DNA from: Sphyrna mokarran
Taxonomy: Eukaryota
NCBI GenBank assembly: GCA_024679065.1
Contig: JAGIQG010000006.1
Location: 8,308,001 to 8,372,000 of the forward strand
Direction of reading: 5' to 3'
DNA: 64,000 bases
Shown here: positions 1 through 64,000 of the stretch, one piece after another
Position numbering within the stretch: position 1 is the first letter of the stretch
Layout: each line of letters opens with the position of its first letter
The notes under the pieces: model-generated
The model's input: only the letters and a program-made list of their open reading frames with translations
The model's database searches: none
Told to the model about the DNA's origin: nothing
Made by a program: the position numbers and the translations under genes

Positions 1-46
1 TTTACGACCAGATATAGAGCCTTTAATTCTATGGTTTTACTATTTA

Positions 47-1828
47 GAACATAGAACATAGAACACTACAGCACAAACTGGCCCTTCGGCCCACAAGTTG
101 TGCCGAACACATCAAAACCTACCCAGCCATAGACCTATCTATAACCCCCAATCCCATTGGATCCCATATACTCATCCAGAAGTCTTTTAAAAGACCCCAG
201 CGAGTTCGCCTCGACCACCACCGACGGCAGCCGATTCCATTCACTCACCACCCTCTGAGTGAAAAACTTTCCCCTAGCATCCCCTCTGTACTTGCTTCCC
301 TGCACCTTAAATCTGTGCCCTCTCGTCGCGACCATTTCAGCCCTGGGAAATAGTCTCTGAGAGTCCACCCTATCTATTCCTCTCAACATCTTGTAAACCT
401 CTATCAGGTCGCCTCTCAACCTTCGTCTCTCCAGGGAGAACAGTCCCAGCTCCCTCAACCTGTCTTCATAAGGCATGCCTCCCAATCCAGGCAACATCCT
501 TGTAAATCTCCTCTGCACCCTTTCAATAGCTTCCACGTCCTTCCTATAGTGAGGCGACCAGAACTGCGCACAGTACTCCAAGTGTGGTCTGACAAGGGTC
601 CTATAAAGCTGCAGTATTACCTCCTGACTCCTGAACTCAATCTCTCGATGAATGAAGACCAGTACACCATAAGCTTTCTTAACCACATCCTCCACCTGGG
701 AGGCCGATTTGAGAGTCTTATGGACCCGGACCCCAAGATCCCTCTGCTCTTCCACACAGCTAAAACTCCTACCTTTGATAGTGTACTCATTCATCCCGTT
801 GGATCTGCCAAAATGGACCACAACACATTTATCCGCGTTGAAGTCCATCTGCCACTTCTCCGCCCAGTCTTGCATCCTGTCGATGTCATGCTGCAACTTC
901 TGACATCCCTCCAGACCATCCACAACACCACCGACCTTCGTGTCATCGGCGAACTTACTCACCCATCCCTCCACTTCCTCATCCAGGTCATTTATGAAAA
1001 TGACAAACAGCAAGGGTCCTAGAACAGATCCCTGGGGCACTCCACTGGTGACCGACCTCCATGCAGAAAAAGAGCCATCCACAACCACCCTCTGCCTTCT
1101 GCAGGCAAGCCAGTTCTGGATCCACAAGGCCAAAGCCCCTTGGATCCCATGGCCTCTCACCTTCTCAAGAAGTCTTGCATGTGGGACCTTGTCAAATGCC
1201 TTGCTGAAGTCCATGTACACCACGTCCACTGCTCTTCCTTCGTCAATATGTTCAGTCACATTTTCAAAGAACTCAATTAAGCTCGTAAGGCACGACCTGC
1301 CTTTTACAAAACCATGTTGACTATTTCTAATCAACCTAAACTTCTCCAAATGCTCGTAAATCTTGTCCCTCAGAAGACTCTCCATCAGCTTACCAACCAC
1401 TGAGGTCAGACTCACCGGTCGGTAATTTCCAGGACTATCCCTGTTCCCTTTCTTGAAAATAGGGACCACATCCGCAATCCTCCAATCCTCCGGAACCTCT
1501 CCCGTCTCCATCGACGACGCAAAGATCATCGCCAGGGGCTCTGCAATGACATCCCTCACCTCCCACAATAACCTGGGGTACATCCCATCTGGTCCCGGAG
1601 ACTTGTCTATCTTGATAGCATTTAAAAGTTCTAACACATCCGCTTCCTTAATATCTACATACTCAATCTTTTCAGTCTGCCGCAAACTTGTAGTGCATCC
1701 TCCCAGATCACTTTCCACTATGAATACTGAGGCAAAGTACTCATTAAGCACCTCTGCCATTTCTTCCAGTTCCATACAGACATTTCCCCCTTCACCTTTT
1801 ATAGGTCCTATCCCTTCTCTTCTCATCC
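47..1828 (-). mobile_element. CR1/HER1-type LINE, 5'-truncated, with an uninterrupted 563-codon RT ORF (135-1826)
   Basis: ORF has [39 protein letters not shown] and FADD RT motifs; 3' UTR stem (ggcccttcggccc) and (ATAGAAC)n tail at ~47-64. Confidence 0.95.
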
Positions 1829-1903
1829 TTATTTTTGAAAACTCTGTACATATTTGCTGGTGAACTCTTTATTTTGAACACTCTGTTTCTCTGAGTATCA
1901 TTA

Positions 1904-4632
1904 TAGAATCATAGAATCATAGAAAATCTACAGCACAAACAGGCCCTTTAGCTCATAAGTTGCACCAATCATATCTCTACCTTCTAGGCTTAACTATAAC
2001 CCTCAATCCTATTAAATCCCATGTACTCATTCAGAAGTCTCTTCAAAGATGCTATCAAATTTGCCTCCACTACACCGACGGCAGCCGATTCCATTCAATC
2101 ACCACCTTCTGAGTGAAAAACTTACCTCTAACATCTCCTCTGTATCTACTTCCCAGCACCTTAAACCTGTGTCTTCTTGTGGCAGCCATTTCAGCCCTGG
2201 GGAAAAGTCACTGAGAATCCACCTGATCAATATCTCTCATCATCTTATCAACCTCTATCAAGTCACCTCTCATCTTCATCTCTCCAAGGAGAAAAGACTG
2301 AGCTATCTCAACCTATCCTCAGAAAGCATGCTACCCAATCCAGGCAAAATCCTTGTAAATCTCCTCTGCCCCCTTTCTATGGCTTCTACATCCTTCCAAT
2401 AATGAGGCGACCAGAACTGCACACAGTACTCCAAGTGGGGTCTGACCAGGGTCTTATATAGCTGCAGCACTATCTCCCGACTTCTAAGCTCAATTCCTCG
2501 ATTATGGAGGCCAGTACACCATACGCCTTCTTAACCACATCCTCTACATGCAAAGCTAATTTGAGAGTCCTATGAATCTGGACCCCAAGATCTTCCTGAT
2601 CTTCCACACTGCTAAGAGTCTTACCCTTAATATTATATTTCTTCATCCCATTGCATCTGCCAAAATGGACCATTACACATTTATCTGGGTTGAAGTCCAT
2701 CTGCCACTTCTCCACCCAGTCTTGCATCCCATCTATGTCTCACTGCAACTTCTAACATCCCTCCAAACTATCCACAACACCTCCGATGTTCGTGTCATCG
2801 GTGAACTTCCCAAACTATCCCTCCACTTCCTCATCCAGGTCATTTACAAAAATCACCAACAGCAAGGGTCCTAGAACAGATCCGTGGGGCACCCCACTGG
2901 TGACTGACTTCCATGAAGAAAAAGACCCATCTACAAACGGTCTCTGCCTTCTGCGGGCAAGCCAGTTCTGAATCCACAAGACAACAGCCCCTCGGATCCC
3001 ATGCCCCCTCACTTTCTCAATGCGCCTTGCATGGGGGACCTTATCGAATGTCTTGCTGAAGTCCATATAAACCACATCCACTGCTCTTTCTTCATCAATG
3101 CGTTTAGTCACATTTTCAAAAAACTCAACCAGGCTCGTAAGGCACGATCTGCCTTTAGCAGAGCCGTGCTGACTAATTTTGATCATACTATACTTCTTTA
3201 AATGTTCATAAATTCTGTCTCTCAGGATTTTTGCCATCAACTTACCAACCACTGAGGTTAAACTCACCGGTCGATAATTTCCTGGGCTATTTCTACTCCC
3301 TTTCTTGAAGAAAGGAACCATATCCACAATCCTCCAATCCTCCGAAACCTCTCCGGTCGCCATCGATGACACAAAGATACAAAGAACAAAGAGCAACACA
3401 GCACGGGAAACAGGCCCTTAGGCCCAACAAGCCCGCGCCGCCGAGGCTCATCGTCCGAGGCTCTGCAATCTCTTCCCTCGCCTCCAACAGTAAACTGGGG
3501 TACATTCCATCCAGTCCCGGCGATTTATCTAACTTGATGCTTTTCAACAGCTCCAACACATCCTTTTTTTTAATGTCAACATACTCAAGTTTTCAGTCTG
3601 TTGCAAGCCTGCACTATAATCACCCAGATCCTTTTCCACTGTGAATACTGAAGTAAAGTATTCATTGAGCACCTCTACTATTTCTACTGTTTCTATACAA
3701 ACTTTCCCACCATCAACTTTTATAGGTCTTATTCCTTCAGACCTTATCCTTTTACTCTTCATGTACTTGTACCTTAGGCTTTTCCTTAATCTTACCTGCC
3801 AAAGGTCTTCTCATGACCCCTTCTGGCTCTCCTAATTTCTTTCTTAAGCTCCTTCCTAGAAGTTGTATATTCCTCCAGATCCCTAACATTACCTAGCTCT
3901 CTGAACCTTTTGTACACTTTTCTTTTTGACTAGATTCATTATAACTTTTGTGCACCACAGTTTCTGTAACCTACCATAACTTCCCTGTCTCATTAGAATG
4001 TTATCGTGCAGAATTCCAGACAAACATTCCTTGAAAATCTGCCACATTACTTCTGTATGTTTTCCCGAGAAAACCTTCTTCCAATTTATTCTTCTAATTC
4101 CCTGCCTGATGGCTTCATATTTCCCCTTACTCCAGATGAATACTTTCCTAGCCTGCCTGATCCTATCCCTCTCCAATGCAAATGTAAAGGAGATAGAATT
4201 ATGACCACTATTCCCAAAATATCCTTCCACTGAGAGATCTGACACCTGTCCAGGTTCATTACCCAATACCAGATTGAGTGCAGCCTCTCCTCTTGTAGGC
4301 TTATCCACGTACTGTGTCAGGAAACCCTCCTGAACACACCTAACAAATTCCTCCCCATCCAAACCCCTTACCCTAGGGATATTCCAATCGATATTTGGGA
4401 AATTAAAGTCTCCCATCACAACAACTCTGTTATTATTACACTTCTCTGGGATCTATTTCCCTATCTGCTCCTCAACCTCCCTGTTACTATTGTGCGGCCG
4501 CAAGTAAAGACCCCTTCCTGTTCCGAACGTCCACCCACAGAGACTCTGTAGACAATCCCTTCACAGCATCCACCTTCTCTACAGCTGTGACACTATCCCT
4601 GATGAACAGTGTCACTCACCCGCCTCTTCTGC
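1904..4632 (-). mobile_element. Degenerate CR1 LINE (C-terminal APE endonuclease plus RT, frameshifted)
   Basis: ORF fragments 3889-4419 (GDFNFPNIDW, endonuclease), 3544-3762, 2815-3399, 2470-2727; (ATAGAATC)n tail at ~1904-1924. Confidence 0.93.
3378..3445 (-). mobile_element. ~70-bp 3'-end-only CR1 insertion nested in the RT region of the previous LINE
   Basis: acaaagaacaaagagcaacacagcacgggaaacaggccc...gcccgcgccgccg is the reverse complement of the 3' ends at 9345-9415 and 22095-22150 and interrupts the host ORF. Confidence 0.85.
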
Positions 4633-4823
4633 CTCATAAAGTCATACAGTGCAGAAAAAGCCTTTTTTCTTATCGTATCTGTACCTATAATAATCACCAC
4701 TAAAGGCACATGAATCCCATTTTCCAGTAATTATCCCATATCCTTGAATGTTATGGTGTTTCAAGTCTCGTCCAAATGCTTTTTAAAGATTCTAAGATTT
4801 CCGGCCTCCACTACCTTCCCAGT

Positions 4824-7250
4824 CATAAAGTCGTAGAGGTTTACAGCATGAAAACAAGCCCTTCGGCCCAACTAGTCTAGGATGCCCAGTTTCTTAATCC
4901 CTAAGCTAATCCCAGTTGTCCGCGTTTGACCCATATCCCTTTACACCCGTCTTACCCATGCAACTGTTTAAATGCTTTTTAAAAGATCCGCCTCCACTAC
5001 TATCACTGGCAGCTTGTTCCAGACACTCACCACCCTCCGTGTGAAAAATTGTCCCTCTGGACTCTTTTATATCTCTCCCCTCTCACATTAAACTTTATGC
5101 CCTCTAGTTTTAGATTCCCCTATCTTTGGGAAAAAATGTTGACATTCATGCTCCTCATTATTTTATAGACCTCTAAAATCTATAAAATTTTATTATATTA
5201 ATAATAAATAAATAAATAAATTAATTAATTAGGGGTAATTAAGCTTCCTATGCTCCAGGGAAACATAGAACATAGAACAATACAGCACAAACAGGCCCTT
5301 CGGCCCACGAGTTGCGCCAATCACATCTACCAATCCACAGACCTATCTATAACCCCCTATCCTATTCATTTCCATATACTCATCCAGAAGTCTCTTAAAA
5401 GACCCCAGTGAGTTTGCCTCAACAACCTCCGACGGCAGTCGGTTCCATTCACTCACCACCCTCTGAGTGAAAAACCTACCCTGACATCTCCTTTGTATTT
5501 GCTTCCCTGCACCTTAAATCTGTGTCCTCTTGTAGTGACCATTTCAGCTCGGGGAAATAGTCTCTGAGAGTCCACCCTATCTATTCCTTATATGCCTCTT
5601 AACCTACGTCGCTCCAGTAAGAAGAGTCCCAGCTCCCTCAACCTATCTTCATAAGGCCTGCCTCCCAATCCAGGCAGCATCCTTGTAAATCTCCTCTGAA
5701 CTCTCTCAATAGCCTCTACATCCTTCTTATAATGAGGCAACCAGAACTGCACACATACTCCAACTGGGATCTGACAAGAGTCTTATAGAGCTGCATCATT
5801 ACCTCCTGACTCCTGAACTCTATTCCTCGATTAATGAAGGCCAGTACACCGTACGCCTTCTTGACCGCTTCCTCCACCTGCGAGGCCGATTTAAGAGTCC
5901 TATGGACCTGGACCCCGAGATCCTTCTGCTCTACAACACTGCTAAGACTCCTACCTCTTATATTGTACTCCTTCATCCCATTATTCCTGCCAAAATGGAC
6001 GACTACACATTTATCTGCGTTGAAGTCCATCTGCCATTTCTCTGCCCAGTCTTGCAGCCTGTCTATGTCCCAAACAAGTTTCAGTTTATCCAACCTCTCC
6101 TTGTAACTCAAACCATCAAGTCATGGCAGTATCCTAGTAAATCGCCCCTGCATTCTTTCTAGTTTAATAATTTCCTTTCTATAATAGGATGAACAGAACT
6201 TTACACGGTATTCCAAGTCTGACCTTACCAATGTCTTGTACAACTTCAACAAAATGTCCCAATTCCTATATTCAATGTTCTGACCAAAGAAATCAAGCAT
6301 GCCAAATACCTTCTTCACTACCCTATCCACCTGTGACTCCACTTTTAAGGAGCTATGAACCTGTATCCTTGGATCTCTTTGTTCTATAATTCTTCCAACA
6401 CTCTACCATTAACTGAGTAAGTCTTCCCCTGGTTCGACCTACCAAAGTGCATCACACTCGCATTTATCTAATTTAAACTCCATTCATCAGTCCATTGGCC
6501 CAATTGATCAAGATCCCATTGCAATCTTAGATAACCTTCACTACCCATTATGCCACCAATCTTGGTGTCATCTGCAAACTTACTAACCATGCCTACTAAA
6601 TTCTAATCCAAATCATTAACATAAATGATAAATAACAGTGGACCCAGCACCAATCCCTGAGGCATAGGCCTCCAGTTTGAAAAACAACCCTCTACAACTG
6701 CTTTCGGTAATCAAGCCAATTTTGTATCCATTTAGATTCCTCATCCTGAATCCCCGTGAGATTCAATCTTATGCAACAATCTACCATGCAGTACCTTGTT
6801 AAAGGCCTTGCTAAAGTTTATGTAGACAACATCAACTGCATTGCCCTCATCTACCTTCTTGTTTACCCTTTCAAAAAATTCAATCAAATTTGTGTGATAT
6901 GATTTTCCACTCACAAAGCCATGCTGACTGTCCCTAATCAGTCTTTGCCTCTCTAAATCCCTGTAAATCCTGCCTCTCAAAATACCTTCCAACAACTTAC
7001 CCACTCACTGGCCTGTAGTTCCCAGGCTTTTCCCTGCAGCCCTTTTTAGACAAAGGCACAACATTTGCCACTCTCCAATCTTCAGGTACCTCATCTGTGA
7101 CTATCGATGATTCAAATATCTCTGCTAGGGGACCTGCAATTTCCGCCCTCGCCTCCCATAATGTCCTAGGATACACTTCATCAGGTTCTGGGGATTTATT
7201 TACCTTGATGCACCTTAAGGCTTCCAGCACCTCCTTCTCTCCAATATGTA
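4824..7250 (-). mobile_element. Degenerate CR1 LINE interrupted by a nested CR1 at 5263-6069
   Basis: RT fragments 6997-7250, 6741-7004, 6121-6342; host sequence ...ctccagggaaaca|aaacaagtttcag... resumes after the insert. Confidence 0.88.
5263..6069 (-). mobile_element. Nested 5'-truncated CR1 3' fragment
   Basis: DIDRLQDWAEKWQMDFNADKC... RT C-terminus; own (ATAGAAC)n tail at 5263-5280. Confidence 0.88.
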
Positions 7251-7254
7251 CACG

Positions 7255-9415
7255 GGAGAGGGGCCTGATGTCTGGTGCCGGCTTTGAGAAATTTGAGGAC
7301 CCGTTAAAGGAAATAATCATTACGAGGGAAGAGGTGTTGGGGCTTTTAGGCAGCATAAAGACTTATAAAGCTCCGAGGCCTGATGGCATTTACCCCAAGC
7401 TGCTAAGGGAGGTGAGAGATGACATTGCTGGGCCTCTGACGCAAATCTTTGTCTCTTCTTTGGACACAGGTGAGGTGTCAGAGGACTGGAGGATAGCAAA
7501 TGTAGTACCGTTGTTTAAAAAGGGACAAAGGGATAACCCAGGGAACTATAGGCCGGTGAGCTTGACTTCAGTTATAGGTAAGCTAATGGAGAGGATCCTC
7601 AGGGGCAGGATGTATGAGCATCTGGAGCGCTGCGATCTGATCAGGGATACGCAGCGTGGCTTCGTTAAAGGGAGGTCGTGCCTTACGAATCTAGTGGAAT
7701 TTTTTGAAGAGGTGACAAAAACGGTTGATGAAGGACAAGCCATTGATGTCGTCTACATGGATTTCAGTAAGGCATTTGACAAGGTTCCTCATGGTAGGCT
7801 GATAAAAAAGGTGAAGGCGCATGGTATACAGGGCCAGGTATGTAGATGGGTTGAGAACTGGCTTGGGAGGAGGAGACAGCAGGTAGTAGTGGAAGGCTCT
7901 TTTTCCAACTGGAGGTCTGTCACTAGTGGTGTGCCACAGGGCTCTGTACTAGGACCCCTTCTATTTGTGTGTATATAAATGACTTGGAAGAGGGGGTAGG
8001 TGGTGTGATCAGCAAATTTGCTGATGACACTAAGATGCTTGGATTGGCGGGTACTGAGGAGCAGTGCCAGGCAATATAACAGGACATAGATAGGCTGGTA
8101 GATTGGGCAGATAGATGGCAAATGGAATTTAATCCGGATAAATGCGAGGTGATGCATTTTGGCCGGAATAATGTAGAGGGGAGTTATAGGATAAAAGGTA
8201 AACCTATCCGGAGTATAGAGAAGCAGAGAGACCTGGGGGTGCATGTTCACAAGTCTCTGAAAGTGTCAGTACAGGTGAAGAATGTGATAAAGAAAGCGTA
8301 TGGTATGTTAGCCTTCATAGGAAGGGGTATAGAATACAAGAGTAGAAGTCTGATGTTGCAGGTGTATAGAACGTTGGTTAGGCCACATCTGGAGTACTGC
8401 ATCCAGTTCTGGTCGCCGTACTACAGGAAGGATGTAGAGGCCCTGGAGAGAGTGCAGAGGAGATTTACCAGAATGCTGCCTGGTATGGAAGGGCTGTCTT
8501 ACGAGGAAAGATTGAAAACACTGGGATTGTTTTCCCTTGAAAGACGTCGGCTGAGAGGGGATCTTTTAGAGGTATATAAGATTATGAGGGGTATAGATAG
8601 AGTAAATGGTGGTAAGCTTTTTTCCACCATTAAAAATGGATAGAACGAGGGGTCACGGGCTCAGGGTGAGGGGGGCTATGTATAAGACGAATATTAGAGG
8701 CCAGTTTTTCACACAAAGGGTAGTGGGGGTGTGGAATGCACTGCCGAGTAAGGCGGTGGGAGCAGGCACGCTAGGGTTGTTTAAGGGTCTCTTGGACAGC
8801 CACATGAGCGGTCTGCAGATAGAGGGATATAGTAGGACTGTCTAAATATCGGGAGCTTTGGGACGACCAAATAGTATTAGAATATCTTTCAGTTTTGTCT
8901 TAGGGATTTCTATCCCTGAGTTTTTCGCATGTTTAATTAAGTCTTATTTGTTATCCACAGGCAATTCGGTCCACCTTGACCAACAAGGTGCATGCACTTG
9001 GCAGGTCGTGCGAGGGCTGCTCTTGGATGTTGCTTCAGGAGTGGCCTAGTGCTTCACGTCATCAGTGTATGCTTAAACTGGACCATCTGATGGGCAACAT
9101 GACAGCTCAGAGACTATCGCTGTTACTGTGCAGACACATGGATTTGGGCCTGTGTCTGCGGGAGTTTGCGCGTTCTCCCCGTGGTTGCGTGGGTTTTCTC
9201 CGGGTGCTCCGGTTTCTCCCACATCCCAAAAATGTGCTCTTAGGCTGATTGGGTAATAAATTGTCCCTATATTGGTCCCTATATGGGAATCTTCCACAAT
9301 AGGCATAGCCTAAGGTCATGGTTATGTCATTAAGACGTTAGGACGGCGGCACGGGCTCGTTGGGCCGAAGGGCCTGTTTCCTGTGCTGCGTTGCTCTTTG
9401 TTCTTTGTTCTTTGT
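7255..9415 (+). mobile_element. CR1 LINE, 5'-truncated, with an extended 3' UTR containing a V-SINE/HE1-like core
   Basis: RT ORF pieces ~7290-7978, 8122-8643, 8606-8845; SINE core ttctccccgtggttgcgtgggttttctccgggtgctccggtttctcccac at ~9175-9225; (TTCTTTG)n tail at ~9395-9415. Confidence 0.92.
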
Positions 9416-9556
9416 TGTTCTCAAGATATCACTATTTATTTCCCCAAGTTTCCAAATCTTTCATGTTAACCATGAAGAACCATGGCCCCGGCACTCAGCC
9501 TGAGCCGCCACACTTTGTTTTCTGTTTTGCAGTCGCTGGTAGATTTATCTCCTTAC

Positions 9557-9625
9557 CTTTCTCTTGTTGAGACCTTGTGAAGTTTATAACCGCGTAATCT
9601 AGATTATTTCCAGCTCCTTGCAAAT
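9557..9625 (-). CDS. Gene A cytoplasmic exon 3 (69 nt) with ITIM: (D)LQGAGNNLDYAVINFTRSQQEK
   Basis: Long polypyrimidine tract ...ttattcctttggtag| acceptor and |gtaagg donor; LDYAVI fits ITIM (S/I/V/L)xYxx(I/V/L). Confidence 0.88.
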
Positions 9626-12600
9626 CTACCAAAGGAATAAAAGTAGAAGAAAAGATGGATGTTTATTCATGGAGAAGTATGGATGAAGTTAGGACAGTTT
9701 AAAACTCCTAAGCCAGGATGAAATAACTATGAAAGAATGTGGTGAATTACAATTTGTGATTGAGGATCAAACATGGCTCTTATAAACCTTTTATTATTGA
9801 AGTCTCTTCACATCTCCTGATTGGATTTGTCACTGACAATCTCACAATGCACCCGCATTCTGGTCTCCCCCACAAAATTAGCTAGAATAAATGCTGGCCC
9901 AGTTGATGACGCCCACATTCCTGAATAAATTAAAATAAAAAGGAATGACAGGAACTGAAGAAAAAACAAGCTTTGGACCAATCAAGGACATGAAGCATTG
10001 ACTGCTGAGTGAATTTGGGCAGTATTTTTGGTATCATATTTTGAACAGTAAATTGGTAAAGTATCCATCCATTGTACACGCCAGGAAGGCTGAGGTCAAT
10101 CCTTATTATTGACTCAAGATATTCCTGAATCAGCAACGAAGGCATGTAAACGGAATTAAAATACTAACCAGCCATGAATAGCCTTGAGGGGCTGAATGGC
10201 CTCCTCCTGTTCTCACATAGGGGAGCTATTTTAATTTGCATTATTGCAGATAAAGTGCAGCGACACAGTCTGACTTCTGTCTGGTATTTGTGGGTAAAAA
10301 TCCTGGAACTCCCTCCCTAGCAGCATTGTGGATGTATCTACACTGCACAGATTGCAGTAGTTCAGCATGGCAGCTCACCACCTCCTCCTCAAGGGACAAT
10401 TAGAGATGGGCAATAAATGCCAGCGATGCCCTTGTTCAGCGAAAGAATAACTTAAAAACCATGACCTATCACAGGCTTTTCATTTCCTCCCAAAGATGTG
10501 TGGGTTAGGTGGATTGGCCAGGCTAAATTGCCCCTTAGTGTCAGGATAAATGCATAGGATTATGGGGATAGGGCCTGGGTAGGATTGTGGTCAGTGCAGA
10601 CTGGATGGGCCGAATGAACTCTATGATTTTGTTCTTGCTCCTTACCCTTCTCCGTCTGTAACTTTTCCCCATCCTAATGAAAGGTCCTTGAGCTGAAATG
10701 TGAACTCTTGTCTTCAATCTCTGTTTCTGTTGATGCTATCTGACTGTTGGATATTTCTCGCATTTTCTTTTCTTTATTTTAAGCTTATAGTTTGTACTTT
10801 GAAGAATGTTCTCAATGCAAAGTGAGTTGTTTCTATACCTGTTTCCGCTTGCTGTGACGCTGGACCAATGGCACTGTAAACAGGAATCTCTCCAACTCCC
10901 TGTGGATCTGTCAAAGATACAGAAATGTCACAGAGTCAAGTGCTCTTCCCAATACTTTTTAAAGGTTGTAAGGTTTCTGGTGTCCACAACCTTCCCAGGC
11001 AGCACATTCCAGATTCTCACCACTCTCTGAGTGACAACATACAGCCCAACTATACAACAGGACTGTAGCCATGTTTCACCTCTGCAGCTCACCCCGGTTC
11101 CTACACTCCTCCAAGCCTGTCCTCTTGCATTCCCCAGTTTTCACCATTCACTATTGTCATCCATGGCAGCAGGCCTTTGTGCGTACAGTAGCATGGTGGT
11201 TATGTTACTGGACTAGCAATCCAAACTTTGGGATGAAGGAGTTCGAAGGCCTCTGTGGAATTTGAATTTAGTTAATTAAATACATCTGAAATTACAAAGC
11301 TAGTATCAGTAATAGTGGCCAGGAACTCCTGACTTCTTGTTAAAAACCCATCTGGTTCTCTAATGCCTTTAGAGAAGGAAATCTGTTGTCTTTACCTGGT
11401 CTGGTCTACATGTGACTCCAGAGCCACCGCAATGAGTTGACACTCAACTGCCTCCTGAAATGACACACAGTTTCAAGGGCAACTAGGGATGGGCAACAAA
11501 TGCTGTCCAGCAGCATTGCCCACGTCCCACAATTGAATAAAGAAAAAAATACGAACAAATGTCAACAAACGATGACCTTGTGACCCCACTTCCCATAGAA
11601 GAATGCCATGGAAGGATATTATTTGTGCGGTCACAACTAAAAAGCAGCTCCTCTCGGACAACTAAGGAAGACAATAAATGCTGGATACTTCTAGCATTTT
11701 CTAATTTTATTTTAAGCTTATCATAGAATTATAGAATATACAGTTCAGAAGGAGGCCATTCGGCCCATCGAGCCTGCACTGACAACAATCCCAAACAGGT
11801 CCTGCCCCATAACCCCATATATTTATTCTGCTAATCCCCTTGGACACCGAGGGCCAATTTTGCATGGACCATCTACCTTCTCCGCACCTTTTTGGACTGT
11901 GGGAACACACAGAGGAAACCCACGCAGACACGCAAACTCCATACAGTCACCCGAGGCCAGAATTGAACACAAGTCACTGTGCCACCATGTGGTCTCAAGG
12001 CTTGTACTTTGAAGAATGTTCTCAATGCAAAATGAGTTGTCTCTATACCTGTCTCTGCTTGCTGTGACGCTGGATTAACAGCACTATTAACAGGAATCCC
12101 TCCAACTCCTCGTGGATCTGTCAAAGATATGGAAATGTAAAATGGGATTCTTACAGAAATCAAAAGGAAATCAGGCATGCAGGATTTTTAACAGCCCAGT
12201 GCTTCACAGCACATGAATGAATTAAAAAAAAACTGGTGACCTAATACTCTCGAGTTCCCTCCCTAAACCTCGCAATCTCTCCTCAGCTATCCCCTCCTTT
12301 ATTAAATTCTTTCAAACATACCCTCTGACCAAGGCACTATTAGTTATATCATGTGGCGTAGTTTCCAATACTGTTAGATAATCGCTCCTGTGTTCTTATG
12401 TTAAAGCTGTAATATAAATACAAACTGTTGTTCGATGGAGGAGGAGTATGTGTATCTTTAGGTGGGAATTGTGGAACAGAATCAACAGAAAAAGAGCTGG
12501 AGAGGGTCAAAGCGCAAAGTGAAGGGCTTGAGAGCTCTGCAGAAAGAGCAAAATGAGGAAGATACAAGGCTCTGAAAACCAACCATTGGAAGGAACAATG

Positions 12601-15600
12601 TTTGTGAAAGTAGCTAGTCTGGAACATCCTTTTGGTGGAATTTCTCATGTCCCACCAGACATTTGCCTGTCCAAAGAGGCTCCATGTCAGGATCAAAGGC
12701 TGAGCTATTCGCCCTGAGCCCTCAGTGCCATCCAAACCTGGCACAGGAGTCTTCCCTTACCCACCTCCACTCCGTGGGCCACTTGCTCGGTAACATGGTG
12801 GTACAGGGGCATGGGTGGCACAACGGTTAGCACTGCTGCCTCACAGCGCCAGGGACCTGGGTTCAATTCCAGCCTCAGGTGATTTGTCTGCATAGGTTTC
12901 CTCCAACATTCCAAAGATGTGTGGGTTAGGTTGATTGGCCATGGTGAATTGCTCTTTGTGTTAGGGGGATTAGCAGGATAAATATTTGGGGGTATGGGGA
13001 AAGAGTCTGGACTGGGGCAGGTACAATGGACTGAATGGCCTCCTTGTGCACTGTGGAGGTTCTATGATTCAATGATGGACAGCAACACTACTAGGGTGGG
13101 TTCTATCTTGCAGAGGGGGGATTGGAGGGGATGGGGATGGGGTGGGTAAGGGTTGGTGCTTCGGACCTTGTTCTTTGGGTCAGATTTCATTTAACACACA
13201 CAGCAGACATTTCTGGCATTCATTCTCAGGGTATGGGTGAGGCTGGCAAGGTTGGCATTGACTGCCCATTCCTAGAAGGTGATGATTGAACTGTGGGCCT
13301 GCAGTTGAAGGAATTTGATGTGGGTTACATGAGAGAGATCAAAGTTTATTCTACATAACACCTCAATTGCAATTGAACTGCATCCTAGTACAGTAATCAT
13401 TAAAGTAAAGTTTATTTATTAGTGTCACAAGTTGACTTACATTAACACTGCAATGAAGTTATTGTGAAAATCCCCTAGTCGCCACACTCTAGTGCCTATT
13501 TGGGTACACTGAGTGAGAATTTAGCATGGCCAATGCACCTAACCAGTATGTCTTTGGACTGTGGGAGGAAACAGGAGCACCCAGAGGAAACCCACGCAGA
13601 CATGGGGAGAATGTGCAGACTCCACACAGACAGTGACCCAAGCTGGGAATTGAACCTGAATCCCTGGCACTGTGAGGTTGCAGTGCTAATCACTGTGCCA
13701 CTGTGCCACCCATTTGTGAGGGGAGAATTCTTACGTTTAAACTCATCGAAAGGCTAATGGAATGTTGAATTTACCTTAACCCAAGAAGTCTGAATTTCAA
13801 AGAAGTTTAGAGTTATGTAAAATTCAAGTTAACCACAGCTGGAGTAACTGGGTGGGATTTCACAGCCTTGCTCATCCCAAAACTGTAAAATCCTACCTGA
13901 GGTCAATGGCCGCCCCTCCAATGGCCTGCTCCAATTTTGATAGGGGAGGAGGTTAGGGGGAGATGGGCCGGGTGGTAAGATTTCAGTCACTCCGTTGAGT
14001 TCTGGGAACCCAGGAAGGATGTGTTGACCTTGGAAAGGGAGTACAGCAAAGATTCACCTGAATCATCTTACACATCCTTGTCAGAGCATGTGTTTGTATA
14101 GACTGGCTGTGATTAAGGGTTATCCAGATTTGAATCATTTCTATTCTCTCTCTGCAGATGCTGGCAGACCTGCTGAAATTTTTCGGCATTTCGCTTGTGC
14201 TGGTATAGCCTAGATTTGTGTTCCTTTGATAGAAGGTGAGTTGATGTGATTGAGATGGTTAAATGGTGGTTTGATATGAGAAAAAGAAACTATTTCCTCT
14301 AGACTGAGATGATTCTTATGGGAAGTGGGCAGGTAAGTGGAGCTGGGTCCACGAATAGATTTTATTGAATGGTGGAGCAGGCTCGAGGGAGGCCAAATGG
14401 CCTACTCCTGCTCCTAGTTCTTATGTTCTTATGTTGTTTATGATGACATATTGTGATATAATGTTTGAGATAACATTAAAGATCCTGTAGAAAGTTGTAA
14501 GATTAGCTTTTTTGTCAGTCACCCTTTTGCTAGTTCCAAATATTTTTCCCAAGCTACTGGGCTTCCTTTAATCTATGGAAACTAGACGATGCAACAAAAT
14601 TATCACCAATCCCTGACAGCAGTAGAATTTGTATTGTGAAGCTCACCTCTTTTCAACACCCAGATAACAAAACCAAATAGAAGAAAGGAGATAATGAACA
14701 GAGGGGGCACAATGTAATGGACGAGAGTGGACTTGTCCTTATCTTCATCAGGGAGGTGGATCTGACGGACATCTCTCCCGAGTTCATTTACAGCCAAACA
14801 GTTATACGTCCCTCTCAGTACTGGGTTACGAAACTCTCCTGTGATTTGATACTTGTCTGGCTCTTGTGTGACTGTTGTGTCAGGGCTGTTCCCGGGCACT
14901 GAGCTGCCCTCAGGATCGATCCATGTGATATTGGCAGGTGGCACCGCTTCAACCCGGCACACGATGCTCTCTCCAGTTACATTATCGCTCACTGTCGATA
15001 GATTCAAGATGGTGGCTGGGACTTGGGAAAGGAAAAGGACAATGAGGTTAATACCATTTATCGATCCTCACAGGAATATAGAACAGGGATTGGCCATTTA
15101 GCCTCTTCAGCCTGTTTAACCATTCAATAAGATGAGAAATGACCTGTGGCCTAGCTCCATTGAACTGTCTTTGTCCATATCCCTTATATGATAGGAAGAC
15201 AGGTTGTTACTTGAATGAGTGTAAATTGAGAAAGGTGGATACTCAGCGAGACCTTAGAGTCCTTGTGCATCAGTCACTGAAAATACCACTACATTACCAC
15301 TACACCAGAATCATCCCTTTGTCTCTTTGGACTCAACTATCTATTTCCAAACAGATGGAGGTTGGATTATAATATTCAGTGAGGAACCAGATCATCTTCT
15401 GCCATTTAGCTTTTAACAGTAAAGAAAACTATTAATCATGAAAAGTGTGACTAGAATATAACATTCCTTCATTCCCACTTATCTTCGTAAACGTTCAGCA
15501 TTTATAAGAATAACACTGATTACAGAAATATATTTTATGAGTATAAAGTTTAGTAAAGTATCACAGTCCCAATAAATCAAGGCTAAAATGTGATCAGACG

Positions 15601-18600
15601 CTCCCACACTTAAACCAAGGGTTTCGCTAATCTTGGCATGGATTGAATTAATCCGATTTTATCCATGGACGTTGACAGCCAAAGCAGCCAGGGAATGGAG
15701 GATAAAAGAGTCTCCTGAAGACTCACATGTTTCCCGCCGAGGAAATGACATCTCACCACAAGGTGGAAGATCCCCCACCTCTGCCCGTGTTGGTCACAGC
15801 AGCCAATCATTCAGTGTCTATTGACTCACTAGCTCTGTTTCCCCAAGATGTGGTCATTGGTACCAGGTTATTTTGTGTTTGTCTATAAAGGTTCACCTCC
15901 TATCTACAGCCCACTCGCTTGGAATTGACCTGATTTAACTTTTCACAGTGCAGAAGAGGGCATTCAGCCCTTAACAGCCACATGGACTTTTACCAGAATT
16001 AACGCAATACCCTCATATTTTACCCCTACCATTTTTGGGCGGCCAAAGGTTTCTTAAGTTCTGAATTTGATGGGAAAACTGTTGTAATTCAATGATTGAT
16101 TTTCACATTGCGAGTTTGACACTCGAATCTCCCACATTCTGTGCAAAGCAGCGTTCACAATCACGAATATCATTAAAAGTTTGGGGGGGTGGAGCCGATC
16201 CATGTAAAAGTCTGTCAGTTCTGGAACTCTGTGAAGGAGCAATGGCCCTGAGCTCTCAGCCTACAGTTTGCTGGCGGGCGATTGAGCTAACCAGCCTGGG
16301 GTCCTCACAGTGCTGCCCCTCCAGCCATCCGCCCACGGACTGATCGCGGACCCAACGAGAATTCATGGGCCAGCCTCGATCCTGTCATCATCCAAGAGTG
16401 CCGCAATCTCCACCCCCACCTACCCCCAGCAGTGACGATCCCTCTTTGGCAGATCCAGTCCCCTCGGGAGGCAGACCCCACTCAGCAGACATCCCACCTC
16501 CCAGGAGACCCCACTCCCAGCAGATTGCCCCACGGGAGGCAGACCCACCTGACAAAACACCCCTCTCCCCCTGGCTCGACCTGTTCACTGACCTCCCTCC
16601 AGCCCCAATCGATCACAACGCAGATTGGCAGTGGGATCCCCCCCATTCCCACCAATTGTCCCCTCGGCCCCACCCACTTGGCACAGCCCAGTAGGCCCTG
16701 CCCCTTGGCACTGCCGTGTGCCTGGTGGCAGTGTCAAGGTGTCCCCTGGGCATGGGCTCTTTGCCCCTTTGGCAGGTCCAGGTGACACAATCGGGAACTG
16801 TGATGATGCCCAAACCAGGGGGCAGCCCTCCCACCGTCCAACCCCCATGGGTCTCCAGCTACTTCCATGAAAGTGGGTGCTACTCTAAACCCCCCCGGAG
16901 TGAAGTTGTACTGGTGTTGGGAGTGGGGGGGAATGTTAGTGGGCTTGGAGAATTCAGTCCCAGGCCCCATTATCACATTTAATTAACATTAAAAATAGAT
17001 TTAAATCACTCACCTGCTGCTGCCTCTGGTTTCCATTGGGGTCCTGACTGCGCCAGATCTTCGGCGCTGGGTGATGTGTGTCTGTCAGGGACACACACGC
17101 AAATCCCGTGAATCGGTCACCAGTGATTCTCCCATCCCACCGGGCTAAAATTTAGGAAACTGGGGGGAAATTTAGCCTGGCCAATCCACCTAACCCATAA
17201 ATCTTTGGACTGTGGGAGGAAACCACACCAACACAGGAAGACCATCAAACTCCACAATGTATAAAATGATCAAAGCTGGAAATTGCCAGCACTGTGAGGC
17301 AGTAGTGCAAACCACTGTACCACCTGCTACAGAATGTTTTATCCACATCCCCATATCACAAACATTGATGTTTTCTTACCAACAACCTGGAGTCCCATCA
17401 CATCCTGAGTTACATTTTCCTGATTCCAGTTCCTGACGTGTACGTGACAGAAATAATCATTGGTGTCGTTCAGCTGCAGGTTCCTCATCCTGAGGGAAGC
17501 GTTTCCTTGGGTTGGGTTTCCAATCAGTTCATATCGATCTCCTTCATTCACAGTGACTGGGTCATTGTAGCCAGAACCAGCCCCCAGGGAATGAGAGTAA
17601 TTAAAAACAGTGGAAAATTTTTTTTGATCCCTCTTCATCCAGAGGACAGTGAGGGAGCTGAGAGAATGCTGAGGGGGATTGAAGGTGCAAGACAGAGTGA
17701 CAGAATCTCCCTTCACCCCAGTCACTGCCCGTGAATCGCTCTGACCTGAGGGAGTAAGGATTTGAAAGAACAGATATTAATTATCATGTAGTTTTATTAA
17801 ATGTAATCTCTACAATGTTTATCTCCCCTGTGATATCCCTAAAGACAGATAACACCGACCTAGATTTATACAAATACCTGGAAGTTAATGTTCCCTTCAG
17901 GAAATGAAGTTGGAAAAGTGCTGAGATCTTGGAGGGAAATTGCTCTGGAGGATGTGACGGCACTGAGATAGAAAAGGCCATGGAGGGATTTAAGGAGCAG
18001 GATGATGATGTTAAATAATGAGGAAATGGGTCTTGTTCCTCTGGAGAGGATTTCCTGCCGGGTCTGATGGACGATGTGATTGGTGGGATGAAAATGGATT
18101 GTGCTGGTGGCTTTTGGGACAGCATTGGGATAAAACCATGGATAAGTTATCTCAGCCTGCCCGTACTAGACAAAGACATACTCCCATTACTCTCAATATC
18201 TACAACTGTCCCCCTCATGGGATAGCATGGAGACACAGAGGTTAGCACTGCTGCCTCACAGTGTCAGGGATCTGGATTTGATTCCTGACTTGGGTTACTG
18301 TTTGTGTGGAGTTTGCACATTGTCTGTGTGGGTTTCCTCTGAGTGCTCCAAATTCTCCCACATTCTGGAAGATGTGCTGGTTAGGTGCATTGACCAGAAT
18401 AGGCTCCGGACTGTGGTGACTAGGGGAATTTCACAGTAACTTCATTTCAGTGTTAATGTAAGGCTTATTTGTGATTAATAAATGAACTTTAACTAAATTC
18501 ACAGCAGGCAGGACCCAGGCATTCACAAAGATGTAAATCTCAGTCTTGTACTTTCCCATTTCAAATCCATTTTACTCCAGAAAGCCAGTCTGTGAAGGAT

Positions 18601-21600
18601 GATCCTCAACCTCTTCTTAGTCTTATATTTAATTACCGAGTGAATAATTACAAACAAATATCTCCAAACACAATTGCACAGTTATAGAAATGTGTTTTGA
18701 AGATGTTCAGAAAAAACCTCTCCTTGCAGATCATTAAACACAACTCATATCCAAATAGCAAATTAAATCCTCTTTAAATCTCTCTGGTGTGTGGGCTAGG
18801 TCGGTTAGCCATGTTAAATTGTCCCTTAGTGTCTTAATCCAGTGGTGGGTTGGGGGCTTGTAACAAAGTCCAAAAAGCAAACACTTCCCATTTGGCTCAT
18901 GGGCTTCCCTGGGAATCCCTTCCATGGACATCTCTTCCATGGGGGTCCCACTCAGCACTGGATTGTGGGAACTGGGAAGCCTGCTGAGAGTTACCCCTTG
19001 TGTTTGTTGCTGACCTGCCGTCCCCACACCTTCTCTCCTGGGACTCCCCGTCCCGCAATCATTCACCTGTGCCTGGCTCCATTGGTTAACGTGGTATTTG
19101 AGTGGGTGTAGTAGCAGCAGCAACCACATCCCCCTCAGTGGCACCACTGAGCCATGAAGAGTATCTGCCCTCTGATTGGGACCTCACCCAGGGACTTGGT
19201 CTCAGGAAAGGCCCAGTGCTGCCCTGCTGAGTGCCTGATTACACTGAATGGTACAAGCCTTCCTAAATTAGGTGATACTGGTTCTCCAGTCAGCGGGTGA
19301 AATCACCATCACGTTAAATTCCGCCTAATAATTACCTGTTCTGGGTTTAAAATTAATCACTTATTTAACAAACGCATAACTCCTATTTGTACAATCCATC
19401 ACCAGTATCTACAAATGCCTCTACATGAGCTCAAATTATTATCCAATGTGTGCTTCTCCCCTTGTATCTCATTAACTTTTGTGAAATCCCCTGCGAGGTC
19501 CATGGGAAAGTATTGATTGATTTCCCTGTAGGACTCATTGAGTATGAGTTCCCCTGGTAACAGGCAGTTCCTGTCTATTCCTGAGGCTTGTATAAGGCAG
19601 GCCTTGGACTGGGCCTGCTGATCTGCAGTCCCTGGCAGGCCCTAGTAGTTTGGAGATGCCTGATTGGGGCTTCATTACACTCTGGATGTGCTGCATCTGC
19701 TGCTGCCAGACTGAGAGCTGAGAGTTACTGGAGAGGGAAGCTGCTGCTTGGACAGACAGAGAGAGGCCCCGGGGCCTGGAGGCTCACAGGTCTCACAGCC
19801 TGCAATGGAGAGAGGGAAACTGGGCAGGGCCTGAAAACTGCTCTGAGTGCAATTGGAGAATCCCAGCTCAGGATCAATATTAAATCAGTTTTACATTTCT
19901 ACACAATGTGAAACATGACAAGTCCAAATCCCTCCCTCTGAAATCCGCACACCAGATGTGTCAATGTGAGCCATTCAGTTATGTCCTCACTTTTACAGGG
20001 GAACCAGAGCTGAGTAATAAATCTAGTTTGATATCTAGTTTGCCCGGTACCACCCTGGTTTAAGGGCAATCCATTCCGCAGTGGCCCAGTGAATCATCAG
20101 TGATTCAGGAAGAAGATCGGTTCTTCCTGATCGGTTGAAGGAAATAAGGATTACGAGGATAGAGGTGTTGGGGCTGTTAGGCAGCTTAAAGACGTATAAA
20201 GCTCCAGGACCTGATGGCATTTACCCCAGGCTGCTAAGGGAGTTGAGGGAAGACTTGGCTGGGCCTCTAACGCAAATCTTTGTCTCTTCCTTGGACACAG
20301 GTGAGGTCCCAGAGGACTGGAGGATAGCAAACGTAGTACCGTTGTTTAAAAAAGGTCAGAGGGATCACCCAGGGAACTATAGGCCGGTGAGCTTGACTTC
20401 AGTTATAGGTAAGCTAATGGAGAGGATCCTTAGGGACAGGATGTATGAGCATCTGGAGTGCTGCGATCTGATCAGGGATACGCAGCATGGCTTCGTCAAG
20501 GGGAAGTCTTGTCTTACAAATGTAGTGGAATTTTTTGAAGAAGTGACAAAAACAGTTGATGAAGGACATGCTGTTGATGTCGTCTACATGGATTTCAGTA
20601 AGGCGTTCGACAAGGTTCCTCATGGTAGACTGAGAGAAGGTGAAGGCGCATGGGATACAGGGCCAGGTATGTAGATGGGTCGAGAACTGGCTCGGGAGGA
20701 GGAGACAGAGGGTAGTAGTGGAAGGCTCTTTTTCCGGCTGGAAGCCTGTCACTAGTAGAGTGCCACAAGGCTCAGTACTAGGTCCTCTTCTATTTGTGGT
20801 CTACATAAATGACTTGGAAGTTGGGGTAGGTGGTGAGATCAGCAAATTTGCTGATGACACCAAGATGCTTGGATTGGCGGGTACAGAAGAGCAGTGTCAG
20901 GCAATACAACAGGAATTAGACAGGTTGGTAGACTGGGCAGATAGATGGCAAATGGAATTTAATCCGGATAAATGCGAGGTGATGCATTTTGGCCGGAAAA
21001 ATGTAGAAGAGAGTTATAGGATAAAAGGTAAAACTATACGGAGCATAGAGACGCAGAGAGACTTGGGGTGCAGGTTCACAAGTCTCTGAAGGTGTCCTCA
21101 CAGGTGGAGAAGGTGATAAAGAAGGCGTATAGTATGTTAGCTTTCATAGAAAAGGGGATAGAATACAAGAGTAGGAGTTTGATGTTGCAGTTGTATAGAA
21201 CTTTGGTTAGGCCTCACTTGGAATACTGCGCCCAGTTCTGGTCTCCATACTATCGGAAGGATGTGGAGTCCTGGGAGAGAGTGCAGAGGAGGTTTACCAG
21301 GATGCTGCCTGGTATGGAAGGACTGGCTTATGAGGAACGATTAGATAGACTGGGGTTGTTTTCCCTTGAAAGACGTCGGCTTAGAGGGGATCTCATAGAG
21401 GTGTATAAGATTATAAGGGGTATAGATAGAGTAAATGGAGGTAAATTTTTTCCACCTTCAGAAATGGATAGGACGAGGGGTCATGGCCATAGGGTGAGGG
21501 GGGCTATGTATAAGACGAATATTAGAGGGCAGTTTTTCACACAAAGGGTAGTGGGGGTGTGGAATGCACTGCCGAGTAAGGTGGTGGGAGCAGGCACGCT

Positions 21601-24600
21601 GGGGCTGTTTAAGGGCCTCTTGGACAGCCACATGAGCAGTATGCAGATAGAGGGATATATTAGGACTGTTTAACTACGGCTTTTTTTCCACAGGTAATTC
21701 GGCCCATACTTGACCAACATTGAGCATGCATTCGGCAGGTGGTGCGGGTACAGCTCTTGGATGTTGATTCATGGGTTGCCTGGTACCTCATGTCGTAAAT
21801 GCGTGCTTTATGTGGACCATCTGAAGGGCACCATGACAGCTCAGAGACTATCGATGTGGCTGTGCAGACACTTGGAATTGGGCCGGTGTCTGCGGGAGTT
21901 TGCGCGTTCTCCCCGTGGTTGCGTGGGTTTCTCCGGGCACTCCGGTTTCCTCCCACAACCCAAAAATTCGCTCTTAGGCTGATTGGGTAACAAATTGTCC
22001 CTATAGTGAGAATTTTCCATATTAGGAATAATATATATATTATTATATAGGAATAATAAAATAGGATAATGGATTTGCTACTATATAGTTATGACGGCGG
22101 CGCGGGCTCGTTGGGCCGAAGGGCCTGTTTCCCGTGCTGTGTTGCTCTTTAAAAAAAAAAAGATGTCCCATAAATTTCCTGGGATGGACGATAAGAATAT
22201 AGAACATAGAACATAGAACATTACAGCCCAGAACAGGCCCTTCGGCCTTCGATGTTGCGCCGACCAATTATGAACAAAAAAGCAATGACCCTCCAAACTA
22301 AATCATTCCCTTCTCTTCCATAAACTTATCAACTAACCTCTTAAACGCCACCAAACTTGGCGCATCTACAACTGCCGCAGGCAAGGCATTCCACTCCCTA
22401 ACCACCCTCTGGGTAAAGAGTCTACCTCTGATATAACTATCAGCATTGCTCACAAACCAAGAGTAAACTCTTTATCATCAAAACCCGACAGCACAAAAGG
22501 AGGGCATTCAGCCCATCGAGTCTGCACTGACCACAATCCCATCTGTCCCTGTAACCCCACACATTTACTCCACTAATCCCTCTAATTTACACATCCCGGG
22601 ACACTAAGACACAATTTAACATGGCCAATGCACCTCTGTAGCACATCTTTAAAACATTTGTGCTTGTGTTTGGATTAAATTTACATACAGTCTTATATCG
22701 AATTTGAAATATTCCTCACCTCTCATTATGAGATCTCCATGCTCCAATTGATAAGCTGCTCCGTTACCATCGAGCTCCATGCGACAGAAATATTTATGTC
22801 TTGTGTCCTCTTTATTCAGCTGTTTGATGATGATTGAAGCTTCGTTCTTCCTCGGGTTTCCCAGCGCTTGGTAACGATTATTAATATTCAGGATGACCAG
22901 ATTCTGAAACTGTCTGCCCGGTGCGTTTTGTGTTGGATAATTTGTATAATTAAATACCGCTTCCTTTCCTCTGAACCATTTAACCGTGATGTTGCCATTA
23001 TATCCCGAGTGAGGGTGAGTGAACTTGCAGAACAGAACAGTAGCTTTTCCTTCCCTACCCGTCACCTTCTCCGGTGTCTCCATGCTCCAGCCATTGTTAC
23101 TGAGAACTGGAAAACACAAAATGCTGTTTAAACACCGAACTGAGATGGGAGCTGTTACGGGACTCTGTCGGAAGCTTTCTTGTTCTACTCCCCTCAACTA
23201 ACCAAACAAAGTGACGGAGTGATTTGAAGATGAACTTTACAATAGCTATCGGCCCCTGAATATCCATTCAGAGTAAAGAATTCAGAGATATAAAGGCAAT
23301 TAAAATCTCAGCTATGATTACAAATAATTAACATACACCAATAACAGAATATGAGTTATCTCCATCCAATCACAGTTAATACTTCATGTAACATCATATA
23401 AAATGTAATATTTAAAACCAATCACAATCATCTTACACTTGCTTAATTATAATATCCAACAGTGGTGAGCTTTTTACTGCCTGATTTGAGTATTATTCTC
23501 CCCTATCTTTACACACTTAGACTGTGTCTACACACTCCAACATCGGTCCTTGTCCAGTGCATGATGTAAAAGACTTCTCCCAGCACAGTATCTTTCTCCC
23601 TTCTTTACCTGAAGGTCAAACTAGTTTCTTGTAATAACCACCTTGTAATTACACATTGTGTAAGCTTTGTGATTTGTCCATGTTAATCCTTTCACTGAAC
23701 ACAGTTATTCATGTGCTGATTATTTTCCTCCATAATTATTAATATGGGTATTGATCCGCCTCAAGAGGCAATGGTTCCAACCCTTCAGGATTGGCCAAGA
23801 GTCTCCAGCCTAAGAAATTATGTACTTGCCACAGAGGAACATAGAACATAGAACATAGAACATAGAACATTACAGCACAGTACAGGCCTTTCGGCCCTCG
23901 ATGTTGCGCCGGCCAGTGGACCCTCTAACCTAAACTATTCCAGTATCATCCATATGCCTATCCACCGAACATTTGAATGCCCCCAAAGTAGGTGAGTCCA
24001 CAACTGCTGCAGGCAGGGCATTCCACGCCCTCACCACCCTCTGTGTAAAGGACCTGCCTCTGACATCCGTCCTATAACTACCACCTCTTAATTTAAAGTT
24101 ATGTCTCCTCGTGTTGGTCATCACCATCCGAGGAAGAAGGCTCTCACTATCCACCCTATCCAGTCAGTGAAGTGCAGTGAAGGTTCACCAGACCGATTCC
24201 TGGGCAGGCAGGATTGATGTATGAGGAGAGATTGGGGGGACAATTCACTGGAGTTTAGAAGAATGAGAGAGAATCTAACTGAAATTTTTAAATTCTAATT
24301 GAGCTGGACAGACTGGATGAGGGATAATCTTTGCCCTAGCTGGTGTCTGGAACAAAGGGTCACATTCTCAGGATGTAGGGCAGGCCATTTGTTTTATTCA
24401 TTCATGGGAAATGGCTTTCAATGGAATAACATTTCAGAGGAATGTTAGGAGTCCCATCAGTATGGATCTGGAGTCACATGTAGGTCAGGCTCGGGTAATG
24501 AGGTCAGATTTCCTTCCCTAAAGGACATGAGTGAATCCAATGGGTTTGTTTATGACAACCAACATGGTCATCGTTAGAGATTTAAATCCAGATTTTTATT

Positions 24601-27494
24601 GAAAAGGGTGAAACTTGTAAATGTTGATGTTCAGGGGACTTGGGAGTGCTCAGGATGGGAACACAGAAAGTTAGTATACAGGTCCACCAGCAATTAGGAA
24701 GGAAACTGACATGTTAGTCTTTACTGTAAGAGGATTGGGGTAGCAGAATAACAAAGTCTTGCAACAATGGGTGGGATTGCATCTAGAATATTTACAATTG
24801 TATTTTCCATATTTAGGAAGGATAAACTTATATAGGAGGCAGTAGCGTGAATGTTCACTAAATTTTTCCCTGGGTTGAGATTGTTGTGCTGTGGTATATA
24901 GAACATAGAGACTGAATAAACCAGCTCACTATTCTCTGGAGTTTTAAAGAGTAACAGGTTACCTCATCAATTGCTAGAAGATTGTGAAAGACGTTGAAAG
25001 GGTGAACGCTGAGAGATTGTTTCCCCTGACTGGGGGATTATTGTCTCACAGCGCCAGCAACCAAGGTTCAATTCTGGCCTCGGGTCACTGTCTGTGTGGA
25101 AGCTGTATGTTCTTCCCATGTCAGTGTGGATTTCCTCTGGGTGCTCCGGTTTTCTCCCACAATCCAAAGATGTGCAGGTTAGGTTGATTGGCCATAATAA
25201 ATTGCCTCTTAGTGTCAGGGAAAAAATACAGGATAAATGAAGGTTACGGAGATAGAACCTGAGTGGGATTGTGGTCAGTACAGACTTGATGGGCTGAATG
25301 GTCTCCTTCGGTACGTACGGATTCTATGATTCAACAAGGATAAAGGGCTGACTATTTTGGACAGAGATGAGGAGAAATTTGTTCGCTAAAGTGTCGTGAT
25401 TCTATGGGAATCTTTATGCCAGAGGGTTATAACTGCTCCTGAGCTGAATAAAGTTAACTCTTGGATAGATAGATTTTTGGTCCCTCGGGGATTAAGAAGA
25501 TTATTTCTTTTATTTATTATGTCACAAGCAGGCTTACATTAACACAACAATGAAGTAACTGAATTACTGTGAAAATCCCTAATCGCCACACTCCGGCGCA
25601 TTTTTGGGCACAATGAGGGAGAATTTAGCTAATGCACCTAATTAGCACATCTTCTACACTGAGGGACAATTTAGCATGGCTAATGCACCTAGCCAGCACG
25701 TCTTCAGACTGTGGGAGGAAACCGGAGCACCACAGACACAGGGAAAGTGTGCAGACTGTGCACATACAGTGACCCAAGCTGGGAATCAAACCCAGGTTGT
25801 TGGTGCTGTGAGGCAGCAGTGCTAACCACTGTGCCATCATATTACCCCATGGAAGTGTGTACTGCAGTCTAACTAGAGTGTGAAACAGTTTGTAATGTCA
25901 CTACCTGATAAGAAATAAGCCGGGGAAAGCCATTCAGCCCTTCAAGCCTGCTCCACCATTCATTAAGATCATGGCTGATCTGATTGTGCTCTTAACTTCA
26001 TTTTCCTGCCTGTTCCCACACCTTTGACTTGTAGGTTAAAAATCTGAATAAGCCTTGGCTACATTCAATGATTCAGCATCCACTGCTGTCTGGGGAGGTG
26101 AATTCTACAAACAAATGACCCTCGGAGAGAAGAAGTTCCTGCGCATCTCCATCTTAAACTGGAGACCCTTATTCTGAAACTCTGGCCCCTCATTCAAGAT
26201 GTGGGAAAAAACTTCCTCTCAGCATCTATAAGTCAGGCTCACACAGATTCTAATATGTTTCAAGAAGATCATCTTTCAATCTTCTAAACCCCAAAGTTAT
26301 CGACACAATCTGTTCGACCTTTCCCCAAAAGACCAACTGCTGAACCCCAGAATCAGCCCAGTGAATCTTTCTGGCACTTTCTTTGCGTCTGGAGTCACAT
26401 GTAGGCCAGGCTGGGTAAGGATGGCAGATTTCCTTCTCTAAAGGATATGAGTGAATCAGATGGGTTTTTACGTTAATTGATCTAGTCATCACTTGAGTTT
26501 TATTTCCAGATTTTTATTTAAAAAGGGTGCAACTTGTAAATGTTGATGTTCATGGACTTGGGGGTGCTCACATTGGGAACACAGAAAGTTAGTGTAAGAC
26601 CCACAAGCATTTCCTTTATTCATCAGAGACCAAAGTCTCTGACAGTGCGAGGGTAACTTCTCTCTTTCCATACTCTATATATCGACTAATAACACGAAAG
26701 TTTCCCATATACCTTCGCAATGATCTTATACCCCGGGCGATCTGATTTATCCTCTCATTGTAGTATCTTATGTTTGAGGGTTTTCATTTACTGCATTGTA
26801 AAATGTTCTTATTTGCAAAGGAAGCTAAAGCAAATACACAAATCTAACAACACTCATCCTTAACAATTCTTCTGACAGAACAGCCCCTGATCCAACATCA
26901 GTATAAAATTCAGCACAATATACAGTAAGATATTTAGTGTGAAAGCATTATATTCAGTGTCATATTGAGTATAATATTCAGCAATTGTCCATGTGTATTC
27001 TATATAATATTCAGAATACAATTCAATATACATTCAGGAACTGTAAAGTCATAATCGGCCACATGACCAGAGGCTGCTCTACCCTTTGAGTGGGAGAGCA
27101 GCCTGGTGATGATTTAACCTGAGGATCATTACATCTCAGCTGAGGGGCAAGGTTGAGAAGGCAGCGCCTTCATGAATAACCCCCGCGGGTACAGGAATTG
27201 AACCCACACTGTTGGCATAACTCACCAGATGGCCATCCAACTGAGCTGAACCAACCCACAGTAGCTTTGTTGGTATAATATTCCATATAATATGAAGTTT
27301 TATATTCAGCATAATATTCCATATAACACTGACAAGTCACTGTCCCTTCTCACTTGCGGTGAGCCAGTTTTTTTTGACACTCTAAATTATTTTACTGAAA
27401 TAGTATAGCAGAGGGAAAATGAGTTCATTCTTTAAAAATACATACATTTTGCTGAGCTGGTCAGTGTGAGTGTACACAGCACGATCCACAGCAT
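9557..27494 (-). CDS. Gene A: Siglec-15-like inhibitory Ig receptor (leader-V1-V2-C2/TM-tail x3), multi-exon, 3' end likely incomplete
   Basis: Exons 27494-27446, 23106-22720, 17745-17380, 15021-14647, 12117-12049, 10907-10839, 9625-9557 all have AG/GT boundaries, all phase 1, and join into one open frame of ~461 aa. Confidence 0.88.
10839..10907 (-). CDS. Gene A cytoplasmic exon 2 (69 nt): (D)PQGVGEIPVYSAIGPASQQAET, YxxI motif
   Basis: tttctgtatctttgacag| acceptor, |gtatag donor, phase 1-1; paralogous to 12049-12117. Confidence 0.78.
11190..11540 (+). mobile_element. Old SINE of a second family with a LINE-derived tail (related fragments at ~24450-24600, 26385-26520 and their duplicates)
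   Basis: aaaacccatctggtt...gaaggaaatctg...ctggtctacatgtgactccaga core recurs in the window; tail caagggcaactagggatgggcaacaaatgc shared with LINE 3' ends at ~10390-10420 and ~27740-27790. Confidence 0.65.
11722..11990 (-). mobile_element. HE1/V-SINE-type SINE
   Basis: ggactgtgggaa...gaggaaacccacgcagaca core and CR1-like 3' tail (atagaat)n. Confidence 0.82.
12049..12117 (-). CDS. Gene A cytoplasmic exon 1 (69 nt): (D)PRGVGGIPVNSAVNPASQQAET, Tyr replaced by Asn
   Basis: tttccatatctttgacag| acceptor, |gtatag donor, phase 1-1. Confidence 0.78.
12815..13072 (+). mobile_element. HE1/V-SINE-type SINE
   Basis: tRNA-like head gtggcacaacggttagcactgctgcctcacagcgccagggacctgggttcaattcc; tail ttctatgattc. 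Confidence 0.82.
13405..13708 (-). mobile_element. HE1/V-SINE-type SINE with alternative 3' tail
   Basis: tRNA head at 13650-13705, V core, tail ...gtgacactaataaataaacttt; same type at ~18230-18490 (+) and ~25505-25840 (-) and their duplicates. Confidence 0.82.
14647..15021 (-). CDS. Gene A C2-set Ig plus transmembrane exon (uncharged TM YIVPPLFIISFLLFGFVIWVL, then KR)
   Basis: IVC...ITW...GTYNC Ig motifs; acceptor ttttcctttcccaag| (alternative cag| at 15015), donor |gtgagc; 375 nt. Confidence 0.92.
16215..17165. repeat. GC-rich interspersed element in the V2-C2 intron, unclassified (copies at ~39965-40915 and 63615-64000)
   Basis: C-rich, low-complexity sequence producing spurious Pro/Gly ORFs; present in all three gene copies. 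Confidence 0.5.
17380..17745 (-). CDS. Gene A second V-set Ig exon (V2; YFCHVH, no essential Arg)
   Basis: VTLSCTF...VLW...GNASLRMRNLQLNDTNDYFC; tccttactccctcag| and |gtaaga; 366 nt. Confidence 0.92.
20114..22160 (+). mobile_element. CR1 LINE insertion specific to unit 1 (intron V1-V2 of gene A), with V-SINE core in its 3' UTR
   Basis: RT ORFs 20135-20674, 20640-21089, 21068-21673; empty site caggaagatgtccc at 43860-43873 in unit 2; short aaga target duplication and A-tract 3' end. Confidence 0.94.
22720..23106 (-). CDS. Gene A N-terminal V-set Ig exon (V1), Siglec-15-like, essential Arg in YFCRME
   Basis: WSM..P..V, VLFCKFTHPH..YNG, LGNPRKN, YFCRME, Y...HG match motifs recalled from the Siglec-15 V domain; tttgtgttttccag| and |gtgagg; 387 nt. 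Confidence 0.92.
23838..24163 (-). mobile_element. CR1 3' fragment (duplicate at ~45538-45850)
   Basis: TRRHNFKLRGGSYRTDVRGRSFTQRVV; (ATAGAAC)n tail is longer in unit 1. Confidence 0.88.
25045..25332 (+). mobile_element. HE1/V-SINE-type SINE (duplicate ~46732-47020)
   Basis: ctcacagcgcc...ggttcaattc head, V core, attctatgattc tail. Confidence 0.8.
27060..27260 (-). mobile_element. tRNA-derived SINE of a third family (related copy ~31235-31420; duplicates in unit 2)
   Basis: Minus-strand head agctcagttgg...ggttcaattcc (A/B boxes); core gatttaacctgagg..cacctcag..gagggg shared between copies. Confidence 0.7.
27446..27494 (-). CDS. Gene A signal-peptide exon MLWIVLCTLTLTSSAK
   Basis: ATG with purine at -3, hydrophobic core, 49 nt, |gtatgt donor, phase 1 in frame with V1. 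Confidence 0.88.
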
Positions 27495-27559
27495 TCTCTT
27501 CACTCCTGCAGTACACAGAGCTCTCTGAAGGCTCAGCACCCACTCGACGGGTCTAATAT

Positions 27560-27666
27560 CATTGCTCACTATCTGATCTTGTTGCTTCCTTCAGTAAACT
27601 TGGTGTTAAACAAAAATACTGCTGAAATTTTGCAAGAATGCTGACCAGTTTAAAACGGGGAAGTGC
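27560..27666 (-). promoter_or_regulatory. Putative TATA-less myeloid-type promoter of gene A (PU.1/Ets, C/EBP-like, GATA motifs)
   Basis: GGGGAAGTG at 27657-27665, TTGCAAAA (- strand) ~27628-27635, GGAAG ~27585-27589, AGATAG ~27569-27574; motif matches only. Confidence 0.35.
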
Positions 27667-27704
27667 ATTCTAAGATGAATTCAAAAACTGGATTCGAAAT
27701 TTGT

Positions 27705-29720
27705 TCTTTCACAGGATGTGGGTGGTGGTCATTGCTGGCTAGGTTAGCATCAATTTCCCATGTATAATTGCCTTTCCAATGTGTTCATGAGCTGCCTTCT
27801 TGAAACGCTGCAGTCCAGGTGGTGCAGGTACACCCACAGTGCAGTTAGGAAAGGAGTTCCGGGATTTTGACCCAGCAACAGTGAGTGAACAGTGACATAT
27901 TTCCAAGTTAGGTTGAGTGTAGTTGGGAGGGGAACTTGTAGAGAGTGGGTGTTCCCATGGCTTCCCTTGGCCATCTAAGTGGAGGGGTTGTGGGTTCGGA
28001 AAATACGCTCGAAGGAGTTTTGGTGAGTTGCTGCAATGCCTTGTGGAAATGGTACACATGGCTAACAGTGTGCGTCAGCAGTGGGGACAGTCAATAGTTA
28101 AAGTGATGGATGGGATGTCAGTTAATTGGGCTGCTTTGTCCTGGATGAAGTCAGGCTTCTTGAGTGTTGTTAGAGTTGCACTCATCCCAGAAAATGGAGA
28201 GTATCTCATTACATTCCTGACTTGTGCTTTATCGATGGTGGAACAAAAGAACAAAGAATATTACAGCACAGGAACAGGCCCTTCGGCCCACCAAGCCTGT
28301 ACTGACCATGCTGCCCGACTGAACTAAAACCCACTGCGCTTCCAGGGAACATATCCCTCTATTCCCATCTCATTCATGTACTTGTCCAGATGCACCCTAA
28401 AAGTCACTAAGTTATCCCCTTTCACGATCTCCCCTGGCAATGACTTCCAGGCATTCACCATTCTCTCTGTCAAAAATCTGCCTTGTACATGACTTTTAAA
28501 ATTTGCCCATCCCACCTTAAACCTGTGCCCCTTTGTAACTGACTCTTCCACACTGGGAAAAAGCTTCTGACTATCCACTCTGTCCATGACTCTCATAATC
28601 TTGGAGACTCCTATCAGGTCTCCCCTCAACTTCCATCGCACCAGTGAGAACAAACCAAGTTTCTCCAACTTCTCTTATAGCAAATGCCCTCCATACCAGG
28701 TGATATCTGGTAAATCTTTTCTGTACCCTCTCCAAAGCCTCCACATCCTTCTGGTAATGTGACGACCAGAATTGAACACTATATTCCAAGTGCAGTCTCA
28801 CTAAGGTACTACAAAGTGTCCACATGACTTGCCAATTTTTGAACTCAATACCCTGGCCGATGAAGGCAAGCATGCCGTATGCCTCCTTGGAACGGTTCCA
28901 AGGAGTCAGGAGGTGAGTGACTCACAGCAGAATTCCCAGTCTCCAACCTGCTTTGTAACCACAGTCTTTATGTGGTTAGTCCAGTTCAATTTCTGGTCAA
29001 TGGTAAGACTCAGGGTGTTGATAGTGGGGGATTGAGAAATGCTAATGCAGCTGAATGTCAAGGGGAGATGGTCGGATTCCCCTGATTCCCAGTTTGTAAG
29101 GGCTGCCTCGTGCCATACTCGATCCAATGCTGCCTTGATGTGAAGGACAGTTAATCTCACCTCATCATTTCAGCTCAGCTCTTTTGTCCATGTTTGAACA
29201 AAGGCTGTAATGAGGTCAGGAGCTGAGTGACTTTGGCAGAACACAAACTGGGCCTCACTGAGCAGGTTATTGCTGAGCAGGTGCTGCTTGATAGCGCTGT
29301 CGATGACCCCTTCCATCACTTTTCTGATGATCGAGAGTAGATTGATTGAGCAGTAATTGGCCAAGTTGGATTTGTCCTGCTTTTTGTGCACAGGTTATAT
29401 CTGGGCAATTTTCCACATTGCTGGGTAGTTGTCAGTGTTGTAGCTGTATTGGAACAGTTTGACGAGGGGAGTGGAAAGTTTTAGAGCACAAGTTTTCAGA
29501 ACTACTATCAGAATGATATCAGGGTCCATTGCCTTTGCAGTATCCAGTGCCTTCAGCCATTTCCTGTTATCACCTGGAGTGAATCCAACTGGCTGGAGAC
29601 TGGCACCTTTGATGCTGGTGATAATTGGATGTTCTGGCTGAAGACTGTGGTGAATCCTTCAGCCTAATCTTCTGTATTGATACACTGGGCTCCTCCATCA
29701 CTGAGCATAGGGATATTTGT
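27705..29720 (-). mobile_element. Degenerate LINE of a second CR1/L2-like family with a nested CR1 at ~28243-28889 (duplicate ~49390-51410)
   Basis: KKQDKSNLANYCSINLLSIIRKVME...QFVFCQSHSAPDL and TIDQKLNWTNHI RT fragments; nested HER1-type 3' fragment with (acaaaga)n tail. Confidence 0.82.
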
Positions 29721-30629
29721 GGAGCCAGCTTGGTCTGTGGTGGTACGACTGAGCTACTCTTGGTGATAGGCATTGGAGTCCTGACCCAGAGTGCTCAGAT
29801 GTTCAGCTGCTGGTTTGGAGGATACTTATGGATTGACGTTTTCCAACATTCACTAATCGGTCAAACACAAGTGAAAATGAAGGACAAAATGACAGAGTGA
29901 CTTGTGTTTCACTGAGTTTAATCTGTTTGTAAAGATTATTCTCCATGAAGTTTTCAAACTGAAACTTGTAAATGCTACTGCAGACATTTAAAATTAGAAA
30001 TATATGATCTGAAAAACATGGGTAATTTATTAATACTTCTACCAAACACACTCCCTGTGCTGGTACATGTGTTTACAGTAGTCTCAAATGGACAAAATAT
30101 ACAGTGCAATTTTTAAAATGCATTTTCTTTTGAGATGTGGCTGTCACTGGTTAGGCCAGCATTCATGGCCTTTCTCAAGTTGACCTTGAGAAGGTTGTCC
30201 CTATGGTGTTGGTATGCTTATCGTAATTAAATCAGATATAGCTCTTGGCGCTGATGGGACCAGGATATTGTATTTGATGATCCACTATGATCAAGATGAA
30301 TGGCAGTGCAAACTTGAAGGGCCGAATGTCCTGCTCCTGCTTCTAATGGCTGTGTCAAAATAAGGGAAGCAGATTAAGACTGAGTTGAGCAGGAATTTCT
30401 TCACATGAAGGATTGTGGAATTCCCTGCCCAGTGAAGCAGTTGAGGCTACCTCATTGAATGTTTTTAAGGCAAGGAAAGATAAATCTTTGAACAGTAAAG
30501 GAATTAAGGGTTATGATGAGCGGGCAGATGAGTGGAGCTGAACCCACAAAAAGATCAGCCATGATTTTATTGAATGGCAGAGCAGGCTCGAGGGCGAGAT
30601 GGCCCACTCCTGTTCCTAGTTCTGATCTT

Positions 30630-31590
30630 ATGAATTAGGAACAGTTCAGAATTCAGCAAATGATGAACAAGAGATTGATTCAGGGGTGAAAAACAGAGTA
30701 AGAGAATAAACTTACAAGTAACATAAAAGACAACTGTAAAAGCTTCTGTAAGGATGTAAAAAGAAAAAAGATCAATGAAGATAAATGTAGGTGCCTTACA
30801 GTGTGAAAGGAGAGAGTTTATAATAGAGAACAAAGACATGGCAGAGTGATTAAACAATTACTTTAGTTCTGTCTTCATGAGGAAGAAACAAATAAATTCA
30901 CAAAAATATTCAAGAACTAAGGATCTTGTGAGAGGGAGGAATTGATGGAAATTGATATTGCTAAAAAAATGCTAGGGAAATTGATTTGTCTGAAAGCTGA
31001 AGAATCCCCAGAGCCTGATAACCGACATCCCAGGATATTAAATAGTGGATACGTGAGTTATCTTCCAAAACTCTGTATATCCTGGAACAGTCTCAGCAGA
31101 TTAGGCAGGTGGCAAATCTAATCCCACTATTTAAAAAAAGGAGTGAGGAAGAAAACAGGGAATTACAGACCAGTTAACCTCACATCATGTGAGAGAAAAT
31201 GCTGGACTCTATTGAAACCGTTCCCATATTCCAAGGTGGCCACAGGCTGCTCCTCTCTTTGAGGGGGAGAGCTGATTGGTTGTTATTTAACCTGAAGGTC
31301 AGCACACCTCAGCGAGGGGTGAGGTTGGAGGGTTCATGAATAGCTCAGCTGGTACAGGAATTAAACCCAAGCTGCCAGCATCACTCAGCAGCCATTCGGC
31401 CAACCGAGCGAACCAACTCTCTTATTAAAGCTCTGCTAACAAGACATTCAGAAAACATCAATGGGATTAGACAAAAGCAACGTGGATTTATAAAAGGGAA
31501 ATCATGTTTGATAAATCCTGTGGAATTTCTTTGAGGATGTAACTAGCAGAATAGATAAGGGAGAAAGAATTTATTTGAGTTTCTGAAAGC
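30630..31590 (+). mobile_element. Old degenerate CR1 fragment (duplicate ~52330-53280)
   Basis: Relic motifs ...gggaattacagaccagttaacct (GNYRPV), tggatttataaaagggaaatcatgtttg (GF.KG.SCL). Confidence 0.72.
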
Positions 31591-32069
31591 TTTTGTGGGC
31601 AGTACAGTGACATAGTGGTCAGCATTGCTGCCTCACAGCGCCACACTGAGGTCTGCACTCCTGAACAGTTACTTCATTCATTTGTTTCCCTGCTTCTCCC
31701 ACCAGCACCCCACACCACCCCCAGCTCCACCCCAGGCTGGACACCATGTTGCCTTCTCTGTGAAGAACTCAGCACACCCTGGATCCTTCAGCCTCATCAC
31801 ACTCTTCCTCCCACCTCATGAGCCCTGCACCAGGTTCAATTCCCAGCTTGGGTCACTGATTGTGTGGAATCTGCACATTCTCCCTGTGTCCCAGGTTTCC
31901 TTCGGCTGCTCTGGTTTCCTCCCGCAGTCCAAAGATGTGTGAATTAAGTGGTTTGACCATGTTGCACTGCCCCTTTTTATCTGTTAGTAAGAGATTTTGG
32001 CAGCATAAAATAAGTGTGGTGAAAAGAACAGGATATGGGGGTGGGGAGTGGGGGGGTCATTACAGCACT

Positions 32070-34310
32070 GAAGGAGCACAGTCTCCTGCAGCAACAAGCA
32101 GTGACACCCAGGGAACACCCAGCGCCAGGAGACCGATGGGCCTGCAGGGCCAGAGGCCACAGCAGCCGAACAGAGGGCTCGCAGTCAAGGATGGAAACCG
32201 AGGTCACGGGTACACTTTATATGGGAGCATTGGACTGCGTTCATTTCAACTGGAGCAGGCGCAGCAGGATGGAGGGCTGCTGAAGTCCTCACAAAGCTAT
32301 CTGCCACGTGTCACTCTACACGCTCCTCACCATCAGGGAGCCCCCTTCATCAACACGAAAGTGTTCCATTCCAGCTGATGTGTGACCACCAGATGAAGAG
32401 GTTCATACACGTGTGTGCACATTTTCCAGGGAGTGTGAATAACAGCTACATCCTTGGCCAATCACAAATCCCTGGAATTTCTGAGGGTCACTCAAGCTGC
32501 AATGATGCCTCGTTGGGGATAAGGGATACCGCTGAGATCTTATCTGATGATGCCAGTGCAGAGGCCTGAGATTGAAGCAGAGGCCCACTACAGCGAGGGT
32601 ACTGTGCCACTCAGTCTGTGATAGAACAGGGCGTTACCCTCCTCAATATGTGCTTCTGCTGCCTCGACAGATTCGATAGAGAACTGCAATACAATCCCCT
32701 GAGGATCTCTCAGATCATGGCGGTTGCTAGTACCTTATGTGTACCTTTTACACATTTAACTAGTTGCAATATTGGGGTGTTTCCTAGGCTGCTGTTCAGT
32801 TTCAGTTTCTGCCTGCACAGAGAGCAGCTTTTCAATAAATCTGTTGTGTGTTACTCTGAATCTACACATGCCAAACACATCTTTTCTTTGTGTTTAAAAC
32901 CTATACCCCTTAACAGAGTTAGGACATTACAATTGCTTGGCACTGCACTGGATCAACAACCTTACTGATGATGACCTTGAGTTTTTTGTAGGGGTAACCA
33001 AGAAAGTAAATAGAGGCAGTGCATTTGATGTTGTCTACATGGACTTTAGCAAGGCTTATGACAAGATACCGCATGGTAGGTTGTTGCATAAAGTTAAATC
33101 TCACAGCATCCAAAGTGAGGTAGCCAATTGGATACAAAATTTGTTTGATGACAGAAGACAGAGGGTGGTTGTAAAGGATTGTTTTTCAAACTGGAGACCT
33201 GTGATCATCGGAATCAGTGCTGGATCTACTGTTATTTGTTATTTATATTAATGATTTGGATGAGAATATAGGAGGCATGGTTAGTAAGTTTGCAGATGAC
33301 ACCAAGATTAGTTGAATTGTGGAAGTGAAGAAAGTTATCTTGGATTGCAATGGGATGTTGATTAATTGGGCCAGTGAGCTGATGAATGGCAGATGGAGGT
33401 TAATTTAGATAAATGTGAGGTACTTGGTCGATCGAATGGGGCAGGACCTATTCTGTTAATGGGGAGAGTTACAGAACAAAGAGATCTCGGAGTTCAGGTT
33501 CATAACTCATTGAAAGTGGAATCACAGGTGGACAGAGAGGTGAAGAAGGCATTCAGCATGCTTGGTTTCATCGGTCAGAAAATTGAATACAGGAGCTGGG
33601 ATGGAAGTTGTACAGGACATTGGTAAGGCCATGCTTGGAATACTGTGTACAGTTCTGGTTATCCTACTTTTGAAGGAATATTGTTAAACTAGACAGAGTG
33701 CTGAAAAGATTCACTAGGATGCTTGCGGGACTTGGTCGTTTGAGTTACAAGGAAAGGCTGAATGGACAGGGGCATCTTTTCCTGGAGATTGAAAGTTGAG
33801 GATGATCTTATATAGAGGTCTATAAAATAATGAGGGACACAGCTCGATAATCAAAACTTTCTCCTCAAAGGTAGGGTAGTCTAAAACTAGAGGGCGTAGG
33901 TTTAAGGTGAGAGGGGAGAGATACAAAAGGATCCAGAGGGGCAATATTTTCACACAGAGGCTGCTGAGTGTCTGCAACAAACTATCAGAGGTAGTAGTAA
34001 AGGTGGGTACAACTTTGTCTTTTCAAAAGCAGTTAGACAGTTATATGGGTAAGATGGGTATGGAAGGATATGGGCTGAATGTGGGCAATTGGGACCAGCT
34101 AAATTGAAGAACTGGGTGGCATAGACAAGTTGGGCCGAAGGGCCTGTTTTCATGCTGTAAATCTCTATGAGCGTTATTTCCTCAGATGGGCAGTCGAGGA
34201 GGGATTGGAGGAAGAGGCCGGAGAGGAGTTGGAGGACGGAGGACAGATAGGGTCAAGGGTTTTCATGGACAGAAGGACTGATGTTCCCTCATTGCTTCCC
34301 ACTTTACTCT
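32070..34310 (+). mobile_element. PIF/Harbinger DDE transposase (HARBI1-like) remnant, interrupted by a CR1 at ~32960-34170
   Basis: FINTKVFHS / CDHQ..FIHVCAHFPGSVNNSYIL / LGDKGY / IEQGVTLLNMCFCCLDR..ELQYNP match Harbinger nuclease motifs; acidic C-terminus resumes after the CR1. Confidence 0.82.
32960..34170 (+). mobile_element. Degenerate 5'-truncated CR1 (duplicate ~54650-55720)
   Basis: [26 protein letters not shown], 3' stem ttgggccgaagggcctg. Confidence 0.88.
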
Positions 34311-36824
34311 TCAGCAATACGGTGTTGGCCAGCAGTTTAACAAGCCCTTCATAACAGTTCTGCCATCGTGGGAGGAGGGACACAGTAAAACTTTGGTCAA
34401 CTGCGTGCTGGGTCTGGGGAGTCCTTGTGCTTGCTGCCGAGTCAGTGCAGGAGGGTGATACTGATTCACAGTATGGAACCGTCTGAGATGCTCCACAGAT
34501 ACTGCTTCTGTCTCTCTGGCTCCCGTTTGTCTGCCTGGCTGGCTCCTGTCTGCCCGTCTGCCTGGCTGGCCGGCTCCAGTTCATTGGCTCTCTGGCTGAT
34601 CTCTGAGCGTGGGTGTGCCCTACATTCCTCTGTCCCCGAGCAATAGAGGGGGATTAGAGGTGAGGGTCTCAGTTTTACTGATTAATCCTTTCAGGAATGA
34701 TGTTATTGTCACTTTGGACCGAACCATTTGCCTGACGTTGAGGGCCTGTGAGAAGAGCTTTGTCCCGATGGGAAGAATCGCTAGCCCATTGGGAGGAGGA
34801 TAAACGAGAGTGAGATTGTAAGGTTGTGGTAACAAGAGCTTTTAATATCGTTACAAGTGCATCTGTGACATTTAATAAAGACCCCTAGCTTTCTGTGCCA
34901 ACCTTGACATGTGCCCATGCTGCTACCCTGCAATTTCTCACCCTTGTGAACCCTCTCACTCTGTCGAGGTGTGTTCCCAGGATACACAGCAAAGGTGGAG
35001 GTGGTCTGCTGCATTCCACACCCTCTTGCTTGAGGTACACTTGAGGGAGGGCTGGGACCTATAGGACACTGGCATATTCTCAGATGGCCAGAGTGTTGCA
35101 GCGGCACCCTGTTCAGCCCCCTGCCTCTGAGGTGCACCGTTATCTGAAATTGGGGAATCAGAAGGGCTGGTCGCTTCCAGCCTTTCCTGAGTGGAATGCC
35201 CCAGGATACACTCCAGGGAATTCCCCTCCCTCTGGGAACTTGACGACACCTGGGTTAATCCATGGGATGGAGGGCAACTGGACTGAGCTCCAGAAGCCTC
35301 AGCATCATCAGATCTACCTGTCCTGAAGACCAATCACTGACTAAACATCAGAGTTCCTTGATCAGGAATCTGACCTCTTGCCTCAGCTTTTTTAACTCTG
35401 GTGCCACTGTTGTAATGTTGGTCTGAGTGCCACCCATTCCTGGCAGCGTGTCCTGCAGCAGAAGGCTCTGGGATTCCTCTGTTTGGCCTTGCAGTGGCAG
35501 AAGTTTTACAGACACCCCTTCCTGGCATTCCTGGCTCTGCCTCCATATCTCCAGCAACTGACAGATGAACATTTCCAGGGATATCTCACTCGGTCTGGGC
35601 ACAGCTGAGTTCTGGGATCGAACAGACCTCTGACTGTCTGATGTGCATCAGAAGCTCTGTGGTGTTCACCAGATAGTGACTCAGAAGCTGCCCGCTAATG
35701 TCACCCACCGGAGTGTGTGTGTCCCTGCGCAGTGGATGGTGTGAATGATAGCTGGGGTGTTTCATCCTGTCTGCATCAACAGTGACAGAGTGGAAATAGT
35801 TGACAGTTTCAAGCTTCAGGGTTTTGGGGAGAGTGGGGTTGGGGGTGGTGAGGAGCGATGTTGTGTCAGACTTGCTAATGATATTGCAATCCAGTTAAAT
35901 TTATGCTAATAGGTTTTGATCAGTCTCTGGGTGTGAAGAAGTTTGTGCTGTTAAAAAGAGGCTGGGATGATCACAAATCATGTCATGATGGGCACAAATC
36001 AAATTTTTAGCATCTCACGCTATTTTCCAAGCTCACCACACTGATGCTGGGTGCAGTGACGTGGTAAAATCACACCCTTAGGAATAGCTGTCATTGGGCC
36101 CAAGTGTAAATATCTGATTCTTTCTTCTCAATAAAACAATTGAGTCTTTCTTTGCTCTTTGGCAATTAAACCACCCAAATTTACTGTACACAGGCTCCAA
36201 CACATGTCACATGATCCTTTTCATATTACATTTAACTGCAGTTCTAAACTGTTATTCCTATTAAAGAAACGATATAGTGTGAAAGCATCACCATCCTGTA
36301 CATTTCACAAATAAAGCACTAAAAAACAAGGCCTGCTGAATCTTTGCTTCTTCCACTCATCAGCACAGACACAAGAATACCAGATTTCAAACAGAACAAC
36401 AACTTATAATGGAGGAGAAGAAGGATTCTCATTGGTTGAAGATTGTGTAAGACATATCTTTAATGGATTGATGATTGACAGTGAAATTTGCTGTATTTAT
36501 GTTTTGCCAATTGTCCGTTGCCACAGTGGGCAGGAAAGATTGTACCCAATGTTTCAAAACATGAGATTTTGTTGGTAATTTCTTCATTTGGCCGTTGTTT
36601 GGTAAAATTAGTTATTTTGGTTTAACTTTGACACATGGGTTTATAAAACAAAATTATTCAGGGCCACTGTAACAATTTGGTTTTTTGGATACAGATCAGC
36701 CAGGCTCTGATTGAAAAAGTGAACAGACCCTAGGGGCTGAATGGCCTCCTCCACAAAAACTCAAAGATTTCACAATATTACCATTAATCCTTCGCAGCAG
36801 TCACATTTTTATTGTGAAACTTAC

Positions 36825-37199
36825 CTACCGTCAACATCCAGATACTAAAACAAATTATAAAATATAAGATCAGTAAAAGAACCCGCACAACATAGGAAAC
36901 AAAAATGGACATGTCCTTGTCTTCAGCGATGAGGTGGATCTGACGGACGTCTCTCCCGAGTTCAGTTACAGCTACACAGCTGTATGTCCCTCTCAGTAGT
37001 GGGTTACGAAACTCTCCTGTGATTTGATACTTGTCTGGCTCTTGTGTGACTGTTGTGTCAGGGCTGTTCCCGGGCACTGAGCTGCCCACAGGATTGATCC
37101 ATGTGATATTGGCAGGTGGCCCCGCTTTAACCTGGCACACGATGCTCTCTCCAATTATTTTATTGGTCACTAACGACAGATTCAAGATGGTGGCTGGGA
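36825..37199 (-). CDS. Gene B C2-set plus TM exon (SYVVRVLLLILYFIICFSIWMLTV)
   Basis: Within ORF 36784-37440; donor |gtaagt; Arg codon CGG at 36883-36885. Confidence 0.92.
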
Positions 37200-40100
37200 C
37201 TTGGGGAAGGAAAGGGACAATGAGGTTAACACCGATCCATTGATCCTTACTAGAATATAGGAACAGGGATTGGCTATGTAACCCCTTCAGCCTGTTTAAC
37301 CATGCGGTGAGATCAGAATTGATCTGTGACCAAGTTCCATTGAACTGCCTGTAGAAATGTTTCTGAACTTCAATCCTGAAAAGTCTGGCTCTGATGTTTA
37401 GGCTTCTGACTCCTGCCCTGACTTTCAAAACCAGTGTCATAGAGGTTTACAGCATGGAAATAGGCCCTTCAGCCCAATTTGTCGATGCAGCCTTTTTTTA
37501 AACCTCTAAGCTAATCCAAGTTGTCCACATTTGGCCTATATCCCTCTATACCCATCATATTCATATAACTATCTAAATGGTTTTTAAAAGACAAAATTGT
37601 ACCTGCCTCTATTACTATCTCTGGCAGCTTGTCCCAGACATTCATCATCATCTGTGTTTAAAAAGAAAATGCCCCTCTGGACACTCTTCTATCTTTCCTT
37701 GTTCACCTTAAACTTATGCTCTCTAGTTTTAGACTCCCCTGCCTTTGGGAAAAGACTATCTCGCTGATCTGTGCCCCTCATTATTTTATACATAATGACA
37801 GTGGCAATAATTTCTCCCATTCTACATTTAAAATTTCTTGTAACAATTTGAAACCTTTGATCAAATCACCTATTAACCTTTTATATTCCAGCAAATGTAA
37901 CCCTAGTGTCTGTTGTGATCTTTCCTTGTAAAGAACACTTGGATTCAGATATCAGTCTGCAAAATCTACACTCCCTCCAAGGCCAATATATCTTTTCTAC
38001 TCTGCGCTGCTCCTGAGCTGTTCAGATTCTATCCAGATGTGATCCAAGCTGAGCTTTGTATAGTTCAATCATAACCCCCTTGTAGACTTGTCCTCTGGAT
38101 ATAAAGGCCAGCATTTCATTCACCTGTATTTGATCATTTTCTGTTCATATCTATGATATTTTAATGAGCACATTGGACATGTTCTGAGCAATTTTCTGCC
38201 CTGGGTCTAAGGAAGGACCTACTGGCCCTGGGGAGGATTCAGAGAATCCATCACGCAAACCAGCCTCCCATCCATTGACTCTGTCTACACTTCCCACTGC
38301 CTTGGCAAAGCAGTCGGAATAATGAAGGACCCTGGATATTCTCTCTTCCACCTTTGGAAAAAGAAACAAAAGTCCGAGGTCCCGTACCAACAGACTCAAG
38401 GACAGCTTCTTCCCTGCTGCTGTCAAACTTTTGAGTAAACTTACCTTGCGTTAGGTTGATCTTTCTCTACAACCTCACTATGACTGTGACTCTACATTCT
38501 ACACTCTCTCATTTCCTTCTCTATGAAGAGTATGTTTTGTCATATTGCACACAAGAAGCAATACTTTTCACTGTATGTTAAAGCATGTGACAATAATAAA
38601 TCAGATCAAAAGGAGGTTCACAAGAATGATCCCAGGAATGAAAAGCTTGAGGAGTGTCTGAGAACTCTGGGTCAGTACTGGATGGAGTTTACAAGGAGAA
38701 GGGGAGATCTCATCGAAACTTACAGAATACTGAAAGGACTGGATGAAGTGAACATGGGGAAGGTTAGATATATTGATGACTACAAGCACCGGACTGTGGC
38801 AACAAGGGAATTTCACTTCATTGCAGTGTTAATGTAAGCCTTACCTGTGAGTAATAAATAAACATGAAAGATATTTCCATTAACAGGAGAGACTAGGATC
38901 CGAAGGCACAGCCTCAGAGTAAAGGGACAATCCTTTGGAAAGAAGATGAGGAGGAATTTCTTCAGTCAGTGGGTGGTGAATCTCTGGAATTCATTACCAC
39001 AGAAAGCTGTGAAGGCCAGTTCATTATACTTCAGACAGTGATAGACAGGTTGTGGATTGGTCACGGGATGAAAGGTTACAGGAAAAAGGTGGGAAAACGG
39101 GGTTGAGAAACTGATGAGACATGATTGAATTGCAGAGCAAACCCGATGGGCTGAATGGCCTAATTCTGCTCCTATATATTATGCTCTTATGGACCTGTAT
39201 AACTGGATCTCCTCGGGTCTTTGGACTGTCACTGTTTCTAGATTAATGAATGATTATTACAATTCCATGGTGCTGAGATTCATTACAAGGCTCTCAGAGA
39301 GAAAGTAGTGGAGAGAGAGGTGACACCTAACAGAAGGAGATTGGATTATAGTATTCATAAAGGAACCAGATCAACCCCTGGATTTGTTGTTAATCTGGAA
39401 AGAGGATTGAATTAATCGGAGTTTATCCATGGATCTTGACAAAAGCGCAACCCAGGGAATGGAGGATGAAAGAGTCTCCTGAACACTCACTGTTCCCGAC
39501 AGGAAATGACACTCACCACAAGGTGGAAATCCACCTCTGGCCGTGTTGGTCACAGCCAATCATTCAGTGTCTATTGACTCACTCAGCGCTGTTTCCAGAT
39601 GTGGTCATTGGGACCAGGTTATTTGTGTAGAAATAATAAAGGTTCACCTCCATCTCAGCCCCTCACTGGGAATTGACCTGGTGTTAACTTTTCACAGTGC
39701 AGAAGAGGGCATTCAGCCCATTAAAGCCACATGGACTTTTACCCAGACTTAACGCATAACCCTCATATTTATCCCTACACATGTTTGGGCACCAAAAGAT
39801 TCTAAGTGCTGAATTTGTGGGAAAACTGTTGTAATTCACGATTGTTTTTCCAGTGGGAGTTGACACTCGAATCTCCCACACTCTGTGCAATGCAGTGTCC
39901 ACTATTAAGAATATCATTAAAAGTTTTGGGGGGGAGGGGTGGAGCCGATCCATGTAAAAGTCTGTCAGTTCTGGAACTCTGTGAAGGAGCAATGGCCCTG
40001 AGCTCTCAGCCTACAGTTTGCTGGCTGGCGATTGAGCTAACCAGCCTGGGGTCCTCACAGTGCTGCCCCTCCAGCCATCCGCCCACGGACTGATCGCGGA

Positions 40101-43100
40101 TCCAACGAGAATTCATGGGCCAGCCTCGATCCTGTCATCATCCAAGAGTGCCGCAATCTCCACCCCCACCTACCCCCCGCAGTGACGATCCCTCTTTGGC
40201 AGATCCAGTCCCCTCGGGAGGCAGACCCCACTCAGCAGACATCCCACCTCCCAGGAGACCCCACTCCCAGCAGATTGCCCCACGGGAGGCAGACCCACCT
40301 GACAAAACACCCCTCTCCCCCTGGCTCGACCTGTTCACTGACCTCCCTCCAGCCCCAATCGATCACAACGCAGATTGGCAGTGGGATCCCCCCCATTCCC
40401 ACCAATTGTCCCCTCGGCCCCACCCACTTGGCACAGCCCAGTAGGCCCTGCCCCTTGGCACTGCCGTGTGCCTGGTGGCAGTGTCAAGGTGTCCCCTGGG
40501 CATGGGCTCTTTGCCCCTTTGGCAGGTCCAGGTGACACAATCTGGAACTGTGATGATGCCCAAACCAGGGGGCAGCCCACTCACCATCCGACCCCCATGG
40601 GTCTCCAGCTACTTCCCTGAAAGTGGGTGCTACTCTAAACCCCCCTGGAGTGAAGTTGTACTGGTGATGGGAGTGGGGGGGAATGTTAGTGGGCTTGGAG
40701 AATTCAGTCCCAGGCCCCATTATCACATTTAATTAACATTAAAAATAGATTTAAATCACTCACCTGCTGCTGCCACTGGTTTCCAGTGGGGTCCTGACTG
40801 CGCCAGATCTTTGGCGCTGGGTGATGTGTGTCTGTCGGGGACACACACGCAAATCCCGTGAATCGGTCACCAGCGATTCTCCCATCCCACTGGGCTAAAA
40901 AATTAGGAAACTGGGGGGAAATTTAGCCTGGCCAATCCACCTAACCCATAAATCTTTGGACCGTGGGAGGAAACCACACCAACACAGGAAGACCATCAAA
41001 CTCCACAATGTATAAAATGATCCAAGCTGGAAATTGCCGGCACTGTGAGGCAGTAGTGCAAACCACTGTACCACCTGCTACAGAATGTTTTATCCACATC
41101 CCCATATCACAAACATTGATGTTTTCTTACCAACAACCTGGAGTCCCATCACATCCTGAGTTACATTTTCCTGATTCCTGTTCCTGACGTGTACGTGACA
41201 GAAATAATCATCGGTGTCTTTCAGCTGCAGGTTCCTCATCCTGAGGGAAGCGTTTCCTTGGGTTGGGTTTCCAATCAGTTCATATCGATCTCCTTCATTC
41301 ACAGTGACTGGGTCATTGTAGCCAGAACCAGCCCCCAGGGAACGAGTGTAACTAAAAACAGTGGAAAATTTTTTTTGATGCCTCTTCATCCAGAGGACAG
41401 TGAGGGAGCTGAGAGAATGCTGAGGGGGATTGAAGGTGCAAGACAGAGTGACAGAATCTCCCTTCACCCCAGTCACTGCCCGTGAATCATTCTGACCTGA
41501 GGGAAGGAGGATTTGAAAGAACAGACATTAATTATCATGTAGTTTTATTAAATGTAATCTCTACAATGTTTATCTCCCCTGCGATATCCCTGAAGACAGA
41601 TAACAGCGACCTAGATTTATACAAATACCTGGAAGTTAATGTTCCCTTAAGGAAATGAAGTTGGAAAAGTGCTGAGATCTTGGAGGGAAATTGCTTTGGA
41701 GGATGTGACAGCACTGAGATAGAAAAGGCCATGGAGGGATTTAAGGAGCAGGATGATGATGTTAAATAATGAGGAAATGGATCTTGTTCCTTTGGAGAGG
41801 ATTTCCTGCCGGGTCTGATGGACGATGTGATTGGTGGGATGAAAATGGATTGTGCTGGTGGGTTTTGGGACAGCATTGGGATAAAACCATGGATAAGTTA
41901 TCTCAGCCTGCCCGTACTAGACAAAGACATACTCCCATTACTCTCAATATCTACAACTGTCCCCCTCATGGGATAGCATGGAGACACAGAGGTTAGCACT
42001 GCTGCCTCACAGTGTCAGGGATCTGGATTTGATTCCTGACTTGGGTTACTGTTTGTGTGGAGTTTGCACATTGTCTGTGTGGGTTTCCTCTGAGTGCTCC
42101 GAACTCTCCCACATTCTGGAAGATGTGCTGGTTAGGTGCATTGACCTGAATAGGCTCCGTATTGTGGTGACTAGGGGAATTTCACAGTAACTTCATTTCA
42201 GTGTTAATGTAAGGCTTATTTGTGATTAATAAATGAACTTTAACTAAATTCACAGCAGGCAGGACCCAGGCATTCACAAAGATGTAAATCTCAGTCTTGT
42301 ACTTTCCCATTTCAAATCCATTTTACTCCAGAAAGCCAGTCTGTGAAGGATGATCCTCAACCTCTTCTTAGTCTTATATTTAATTACCGAGTGAATAATT
42401 ACAAACAAATATCTCCAAACACAATTGCACAGTTATAGAAATGTGTTTTGAAGATGTTCAGAAAAAACCTCTCCTTGCAGATCATTAAACACAACTCATA
42501 TCCAAATAGCAAATTAAATCCTCTTTAAATCTCTCTGGTGTGTGGGCTAGGTCGGTTAGCCATGTTAAATTGTCCCTTAGTGTCTTAATCCAGTGGTGGG
42601 TTGGGGGCTTGTAACAAAGTCCAAAAAGCAAACACTTCCCATTTGGCTCATGGGCTTCCCTGGGGATCCCTTCCATGGACATCTCTTCCATGGGGGTCCC
42701 ACTCAGCACTGGATTGTGGGAACTGGGAAGCCTGCTGAGAGTTACCCCTTGTGTTTGTTGCTGACCTGCCGTCCCCACACCTTCTCTCCTGGGACTCCCC
42801 GTCCCGCAATCACTCACCTGTGCCTGGCTCCATTGGTTAACGTGGTATTTGAGTGGGTGTAGTAGCAGCAGCAACCACATCCCCCTCAGTGGCACCACTG
42901 AGCCATGAAGAGTATCTGCCCTCTGATTGGGACCTCACCCAGGGACTTGGTCTCAGGAAAGGCCCAGTGCTGCCCTGCTGAGTGCCTGATTACACTGAAT
43001 GGTACAAGCCTTCCTAAATTAGGTGGTACTCGTTCTCCAGTCAGCGGGTGAAATCACCATCATGTTAAATTCCACCTAATAATTACCTGTTCTGGGTTTA

Positions 43101-46100
43101 AGATTAATCACTTATTTAACAAACGCATAACTCCTATTTGTACAATCCATCACCAGTATCTACAAATGCCTCTACATGAGCTCAAATTATTATCCAATGT
43201 GTGCTTCCCCCCTTGTATCTCATTAACTTTTGTGATAACCCCTGCGAGGTCCATGGGAAAGCATTGATTGACCTCTCTGTAGGACTCATTGAGTATGAGT
43301 TCCCTGGTAACAGGCAGTTCCTGTCTATTCCTGAGGCTTGTATAAGGCAGGCCTTGGACTGGGCCTGCTGATCTGCAGTCCCTGGCAGGCCCTAGTAGTT
43401 TGGAGATGCCTGATTGGGGCTTCATTACACTCTGGATTTGCTGTATCTGCTGCTGCCAGACTGAGAGCTGAGAGTTACTGGAGAGGGAAGCTGCTGCTTG
43501 GAGAGAGAGAGAGAGAGAGGCCCCAGGGCCTGGAGGCTCACAGGCCTCACAGCCTGCAATGGAGAGAGGGAAACTGGGCAGGGCCTGAAAACTGCTCTGA
43601 GTGCAATGGGAGAATCCCAGCTCAGGATCAATATTAAATCAGTTTTACATTTCTACACAATGTGAAACATGACAAGTCCAAATCCCTCCCTCTGAAATCC
43701 GCACACCAGATGTGTCAATGTGAGCCACTCAGTTATGTCCTCACTTTTACAGGAAAACCAGAGCTGAATAATAAATCTAGTTTGATATCTAGTTTGCCCG
43801 GTACCACCCTGGTTTAAGGGCAATCCATTCCGCAGTGGCCCAGTGAATCATCAGTGATTCAGGAAGATGTCCCATAAATTTCCTGGGACGGACAATAAGA
43901 ACACAGAACATAGAACATTACAGCGCAGAACAGGCCCTTCGGCCTTCGATGTTGCGCCGACCAATTATGAAAAAAAATGCAATGACCCTCCAAACTAAAC
44001 CATTCCCTTCTCTTCCATAAACTTATCAACTAACCTCTTAAACGCCACCAAACTTGGCGCATCTACAACTGCCGCAAGCAGGGCATTCCACTCCCTAACC
44101 ACCCTCTGGGTAAAGAATCTACCTCTCATATAACTATCAGCATTGCTCACAAACCAAGAGTAAACTCTTTATCATCAAAACCCTACAGCACAAAAGGAGG
44201 GCATTCAGCCCATCGAGTCTGCACTGACCACAATCCCATCTGTCCCTGTAACCCCACACATTTACTCCACTAATCCCTCTAATTTACACATCCCGGGACA
44301 CTAAGACACAATTTAACATGGCCAATGCACCTCTGTAGCACATCTTTAAAACATTTGTGCTTGTGTTTGGATTAAATTTACATACAGTCTTATATCGAAT
44401 TTGAAATATTCTTCACCTCTCATTATGAGATCTCCATGCTCCAATTGATAAGCTGCTCCTTTTTTACCATCGAGCTCCATGCGACAGAAATATTTATTTC
44501 TTGTGTCCTCTTTATCCAGCTGTTTGATGATGATTGAAGCTTCGTTCTTCCTCGGGTTTCCCAGCGCTTGGTAACGATTATTAATATTCAGGATGACCAG
44601 ATTCTTAAACTGTCTGCCCGGTGCGTTTTGTGTTGGATAATTTGTATAATTAAATATCGCTTCCTTTCCTCTGAACCATTTAACCGTGATGTTGCCATTA
44701 TATCCCGAGTGAGGGTGAGTGAACTTGCAGAACAGAACAGTAGCTTTTCCTTCCCTACCCGTCACCTTCTCCGGTGTCTCCATGCTCCAGCCATTGTTAC
44801 TGAGAACTGGAAAACACAAAATGCTGTTTAAACACCTAACTGAGATGGGAGCTGTTACGGGACTCTGACGGAAGCTTTCTTGTTCTATTCCCCTCAAGTA
44901 ACCAAACAAAGTGACGGAGTGATTTGAAGATGAACTTTACAATAGCTATCGGCCCCTGAATATCCATTCAGAGTAAAGAATTCAGAGATATAAAGGCAAT
45001 TAAAATCTCAGCTATGATTACAAATAATTAACATACACCAATAACAGAATATGAGTTATCTCCATCCAATCACAGTTAATAGTTCATGTAACATCATATA
45101 AAATGTAATATTTAAAACCAATCACAATCACCTTACACTTGCTTAATTATAATATCCAATAGCGGTGAGCTTTTTACTGCCTGATTTGAGTATTATTCTC
45201 CCCTATCTTTACACACTTAGACTGTGTCTACACACTCCAACACCGGTCCTTGTCCAGTGCATGATGTAAAAGACTTCTCCCAGCACAGTATCTTTCTCCC
45301 TTCTTTACCTGAAGGTCAAACTAGTTTCTTGTAATAACCACCTTGTAATTACACATTGTGTAAGCTTTGTGATTTGTCCATGTTAATCCTTTCACTGAAC
45401 ACAGTTATTCATGTGCCGATTATTTTCCTCCATAATTATTAATATGGGTATTGATCCGCCTCAAGAGGCAATGGTTCCAACCCTTCAGGATTGGCCAAGA
45501 GTCTCCAGCCTAAGAAATTATGTACTTGCCACAGAGGAACATAGAACATAGAACATTACAGCACAGTACAGGCCTTTCGGCCCTCGATGTTGCGCCGGCC
45601 AGTGGACCCTCTAACCTAAACTATTCCAGTATCATCCATATGCCTATCCACCGAACATTTGAATGCCCCCAAAGTAGGCGAGTCCACAACTGCTGCAGGC
45701 AGGGCATTCCACGCCCTCACCACCCTCTGTGTAAAGGACCTGCCTCTGACATCCGTCCTATAACTACCACCTCTTAATTTAAAGTTATGTCTCCTCGTGT
45801 TGGTCATCACCATCCGAGGAAGAAGGCTCTCACTATCCACCCTATCCAGTCAGTGAAGTGCAGTGAAGGTTCACCAGACCGATTCCTGGGCAGGCAGGAT
45901 TGATGTATGAGGAGAGATTGGGGGGACAATTCACTGGAGTTTAGAAGAATGAGAGAGAATCTAACTGAAATTTTTAAATTCTAATTGAGCTGGACAGACT
46001 GGATGAGGGATAATCTTTGCCCTAGCTGGTGTCTGGAACAAAGGGTCACATTCTCAGGATGTAGGGCAGGCCATTTGTTTTATTCATTCATGGGAAATGG

Positions 46101-49100
46101 CTTTCAGTGGAATGACATTTCAGAGGAATGTTAGGAGTCCCATCAGTATGGATCTGGAGTCACATGTAGGTCAGGCTCGGGTAATGAGGTCAGATTTCCT
46201 TCCCTAAAGGACATGAGTGAATCCAATGGGTTTGTTTATGACAACCAACATGGTCATCGTTAGAGATTTAAATCCAGATTTTTATTGAAAAAGGGTGAAA
46301 CTTGTAAATGTTGATGTTCAGGGGACTTGGGAGTGCTCAGGATGGGAACACAGAAAGTTAGTATACAGGTCCACCAGCAATTAGGAAGGAAACTGACATG
46401 TTAGTCTTTACTGTAAGAGGATTGGGGTAGCAGAATAACAAAGTCTTGCAACAATGGGTGGGATTGCATCTAGAATATTTACAATTGTATTTTCCATATT
46501 TAGGAAGGATAAACTTATATAGGAGGCAGTAGCGTGAATGTTCACTAAATTTTTCCCTGGGTTGAGATTGTTGTGCTGTGGTATATAGAACATAGAGACT
46601 GAATAAACCAGCTCACTATTCTCTGGAGTTTTAAAGAGTAACAGGTTACCTCATCAATTGCTAGAAGATTGTGAAAGACGTTGAAAGGGTGAACGCTGAG
46701 AGATTGTTTCCCCTGACTGGGGGATTATTGTCTCACAGCACCAGCAACCAAAGTTCAATTCTGGCCTCGGGTCACTGTCTGTGTGGAAGCTGTATGTTCT
46801 TCCCATGTCAGTGTGGATTTCCTCTGGGTGCTCCAGTTTTCTCCCACAATCCAAAGATGTTCAGGTTACGTTGATTGGCCATAATAAATTGCCTCTTAGT
46901 GTCAGGGGAAAAAAAACAGGATAAATGAAGGTTACGGAGATAGAACCTGAATGGGATTGTGGTCAGTACAGACTTGATGGGCTGAATGGTCTCCTTCGGT
47001 ACGTAGGGATTCTATGATTCGACAAGGATAAAGGGCTGACTATTTTGGACAGAGATGAGGAGAAATTTCTTCGCTAAAGTGTCGTGATTCTATGGGAATC
47101 TTTATGCCAGAGGGTTATAACTGCTCCTGAGCTGAATAAAGTTAATTCTTGGATAGATAGATTTTTGGTCCCTCGGGGATTAAAAAGATTATTTCTTTTA
47201 TTTATTATGTCACAAGCAGGCTTACATTAACACAACAATGAAGTAACTGAATTACTGTGAAAATCCCTAATCGCCACACTCCGGTGCATTTTTGGGCACA
47301 ATGAGGGAGAATTTAGCTAATGCACCTAATTAGCACATCTTCGACACTGAGGGACAATTTAGCATGGCTAATGCACCTAGCCAGCACGTCTTCAGACTGT
47401 GGGAGGAAACCGGAGCACCACAGACACAGGGAAAGTGTGCAGACTGTGCACATACAGTGACCCAAGCTGGGAATCAAACCCAGGTTGTTGGTGCTGTGAG
47501 GCAGCAGTGCTAACCACTGTGCCATCATATTACCCCATGGAAGTGTGTACTGCAGTCTAACTAGAGTGTGAAACAGTTTGTAATGTCACTACCTGATAAG
47601 AAATAAGCCGGGGAAAGCAATTCAGCCCTTCAAGCCTGCTCCACCATTCATTAAGATCATGGCTGATCTGATTCTGCTCTTAACTTCATTTTCCTGCCTG
47701 TTCCCACACCTTTGACTTGTAGGTTAAAAATCTGAATAAGCCTTGGCTACATTCAATGATTCAGCATCCACTGCTGTCTGGGGAGGTGAATTCTACAAAC
47801 AAATGACCCTCGGAGAGAAGAAGTTCCTGCGCATCTCCATCTTAAACTGGAGACCCTTATTCTGAAACTCTGGCCCCTCGTTCAAGATGCGGGAAAAAAC
47901 TTCCTCTCAGCATCTATATGTCAGGCTCACGCAGATTCTAATATGTTTCAAGAAGATCATCTTTCAATCTTCTAAACTCCAGAGTTATCGACACAATCTG
48001 TTCGACCTTTCCCCAAAAGACCAACTGCTGAACCCCAGAATCAGCCCAGTGAATCCTTCTGGAACCTTCTTTGCGTCTGGAGTCACATGTAGGCCAGGCT
48101 GGGTAAGGATAGCAGATTTCCTTCTCTAAAGGATATGAGTGAATCAGATGGGTTTTTACGTTAATTGATCTAGTCATCATCTGAGTTTTAGTTCCAGATT
48201 TTTATTTAAAAATGGTGCAACTTGTAAATGTTGGTGTTCAGAGAGACTTGGGGGTGCTCACATTGGGAACACAGAAAGTTAGTGTAAGACCCACAAGCAT
48301 TTCCTTTATTCATCAGAGACCAAAGTCTCTGACAGTGCGAGAGTAACTTCTCTCTTTCCATACTCTATATATCGACTAATAACACGAAAGTTTCCCATAT
48401 ACCTTCGCAATGATCTTATACCCCGGGCGATCTGATTTATCCTCTCATTGTAGTATCTTATGTTTGAGGGTTTTCATTTACTGCATTGTAAAATGTTCTT
48501 ATTTGCAAAGGAAGCTAAAGCAAATACACAAATCTAACAACACACATCCTTAACAATTCTTCTGACAGACCAGCCCCTGATCCTACATCAGTATAAAATT
48601 CAGCACAATATACAGTAAGATATTTAGTGTGAAAGCATTATATTCAGTGTCATATTGAGTATAATATTCAGCAATTGTCCATGTGTATTCTATATAATAT
48701 TCAGAATACAATTCAATATACATTCAGGAACTGTAAAGTCATCATCGTGCCAGATGACCAGAGGCTGCTCTACCCTTTGAGTGGGAGAGCTGCCTGGTGA
48801 TGATTTAACCTGAGGATCATTACATCTCAGCTGAGGGGCAAGGTTGAGAAGGCAGCGCCTTCATGAATAACCCCCGCGGGTACAGGAATTGAACCCACAC
48901 TGTTGGCATAACTCACCAGATGGCCATCCAACTGAGCTGAACCAACCCACAGTAGCTTTGTTGGTATAATATTCCATTTAATATGAAGTTTTATATTCAG
49001 CATAATATTCCATGTAACACAAAGTCACTGATCCTTCTCACCTGTGGTGAGCCAGTTTTTTTTGACACTCTAAATTATTTTACTGAAACAGTATAGCAGA

Positions 49101-49182
49101 GGGAAAATGAGTTCATTCTTTAAAAATACATACATTTTGCTGAGCTGGTCAGTGTGAGTGTACACAGCACGATCCACAGCAT
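36825..49182 (-). CDS. Gene B: Siglec-15-like activating-type Ig receptor (leader-V1-V2-C2/TM with TM Arg, short tail)
   Basis: Exons 49182-49134, 44806-44417, 41496-41131, 37199-36825, all AG/GT, phase 1, one open frame; no copy of the 69-nt tail exons seen downstream; last exon uncertain (read-through stop at 36784). Confidence 0.87.
41131..41496 (-). CDS. Gene B V2 exon
   Basis: 366 nt, 9 nt different from gene A V2, same splice sites. Confidence 0.92.
44417..44806 (-). CDS. Gene B V1 exon (YFCRME retained)
   Basis: 390 nt, one codon longer than A (DGKKG vs DGNG); ccag| and |gtgaag. Confidence 0.92.
49134..49182 (-). CDS. Gene B signal-peptide exon MLWIVLCTLTLTSSAK
   Basis: Identical to gene A leader exon; |gtatgt donor. 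Confidence 0.88.
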
Positions 49183-52100
49183 TCTCTTCACTCCTGCAGT
49201 ACACAGAGCTCTCTGAAGGCTCAGCACCCACTCGACGGGACTAATATCATTGTTCACTAACTGATCTTGTTGCTTCCTTCAGTAAACTTGATGTTAAACA
49301 AAAATACTGCTGAAATTTTGCAAGAATGCTAACCAGTTTAAAATGGGGAAGTGCATTCTAAGATGAATTCAAAAACTGGATTCTATATTTGTTCTTTCAC
49401 AGGATGTGGGTGGTGGTCAATGCTGGCTGGGTTACCATCAATTTCCCATGTATAATTGCCTTTCCAATGTGTTCATGAGCTGCCTTCTTGAACCGCTGCA
49501 GTCCAGGTGGTGCAGGTACACCCACAGTGCAGTTAGGAAAGGAGTTCCGGGATTTTGACCCAGCGACAGTGAGTGAACAGTGACATATTTCCTAGTTAGG
49601 TTGAGTGTAGTTGGGAGGGGAACTTGTAGAGAGTGGGTGTTCCCATGGCTTCCCATGGCCTTCTAAGTGGAGGGGTTGTGGGTTCGGAAAATACACTCGA
49701 AGGAGTTTTGGTGAGTTGCTGCAATGCCTTGTGGAAATGGTACACATGGCTAACAGTGTGCGTCAGCAGTGGAGAGAGTCAATAGTTAAAGTGATGGATG
49801 GGATGTCAGTTAATTGGGCTGCTTTGTCCTGGATGAAGTCAGGCTTCTTGAGTGTTGTTAGAGTTGCACTCACTCTCCATTTTCTGGGATATCTCATTAC
49901 ATTCCTGACTTGTGCTTTATCGATGGTGGAACAAAAGAACAAAGAATATTACAGCACAGGAACAGGCCCTTTGGCCCTCCAAGCCTGTACAGACCATGCT
50001 GCCAGAGTGAACTAAAACCCACTGTGCTTCCAGGGAACATATACCCCTATTCCCATCTCATTCATGTACTTGTCCAGATGCACCCTAAAAGTCACTAAGG
50101 AATCCGCTTTCACGATATCCCCTGGCAATGACTTCCAGGCATTCACCATTCTCTCTGTCAAAAATCTGCCTTTTACATGACTTTTAAAACTTGCCCATCC
50201 CACCTTAAACCTGTGCCCCTTTGTAACTGACTCTTCCACACTGGGAAAAAGCTTCTGACTATCCACTCTGTCCATGCCTCTCATAATCTTGGAGACTCCT
50301 ATCAGGTCCCCCCTCAACTTCCATCGCACCAGTGAGAACAAACCAAGTTTCTTCAACTTCTCTTATAGCAAATGCCCTCCATACCAGGTGATATCTGGTA
50401 AATCTTTTCTCTACCCTCTCCAAAGCCTCTACATCCTTCTGGTAATGTGACGACCAGAATTGAACACTATATTCCAAGTGCAGTCTCACTAAGGTACTAC
50501 AAAGTGTCCACATGACTTGCCAATTTTTAAACTCAATACCCTGGCCGATGAAGGCAAGCATGCCGTATGCCTCCTTGGAACGGTTCCAAGGAGTCAGGAG
50601 GTGAGTGACTCACAGCAGAATTCCCAGTCTCCAACCTGCTTTGTAACCACAGTCTTTATGTGGTTAGTCCAGTTCAATTTCTGGTCAATGGTAAGACTCA
50701 GGGTGTTGATAGTGGGGGATTGAGAAATGCTAATGCAGCTGAATGTCAAGGGGAGATGGTCGGACTCCGCTGTTTCCCAGTGTGTAAGAGCTGCCTCGTG
50801 CCATACTGGGTCCAATGGTCCCTTGATGTGAAGGACAGTTCATCTCACCTCATCATTTCAGCTCAGCTCTTTTGTCCATGTTTGAACAAAGGCTGTAATG
50901 AGGTCAGGAGCTGAGTGACTTTGGCAGAACACAAACTGGGCCTCACTGAGCAGGTTATTGCTGAGCAGGTGCTGCTTGATAGCGCTGTCGATGACCCCAT
51001 CCATCACTTTACTGATGATCGAGAGTAGATTGATTGGGCAGTAATTGGCCAAGTTGGATTTGTCCTGCTTTTTGTGCACAGGTTATACCTGGGCAATTTT
51101 CCACATTGCTGGGTAGTTGTCAGTGTTGTAGCTGTATTGGAACAGTTTGACGAGGGGAGTGGAAAGCTTTAGAGCACAAGTTTTCAGAACTACTATCAGA
51201 ATGATATCAGGGTCCATTGCCTTTGCAGTATCCAGTGCTTTCAGCTATTTCCTGTTATCACCTGGAGTGAATCAAACTGGCTGGAGACTGGCACCTTTGA
51301 TGCTGGTGATAATTGGAAGTTCTGACTGAAGACTGTGGTGAATCCTTCAGCCTAATCTTCTGTATTGATACACTGGGCTCCTCCATCACTGAGCATAGGG
51401 ATATTTGTGGAGCCAGCTTGGTCTGTGGTGGTACGACTGAGCTACTCTTGGTGATAGGCATTGGAGTCCTGACCCAGAGTGCTCAGATGTTCAGCTGCTG
51501 GTTTGGAGGATACTTATGGATTGAGGTTTTCCAACATTCACTAATGGGACAACCACAAGTGAAAATGAAGGACAAAGTGACAGAGTGACTTCTGTTTCAC
51601 TGAGTTTAATCTGTTTGTAAAGATTATTCTCCATGAAGTTTTCAAATTGAAACTTGTAAATGCTACTCCAGGCATATAAAATTAGAAATATATGAGCTGA
51701 AAAACATGGGTAATTTATTAATATTTCTACCAAACACACTCCCTGTGCTGGTACATGTGTTTACAGTAGTCTCAAATGGATAAAATACACAGTGCAATTT
51801 TTAAAATGCATTTTCTTTTATGAGATGTGGGTGTCACTAGTTAGGCCAGCATTCATGGCCTTTCTCAAGTTGACCTTGAGAAGGTTGTCCCTATGGTGTT
51901 GGTATGCTTATCGTAATTAAATCAGATATAGCTCTTGGCGCTGATGGGACCAGGATATTGTATTTGATGATCCACTATGATCAAGATGAATGGCAGTGCA
52001 AACTTGAAGGGCCGAATGTCCTGCTCCTGCTTCTAATGGCTGTGTCAAAATAAGGGAAGCAGATTAAGACTGAGTTGAGCAGGAATTTCTTCACATGAAG

Positions 52101-53759
52101 GATTGTGGAATTCCCTGCCCAGTGAAGCAGTTGAGGCTACCTCATTGAATGTTTTTAAGGCAAGGAAAGATAAATCTTTGAACAGTAAAGGAATTAAGGG
52201 TTATGATGAGTGGGCAGATGAGTGGAGCTGAACCCACAAAAAGATCAGCCATGATTTAATTGAATGGCAGAGCAGGCTCGAGGGCTAGATGGCCCACTCC
52301 TGTTCCTAGTTCTGATCTTATGAATTAGGAACAGTTCAGAATTCAGCAAATGATGATCAAGAGATTGATTCAGGGGTGAAAAACAGTAAGAGAATAAACT
52401 TACAAGTAACATAAAAGACAACTGTAAAAGCTTCTGTAAGGATGTAAAAAGAAAAAAGATCAATGAAGACAAATGTAGGTCCCTTACAGTGTGAAAGGAG
52501 AGAGTTTATAATAGAGAACAAAGACATGGCAGAGTGATTAAACAATTACTTTAGTTCTGTCTTCATGAGGAAGAAACAAATAAATTCACAAAAATATTCA
52601 AGAACTAAGGATCTTGTGAGAGGGAGGAATTGATGGAAATTGATATTGCTAAAAAAATGCTAGAGAAATTGATTTGTCTGAAAGCTGAAGAATCCCCAGA
52701 GCCTGATAACCGACATCCCAGGATATTAAATAGTGGATACGTGAGTTATCTTCCAAAACTCTGTATATCCTGGAACAGTCTCAGCAGATTAGGCAGGTGG
52801 CAAATCTAATCCCACTATTTAAAAAAAAAGGAGTGAGGAAGAAAACAGGGAATTACAGACCAGTTAACCTCACATCATGTGAGGGAAAATGCTGGACTCT
52901 ATTGAAACCGTTCCCATATTCCAAGGTGGCCACAGGCTGCTCCTCTCTTTGAGGGGGAGAGCTGATTGGTTGCTATTTAACCTGAAGGTCAGCACACCTC
53001 AGCGAGGGGTGAGGTTGGAGGGTTCATGAATAGCTCAGCTGGTACAGGAATTAAACCCAAGCTGCCAACATCACTCAGCAGCCATTCGGCCAACCGAGCG
53101 AACCAACTCTCTTATTAAAGCTCTGCTAACAGGGCATTCAGAAAACATCAATGGGATTAGACAAAAGCAACGTGGATTTATAAAAGGGAAATCATGTTAG
53201 ACAAACCCTGTGGAATTTTTTTGAAGATGTAACTAGCAGAATAGATAAGGGAGAAAGAATTTATTTGAGTTTCTGAAAGCTTTTGTGGGCAGTACAGTGA
53301 CATAGTGGTCAGCATTGCTGCCTCACAGCGCCACACTGAGATCTGCACTCCTGAACAGTTACTTCATTCATTTGTTTCCCTGCTTCTCCCACCAGCACCC
53401 CACACCACCCCCGGCTCCACCCCAGGCTGGATACCATGTTGCCTTCTCTGTGAAGAACTCATCACACCCTGGATCCTTCAGCCTCATCACACTCTTCCTC
53501 CCACCTCATGAGCCCTGCACCAGGTTCAATTCCCAGCTTGGGTCACTGATTGTGTGGAATCTGCACATTCTCCCTGTGTCCCAGGTTTCCTTCGGCTGCT
53601 CTGGTTTCCTCCCGCAGTCCAAAGATGTGTGACTTAAGTGGTTTGACCATGTTGCTCTGCCCCTTTTTATCTGTTAGTAAGAGATTTTGGCAGCATAAAA
53701 TAAGTGTGGTTAAAAGAACAGGATATGGGGGTGGGGAGTGGGGGGAGTCATTACAGCAC

Positions 53760-55830
53760 TGAAGGAGCACAGTCTCCTGCAGCAACAAGCAGTGACACCC
53801 AGGGAACACCCAGCGCCAGGAGACCGATGGGCCTGCAGGGCCAGAGGCCACAGCAGCCGAACAGAGGGCTCGCAGTCAAGGATGGAAACCGAGGTCACGG
53901 GTACACTTTATATCGGAGCATTGGACTGCGTTCATTTCGACTGGAGCAGGCGCAGCAGGATGGAGGGCTGCTGAAGTCCTCACAATGCTATCTGCCACGT
54001 GTCACTCTACACGCTCCTCACCATCAGGGAGCCCCCTTCATCAACACGAAAGTGTTCCATTCCAGCTGATGTGTGACCACCAGATGAAGAGGTTCATACA
54101 CGTGTGTGCACATTTTCCACGGAGTGTGAATAACAGCTACATCCTTGGCCAATCACAAATCCCTGGAATTTCTGAGGGTCACTCAAGCTGCAATGATGCC
54201 TCGTTGGGGATAAGGGATACCGCTGAGATCTTATGTGATGATGCCAGTGCAGAGGCCTGAGATTGAAGCAGAGGCCCACTACAGCGAGGGTACTGTGCCA
54301 CCCAGTCTGTGATAGAACAGGACGTTACCCTCCTCAATATGTGCTTCTGCTGCCTCGACAGATTCGATAGAGACCTGCAATACAATCCCCTGAGGATCTC
54401 CCAGATCATGGGGGTTGCTGGTACCCTATCTAACTTCTACACATTTAACTAGTTGCAATATTGGGGTGTTTCCTAGGCTGCTGTTCAGTTTCAGTTTCTG
54501 CCTGCACAGAGAGCAGCTTTTCAATAAATCTGTTGTGTGTTACTCTGAATCTACACATGCCAAACACATCTTTTCTTTGTGTTTAAAACCTACACCCCTT
54601 AACAGAGTTAGGACATTACAATTGCTTGGCACTGCACTGGATCAACAACCTTACTGATGATGACCTTGAGTTTTTTGTAGGGGTAACCAAGAAAGTAAAT
54701 AGAGGCAGTGCATTTGATGTTGTCTACATGGACTTTAGCAAGGCTTATGACAAGGTACCGCATGGTAGGTTGTTGCATAAAATTAAATCTCACAGCATCT
54801 GAAGTGAGGTAGCCAATTGGATACAAAATTTGTTTGATGACAGAAGACAGAGGGTGGTTGTGAAGGATTGTTTTTCAAACTGGAGACCTGTGATCATCGG
54901 AATCAGTGCTGGATCTACTGTTATTTGTTATTTATATTAATGATTTGGATGAGAATATAGGAGGCATGGTTAGTAAGTTTGCAGATGACACCAAGATTGG
55001 TGGAGTCGTGGAAGTGAAGAAAGTTATCTCGGATTGCAATGGGATGTTGATTAATTGGGCCAGTGAGCTCATGAACGGCAGATGGAGGTTAATTTAGATA
55101 AATGTGAGGTGATTGGTCGATCGAAGGGGGCAGGACCTACTCAGTTAATGGGGAGAGTTACAAAGAGATCTAGGAGTTCAGGTTCATAACTCATTGAAAG
55201 TGGAATCACAGGTGGACAGAGAGGTGAAGAAGGCATTCAGCATGCTTGGTTTCATCGGTCAGAAAATTGAATACAGGAGCTGGGATGGAAGTTGTACAGG
55301 ACATTGGTAAGGCCATGCTTGGAATACTGTGTACAGTTCTGGTTATCTACTTTTGAAAGAATATTGTTAAACTAGACAGAGTGCAGAAGAGATTCACTAG
55401 GATGCTCACGGGACTTGGTCGTTTGAGTTACAAGGAAAGGCTGAATGGACAGGGGCATCTTTTCCAGGAGATTGAAAGTTGAGGATGATCTTATATAGAG
55501 GTCTATAAAATAATGAGGGACATAGCTCGATAATCAACACTTTCTCCTCAAAGGTAGGGTAGTCTAAAACTAGAGGGCGTTTAGACAGTTATATGGGTAA
55601 GATGGGTATGGAAGGATATGGGCCGAATGTGGGCAATTGGGACTAACTTAGTTGAAGAACTTGGCGGCATAGACAAGTTGGGCCGAAGGGCCTGTTTTCA
55701 TGCTGTAAATCTCTATGAGCATTATTTCCTCAGATGGGAAGTCCAGGAGGGATTGGAGGAAGAGGCCGGAGAGGAGTTGAGGGTTTTCATGGACAGAAGG
55801 ACTGATGTTCCCTCATTGCTTCCCACTTTA
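53760..55830 (+). mobile_element. PIF/Harbinger transposase remnant (unit 2 copy)
   Basis: Same motifs as 32070-34310. Confidence 0.8.
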
Positions 55831-57504
55831 CTCTTCAGCAATACGGTGTTGGCCAGCAGTTTAACAAGCCCTTCATAACAGTTCTGCCATCGTGGGAGGA
55901 GGGACACAGTAAAACTTTGGTCAACAGCGTGCTGGGTCTGGGGAGTCCTTGTGCTTGCTGCTGAGTCAGTGCAGGAGGGTGATACTGATTCACAGTATGG
56001 AACCGTCTGAGATGCTGCTTCTGGCTCCTGTCTGGCCGGTTGGCTCCAGTTCATTGGCTCTCTGGCTGATCTCTGAGCGTGGGTGTGCCCTACATTCCTC
56101 TGTCCCTGAGCAATACAGAGGGTTAGAGGTCAGGGTCTCAGTTTTACTGATTAATGTCCCAATCCTTTCAGGACTGATGTTATTGTCACTTTGGACTGAA
56201 CCATTTGCCTGACACTGAGGGCCTGTGAGGAGAGCTTCTGTCTCTCTGGCTCCTGTTTGTCTGCCTGGCTGGCTCCTGTCTGCCCGTCTGCCTGGCTGGC
56301 CGGCTCCAGTTCATTGGCTCTCTGGCTGATCTCTGAGTGTGGGTGTGCCCTACATTCCTCTGTCCCCGAGCAATAGAGGGGGATTAGAGGTGAGGGTCTC
56401 AGTTTTACTGAATAATCCTTTCAGGAATGATGTTATTGTCACTTTGGACCGAACCATTTGCCTGACATTGAGGGCCTGTGAGAAGAGCTTTGTCCCGATG
56501 GGAAGAATCGCTATCCCATTGGGAGGACGATTAACGAGAGTGAGATTGTAAGGTTGTGGTAACAAGAGCTTTTAATATCGTTACAAGTGCATCTGTGACA
56601 TTTAATAAAGAACCCTAGCTTTCTGTGCCAACCTTGACATGTGCCCATGCTGCAACCCTGCAATTTCTCACCCTTGTGAACCCTCTCACTCTGTCTAGGT
56701 GTGTTCCCAGGATACACAGCAAAGGTGGAGGTGGTCTGCTGCATTCCACACCCTCTTGCTTGAGGTACATTTGAGGGAGGGCTGGGACCTATAGGACCCT
56801 GGCATATTCTCAGATGGCCAGAGTGTTGCAGCGTCACCCTGTTCAGCCCCCTGCCTCTGAGGTGCACCGTTATCTGAAATTTGGGAATCAGAAGGGCTGG
56901 TCGCTTCCAGCCTTTCCTGAGTGGAATGCCCCAGGATACACTCCAGGGAATTCCCCTCCCTCCGGGAACATGACGGCAGCTGGGTTAATTCATGGGATGG
57001 AGAAGCAACTGGACTGAGCTCCAGAAGCCTCGGCATCATCAGATCTACCTGTCCTGAAGACCGGCCATTGACTAAGCATCAGAGTTCCTCTATCAGGAAT
57101 CTGACCTTATGCCTCAGCTTTTTTAACTCTGGTGCCACTGTTGTAATGTTGGTCTGAGTGCCACCCATTCCTGGCACCGTGTCCTGCGGCAGAAGGCTCT
57201 GGGATTCCTCTATTCGGCCTCACAGTGGCAGAAGTTTCACAGACATCCCTTCCTGCCATTCCTGGCTCTGCCTCCATATCTCTAGCAACTGACAGATGAA
57301 CATTTCCAGGGATATCTCACTCGGTCAGGGCACAGCTGAGTTCTGGGATCGAACAGACCTCTGACCGTCAGATGTGCATCAGAAGTTGTGTGGTGTTCAC
57401 CAGATAGCGGGCAGCTTCAGAGTCACTAAAGTCACCCACTGAAGTGTGTGTGTCTCTGCGCTGTCGATGGTGTGAATGATAGCTGGGGTGTTTCATCCTG
57501 CCTG

Positions 57505-58152
57505 CATCAACAGTGACAAAGTGGAAATAGTTGTAAGCTTCAAGTTTCTTGATATCCAGATCACCAACAACCTGTCCTGGTGCCCCCCATGCTGACACTA
57601 TCTTTAAGAAAGCCCACCAATGCCTCTACTTTCTCAGAAGACTAAGAAAGTTTGACATGTCAGCTACAAATCTCACCAACTTTTACAGATGCGCGATAGA
57701 AAGCATTCTCTCTGGTTGTATCACAGCTTGGTCTGGCTCCTGCTCTGCCTGAGACCACAAGAAACTAGAAAGGACTGTGAATGTAGGCCAATCCATCACA
57801 CAAACCAGCCTCCCTTCCAGTGACTCTGATTACACTTCTCACTGCCTCGAAAAAGCAGTCAGCATAATCAAGGACCCCACACACCTCGGACATTCTCTCT
57901 TCCACCTTCTTCCATTGTGAAAAAGATACAAAAATCTGAGGTCACGTAACAACCGGCTCAAGAACAGCTTCTTCCCTGCTGCTGTCAGACTTTTGAATGG
58001 AGCTACCTTATATTAAGCTGATAGTTCTGTATACCCTAGGTATAACTAACACTCTCCTTTCCTTCTCCCCTATAAATGGTATGCTTATTGTAGTGTGAAA
58101 GAAACAGTTCTTTTCACTGTACCCCAGTGCAGGTGAAATAATAAATCAGATC
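57505..58152 (+). mobile_element. Rex1/Babar-like LINE 3' fragment (shorter related pieces at ~38243-38605 and ~62693-63050)
   Basis: KKAHQCLYFLRRLRKFDMS..NLTNFYRCAIESILSGCITAW, typical of the Rex1-type RT C-terminus; aataaa-tcagatcaaa type end. Confidence 0.8.
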
Positions 58153-58759
58153 AAAGTCTCCTCCTTTGGGATGGTATTCATGGTGGGCGATGGAGCATTG
58201 AGAACGGGCTAGGCTGTTCCGGTGATGGTTCTGCAGGGTAAGGGACATGGTTTTAGCACATGGTCTGTTCGAGGGTTTGGGATACACAGAACTGACTTGA
58301 GGCTGACCATCTGGATCAAGGTGCAGTGGCTCATTGCTTTTCTCTCTCAGGCCCAACCTCACTTTCAGCGCAGACCCGCTCCTGCTCCTCCTCTGCCAGC
58401 ACCACATCCCTCTCCGCTTCCAGAGTCAGCATCCTCAGACTGTGTATCCCACCGCCCGCTTCCTCTCTCTCCGCTTGTGGGTGATCCTGTAGGGACACCA
58501 AAGGGGCTGATGTGAGCTGGACGCCTGGTGGGTCAGACATCAATGGCAGTCGGAATGGGTGGGCACTGTGCCTAATCAGGAAGGGATTCTGAGTGCTGTA
58601 GTTGAGGAGTGGGGAGTAGAGGGCATTGGGTGGAGGGGGTGGTTTGAGGATGATGCTGGGAGGTCGGGTGTTGGGAAACTGAGGTGGAAGCATGTGGGTG
58701 CCAGGTGACATTCCAGGGTTGAGGGCAGGGAGGAGATAGGGAGCATTTATCCAGGCTGA

Positions 58760-58967
58760 TCAGAGTGGATCATTCATTGGTTTTTTGCATTACGTTCCCT
58801 TCCTCTTGTGAAAGCTGCTGCCACCCTCTCCCAGGTAGGGTGGGTTACTTTCTGGAGGGGCTCCTGCCAGCCTGAGGGTATACCGTTACCCATCTTTCCT
58901 CCATGGAACCCAGCACAGGGGTGAGGGCCCCCTCTGTGAATCGAGGAGATGGTTTCCTGGCTGCCAT
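58760..58967 (-). mobile_element. Myb/SANT-like (NAIF1-type) second gene of a Harbinger element, decayed N-terminus
   Basis: MAARKPSPRFTEGALTPVLGSMEERW..YP..GR, then frameshifted W.RVA and CKKPMND resembling Myb/SANT W..VA...QCRKKxND. Confidence 0.6.
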
Positions 58968-59194
58968 CCTCCTGGACTGAATGAGAGCAAAAGGGTGGAG
59001 CTGTTTAAATGTTGATTGGTCTGCTCAGGTGATTGCTGGGGATTAGCGAATCAGACGCTTCGCTCCTCAGGTGTTTTCCCAGTGGGGAAAACATTTTTCG
59101 AAGCGGAGAATCCATATTAACACCAGCTGAGGTCCCTGGATTAGGGCAGCAGCTGCCAGGCCTGGCTCCTGTCTCTGTTAGTGGTGTCTCTACC

Positions 59195-59930
59195 CAACCT
59201 TCAGGAGAACAGTGACCACAATACCACACAACCCTGCCACAGCAACCTCTGCAAGACATGCCGGGTCATTAACATGGACGACATCGTCAAACGTGAGAAT
59301 ACCATTCACCAGGTACATGGTACATACTCTTGCAACTCAGCCAACGTTGTCTACCTAATACGTTGCAAGAATGGATGTCCCAAAGCATGGTACATTGGGG
59401 AGACCATGCAGACACTATGACAGCGGATGAATGAACATTGCTCAACAATCACCAGGCAAAAAAGTTCCCTTCCTGTGGGCGAACACTTCAGCAGTCACGG
59501 GCATTCGGCCTCCGACCTTCGGGTAAATGTTCTTCAAGGGGGCCTTCACGACACACGACAGCGCAGAGTCGCCGAGTAGAGACTGATAGCCAAGTTCCGC
59601 ACACATGAGGACGGTCTTGACAGGGATCTTGGCTTCATATCTGTAACCCCCATGGCTTGCCTGGGTTAGCAAAAAACCTCACTTACTGTGCTGTCTGGAG
59701 ACAATACACATCTCTCTAACCTCTGCTGTTAGCCACTTTAAGACTTGAATAGCAGGTTAGGTGTAAGGATTCGCATTCTAATCAGCAATCTGTAAACTGT
59801 CTGCGCTGATATGTGTTCTTTTGGAGACCAGAACACCTCATTCACCTGACGAAGGCCGCAAAGACCGAAAGCTCGCAGATTTACTATCAAATAAATCGGT
59901 TGGATTTAGAATTGATGTTGTCAGACTTTA
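59195..59930 (+). mobile_element. Penelope-like retroelement 3' fragment (GIY-YIG endonuclease)
   Basis: PCHSNLCKTC...YSCNSANVVYLIRC..GCPKAWYIGETMQTL*QRMNEH. Confidence 0.87.
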
Positions 59931-61462
59931 CTCTGTTGGTGGGGCCTGAGATGGTCGTTCAGCCACCAGCAGAAGGTGGGAGTGGAGTGGGGGTGAGGAG
60001 GAAATGGCTGGGCAGAGGAGGAGTGTAATACAAGAAACTTAAGTCCCAAGACAGCATTGACCCCTGGTTTGAGGATCAGAGAGTGGCGAGAGCCCTCCCC
60101 ACCAGTCCCCTGCACCATCCCACACCACAGCAATGGTTGATGTTCCAACCCCACCCTGCTGCCCACTGGTGTTGAGGGGGTGGTGGTGGGGGTTGGTGCT
60201 CAATGGCACTCATCTCCTCACTTCTCTTCACTATGGCTCTACCTGATTCACATTGATACCAACATTAAGGACGTTTAAATGGTCATTGGATAAACATATG
60301 AATGCTACTGGAATGGTGTAGGTTAGATGGGCTTCAGATTGGTTTCATAGGTCCACGCAACATCGAGGGCCGAAGGGACTGCACCACGCTGTAATGTTCT
60401 ATGTTTTATTATGTGAACATCTTGCCGGGGAGATGGGAAACTTTTGGGGTTTCGGGGAGAGTGGGGGTGGCAGGGGGTTGGGGGGGTGAGGAGCGATGTT
60501 GTGTCAGACTTACTAATGATATTGCAATCCAGTTAAATTTATGCTAATTGGTTTTGATCAGTCTCTGGGTGTGAAGAAGTTTGTGCTGTTAAAAAGGGGC
60601 TGGGATGATCACAAATCATTTCATGATGGGCACAAATCAAATTTTTAGCATCTCTCGCTATTTTCCCAGCTCACCACACTGATCGCTGGGTGCAGTGAGG
60701 TGGTAAAATCACACCCTTAGGAATAGCTGTCATTGGGCCAAGTGTAAATATCTGATTCTTTCTTCTCAATAAAACAATTGAGTCTTTCTTTGCTCTTTGG
60801 CAATTAAACCACCCAAATTTACTGTACACAGGCTCCAACACATGTCACATGATCCTTTTCATATTACATTTAACTGCAGTTCTAAACTGTTATTCCTATT
60901 AAAGAAACCATATAGTGTGAAAGCATCACCATCCTGTACATTTCACAAATAAAGCACTAAAAAACAAGGCCTGCTGAATCTTTGCTTCTTCCACTCATCA
61001 GCACAGACACAAGAATACCAGATTTCAAACAGAACAACAACTTATAATGGAGGAAAAGAAGGATTCTGATTGGTTGAAGATTGTGTAAGACATATCTTAA
61101 ATGGATTGATGATTGAGAGTGAAATTTGCTGTATTTATGCTTTGCCGATTGTCCGTTGTCACAGTGGACTGGAAAGATTGTACCCAATGTTTCAAAACAT
61201 GAGATTTTGTTGGTAATTTCTTCATTTGGCCGTTGTTTGGTAAATTTAGTTATTTTGGTTTAACTTTGACCCATGGGTTTATAAGACAAAGTTATACAGG
61301 GCCACTGTAACAATTTGGTTTTTTGGATACAGATCAGCCAGGCTCTGATTGAAAAAGTGAACAGACCCGAGGGGCTGAATGGCCTCCTCCACAAAAACTC
61401 AAAGATTTCACAATATTACCATTAATCCTTCGCAGCAGTCACATTTTTATTGTGAAACTTAC

Positions 61463-61836
61463 CTACCGTCAACATCCAGATGCTAAAACAAATTATAAAA
61501 TATAAGATCAGTAAAAGAACCTGCACAATGTAGGAAACAATAGTGGACATGTCCTTGTCTTCAGCGATGAGGTGGATCTGACGGATGTCTCTCCCGAGTT
61601 CAGTTACAGCCACACAGCTGTATGTCCCTCTCAGTATTGGGTTACGAAACTCTCTGTGATTTGATACTTGTCCGGCTCTTGTGTGACTGTTGTGTCAGGG
61701 CTGTTCCCAGGCACTGAGCTGCCCACAGGATCGATCCACGTGATATTGGCAGGTGGCACTGCTTTTACCTGGCACACGATGCTCTCTCCAGTTACATCAT
61801 CGCTCACTGTCGACAGATTCAAGATGGTGGCTGGGA
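61463..61836 (-). pseudogene. Gene C C2/TM exon, frameshifted (rest of gene beyond window end)
   Basis: 374 nt vs 375 in A and B; actctc(c)tgtg 1-nt deletion at ~61654 splits ORFs 61631-61822 and 61422-61613; TM Arg replaced by Gln (CAG at 61521-61523). Confidence 0.75.
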
Positions 61837-61911
61837 CTTGGGGAAGGAAAGGGACAATGAGGTTAACACCGATCCGTTGATCCTTACTGGAATATAGGAA
61901 CAGGGATTGGC

Positions 61912-62320
61912 CTTATGAGGAAAGGCTGAGGGACCTGAGGTTATTTTCATTAGAGAGAAGAAGGTTAAGCGGTGACCTAATTGAGGCGTATAAGATGATC
62001 ATGGGATTGGATAGGGTGGATAGTGAGAGCCTTTTTCCTCGGATGGTGATGACCAACACGAGGGGACATCTCTTTAAATTAAGAGGTGGTAGTTATAGGA
62101 TGGATATCAGAGGCAGGTTCTTTACACAGAGGGTGATGAGAGCGTGGAATACCCTGCCTGCAGCAGTTGTGGACTCGCCTACTTTGGGGGCATACAAATG
62201 TTCGGTGGATAGGCATATGGATGATATTGGAATAGTTTAGGTTAGAGGGTCCACTGGCCGGCGCAACATCGAGGGCTGAAGGACCTGTACTGCGCTGTAA
62301 TGTTTTATGTTCGATGTTCA
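61912..62320 (+). mobile_element. CR1 3' fragment specific to the gene C intron
   Basis: MGLDRVDSESLFPRMVMTNTRGH...; replaces ~37273-37860 of unit 1. Confidence 0.85.
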
Positions 62321-64000
62321 AATCACCCATTAACCTTTTATATTCCAGCAAATGTAACCCTTGGGTATGTTGTGATCTTTCCTTCCAAGGAAAACTTGGA
62401 TTCAGATATCAGTCTGCAAAATCTACACTTCCTCCAAGACCAATATAGCTTTCCTAATCTGCGGTGCTCCTGAACTGTTCAGATTCTGTCCAGCTGTGAG
62501 CTTTGTACAGTTCAATCATGATCCCCTTATATTCTAATCCTCTGGATATAAAGGCCAGCATTTCATTCACCTGTATTTGATAATTTTCTGTTCATATCTA
62601 TGATATTTTAATGAGTACATTTGACATATTCTGAGCAATTTTCTGCCCTGGGTCTAAGGAAGGACCTGCTGGCCCTGGGGAGGATTCAGAGAATCCATCA
62701 CGCAAACCAGCCTCCCATCCATTGACTCTGTCTACACTTCCCACTGCCTCGGCAAAGCAGCCGGAATAATGAAGGACCCTGGATATTCTCTCTTCCACCT
62801 TTGGAAAAAGAAACAAAAGTCTGAGGTCCCGTACCAACAGACTCAAGGACAGCTTCTTCCCTGCTGCTGTCAAACTTTTGAATCGACTTACCTTGCATTA
62901 AGTTGGGCCTTCTCTACACCCTCGCTATGCATGTGTCTCTACATTCTGCAATCTCTCATTTCCTCCTGCAGGAACAGTATGTTTTTACTGTGTCATGCAT
63001 AAGAAGCAATACTTTTCACTATGTTAAAGCATGTGGCAATAAAAATGAACCAAATCAAAAGGAGGTTCACAAGAATGATCCCGGGAATGAAAAGCTTGAC
63101 CTATGAGGAGTGTCTGAGGACTCTGGGTCAGTACTCGATGGAGTTTACAAGGAGGAGGAGATGACACTCACCACAAGGTGGAAATCCACCTCTGGCCGTG
63201 TTGGTCACAGCCAATCATTCAGTGTCTATTGACTCACTCAGCGCTGTTTCCAGATGTGGTCATTGGGACCAGGTTATTTGTGTTGGAATAATAAAGGTTC
63301 ACCTCCATCTCAGCCCCTTACTGGGAATTGACCTGGTCTTAACTTTTCACAGTGCAGAAGAGGGCATTCAGCCCATTAAAGCCACATGGACTTTTACCCA
63401 GACTTAACGCATAACCCTCATAATTATTCCAACACATGTTTGGGCACCAAAAGGCTCTAAGTGCTGAATTTGTGGGAAAACTGTTGTAATTCACGATTGT
63501 TTTTCCAGTGGGAGTTGACACTCAAATCTCCCACACTCTGTGCAATGCAGTGTCCACTATTAAGAACATCATTAAAAGTTCAGGGGGATGGAGCCGATCC
63601 ATGCAAAAGTCTGTCAGTTCTGGAACTCTGTCAAGGAGCAATGGCCCTGAGCTCTCAGCCTACAGTTTGCTGGCTGGCGATTGAGCTAACCAGCCTGGGT
63701 TCCTCACAGTGCTGCTCCTCCAGCCATCCGCCCACAGCCTGATCGCGGACCCCACAAGAATTCATGGGTCAGCCTCGACCCTGTCATCATCCAGGAGTGC
63801 CCCAATCTCCACTCTCACCTACCCCCAGCAGTGACGATCCCTCTTTGGCAGATCCAGTCCCCTCGGGAGGCAGACACCCCACCTCCCAGGAGACCCCACT
63901 CTCAGCAGATTGCCCATGGGAGGCAGACTCACCTGACAGAACACCCCTCTCCCCCCGGCTCGACCTGTTCACTGACCTCCCTCCAGCCCCAATCGATCAC

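Follow-up and report, generated by a model that had tools for sequence, protein, structure and literature searches.

Serially duplicated, predicted tail exons in a Siglec-15-related and likely inhibitory receptor gene of Sphyrna mokarran

The stretch of Sphyrna mokarran DNA analyzed here (64,000 nt, hereafter the window) carries a minus-strand gene for which we derived a nine-exon model in the order leader-V-V-C2-TM-tail, with a 495-aa open frame and GT..AG boundaries at all eight introns (Table 1). The predicted leader exon has a GT donor, and its reading frame stays open into the first Ig domain, V1. The C2 domain scored under the curated Pfam cut-off for Ig_3/I-set, and the only match of the C2-TM exon among longer proteins was a Mustelus protein, at 80%. 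There is no charged residue in the transmembrane segment (TM), and the product is predicted to be a type I protein (leader, Ig domains, TM).

Behind the TM, the three 69-nt segments described in the initial annotation were recovered as exons e1, e2, and e3, each lying between AG and GT, with a phase 1-1 frame that is open and translates as given there. The three-unit set was real but incomplete: the search left of the window that had been proposed for further units located a fourth, e4, and a terminal exon. All four units (69, 69, 69, and 72 nt) are multiples of 3 and symmetric in phase 1-1, as are the V1, V2, and C2-TM exons. The resulting cytoplasmic tail, likely disordered, comprises 105 aa with Tyr at positions 36, 59, 82, 91, and 99, the Tyr at 91 standing in a context that is not ITIM-like. 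In the 26.6 kb that follow the TM on the minus strand, eight open 69/72-nt candidates pass a loose splice filter, and Y-x-x-[ILV] is found in three of them, namely, e2, e3, and e4. The donors of e3 and e4 are near consensus, and those of e1 and e2 are without +4 A and +5 G. We considered e3 as the terminal exon, with read-through to a stop near 9495, and set this aside because its donor is near consensus and two further exons downstream match relatives; such a transcript may occur as a minor form. Reading on through the TM donor (window 14606-14646) would yield a short tail that has no Tyr before its stop, and the RefSeq model of the apparent orthologue in Scyliorhinus canicula contains the corresponding read-through and no tail units, a point against the present model; the read-through form may be a short-tail isoform, or the annotation may have a gap here. 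A 577-aa open reverse-transcriptase frame (window 138-1868, minus strand), presumably of a CR1-type LINE, is one of many copies within the e3-e4 intron.

Table 1. Predicted exons of the receptor gene and associated features (window positions, except for contig coordinates prefixed G000:C1215)
Feature	Position	Strand	Characteristics	Basis or location
Leader exon (predicted)	27446..27494	-	Coding part 49 nt, phase 1	tblastn with relatives' leaders
V1 exon	22720..23106	-	Siglec-15-like V-set	Pfam V-set; PDB best match Siglec-15
V2 exon	17380..17745	-	Second V-set	Pfam V-set, E 7.7e-19
C2-TM exon	14647..15021	-	C2-type Ig and uncharged TM, ends in phase 1	
Tail exon e1	12049..12117	-	69 nt, without Tyr, Asn at motif position	
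Dispersed repeat	11724..12001	-	SINE-like (assumed), within flank common to e1 and e2	
Tail exon e2	10839..10907	-	69 nt, PVYSAI, first Tyr motif	
Tail exon e3	9557..9625	-	69 nt, ITIM LDYAVI, Phe at +5	
Repeat-rich intron	1..9556	-	Extends past left window edge	
Tail exon e4	G000:C1215:8304148-8304219	-	72 nt, phase 1-1, SVYSNV	Left of window
Terminal exon (coding part)	G000:C1215:8299232-8299263	-	VIYATV, then stop	Left of window
C2-TM paralogue exon	36817-37203			Window
C2-TM paralogue exon	61455-61840			Window
C2-TM paralogue exon	G000:C1215:8410895-8411281			
C2-TM paralogue exon	G000:C1215:8434704-8435090			

The proposal that the tail was assembled from duplicated symmetric exons is borne out by shuffle tests and common flanks. 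Exons e1 and e2 are identical at 58 of 69 nt, and e3, compared without gaps, matches e1 at 34/69 and e2 at 33/69. In nucleotide alignments, the score of each pair among e1, e2, and e3 was reached in 0/2000 shuffles; with e4 included, all six pairs exceeded the shuffles (0/2000 for five pairs and 10/2000 for e3/e4), and at the protein level the result was weak for e1/e4 (70/5000) and e3/e4 (88/5000). The flanks reported as common to e1 and e2 were confirmed (12138-11679 versus 10928-10745) and are short, extending 21 nt upstream and ~95 nt downstream, with 19/21 nt identical upstream and 45/47 nt downstream. The repeat insertion reported in the e1 flank, ~278 nt long, is indeed absent at the corresponding site behind e2; it has 37 matches in 464 kb, 23 of them of at least 150 nt (self-match counted), and we take this dispersed repeat class to be SINE-like. 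Of the gapless alignment claimed for the three units, the equal lengths stand, but the SQQ of e2 and that of e3 are offset by one residue: aligned to the relatives' 24-aa units, e1 and e2 are one codon short before SQQ and e3 is one codon short after QQ. Judged by the 72-nt unit of relatives, the equal 69-nt length is in part coincidence and not a conserved trait. DNA searches of the genome, in which diverged copies would be missed, matched only e1 and e2 with e1 as the query and found a single copy each of e3 and e4.

In the ectodomain, the best PDB match of V1 was Siglec-15 (E 6.7e-18), with matching B- and F-strand Cys, and V1 keeps the F-strand Arg of a YFCR motif, aligned with Siglec-15 and CD33. 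V2 matched CD276 and then Siglec-15 in the PDB, and its F-strand Arg is missing. The best matches of bird Siglec-15 in the genome all lie in the present cluster, so the cluster may descend from a Siglec-15 ancestor. A V-domain tree of 125 columns, which does not resolve the base, placed V1 in a cartilaginous-fish clade (93/92), apart from a clade of tetrapod and lungfish Siglec-15 (90/90). Siglecs have one V-set domain followed by C2-set domains; the second domain here is a V-set. SIGLEC15 has a Lys in the TM and a short tail, whereas the present gene has an uncharged TM and a multi-Tyr tail, and the Lys-TM sits in a plus-strand neighbor. Mammalian SIGLEC15 adjoins SLC14A urea-transporter genes; all urea-transporter matches (10/10) were on contig C1, and the cluster is on C1215. 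CD33-related Siglecs are defined by a V-domain E-strand Cys, which CD33 has in our alignment and V1 does not. Considering the two V domains, the uncharged TM, the missing E-strand Cys, the urea-transporter genes located elsewhere, and the separate clade, we do not class the gene as SIGLEC15 or as a CD33-related Siglec, yet its predicted product would work like an ITIM Siglec.

The plus-strand neighbor with the Lys-TM is a V-V-C2 paralogue with almost no tail (G000:C1215:8213300-8226800), about 80-95 kb left of the window. It shares with the present gene 85 of 89 C2 residues (96%), 89% of V2, and 50% of V1, and the Lys-TM type recurs in many sharks, rays, and chimaera. On sequence grounds, this paralogue is likely the activating partner of the present gene. 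Inhibitory and charged-TM genes are adjacent in the same way among the paired receptors Siglec-5/14, Siglec-11/16, and Xenopus CEACAM, for which near-identical ectodomain parts are described in excerpts of PMC4042635, PMC5701461, and PMC5112662. These systems differ in Ig family, and in the shark pair V2 and C2 are homogenized and V1 is only 50% identical; by analogy, the shark pair resembles the paired Siglecs shaped by gene conversion, as far as the excerpts of PMC4042635 and PMC5701461 describe them. Across sharks and rays, the TM and tail of the Lys-TM paralogue are nearly invariant and its V1 is variable. The V1 of this paralogue is without the F-strand Arg.

RefSeq proteins of Heptranchias and Heterodontus contain the tail units found here. 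XP_067838215/216/218 (Heptranchias "Siglec-12" X1-X3) and XP_067884866 (Heterodontus "CXADR-like"), all automatically named, belong to the same V-V-C2-TM family and have the same 24-aa units, a Tyr-free first unit, and an x-I-Y-A-x-V end, but differ by species in unit number, order, and Tyr content. Units of relatives are mostly 24 aa (Heterodontus unit 1 has 21), and e3 and e4 correspond in order to Heterodontus units 2 and 3, with 52% identity over 21 aa and 48% identity over 23 aa, respectively. For a comparison of tails, we chose seven relatives from 37 proteins, leaving out those that were Lys-TM, short-tailed, incomplete, or extra isoforms, which together with the present gene gave eight Tyr-bearing tails. 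The first motif has Pro at Y-2 in 6/8 tails, in the form P-[VI]-Y-S, and Pro at Y-2 is also present in the Heterodontus counterpart of e3; x-I-Y-A-x-V is the final motif in 6/7 relatives' tails. From the membrane to the first Tyr, the seven elasmobranchs have 36, 37, 34, 36, 37, 37, and 38 residues, and Callorhinchus has 42. Tyr is missing from the first unit in 3/3 sharks, by three residue states (Asn here, His in Heptranchias, and shortened in Heterodontus). Rays and chimaera also have a stretch without Tyr that is about as long or longer; in a shuffle test, its homology to shark unit 1 was significant in just one of five non-shark tails.

These comparisons do not uphold the view that the three units form a series of off, partial, and full ITIM, since Pro at Y-2 is a conserved first-motif state (6/8 tails) and not that of a decayed ITIM. 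Nor do they uphold tuning of membrane distance: in 7/7 elasmobranchs, 34-38 residues separate the first Tyr from the membrane, and the value is still 37 in the Heptranchias isoform modeled with a unit skipped. Because this distance stays within a narrow range across the elasmobranch tails, the Tyr-less e1 is likely a fixed membrane-proximal spacer and not a dial.

The ITIM consensus is (I/V/L/S)-x-Y-x-x-(L/V/I), which LDYAVI, SVYSNV, and VIYATV all match. Typical Tyr spacings in tandem-SH2 ligands are close to ~23 residues, and those in the present tail are 23, 23, and 17. High-affinity ligands of the SHP2 C-SH2 domain are described in an excerpt of PMC12878756 as having an anionic -1, hydrophobic +1/+3, and aromatic +5 residue, as in the PD-1 ITSM. 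The e3 sequence L-D-Y-A-V-I-N-F fits this pattern, in support of e3 (a canonical ITIM in the initial annotation) as a strong inhibitory motif, and VIYATV fits the library motif of the same excerpt; the -2 residues that it lists do not include Pro. Overall, we consider it probable that e1 to e3 are predicted tail exons of a likely inhibitory Siglec-15-related receptor, in which e1 likely serves as a spacer and the Tyr-bearing copies likely dock phosphatases and can probably be skipped. Ligand binding would lead to phosphorylation of the tail Tyr residues by Src-family kinases, and phosphorylated e3 and the terminal motif, together with e4, would recruit SHP-1/SHP-2, so that activation would be damped. 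The spacing of 23, 23, and 17 would suit tandem SH2 domains, with the unit length setting the ~23. The Pro(-2) motif of e2 would be a separate conserved site. With a middle unit (e2 or e3) skipped, the tail would differ in how many motifs it has and of which kind, while the first Tyr would stay ~36 residues from the membrane and the ~23 spacing would be kept. The present gene would likely form a pair with the neighboring Lys-TM receptor and oppose it.

Exon skipping had been proposed to change both motif number and membrane distance; the former is a real possibility, and the latter is not supported. Among the three Heptranchias isoforms retrieved, one RefSeq model, X2, is X1 without exactly unit 2 (24 aa), and in X3 one of two V2 copies is missing instead. 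RefSeq models of a sister subfamily (14 in Narcine, 3 in Mustelus, and 3 in Leucoraja) also include forms that differ by whole tail pieces. Both observations, and the missing +4 A and +5 G of the e1 and e2 donors, argue against a constitutive multi-motif tail in which the duplicated exons are always included, phase 1-1 is merely what Ig-superfamily exons usually have, and skip isoforms reflect noisy splicing or faulty annotation. Such a tail is nevertheless a serious alternative that we only narrowly disfavor. The V1, V2, and C2-TM exons share the phase, so symmetry alone is uninformative on skipping, and Heptranchias units 1, 2, and 6 have like ends, so mis-mapped short reads could produce the X2 model. 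The near-consensus donors of e3 and e4 also fit constitutive inclusion, as do the isoform pairs X1/X2 of Narcine, Callorhinchus, and Conger, none of which differs in the tail. A 24-aa difference between Conger X1 and X2 was rejected as a tail skip, the last 126 aa being identical. On the gene models, e2 is the best candidate for a cassette exon, and the Tyr-bearing units can probably be skipped without a frameshift.

Regulated skipping that selects among off, partial, and full ITIM and shifts the motifs relative to the membrane appears unlikely. Every unit preserves the frame, one skip model exists in a relative, and PECAM-1 offers a precedent in the excerpted text of PMC5664058, but the distance of the first Tyr is conserved and is unaltered in that one skip model (37 in Heptranchias X2, as unit 1 is retained), the Pro(-2) motif is itself a conserved state, and unit 1 is present in all three Heptranchias models. 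Still less credible is a reading of e1 as a pseudo-exon, copied recently from e2 and now decaying, whose Tyr was lost by drift and which is seldom spliced in. Between e1 and e2, identity in the exons (58/69) is no greater than in the flanks (64/68; p 0.10 by Fisher test), so the pair gives no sign of purifying selection acting on e1; the two exons have in common a codon loss absent from relatives, and the within-species scores between units 1 and 2 (91 and 85) exceed those across species (55-75), all of which would suit a decaying e1. Against it, the splice sites and frame of e1 are intact, the Tyr-free first unit is modeled as coding in both Heptranchias and Heterodontus, and without e1 the first Tyr would lie at 13, compared to 34-42 in all seven relatives' tails. 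Also against decay, e1 prefers Heptranchias unit 1 (63 versus 55 with unit 2) and e2 prefers unit 2 (75 versus 61 with unit 1). Six of the 11 differences between e1 and e2 fall within codons 11-15 (post hoc p about 0.01). These patterns fit two histories of e1: an old duplicate that conversion has homogenized outside the motif, or Tyr loss that recurred after separate duplications. A further-reaching scenario, which we regard as doubtful in its entirety, is an ancient Siglec-15-related pair of cartilaginous fishes with a "ruler plus cassettes" tail: a duplicated motif exon, e1, would have been silenced at its Tyr, would have stayed so in spite of exchange with the adjacent copy, and would set the first signaling Tyr ~36 residues from the membrane, and regulated skipping of the other copies would pick between the conserved Pro(-2) motif, bound by an SH2 partner of its own, and the SHP-type ITIMs.

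ITIM tails on small spliced exons and paired receptors are already known, and orthologues of the present gene are modeled in RefSeq. In the excerpt of PMC5664058, PECAM-1 (CD31) has an ITIM tail on several short, alternatively spliced exons, and forms without exon 14 are unable to bind SHP-2; likewise, an excerpt of PMC5856374 describes CEACAM1 paralogues whose ITIM tails come from alternatively spliced short exons. PECAM-1 differs in its ectodomain, serial copies of one unit with an apparent spacer copy are particular to the shark gene, and skipping is proven for PECAM-1 but only modeled for the shark tail. A literature search, with most subscription journals outside its scope, found no paper on this shark receptor family or tail. 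The gene illustrates how duplication of one small exon can generate a multi-motif, predicted inhibitory tail, and unit number and Tyr content vary among shark lineages while the distance of the first Tyr stays fixed. This natural series makes it testable whether the distance of an ITIM from the membrane matters and what binds the conserved P-x-Y-S-x-V/I site, and the locus suggests that an inhibitory/activating receptor pair related to Siglec-15 is present across the cartilaginous fishes.

Further members of the cluster surround the gene. None of the four C2-TM paralogue exons is followed by tail units within 464 kb in a search in which diverged copies would be missed; their early TM residue is Arg in two and Gln in two (one of these frameshifted). 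The copy at 61 kb is frameshifted, and a V2 exon just right of the window ends with a stop. By these sequences, the cluster of C2-TM copies is one of birth and death. An 18.9-kb stretch with leader, V1, and V2 (window 15693-34560) is repeated at G000:C1215:8383993-8402840 with 99.4% identity; since the copy starts at a 100-N gap, it may represent the other haplotype, duplicated in the assembly. The sister subfamily, V-V-TM in architecture, lies on the same contig at G000:C1215:7190000-7240000 and 8010000-8096000. In its 7.2-Mb copy, the tail pieces match a Mustelus protein, some of them split over 100-150 nt, which suggests that this tail uses very small exons. Two flanking open reading frames had no Pfam match: one is low-complexity (L036:3185-3892, plus strand), and the other (L015:1-243, minus strand) matches an SLC5 transporter in the PDB, lies 130 kb left of the window, and is likely a multivitamin transporter gene. 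On the plus strand, a single V-C2-TM gene at G000:C1215:8269990-8281000 has the F-strand Arg and groups with Carcharodon "Siglec-15" (100/99).

What the first reader, a model, noticed from the sequence alone, without database searches (positions are those of the whole stretch)
9557..61836. Paired inhibitory/activating Siglec-15-related receptor cluster in a probable shark
Seen: three tandem minus-strand Ig receptor genes. A and B share near-identical leader, V1 and V2 exons but have opposite signalling hardware. A has a neutral TM plus an ITIM tail; B has a TM Arg and no ITIM exons. Established: this is the paired-receptor design of SIGLEC5/14, SIGLEC11/16, LILRA/B and PILR, whereas mammalian Siglec-15 is a single-copy V-C2 receptor with a TM Lys for DAP12. 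V1 matches the recalled Siglec-15 motifs (WSM, CxFTHPH, LGNPRxN, YFCRxE, YxxxHG). Inference: an independently evolved paired sialic-acid-receptor system built from the Siglec-15 lineage rather than the CD33-related lineage. I know of no description of one but cannot check the literature.
Basis: partly seen in the sequence, partly recalled or inferred. Interest (0 to 1): 0.92.

Follow-up and report, generated by a model that had tools for sequence, protein, structure and literature searches.

The report
Shark Siglec-15-like paired receptor genes
A shark-like genome carries neighbouring immune receptor genes related to Siglec-15 whose outer sensing parts are almost identical but whose signalling ends look opposite, a design known from mammals but built here from a different gene lineage.

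Summary
On the minus strand lie two intact V-V-C2-TM receptor genes (A, B) and the 3' piece of a third (C).

- **Shared parts:** A and B have an identical leader exon. V1 differs at 5 bases plus a 3-base indel; V2 differs at 9 bases.
- **Signalling ends:** A has an uncharged membrane segment and three 69-nt tail exons; the last encodes a canonical ITIM (LDYAVI). B has an Arg in its membrane segment, and no tail-exon homologue lies downstream of it.
- **Copy C:** it carries a 1-base deletion and Gln in place of that Arg.
- **Origin of B:** B is a hybrid, C-like below about 39900 and A-like above about 39950. One unequal crossover explains this.
- **Kinship:** V1's best solved relative is Siglec-15 (E 2.8e-18; CD33-type 1e-7), and the sialic-acid Arg is kept. 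Neither A nor B has Siglec-15's V-C2 build or its membrane Lys.
- **Not unique:** ITIM, membrane-Lys and membrane-Arg forms of this family stand as automatic predictions in many sharks, rays and a chimaera.

Six literature searches found no description. The scan holds unchecked notes on more such genes elsewhere in this genome. No RNA data were available, so splicing, B's 3' end, adaptor coupling and ligand remain inferred. Exons were searched one by one and never joined.

The parts
27446..27494 (-). Gene A leader exon (49 nt, ends in phase 1, donor GTATGT)
   Evidence: ATG-to-GT scan for hydrophobic leaders. Matches the leaders of family proteins P0171 and P0006 in tblastn. Identical to B's leader.
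22720..23106 (-). Gene A V1 exon: V-set domain with the Siglec-15-type motifs and the conserved Arg (YFCRMEL)
   Evidence: Reading frame and splice sites. Pfam V-set E 2.1e-8. Best solved relative is Siglec-15 7zoz_A, E 2.8e-18. Arg column.
17380..17745 (-). Gene A V2 exon: second V-set domain, His where V1 has the Arg
   Evidence: Pfam V-set E 4.1e-19. Solved relatives: CD276 V domains (about 31 bits each) and Siglec-15 (35.9 bits). 84% identical to V2 of Mustelus asterias P0166.
14647..15021 (-). Gene A C2-like domain plus uncharged membrane segment; donor G|GTGAGC
   Evidence: Ig_3 and I-set matches fall below Pfam's cut-offs. 58-60% identical to the ITIM-type proteins P0003 and P0172.
12049..12117 (-). 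Gene A tail exon 1 (69 nt, phase 1-1), Asn in the place of the motif Tyr
   Evidence: AG/GT scan. tblastn match to the tail modules of P0003, P0162 and P0172.
10839..10907 (-). Gene A tail exon 2 (69 nt), IPVYSAI: Tyr motif with Pro at position -2, not a canonical ITIM
   Evidence: 68% identical over 25 residues to a tail module of P0003.
9557..9625 (-). Gene A tail exon 3 (69 nt), LDYAVI at 9585-9602: canonical ITIM pattern. Ends in donor GTAAGG, so the gene goes on.
   Evidence: Match to the P0172 tail module (52% over 21 residues, E 0.087).
49134..49182 (-). Gene B leader exon, identical to A's
44417..44806 (-). Gene B V1 exon: 5 base differences from A, all changing the amino acid, plus one extra codon; Arg kept
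41131..41496 (-). Gene B V2 exon: 9 base differences from A in 8 codons
39900..39950 (-). Crossover zone in B's V2-C2 intron: C-like on the 3' side, A-like on the 5' side
   Evidence: Three-way sliding-window identities.
36825..37199 (-). Gene B C2-like domain plus membrane segment with Arg (CGG 36883-36885). Donor G|GTAAGT; if unspliced the frame stops after 13 more codons.
   Evidence: 96% identical to C's exon region and 83-85% to A's.
61463..61836 (-). Gene C C2-TM exon: 1-base deletion (opposite B 37017) shifts the frame; CAG (Gln, 61521-61523) in place of B's Arg codon. The rest of the gene lies beyond 64000.

Best explanation
The region is part of a tandem array of Siglec-15-family receptor genes with the build leader, V1, V2, C2-like domain, membrane segment.

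Gene A is the inhibitory member. It has an uncharged membrane segment followed by repeated 23-residue tail modules. At least one is a canonical ITIM, which after tyrosine phosphorylation would recruit SH2 phosphatases (inferred).

Gene B is a recent hybrid. One unequal crossover in the V2-C2 intron joined the leader-V1-V2 half of an A-type gene to the C2-TM half of an older C-type gene. That C-type half has an Arg in its membrane segment and no tail exons. The older copy C has since picked up a frameshift and an Arg-to-Gln change.

B therefore shows nearly the same V1/V2 surface as A, including the Arg that Siglec-15 needs for sialic acid. It lacks the inhibitory tail, and through its membrane Arg it probably couples to an ITAM-bearing adaptor.

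Shown: anatomy, kinship, hybrid origin, absence of tail-exon homologues after B. Inferred: splicing, B's short tail, adaptor coupling, SHP recruitment, sialic-acid binding.
For: - **Anatomy and A/B identity:**
- **Hybrid origin:** below about 39900 B matches C at 86-95 of about 100 positions per 100-column window and A at 74-86. Above about 39950 B matches A at 94-100 and C at 81-98 wherever C is still fully within the window.
- **One duplication event:** the spacers are duplicated too (34033-35817 against 55581-57548, 92-95%).
- **Graded divergence A against B:** V1 and V2 differ by 14 bases in all. The C2 part has dS 0.11. The stalk plus membrane part has dS 0.53.
- **Tail modules:** they match those of RefSeq proteins of Heptranchias (P0003, P0162) and Heterodontus (P0172).
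- **No tail after B or C:** tblastn with 20 family proteins at E up to 5 found no tail homologue downstream of B or C.
- **Siglec-15 kinship:**. Arg kept in A and B.
- **Same logic elsewhere:**
  - Heterodontus P0172 (ITIM tail) and P0165 (membrane Lys) are 92% identical over V2-C2 (163 of 177) and then unrelated.
  - Membrane-Arg forms whose models end in read-through after the TM exon occur in Rhinoraja (P0182) and Pristis (P0293); P0183 (Rhinoraja) also has the membrane Arg but runs on into the first exons of the neighbouring ITIM-type model P0171; the first half of the Mobula model P0002 also has a membrane Arg.
- **B/C membrane segment:** it shares ICF-IW with the ITIM-type P0172. This fits descent from an inhibitory gene.
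Against: - **No RNA evidence.** The run search gave 2 runs, each holding 0.05 of the words. Their contigs also cover non-exon stretches at similar depth and run unspliced through B's donor, so they look like DNA of relatives.
- **B's 3' end is open.** B's C2-TM exon keeps a strong donor, so it may splice to something not recognised.
- **Fusion in a relative.** The Mobula model P0002 joins a membrane-Arg copy straight to the next gene's V1.
- **Position of the Arg.** It has about 20 hydrophobic residues after it, so it could sit at the outer edge of the membrane rather than inside it.
- **Adaptor unknown.** A 2014 survey (PMC4016189, passages read) found no FcR gamma chain in sharks.
- **No selection signal.** The excess of amino-acid-changing differences in V1+V2 (13 against 1 by the counts) is not significant by my rough hand estimate (about 0.13).
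- **A's tail is incomplete** in the window.
- **Pfam** does not reach its cut-offs for the C2-like domain.
Confidence: 0.6

Rival explanations
1. B is only a by-product of unequal crossover. It would be a tail-less, signalling-dead or decoy copy (or a young pseudogene), and its membrane Arg would be incidental and bind no adaptor.
For: - Its sister copy C is already broken and has lost the Arg.
- C2 evolves about neutrally between A and B (dN 0.095, dS 0.113).
- The Arg may sit at the membrane edge.
- No RNA support.
Against: - All four B exons are open with intact splice sites.
- Membrane-Arg forms recur in Rhinoraja, Pristis and Mobula predictions.
- A 156-base contig of run X1 covers 36871-37026 with 4 differences. 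Neither C's deletion nor a change at the Arg codon is listed in the printed tables, which are cut.
Confidence: 0.22
2. B (and C) are upstream exon sets that are transcribed through and spliced into A's exons. B transcripts would then also carry the ITIM tail, and there would be no opposite signalling.
For: - B's C2-TM exon ends in a strong phase-1 donor, and all downstream A exons are phase 1.
- The RefSeq model P0002 of Mobula birostris fuses two tandem copies this way.
- P0183 of Rhinoraja runs from a membrane-Arg exon into the first exons of the next gene's model, P0171.
Against: - It would need an intron of more than 13 kb to A's V1, or 24 kb to A's tail, past A's own leader.
- Two RefSeq models of membrane-Arg forms (P0182, P0293) end by read-through just after the TM exon.
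- Fused automatic models of tandem paralogues are a common artefact (my knowledge).
Confidence: 0.1
3. The family does not bind sialic acid; the V domains recognise a protein ligand. The pairing may still hold, but 'sialic-acid receptor' would be wrong.
For: - V2 is closest to CD276 (B7-H3) V domains.
- 9 of 12 membrane-Lys relatives have Leu at the Arg position, and both Mobula birostris copies have Gln. The Arg is thus dispensable in close kin.
- A passage of PMC7226832 says that cloned zebrafish Siglec-15 bound the tested glycans poorly.
Against: - A and B keep the Arg, as do 5 of 5 named ITIM-type rows and 17 of 17 bony-vertebrate Siglec-15 rows.
- The surrounding motif is Siglec-15-like.
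Confidence: 0.3
4. The tandem copies are an assembly artefact, with haplotypes placed side by side.
For: Copies are 96-98% alike over more than 10 kb. No DNA reads of the source individual were available.
Against: - The copies differ in structure: a 2-kb LINE piece lies only in A's V1-V2 intron, a 2.9-kb piece only between C and B, and the C2-TM regions are 83% alike with unrelated downstream DNA.
- 2-4% divergence is far above usual heterozygosity (my knowledge).
Confidence: 0.03

Closest known systems
SIGLEC5 / SIGLEC14 (also SIGLEC11 / SIGLEC16) paired receptors of primates (from my knowledge; not retrieved here)
   Same: - Neighbouring genes with near-identical ligand-binding domains kept alike by non-allelic recombination.
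- One has an ITIM tail; the other has a short tail and a basic residue in the membrane segment.
- The hybrid is formed by unequal crossover.
   Different: - The lineage is different: here V1 belongs with Siglec-15, not with CD33-type Siglecs.
- The build is different (V-V-C2).
- The tail is made of repeated 69-nt exons.
- Adaptor and ligand are untested.
Siglec-15 of bony vertebrates (solved chain 7zoz_A; proteins named Siglec-15)
   Same: V1 motifs, and the Arg reported as essential for sialic-acid binding (R143, per passages of PMC7226832). Best sequence match by far. Sister position in the V tree.
   Different: Siglec-15 is V-C2 with a membrane Lys for DAP12/DAP10 and no ITIM (PMC7226832, passages). 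A and B have an extra V domain and no Lys. A has an ITIM; B has an Arg nearer the outer end.
Membrane-Lys V-V-C2 proteins of cartilaginous fish, mostly named 'Siglec-15' by NCBI (P0164-P0166, P0168-P0170, P0173-P0175, P0009, P0006)
   Same: Same V1-V2-C2 build. V2 of A is 84% identical to Mustelus asterias P0166.
   Different: - They have a highly conserved membrane segment with Lys and a very short tail. In the profile search this Lys aligns with the Lys of the Siglec-15 chain.
- 9 of 12 have Leu at the Arg position.
- V1 of A and B lies outside both of their clades.
ITIM-tailed V-V-C2 predictions: Heptranchias perlo 'Siglec-12' (P0003, P0162), Heterodontus francisci 'CXADR-like' (P0172), Pristis (P0167), Leucoraja (P0163), Rhinoraja (P0171), Narcine (P0176), Callorhinchus (P0294)
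   Same: Uncharged membrane segment, the same repeated tail modules, and Arg kept in V1. Gene A is a member of this group.
   Different: - Only 51-60% identical to A.
- Their tails end in a conserved IYA-V exon that was not found in the window.
- None is described in a paper that I could find.
KIR, LILR and PILR paired receptors (from my knowledge; PILR-beta seen only as a weak hit, E 0.33)
   Same: The logic of inhibitory and activating twins, with the activating form derived from an inhibitory gene.
   Different: Unrelated Ig lineages and different ligands.

Membership tests
Siglec family | N-terminal V-set Ig domain | tested here: met
   Pfam V-set E 2.1e-8, 34.8 bits against a cut-off of 26.
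Siglec family | Conserved Arg on the F strand that binds the sialic-acid carboxylate | tested here: met
   The Arg of YFCRMEL aligns with the Arg of the YFCRVEF stretch of 7zoz_A, and with Arg in 17 of 17 bony-vertebrate Siglec-15 rows. That this Arg is the essential one is taken from passages of PMC7226832.
Siglec family | Binds sialylated glycans | not testable with these tools
   Needs a glycan array or cell binding with an Arg-to-Ala control.
Siglec family | V domain closer to Siglecs than to other V-set families | tested here: met
   The 13 best solved chains are all Siglecs. The first non-Siglec is TIM-3 at E 4.7e-3.
Siglec-15 (orthologue) | Two-domain ectodomain, V then C2 | tested here: not met
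   A second V-set exon lies between V1 and the C2-like exon in A and B.
Siglec-15 (orthologue) | Lys in the membrane segment (DAP12/DAP10 site) | tested here: not met
   A has no basic residue there other than one His. B has Arg at a different depth. The Lys is present in a separate set of cartilaginous-fish proteins.
Siglec-15 (orthologue) | Short tail without ITIM | tested here: not met
   A has tail exons with LDYAVI. For B the tail is unknown.
Siglec-15 lineage (wider kinship) | V1 groups with Siglec-15 V domains and not with CD33-type Siglecs | tested here: met
   Careful tree of 46 rows: cartilaginous-fish V1 (support 86/62) is sister to bony-vertebrate Siglec-15 (90/90), with CD33-type rows outside (93/95). 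Support is moderate, and no non-Siglec V families were in the tree.
CD33-related Siglecs | V domain of the CD33 type | tested here: not met
   CD33 and Siglec-8 score about 33 bits against 69 for Siglec-15. They are the outgroup.
Paired inhibitory/activating receptors | Linked genes with near-identical ligand-binding domains | tested here: met
   Leader 0 differences, V1 5 bases plus one codon, V2 9 bases. The genes lie 21.7 kb apart.
Paired inhibitory/activating receptors | One member with a cytoplasmic ITIM | tested here: met
   LDYAVI stands in a phase-1 exon with good splice sites. The modules are homologous to tails of RefSeq proteins. Met at the level of sequence only; the splicing was not seen.
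Paired inhibitory/activating receptors | Other member with a charged membrane residue and a short tail without ITIM | tested here: inconclusive
   Arg is present, and there is no tail homologue downstream. But the exon keeps a strong donor, and no transcript was available.
Paired inhibitory/activating receptors | Activating member associates with an ITAM adaptor | not testable with these tools
   Needs co-precipitation. Which adaptors sharks have was not examined here.
Paired inhibitory/activating receptors | Ectodomains kept alike by non-allelic recombination | tested here: met
   Switch of B's likeness from C to A at 39900-39950.

The most novel reading that the evidence does not exclude
Cartilaginous fish keep an old, three-way signalling family built on the Siglec-15 lineage.
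- An ITIM branch has retained the sialic-acid Arg.
- A membrane-Lys branch (the true Siglec-15 counterpart) has lost that Arg in most sharks and rays.
- Membrane-Arg 'activating twins' are made again and again from inhibitory genes by unequal crossover, as caught here almost in the act.

On this reading the single activating Siglec-15 of mammals is the orphan of an ancestral paired family. Sharks would run a Siglec-5/14-style contest with sialic-acid-bearing pathogens on a different gene lineage.
Probability: 0.35. Interest if true: 0.75.

Novelty: new variant of a known kind. Interest (0 to 1): 0.55.

Why it matters
Paired inhibitory/activating receptors are read as footprints of host-pathogen contests. 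In the Siglec field they are known from the fast-evolving CD33-related genes of mammals, while Siglec-15 is treated as a conserved, single, activating receptor.

This locus shows the Siglec-15 lineage itself making an inhibitory form and a charged-membrane twin, and the recombination joint that made the twin is still readable. Related predictions in other sharks, rays and a chimaera suggest that the inhibitory form is old.

If transcripts and binding confirm it, two things follow. The origin of inhibitory sialic-acid sensing would move to the base of jawed vertebrates. It would also give a natural system for asking which adaptor a shark membrane Arg uses.

It is a variant of a known design rather than a new principle, and gene models of the family already stand in public databases under mixed names.

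Tried and rejected
**RNA evidence.** The one run search (on 36400-37200) listed 2 runs with 0.05 of the words, neither on record as RNA. Laying them on 31400-37350 gave mostly high-copy repeats, plus a few low-depth contigs that also cover non-exon DNA. I read them as DNA of relatives, so they say nothing on splicing.

**Last exon of A.** A pattern search for the family's closing IYA-V motif and tblastn with 20 family proteins found nothing below 9557. That stretch is full of LINE pieces, so the exon probably lies before the window's start.

**First leader scan.** One search used too strict a filter and found nothing. One search found the leader.

**Alignment A1.** In one search the one-V Siglec-15 proteins were misaligned onto V2, so I dropped it and used A2.

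**Positive selection on V1/V2.** All 5 V1 differences and 8 of 9 V2 steps change the amino acid. With 14 changes this is not significant by my hand estimate, so I make no claim.

**Gene conversion alone as B's origin.** Rejected in favour of one unequal crossover, because the spacers are duplicated at the same likeness. The two cannot be fully told apart.

**Literature.**
- Six searches found no paper on ITIM-bearing or paired Siglec-15 relatives in cartilaginous fish.
- I read passages only of PMC7226832, PMC8455134 and PMC4016189; the others I saw only as listings.
- Supplements are closed. Supplementary file 9 of PMC8455134 (whale shark gene families) might list such genes.

**A slip in my notebook.** Entry 2 gives 9 of 13 and 20 rows for the Arg column. 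One search shows 9 of 12 and 17 of 17.

**Rows left out.**
- The tree used 56 proteins that I picked from the 290 then stored. One (P0116) gave no domain, and one short domain (P0177 d1) was dropped.
- One search used 46 of those 111 rows.

Full report
**What is there.** A self-comparison of the window shows a tandem unit of about 21.7 kb.
- 22160-33897 matches 43864-55580 at 97.7% over 11,753 bases.
- 15640-20113 matches 39404-43867 at 96.4%.
- 35835-37274 matches 60474-61911 at 96.3%.
- The spacers 34033-35817 and 55581-57548 match at 92-95%.
- In contrast, 14594-15167 matches 36772-37347 at only 83.3%, and nothing downstream of 14594 resembles anything downstream of 36772.

The window has no N.

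**Exons.** I read the minus strand in three frames, placed the exons with coordinate scripts and checked the splice sites.
- Gene A: leader 27446-27494, V1 22720-23106, V2 17380-17745, C2-TM 14647-15021, and three 69-nt exons at 12049-12117, 10839-10907 and 9557-9625.
- Gene B: leader 49134-49182, V1 44417-44806, V2 41131-41496, C2-TM 36825-37199.
- Gene C: only its C2-TM exon, 61463-61836, and part of the intron before it.

All internal exons are phase 1 with AG/GT borders.

**The contrast between A and B.**
- The leaders are identical. V1 differs at 5 bases plus one extra codon in B. V2 differs at 9 bases. The C2-TM exon differs at 58 of 375 bases.
- A's membrane segment has no Lys, Arg, Asp or Glu. 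B's has an Arg (CGG, 36883-36885), about seven residues into the hydrophobic stretch.
- A's three tail exons encode 23-residue modules. The first has Asn where the Tyr would be, the second has IPVYSAI (Pro at position -2, so not canonical), and the third has LDYAVI, which fits the ITIM pattern.
- The third exon ends in a good donor, so A goes on. I did not find its end in the window; positions 1-9400 are mostly LINE pieces.
- tblastn with 20 family proteins at E up to 5 found tail homologues only at A's three exons. None lies downstream of B or C.
- B's exon ends in G|GTAAGT. If unspliced, the frame closes after 13 codons. A and C behave alike at that spot.

**C is broken.** Compared with B it lacks one base (opposite B 37017), which shifts the frame inside the C2-like domain. 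It has CAG (Gln) where B has CGG (Arg); this is a G-to-A change in a CpG.

**B is a hybrid.** I aligned the V2-C2 introns of A, B and C and scanned them in 100-column windows.
- From 39518 to about 39900, B agrees with C at 86-95 positions and with A at 74-86.
- From about 39950 upward, B agrees with A at 94-100 positions. It agrees with C at 81-98 where C is still fully in the window.

Together with the duplicated spacers, this fits one unequal crossover between an A-type and a C-type gene. The result is the order C, then B (A-like 5' half, C-like 3' half), then A.

Divergence between A and B is graded.
- V2: pS 0.012.
- C2 part: dS 0.113, dN 0.095.
- Stalk plus membrane part: dS 0.53, dN 0.44.

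So the two kinds of membrane segment are old and the shared V half is young. B/C's membrane segment shares the stretch ICF-IW with the ITIM-type protein P0172, which suggests descent from an inhibitory gene.

**What family.**
- Pfam calls V1 and V2 V-set (E 2.1e-8 and 4.1e-19). The third domain scores as Ig_3/I-set below the cut-offs.
- Against solved structures, V1's best match is Siglec-15 (7zoz_A, E 2.8e-18, 69 bits). Then come Siglec-8 and CD33 (about 1e-7), Siglec-5, -10 and -7, and only then TIM-3 (4.7e-3), pIgR (0.025) and PILR-beta (0.33).
- V2 matches CD276 V domains (two stretches of about 31 bits) and Siglec-15 (35.9 bits). It has His at the Arg place.

**Relatives.**
- A scan of 1.84 billion representatives with V1 gave 149 proteins at E up to 1e-3 and 8 at up to 1e-30. 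None is more than 46% identical over the matched stretches.
- Names from the sources show automatic predictions from sharks, rays, Callorhinchus, a lungfish and a newt. They are called Siglec-15, Siglec-12, CXADR-like, CD276 homologue or uncharacterised.

Their ends fall into three kinds.
- **(i) Membrane Lys.** A nearly invariant membrane segment with Lys and a tail of a few residues, in 13 listed proteins of sharks, rays and Callorhinchus.
- **(ii) ITIM tail.** An uncharged segment and a tail of the same repeated modules as A. Where the model is complete the tail ends in an IYA-V motif. Seen in Heptranchias, Heterodontus, Narcine, Rhinoraja and the second half of the Mobula model. The Pristis, Leucoraja and Callorhinchus tails carry related Tyr motifs.
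- **(iii) Membrane Arg.** An Arg in the membrane segment in Rhinoraja P0182 and P0183, Pristis P0293, and the first half of Mobula P0002. The models of P0182 and P0293 end by read-through just after the TM exon; P0183 instead runs on into the first exons of the neighbouring model P0171.

A belongs to kind (ii) and B resembles kind (iii). The closest protein is Mustelus asterias P0166 of kind (i): V2 84%, C2 80% to A but 63% to B, V1 only 54-58%. This supports 'a shark', though not this species.

**Is it Siglec-15 kin?**
- A profile of 24 rows (A2) hits Siglec-15 at 9.2e-41. The next hits are titin 4e-21, CD276 2e-20 and CD33 2e-12. The family's Lys aligns with the Lys in the Siglec-15 chain.
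- A quick tree of 111 V-domain rows puts V1 of A and B in a cartilaginous-fish V1 group (support 84), and V2 in a separate group (99).
- A careful tree of 46 of those rows gives cartilaginous-fish V1 (86/62) as sister to bony-vertebrate Siglec-15 V (90/90), with CD33-type rows outside (93/95).
- A and B sit on their own long branch (0.57), outside both membrane-Lys clades. Their place among the ITIM forms is unresolved.
- No non-Siglec V families were in these trees, so the exclusion of such families rests.

**The Arg column.**
- Arg: A and B; 5 of 5 named ITIM rows; both V1-type Amblyraja rows; 17 of 17 bony-vertebrate Siglec-15 rows.
- Gln: both Mobula birostris copies.
- Among 12 membrane-Lys rows: Leu in 9, Arg in 2 (Mustelus, Callorhinchus P0006), Trp in 1.

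That this Arg (R143) and the membrane Lys define Siglec-15 function is taken from passages of PMC7226832.

**The same logic elsewhere.** Heterodontus P0172 (ITIM) and P0165 (Lys) are identical at 163 of 177 residues over V2-C2 and then unrelated. P0183 runs from a membrane-Arg exon into the first exons of the ITIM gene model P0171, and P0002 fuses an Arg copy to an ITIM copy. In two rays, therefore, an Arg gene also lies just upstream of an ITIM gene. These are automatic models, not experiments.

**What could not be shown.**
- No RNA run holds the locus. The two runs laid gave contigs that look like DNA of relatives. One of 641 bases runs unspliced from 37054 to 36418 with 59 differences and 3 gaps. 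One of 156 bases covers 36871-37026 with 4 differences.
- Adaptor, phosphatase and ligand are inferences from how such receptors work in mammals.
- A 2014 survey found no FcR gamma chain in sharks (PMC4016189, passages read), so the partner of the Arg is open.

**Literature.** Six searches gave no paper on ITIM-bearing or paired Siglec-15 relatives in cartilaginous fish. PMC7226832 treats fish Siglec-15 as one conserved activating receptor and does not mention cartilaginous fish (0 occurrences of the terms). PMC8455134 mentions Siglecs once, in a list. Supplements were closed.

**Earlier notes of this scan.**
- Those on this window gave me the lead to the three 69-nt exons and to the crossover; I tested both.
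- Notes on other windows of the same genome speak of more V-V Siglec-15-like genes from about 277 kb before this window to about 38 kb beyond it. I could not test these.

**Verdict.** It needs four corrections: two intact genes plus a broken one, not an orthologue of Siglec-15, B a recent hybrid, and a family-wide design rather than a private one. It is a new variant of the known paired-receptor design, undescribed in the papers I could search but present as unnamed or misnamed predictions in public protein sets.

Noticed in passing
window 20113-22160 (LINE match 20134-21679, + strand); also 135-1826, 7097-7978: LINE reverse-transcriptase pieces (Pfam RVT_1, E 1.8e-32, 5e-24, 3.4e-13). The one at 20134-21679 sits in A's V1-V2 intron and is absent from the matching place in B (43864-43867), so it was inserted after the duplication. 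Positions 1-9400 are mostly such pieces.
   Followed up: partly
window 57548-60474: About 2.9 kb between C and B has no counterpart in the matching B-A spacer (35817-35835). It is either an insertion here or a deletion there. Its ORFs have no Pfam match (one tested, 58331-58711).
   Followed up: partly
window 12048-11987 and 10838-10810 (minus strand): Just after tail exons 1 and 2 the frame reads on into a stretch that weakly resembles the third tail module of P0172 and P0003 (39-47% identity in tblastn, E 0.01-0.3). It lacks the Tyr and a clear acceptor, so it may be a decayed module. Exons 1 and 2 with their flanks look like a local duplication.
   Followed up: no
window 14646-14603, 36824-36786, 61462-61424 (minus strand): After the C2-TM donor the frame stays open for 13-14 codons in A, B and C, with similar residues. 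The RefSeq models P0182 (Rhinoraja) and P0293 (Pristis) end in the same kind of read-through. This hints at a conserved short-tail isoform made by not splicing. AATAAA lies at 36813 and ATTAAA at 36464.
   Followed up: partly
related proteins, not in the window: Most membrane-Lys 'Siglec-15' predictions of sharks and rays (9 of 12 rows) have Leu at the sialic-acid Arg position, while the ITIM forms keep Arg. The presumed true Siglec-15 counterpart may no longer bind sialic acid in these animals.
   Followed up: partly
window 31599-31996 and 32992-34185: Very high summed contig depth (thousands) in both laid runs, with many joints. These are high-copy interspersed repeats shared with the organisms of runs X1 and X2. 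Short ORFs with a recurring LLPHS...GFLPQSKDV-like peptide occur at many places in the window (for example 18227-18439, 25625-25840, 31625-31942).
   Followed up: no
window 16365-16982 and 40115-40732: A G+C-rich stretch (about 0.51) in the V2-C2 intron of A and B carries long overlapping proline-rich ORFs on both strands. It is nearly identical in the two copies and its nature is unknown.
   Followed up: no
window 36871-37026 (run X1): A 156-base contig of another sample matches B's membrane-segment exon with 4 differences. Three of them are the letters that C has (36903, 36905, 36973). Neither C's 1-base deletion nor a change at the Arg codon is listed in the printed tables, which are cut. 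An intact Arg-type exon may exist in that sample.
   Followed up: no
related proteins P0007 (lungfish) and P0013 (Pleurodeles): The lungfish 'Siglec-15' has two V domains, a membrane Lys and a tail with STYENV. The newt 'Siglec-12 X4' has two Siglec-15-like V domains and several ITIM-like motifs. Tail-bearing Siglec-15 relatives are thus not confined to cartilaginous fish.
   Followed up: no

Follow-up and report, generated by a model that had tools for sequence, protein, structure and literature searches.

In Sphyrna mokarran, two tandem Siglec-15-like genes, A and B, differ in their V-set exons only at codons that change the encoded residue, but the differences are too few to prove selection for diversity. 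The reading that we regard as probable, if far from secure, is that A and B are paired receptors whose 5′ parts were homogenised and have since diverged near the non-coding rate, with constraint weak and selection perhaps acting at a handful of sites. Together with gene C they lie in tandem, all on the minus strand, in a 64-kb stretch of contig JAGIQG010000006.1 (the window; Table 1); no paper on this shark cluster was found in a literature search. The gene anatomy can be read off directly. A and B have a V-V-C2 layout (C2 standing for C2/I-set). Their V1 and V2 exons are bounded by AG/GT in phase 1, the frames are open, the splice sites intact, and the leaders do not differ, that of A resembling the N-termini of homologues P0004 and P0007. 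The LINE-like insertion in A carries reverse-transcriptase-like ORF pieces (recognised by eye), an A-tail and a short duplicated target. The V exons of C lie past the window end, and a search across the window for further V exons gave none besides those of A and B, so there is no third V sequence for comparison.

Table 1. Features of the Siglec-15-like cluster (window positions).
Feature	Position	Strand	Remarks
Gene A leader (signal peptide) exon, coding part	27446..27494	-	ATG, hydrophobic run, phase-1 GT donor
Gene A V1 exon, Siglec-15-like V-set, Trp6/Arg108/Tyr118	22720..23106	-	PDB sequence and fold matches
Gene A V2 exon, second V-set, His at Siglec Arg position	17380..17745	-	
Gene A C2/I-set and uncharged transmembrane (TM) exon	14647..15021	-	
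Gene A cytoplasmic exon 1, 69 bp, phase 1	12049..12117	-	matches Heptranchias P0009/P0014 and Heterodontus P0030 tails
Gene A cytoplasmic exon 2, 69 bp, Tyr motif VYSAI	10839..10907	-	E=6e-5 to P0014 tail
Gene A cytoplasmic exon 3, 69 bp, ITIM-type motif LDYAVI	9557..9625	-	similarity to other sharks' tails
~2-kb LINE-like insertion in V1-V2 intron of A, absent from B	20114..22159	+	gap between A/B blocks
A segment ~98% identical to B 39900-55580	16165..33897	.	upstream flank, leader, V1, V2
Gene B leader exon, coding part	49134..49182	-	
Gene B V1 exon, F-G loop one codon longer	44417..44806	-	
Gene B V2 exon	41131..41496	-	
Gene B C2/I-set and TM exon, Arg near TM start	36825..37199	-	
Gene C C2 and TM exon, B-like TM, Gln replacing Arg, one-base frameshift	61463..61836	-	

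The best PDB sequence match of V1 is Siglec-15 (7zoz, E=2.8e-18), which is also its best fold match (model pLDDT 68). Arg108 aligns with the post-Cys arginine of 7zoz, Siglec-8 and others, and Trp6 and Tyr118 align with Siglec-15 W44 and Y154, the aromatics flanking the predicted site. V1 is thus a V-set domain with the essential F-strand arginine and flanking aromatics that mark a Siglec, and is predicted to bind sialylated glycans through that arginine. An F-strand motif pointed to NKp30/B7-type identity, but for V1 that identity is rejected on its best PDB matches, which are Siglecs. By definition Siglecs have a single V-set domain followed by C2-set domains; A and B do have a C2-like domain, but a second V-set stands between it and V1, and lungfish P0029 has three V1-like domains. 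V2 alone is ambiguous, with CD276 and Siglec-15 scoring alike per domain. From the perspective of human Siglec-15 (7ZOZ), V1 has equivalents of W44, of C64-C142, of R143, the arginine essential for sialic-acid recognition, and of Y154, but with only two cysteines it is without the second V-set disulfide, C95-C104 (PMC10264397). Further departures are the two V-set domains before C2, the ITIM-type tail of A, the multi-copy cluster, and the absence from A, B and C of the TM lysine that in Siglec-15 serves DAP10/DAP12 (PMC7226832). For Siglec-15 proper, better candidates than any of the three genes are found among shark and ray relatives with a Lys-TM.

ITIM-type exons are found downstream of A only, LDYAVI lying in a spliceable exon and being recognised by its motif; through these tyrosines A would signal “off”. 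No terminal tail exon of A was found in 1-9556, and no convincing ITIM exons for B or C in the window, only chance motifs in repeats. B has no copy of A's tail exons downstream and, from the arginine at its TM start, most likely would signal “on” via an ITAM adaptor of the FcR-gamma type. In FcR-gamma-coupled activating Ig receptors the arginine stands near the TM start. LILRA, PIR-A, NKp46, GPVI and OSCAR, which associate with FcR-gamma (PMC2413239), resemble B in short tail and basic TM residue; their ectodomains are unrelated to that of B, whose adaptor pairing is putative. Signalling and adaptor, like expression and ligand, are what we infer for this pair. Reading through its donor would give B a 13-residue tail, but the donor after the TM is a strong GT, so an unrecognised tail exon is possible; moreover, short annotated tails may be artefacts, since the Scyliorhinus model P0038, of A type, also reads through the equivalent donor. 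Among 37 homologues examined, 14 are chondrichthyan with a Lys-TM and short tail, 6 have an uncharged TM with ITIM, 5 (skate, sawfish) have an Arg-TM with B-like Arg-to-YF spacing, and 12 are of other type or have no clear TM. When the C2-TM exon of B was used to search for Arg-TM shark relatives, 2 proteins came back from 303 candidates, neither of Arg type, and no description of an Arg-TM FcR-gamma type Siglec was found in the literature searched.

The identities along the two genes, and the breakpoint between them, are direct observations. From the upstream flank through V2, A and B are 98% identical, and beyond this about 84%, with informative sites flipping from A-unique to C-unique at ~16165. 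Mismatch between A and B is 1.9-2.6% in the 5′ blocks and 16.5% around the C2-TM exon, and B and C mismatch by 3.6-8.3% in the 3′ blocks. On this pattern, and on a V2 tree (below) that joins different signalling types by lineage, the V region of A and B is apparently homogenised, whether by conversion or by unequal crossover, which the alignments do not separate. A and B would then be a paired set within a tandem Siglec-15-derived cluster of cartilaginous fish, in which an exchange that stopped on one side near 16165, within the V2-C2 intron, left the 5′ 16 kb near-identical, its direction being for us to infer; afterwards the ectodomain exons would have diverged at about the non-coding rate. 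The preliminary description had dated the V-domain changes to the time since duplication. This oversimplifies matters, since the 5′ portions of the genes have a more recent origin than the 3′ portions, and hence the clock was reset by the conversion or unequal crossover.

The counts in the V exons largely agree with those first given. All 13 codons that differ between A and B change the residue. V2 does have nine base differences in eight codons, all replacements (S2N, D39H, N48S, S50T, H51R, N92K, N95D, W106R), and V1 the four replacements described (V50I, Q67K, N97D, H103N) together with the N>KK change (N114K with a 3-base in-frame indel). That nothing is silent stands at the level of codons, none of which differs silently only, but not at the level of bases: the S2N codon, AGC/AAT, holds one synonymous step whichever mutation path is taken. 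The base changes are therefore 13 nonsynonymous and 1 synonymous, for a divergence of 14/753 (1.9%; V1 5/387, V2 9/366) and amino-acid identities of 96% in V1 and 93% in V2. V2, the domain without the sialic-acid arginine, holds 8 of the 13 changes.

Diversifying selection on the ligand-facing domains had been proposed partly because nearby intron differs at a handful of sites. The piece in question differs at 7 of 901 positions, as described, but it lies at the low end and is unrepresentative: 901-base non-coding windows have a median of 17 differences, and only 12.6% have 7 or fewer. Over the shared non-coding DNA in 16140-33897, A and B differ at 292/14767 sites (1.98%), after dropping alignment columns within 3 of a gap from the divergence counts and excluding 15640-16139, which lies beyond the breakpoint, from the neutral rate. 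Within 500 bases of V2 on each side the difference is 25/994 (2.5%), which equals that in V2 itself; for the V1 flanks it is 19/1000 (1.9%), above V1 itself. Comparison of exon with intron thus went against the proposal: exons and non-coding DNA have diverged equally, replacements have accumulated only 1.14-1.20 times as fast as non-coding changes (CI 0.6-2.0), and the 13 replacements seen are no excess over the 10.9-11.4 expected at that rate (P=0.30-0.36).

Divergence in the non-coding DNA is uneven, ranging over 0.4-5.8% per 500 bp with a variance/mean of ~3. Such patchiness is what one would look for if older paralogue differences had been imported in short conversion patches, from gene C or from an out-of-window Lys-TM Siglec-15 gene, in which case the pairwise ratio would be a poor guide to selection after the A/B exchange. 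Exchange between types is visible in the V2 tree, where different signalling types fall together by lineage: the Heptranchias Lys-type with the ITIM-type (100/99), A and B of the window with the Mustelus Lys-type (100/100), and the Pristis pair (92/87). In the V1 tree, 10 Lys-type domains stand together across sharks and rays (93/96). Domain matches of 70 residues or fewer and duplicates were dropped, as were, for the trees, rows below 95 residues (0 of 27 removed for V1, 3 of 44 for V2). Moreover, at V2 positions S48, T50, R51 and D95 the residues of B are also those of the Mustelus Lys-type domain, and seven B-specific replacements are bunched in C2 codons 9-15. Imported patches should, however, have brought silent differences too, and none flank positions 48-51 or 92-95; the donor, besides, would have to lie outside the window. 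We hold this origin to be improbable.

Given 14 neutral changes, the probability of zero purely silent codons is 0.013. Counted by bases, 1 silent change is seen where ~4 are expected, and the probability of at most one silent change in 14 is 0.067-0.136, depending on the mutation model; neither exon is significant by itself (V1 P=0.18, V2 P=0.25). With AGC/AAT taken as one double mutation, the silent deficit comes to P=0.014; adjacent double differences are common here (18 vs 5.8 expected). Since the statistic was chosen after the fact, the deficit is borderline as a signal. Within the V exons a dN/dS of 0.5 or less is rejected (P=0.004), as is 0.7 (P=0.019), but dN/dS above 1 by base count is not significant (Fisher one-sided P=0.08-0.13). 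In favour of the original proposal, ordinary constraint on the protein is missing. On the preferred reading, the scarcity of silent changes would owe most to chance in small numbers, acting over weak constraint, with a possible contribution from short paralogue patches and from selection on a small set of sites, for instance in the V1 F-G loop. A ratio near 1 would also fit a pseudogene, and there is a case for one copy, B or A, drifting neutrally, or for two haplotypes assembled in tandem: C is frameshifted, and B is without recognisable tail exons. This we consider very improbable. Against it, A and B have unbroken frames, splice sites that are intact and leaders without a difference; their changes are conservative and at variable columns; and their 3′ halves differ by 16% and encode two kinds of TM, both of which occur in relatives from other species. 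The family is, moreover, multi-copy elsewhere, with eight Rhinoraja entries.

Within the family, the changed columns are variable ones (mean entropy 1.94, against a neutral 1.44 +/- 0.24, P=0.019), and the 13 replacements are conservative in kind (P=0.029). Some filtering is therefore still at work, and part of the sites may evolve fast; with conserved columns avoided and an average near 1, some sites above 1 are implied, although the excess at variable sites, 1.4-1.6 fold, is not significant (P=0.12-0.21). On the reading of weak constraint, the protein would accept replacements where positions are variable and mostly on the surface, with its Ig core preserved, which would yield a dN/dS near 1. 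A rival scenario is pathogen-driven diversification of the V domains, with inhibitory A escaping a binding microbe and conversion periodically re-matching activating B. Beyond the codon-level probability above, it draws on position. Nine of the 13 changes fall in the C-C'-C''/F-G segments, and the N114/KK change lies in the V1 F-G loop beside the predicted sialic-acid site, its indel adjoining the residue that matches Siglec-15 V150, a sialic-acid contact. (The HMMER pairing of V50 with Siglec-15 Y87 was not relied on, since the model has V50 in the C' strand.) Three of the eight V2 changes gain or lose N-glycan sequons, and asparagine is involved in 7 of the 13 changes against 2.1 expected (P=0.0025, post hoc). 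Judged by eye, the derived state looks to be that of A for ~7 changes and that of B for 2, the other 4 being ambiguous, an asymmetry that is not significant (hand binomial P=0.18). Against these stand the replacements at no more than the non-coding rate, a binding-face enrichment that is not significant (49% expected, P=0.125, by strand ranges regardless of solvent exposure), 4 of the 13 changes in E-F loops, away from that face, the C2 domain (pN/pS 1.18) and stalk/TM part (1.02) with the same ratio as the V exons, and a V2 that is not the canonical Siglec binding domain. We regard this scenario as possible but rather unlikely.

The pattern itself is known from SIGLEC11/16 and from Xenopus CEACAM. 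In Xenopus CEACAM pairs, converted V-type exons have virtually no synonymous and some nonsynonymous differences (PMC5112662), the same pattern as here and a further point for diversification. There, however, conversion is confined to the exon, introns have diverged, the genes are in opposite orientation and the changes cluster in CC'C''FG, whereas in the shark pair introns are as similar as exons, the genes stand head-to-tail and clustering is not significant. SIGLEC11/16 and SIGLEC5/14 are, like A and B, linked inhibitory/activating pairs alike in 5′ parts by conversion and less so in 3′ parts; their 5′ regions are 97-99% identical, with a nonsynonymous rate not below neutral in most branches, and for SIGLEC11/16 this equality with neutral was interpreted as relaxed constraint (PMC5701461). 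A SIGLEC14-SIGLEC5 fusion allele is also listed (PMC6288428). Those pairs are CD33-related, use DAP12 and have ~2 kb converted, unlike the shark pair, with its Siglec-15 lineage, ~16 kb tract and arginine in the putative activating TM. The all-replacement pattern, being weak and of a known kind, matters little alone.

The cluster is another matter. Siglec-15 has been described as a conserved activating receptor, and fish (teleosts) are said to be without inhibitory CD33-related Siglecs (PMC7226832). A broader reading, offered tentatively and doubtful as a whole, is that cartilaginous fishes built fast-evolving paired Siglecs from the Siglec-15 lineage, independently of the mammalian CD33-related Siglecs. 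There would be three types (Lys-TM, ITIM, Arg-TM) that may have swapped ectodomain exons in every lineage, the Lys-TM type mostly without the sialic-acid arginine and the paired forms keeping it, and pathogens would be driving A and B apart in the V1 F-G loop and in the glycan sequons of V2. If sharks and rays do have an inhibitory and activating Siglec-15-like cluster homogenised by exchange, the paired-Siglec design would have arisen twice, and the cluster would be a place to test relaxed constraint against pathogen-driven selection in paired receptors.

The preliminary description held that every codon differing between the V-set exons of receptor genes A and B is a replacement, and took this as diversifying selection. 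Its inventories are exact on recount, with 9 base changes in 8 codons of the second V-set domain (V2) and 5 changes plus a 3-base indel in the first (V1). The residue is indeed altered in every differing codon, but the AGC/AAT pair (S2N) hides a silent step, and the base count for both exons is 13 replacement versus 1 silent, where ~3.2-4.4 silent would be expected. Counted by base, the probability of no more than 1 silent change among 14 is 0.067-0.136 (Fisher one-sided P = 0.08-0.13); the codon statistic gives P = 0.013 by simulation, or P = 0.014 if the double change is scored as a single event. Neither V1 (P = 0.18) nor V2 (P = 0.25) is significant alone. The intron piece used for comparison has 7 differences in 901 bases, but it is a low outlier: 292 of 14,767 shared non-coding sites (16140-33897) differ (1.98%), and 901-base windows have a median of 17 differences, with 12.6% of them at 7 or fewer. 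The V exons (14/753 bases) match this non-coding rate and are not faster, and the flanks within 500 bases of V2 equal V2 at 2.5%. Replacements accrued 1.14-1.20 times as fast as changes in non-coding DNA (95% CI 0.6-2.0; 13 seen, 10.9-11.4 expected). Thus, with a borderline silent deficit and a replacement rate near that of non-coding DNA, the signal is a borderline shortage of silent changes and not a surplus of replacements. What survives of the selection claim is weak constraint, which is firm: within the exons, dN/dS is rejected at 0.3 (P = 0.0002), 0.5 (P = 0.004), and 0.7 (P = 0.019). True diversifying selection, chiefly on the inhibitory copy, would fit the ~7 changes judged by eye to be derived in A versus 2 in B (hand binomial P = 0.18), but replacements do not exceed the non-coding rate, and we consider it rather unlikely.

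The history of the pair is told by the surrounding DNA, a tandem array with a repeat unit of ~22-24 kb by self-comparison of the window. Divergence between A and B is 1.9-2.6% over the blocks that run from the upstream flank and leader through V1 and V2, but reaches 16.5% near the C2-TM exon; between B and C it is 3.6-8.3% across common 3′ blocks. In the V2-C2 intron, informative sites change from A-unique to C-unique at ~16165. This divergence contrast and the switch make the 5′ likeness the younger, so the 5′ parts of A and B were homogenized after 3′ divergence, by long conversion or unequal crossover. On balance we favor a history in which A and B form a paired inhibitory/activating set whose ectodomains would first have been homogenized and would since have diverged at a near-neutral rate under weak constraint, the shortage of silent changes being perhaps mostly chance. 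This account and its rivals are not fully exclusive. Ectodomain exchange is probably recurrent in this receptor family; in the V2 tree, signaling types cluster by lineage (Heptranchias 100/99; window and Mustelus 100/100; the Pristis group, at 92/87, is below the star threshold), and in the V1 tree, the 10 Lys-type domains from both sharks and rays form one group (93/96, again without a star). Import of patches from a third paralog is an improbable source of the A/B changes. Divergence is patchy along the homogenized tract: its highest value, 5.8%, falls immediately before the leader on the upstream side (28160-28659), and other 500-base bins go down to 0.4%. A second copy of the LINE-like element from A's intron, 90% identical and in the same orientation, lies downstream of A (7303-9399), and window positions 1-9000 are nearly all stacked LINE fragments.

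Positions of the cluster genes and of the insertion in A
Feature	Position	Strand	Content
Gene A	leader 27446-27494 down to 9557	minus	leader, two V-set exons, C2/I-set + TM exon
Gene B	leader 49134-49182 down to 36825	minus	leader, two V-set exons, C2/I-set + TM exon
Gene C, 3′ end	61463-61836	minus	third gene; C2-TM exon
LINE-like element, 2 kb	20114-22159		in A's V1-V2 intron; absent from B

Column variability was judged against 25 V1-like and 42 V2-like homologous domains. Entropy at changed columns is 1.94 versus a neutral expectation of 1.44 ± 0.24 (P = 0.019), and A/B exchanges are more conservative than neutral (P = 0.029). Conservative changes at variable columns argue against a plain pseudogene, and a dead copy or assembly artifact is the least probable reading. 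The pattern would still allow a small number of fast-evolving sites, but the variable-column excess, 1.4-1.6 fold, is not significant. Mapping on structure, proposed earlier as a check, is equivocal: by the strand limits of two predicted models, 9 of 13 changes fall in C-C′-C″ or F-G segments versus 49% expected (P = 0.125), and 4 lie in or immediately around E-F loops. N114/KK is in the V1 F-G loop, adjoining the equivalent of Siglec-15 V150; Siglec-15 and most homologs have a loop length like B's longer one. V2 holds 8 of the 13 changes, and 3 V2 changes gain or lose N-glycan sequons (A: N48, N92; B: N2). Asn is involved in 7 of 13 versus 2.1 expected (P = 0.0025), a pattern noticed after the fact. 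In control regions, A-B pN/pS is likewise high, at 1.18 in C2 (where B-C gives 0.78 and A-C 0.43) and 1.02 in stalk/TM; hence a high ratio is not peculiar to the V domains. C2 branch changes are 5 silent and 2 replacement in C, and 1 silent and 9 replacement in B. In codons 9-15 of B's C2 (37150-37180), a 21-base stretch has 7 base changes specific to B, each of them a replacement; this may be a conversion boundary, with a motif resembling P0037, a sawfish Arg-TM relative.

The exons of A and B have proper phase-1 splice sites. For V1, Siglec-15 is the top match among solved structures by sequence (E = 2.8e-18) and by fold (modest model, pLDDT 68), and equivalents of W44, R143, and Y154, its sialic acid contacts (PMC10264397), are all found; V2 has His at the Siglec arginine position. 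In Siglec-15 proper the TM segment carries a lysine (PMC7226832), which makes A, B, and C paralogs rather than the orthologue. The 38 homologs found are all named proteins, each from a shark, a ray, a chimaera, or a lungfish, the closest V2 relative being Mustelus (84%); on this basis the window belongs to a cartilaginous fish. V domains are repeated in ray, skate, and lungfish models (P0008, P0010, P0011, P0013, P0020, P0029), a lungfish model having three V1-like domains; some may be fused gene models. Gene C's exon has a one-base deletion within a GG pair, a frameshift or assembly error, and Gln where B has its TM Arg.

Downstream of A are three 69-base phase-1 exons, with motifs VYSAI and LDYAVI and with homology to the tail sequences of relatives from Heptranchias and Heterodontus; no copies follow B or C in the window. 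A last exon for A was not found in 1-9000 and may sit beyond the window start. Two tail exons with flanks (12002-12138 and 10792-10928) are an 89% identical duplicate, with the tyrosine only in the second, and Heptranchias tails repeat this unit. A's membrane segment has no charge. In B, an arginine lies close to the start of this segment, six residues before YF, a placement shared by 5 skate and sawfish relatives. An arginine early in the TM would point to FcR-gamma. Receptors coupled to FcR-gamma are named in PMC2413239. B's true 3′ end is uncertain, because a good donor follows the TM and read-through tails occur in an A-type Scyliorhinus model too. The 37 homologs examined divide into 14 that combine a Lys-TM and a short tail, 6 that combine an uncharged TM and ITIMs, 5 with this Arg-TM, and 12 that are of other kinds or lack a clear TM. 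Leu replaces the essential Siglec arginine in 9 of 10 chondrichthyan Lys-TM proteins of the V1 alignment (P0001-P0019), Mustelus keeping Arg; Arg is also kept in most ITIM-type and other paralogs and in lungfish domains.

No paper on the cluster turned up among the titles and abstract openings of a mostly open-access literature on Siglec or Siglec-15 in sharks, cartilaginous fish, and fish, though such genes may appear in supplementary gene-family tables; the whale shark genome paper has a single Siglec mention, in a list. The A/B pattern is of a known type. In primate SIGLEC11/16, the converted 5′ region is 97-99% identical, and nonsynonymous rates do not differ from neutral on most branches, taken as relaxed constraint (PMC5701461). 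In Xenopus CEACAM pairs, converted exons nearly lack synonymous differences and replacements lie on the CC′C″FG face (PMC5112662). The paired-Siglec model is covered in reviews (PMC6288428, PMC13358205). The more interesting result here is less the all-replacement pattern than a paired cluster, apparently derived from Siglec-15, with three signaling types.

Follow-up and report, generated by a model that had tools for sequence, protein, structure and literature searches.

Human Siglec-15 is built of one V-set and one C2 domain. According to PMC7226832, Siglec15 carries a lysine in the transmembrane (TM) segment and an essential arginine in the V-set domain. In the closest described paired systems, conversion has repeatedly affected the ligand-binding region: SIGLEC11/16 is one documented pair (PMC5701461), and SIGLEC5/14 combines repeated conversion with a fusion allele (PMC4042635). 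In both primate pairs, an ITIM-tailed and a charged-TM gene lie side by side and their V domains are kept alike by repeated conversion, the boundaries of which show no motif (PMC5701461, PMC4042635).

The locus analysed here, a window of 64,000 bases from the shark Sphyrna mokarran, is most likely a paired-receptor cluster under concerted evolution, and it shares with the primate pairs the adjacent position of a gene with a (here predicted) ITIM tail and a charged-TM gene, with V domains kept alike. It differs from them in belonging to a Siglec-15-like family with V-V-C2 architecture, in the presence of several short-tailed copies and in the TM charge, which is either an arginine (genes B and E) or absent (C and D), in contrast to the lysine known from Siglec-15. 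As paired receptors, the partners would be co-expressed, share a ligand and signal in opposite directions. A first-pass annotation of the window had distinguished three genes and explained the middle one, B, by a single unequal crossover near 39908 between an inhibitory gene (A) and its activating neighbour (C), in analogy with SIGLEC5/14. The analogy is a fair one for the homogenised ectodomains. The SIGLEC14/5 fusion allele likewise joins the 5' part of one paralog to the 3' part of another (PMC4042635), but it is a deletion with one junction that yields an inhibitory protein, whereas in the shark gene B no single junction can be placed and the ancestry flips many times.

Gene content and architecture of the cluster

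The window corresponds to positions 8308001-8372000 of contig JAGIQG010000006.1 (assembly size 2.77 Gb), and the search for further copies extended it by 100 kb to the left and 200 kb to the right. The window and its flanks contained six related V-V-C2-TM Siglec-15-like copies, not three: A, B and C were followed to the right by a 100-N gap at window-equivalent position 75893 (12 kb to the right of the window) and then by A2, D and E, with A2 consisting of V exons only. In each of the minus-strand genes A, B and C, the leader exon is accompanied by two V-set exons and by one exon that fuses C2 with the transmembrane segment, which makes one V domain more than in human Siglec-15. The left flank harbours gene F, which is inverted and has a TM lysine, and gene G with one V. 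The coding features of the three genes are as follows.

14647..15021, minus strand: gene A, C2 + transmembrane exon, hydrophobic core without charged residue
17380..17745, minus strand: gene A, V2 exon
22720..23106, minus strand: gene A, V1 exon (YFCRM)
27446..27494, minus strand: gene A, leader exon
12049..12117, minus strand: gene A, predicted cytoplasmic exon 1 (69 nt)
10839..10907, minus strand: gene A, predicted cytoplasmic exon 2 (PVYSAI)
9557..9625, minus strand: gene A, predicted cytoplasmic exon 3 (LDYAVI)
left of the window: gene A, two further predicted tail exons with ITIM consensus (SVYSNV, VIYATV)
36825..37199, minus strand: gene B, C2 + transmembrane exon, Arg located N-terminally within the TM (YVVRVLLL)
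41131..41496, minus strand: gene B, V2 exon, V-set with His at the Siglec Arg position
44417..44806, minus strand: gene B, V1 exon, Siglec-15-like V-set with YFCRM, closer to C and D than to A
49134..49182, minus strand: gene B, leader exon, equal to that of A over the 60 bases compared
61463..61836, minus strand: gene C, C2 + transmembrane exon, with Gln at the site of the B and E Arg and, in this assembly, a frameshift of 1 base near 61650

The best match of V1 was the solved human Siglec-15 7zoz (E 1.2e-18); the motifs YFCRM of A, B and D and YSCRM of C aligned with YFCRV of 7zoz, whose aligned arginine we take to be R143. The named homologs all came from cartilaginous fish, and most of those from sharks and rays bear the NCBI label Siglec-15. 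Copies A-E are paralogs of F: V1 is 94-96% identical among A, B, C and D and only 52% between A and F. The TM lysine that serves Siglec-15 for DAP10/12 is present in F and absent from A-E. In human, SIGLEC15 is neighboured by the SLC14A urea-transporter genes, while in the shark assembly 10 of 10 urea-transporter matches, the only synteny marker checked, were on another contig than the cluster.

Several minor features accompany these genes. The tail exons of A at window 12002-12138 and 10792-10928 represent a tandem exon duplication with 86-89% identity, and the first has an Asn at the position of the Tyr in the second. Reverse-transcriptase-like frames typical of LINE elements occupy window positions 138-1868, 7019-8640 and 20113-22160, the last being an insertion in the V1-V2 intron private to A/A2. 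Gene E (window-equivalent 126.7-134.4 kb) has lost its V1 exon via a ~4.2-kb deletion and has a mutated leader splice donor, with the TM Arg kept. Gene G (contig 8.270-8.281 Mb) is a more distant V-C2-TM Siglec-like gene on the plus strand converging on A, with the V Arg present and an uncharged TM.

Predicted inhibitory and short-tailed classes

Gene A has an uncharged TM and, with splicing predicted, five putative tail exons, two of them with the ITIM consensus; four of the five had counterparts in the tails of proteins from Heptranchias or Heterodontus. Its earlier designation as the inhibitory gene agrees with this predicted tyrosine-motif tail, including SVYSNV and VIYATV. The TM sequences of B-E are 3-6 nt from each other and 35-37 of 106 nt from A, with Arg in B and E and Gln in C and D. 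No copies of the tail exons of A were found near B-E in 364 kb, nor was a terminal exon of B found when searched for. The TM Arg of B and its lack of A-type tail exons speak for the first-pass account. The C2-TM of B scored best against non-Lys paralogs of other sharks, and for this reason the short-tailed B-E class likely derives from the inhibitory gene.

The description of C as the activating neighbour was not supported: the Arg position of B and E is occupied by Gln in C, and its C2 is frameshifted by one base in this assembly; in addition, Ser replaces Phe beside its V1 cysteine. The label "activating" would apply, as a prediction, through the Arg of B and E only, both of which would signal via an adaptor binding this residue. 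Database proteins with a B-type TM or with an A-E-type V1 above 58% identity were searched for and none was found, a weak negative result.

The switch at 39908

The motifs quoted in favour of a crossover are present in the sequence: on the left, B carries gtgcaatgcagtgtccactattaag as does C and in difference from A, and to the right of the switch aatatc and catgtaaaag are equal to A and differ from C, with a variable G-run following. The surrounding features are listed below.

39881..39908, no strand: 28-bp island, B = C = E, with 7 sites different from A/A2 and 6 from D
39909..40540, no strand: recently homogenised tract common to A, A2, B and E, its left edge being the reported switch and its right edge approximate
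39926..39940, no strand: G-run, long form (+6 bases) common to B and E, resembling one genomic copy of a repeat family
39391..39404 in B (= A 15628), no strand: point in the V2-C2 intron at which class-specific 3' sequence gives way to sequence shared with A

The max-chi analysis of the A/B/C triplet placed a peak at 39908-39912, with a value of 29.6 using A and 22.2 using A2, neither reached in 1000 permutations, which treat sites as independent, so that clustered changes inflate the significance. The claimed change of B from C-like to A-like is, accordingly, significant as a triplet signal, but the two-arm pattern was gone once six copies were compared. To the left of 39908, 31 sites had B=C against 7 with B=A; with A2 in place of A the proportion was 18 to 9, with 7 of the 18 belonging to the 28-bp island, and with the island subtracted it came to 11 against 9. 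The A2/B/E triplet gave no max-chi peak at 39908. Furthermore, a switch of equal strength (chi 21.3) was located at 47830-47880, another significant one at 45163-45223, and the informative sites swapped partner many times along B. These additional switches, together with the identity of E and B across the reported one, argue against a crossover at 39908.

The island differs at 7 of 28 positions between A2 and B and at none of 28 between B and E. It sits inside a dispersed repeat, and the copies of this repeat family, used as outgroup, showed mixed polarity. The A-type version is backed by an exact 103-base contig of sequencing run X1. In the adjoining tract (39909-40470) A2, B and E are only 3-5 bases apart (A2-B 4/556, B-E 3/562), and C and D are 5-7% away (B-C 41/541, B-D 28/529); from 40471 to 41100 the distances return to ~3% (A2-B 18/629, B-D 15/630). 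The stretch 39909..40540 is likely a gene-conversion tract, judging by this local drop in divergence. B and E are identical for 379 bases across the switch (39799-40178) but ~3% apart on either side, which makes at least two conversions necessary; overlapping short tracts would account for this, one between A and B ending at 39909 and one between B and E running past it. The class boundary at B 39391, ~500 bases to the left of 39908, is at the same place in B, D and E, and this stretch is absent from C.

Probable uncorrected sequence in gene A and possible haplotype duplication

The left arm of the switch depends on a part of A with an unusual composition of differences.

15587..16115, no strand: indel-rich patch in A, probable uncorrected long-read sequence

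Between 15693 and 16120, A differs from B by 24 substitutions and has extra bases in 22 events (a single base in 19 of them) and missing bases in 6, while A2 over the matching stretch has 13 substitutions and 0 indels against B. For comparison, the old A-B divergence around C2 comprises 91 substitutions and 4 indel events in 581 columns. The patch contained 18 and 9 indel events per 500 bases, compared to no more than 4 elsewhere. Per-bin counts of private substitutions of A, which the indel placement by MAFFT inflates, were left out. Insertion-rich error is typical of uncorrected long reads.

An independent check was provided by short Logan contigs of run X1, which may be another individual (runs X3 and X4, matching at ~90%, were left out). 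The X1 contigs matched A exactly at 14409-14782, 14953-15237 and 16116-16215. In contrast, at 15587-16108 the whole contig depth carried 17 of the 18 listed substitutions, leaving the letters of A unsupported, and all 12 gap rows shown (of 30) were at full depth, each corresponding to an extra base in the assembly. A 76-base X1 contig at A 16071-16142 (depth 8.4) had fewer differences than a B-type sequence would give, which suggests that up to three more A-private letters are real there; the island would then widen to ~70 bases. A 16002-16059 is covered by no X1 contig. The left arm looks weaker than claimed because much of the A divergence falls into the patch unsupported by X1; this divergence is likely for the larger part an error patch, and the sharpness of the switch was likely inflated by read errors in A. 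As a caution, a view of three copies combined with a likely assembly error patch gave a convincing, but probably wrong, crossover point.

A and A2 are identical over 14,234 bases from 16115 onward, and the regions upstream of C and D are identical over 6,365 bases up to the gap, whereas the genes between them differ by several per cent. The copies beyond the gap may belong to a second haplotype, with A-B-C and A-D-E placed in tandem, which would explain the unpolished end of A; if there are two haplotypes, B may be a copy-number variant. Heterotype and homotype false duplications are known in long-read assemblies, with almost identical blocks placed about a gap within a single scaffold and with errors from the reads, and these features recur here (PMC9516828). 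The likeness covers A2/D/E versus A/B/C and not A versus B. The X1 contig depth was 11-15 for A-only sequence, 19.9 for the island of A and A2, 44 for the shared intron and 59 for V2; these values fall between the expectations for one and two copies, contig depth not being equal to copy number.

Mosaic ancestry of gene B

Judged by its distances to the other copies, B is chimeric at coarse scale and its 5' backbone shares ancestry with the ITIM-tailed A. In 300-base windows from 35835 to 40034, D or E was nearest to B in 13 of 14 (C was unaligned in five); the nearest copy was mixed up to 41.5 kb, and from 41535 A alone was nearest in 24 of 30 windows, with three having only A aligned. Over 39909-50270, B differs from A by 180 and from C by 308 of 9762 bases (1.84% vs 3.16%), so that the statement that the 5' half of B is nearer to A than to C, with a leader equal to that of A, stands. 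Two insertions have a corresponding distribution, and three insertions common to C and D are lacking in B.

43899..44130, no strand: retroelement-like insertion common to A and B; C has the empty site, D is unaligned
45540..45855, no strand: second retroelement-like insertion common to A and B; C again has the empty site, D is unaligned

The remaining parts of the original account were not supported. Against C as the donor of the 3' half are the nearest-copy windows, with D or E ahead, and the intron of B, which differs from C at 69/835 positions in comparison with 15/838 from D and 21/847 from E; two large intron blocks are, moreover, missing in C. The V domains were said to come from A, but V1 of B is closest to C (2 nt) and D (3 nt) and further from A (5 nt and, in addition, an indel of 3 nt), and for V2 the distance is 9-12 nt whichever copy is compared (A 9, C 12, D 10, E 11). 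The V exons of C beyond the window had been proposed as a check, and the V1 found there is nearer to B than that of A, a result which the first-pass annotation itself had regarded as contradicting its model. Finally, the V1 domains of C and D are already 94-95% identical to that of A, and no new ligand match was therefore created by the formation of B.

Local ancestry changes many times along B, within V2 and across V1 as well. The duplicated unit is visible in self-alignment, with an uneven divergence of 0-7.7% per 500 bases. Gene F, tried as an intron outgroup, aligned essentially only in exons and repeats; with no intron outgroup found and the sharing between A and B being symmetric, the direction of exchange is unreadable from this assembly.

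Origin of gene B

The reading which we hold to be probable is that 39908 marks the left edge of a ~0.6-kb conversion tract common to A, B and E, one of many and sharpened by assembly errors, and not the crossover that founded B. Gene B is a mosaic with a 3' half of the short-tailed class, nearest to D and E, and a 5' backbone nearest to A. Such a mosaic would result from recurrent non-allelic recombination, with at least one long unequal exchange, somewhere within 39.4-42.0 kb, joining a 5' backbone of the A lineage to a short-tail 3' end, followed by many short conversions; through this recombination, the single ITIM-tailed gene and the several genes without a tail would retain similar ectodomains. 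Several points weigh against this reading: the triplet peak at 39908 is significant even with A2, some of the A-private letters at 16071-16142 may be real, X1 consists of contigs only and may stem from another individual, the terminal exon of B was not found, and D, E and A2, lying beyond the gap and maybe on a second haplotype, are perhaps not independent copies. A crossover between the island and 39926 in the common B-E ancestor, overprinted later, is possible. The original proposal, a single unequal crossover of A and C at 39908-39926 that duplicated 23.7 kb and left B with the 5' part of A and the 3' part of C, appears highly unlikely. It draws on the significant triplet switch, the lower divergence of the 5' half from A, the leader and two insertions common to A and B, and the duplicated unit; it conflicts with the affinity of the 3' half to D/E and the two intron blocks missing in C, with a V1 nearer to C/D, with the identity of E across the switch, with a left-arm signal coming largely from the error patch, with the uneven divergence along the unit and with a putative donor C that has a TM Gln and already matches the V1 of A. 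For V1 and for C as the donor this model is largely refuted.

Gene A might instead be the recombinant, an old ITIM gene that took over a B-type 5' half by one long exchange ending at A 15628 / B 39391. The sharp boundary common to B, D and E would agree with this, as would an A-specific X1 contig crossing from A-unique into shared sequence (15253-15715), and the derived insertions common to A and B are compatible with either direction; we nevertheless regard it as unlikely, given that the direction has no intron outgroup to lean on when F aligns essentially only in exons and repeats, and that the mixed ancestry at 39.9-41.5 kb would still require later conversions. That the switch, or gene B itself, is an artefact of two joined haplotypes has a small probability. 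Such an origin would be consistent with the error patch in A, the 100-N gap 12 kb to the right of the window, the long identities of A with A2 and of C-upstream with D-upstream, and the pattern of false duplications described in PMC9516828, but A, B and C are on one gap-free stretch, ~2-3% apart and with distinct TM exons, the arrangement of island, G-run and tract recurs independently in E, beyond the gap, and X1 contains the exact A-type island together with a contig having about the B-type number of differences.

Paralogs in other cartilaginous fish

The cross-species comparison was based on automated gene models. For the domain trees C was excluded, as were, domain by domain, the rows with less than 35-40% identity or 70% of the length, and the class labels were taken from TM and tail. 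The V2 and C2 domains of Lys-TM and non-Lys paralogs grouped by species in S. mokarran and in the same way in four other genera, so that conversion seems to be the usual state of this family. The identities between the two classes in V2 and C2, respectively, were 88 and 94% in Sphyrna mokarran, 95 and 94% in Heptranchias, 85 and 99% in Heterodontus, 83 and 91% in Pristis, and 93 and 90% in Callorhinchus. V1, in contrast, was not homogenised in the two testable elasmobranchs (52% in S. mokarran and 51% in Pristis), but it was in Callorhinchus (89%). The V1 Arg was present in 2 of 13 Lys-TM sequences, nine of the others having Leu, F having His and one Trp, and in 10 of 11 non-Lys rows, which include two isoforms from a single gene.

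Tentatively, cartilaginous fish may own a paired-Siglec system formed from Siglec-15-like genes, in which the sialic-acid Arg is mostly lost from the conserved Lys-TM gene, whose exchange with an Arg-keeping ITIM paralog is limited to V2 and C2; this shark may have evolved a second activating class (the Arg-TM, tail-less B and E) from the TM exon of the ITIM gene, with its V1 kept matched to the inhibitory gene by ongoing conversion, and B may be carried by some haplotypes only. To judge from the cluster, paired Siglec receptors seem to have arisen independently in cartilaginous fish and to be maintained there by the conversion process known from primates. Where Lys-TM and ITIM paralogs convert each other, V1 is spared, the opposite of what primates show, and this contrast could serve to test directly whether shark homologs of Siglec-15 are able to bind sialic acid. 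No literature on siglec gene conversion in elasmobranchs was found by a search with most subscription journals outside its coverage, and a prior description is possible.

Among skates, Rhinoraja gene models include paralogs whose non-Lys TM carries an Arg at its beginning and which lack an evident ITIM tail; for these, a parallel origin of the Arg-TM class is possible. Gene F (contig 8.213-8.227 Mb) is 18-20 of 366 nt from the cluster in V2 and 8 of 268 nt from A in C2, and shows no likeness to the cluster in V1, TM and introns. The same contig also carries two near-identical Siglec-like V exons, 0.85 Mb apart and in opposite orientation, one with Arg and the other with Cys after the F-strand cysteine.
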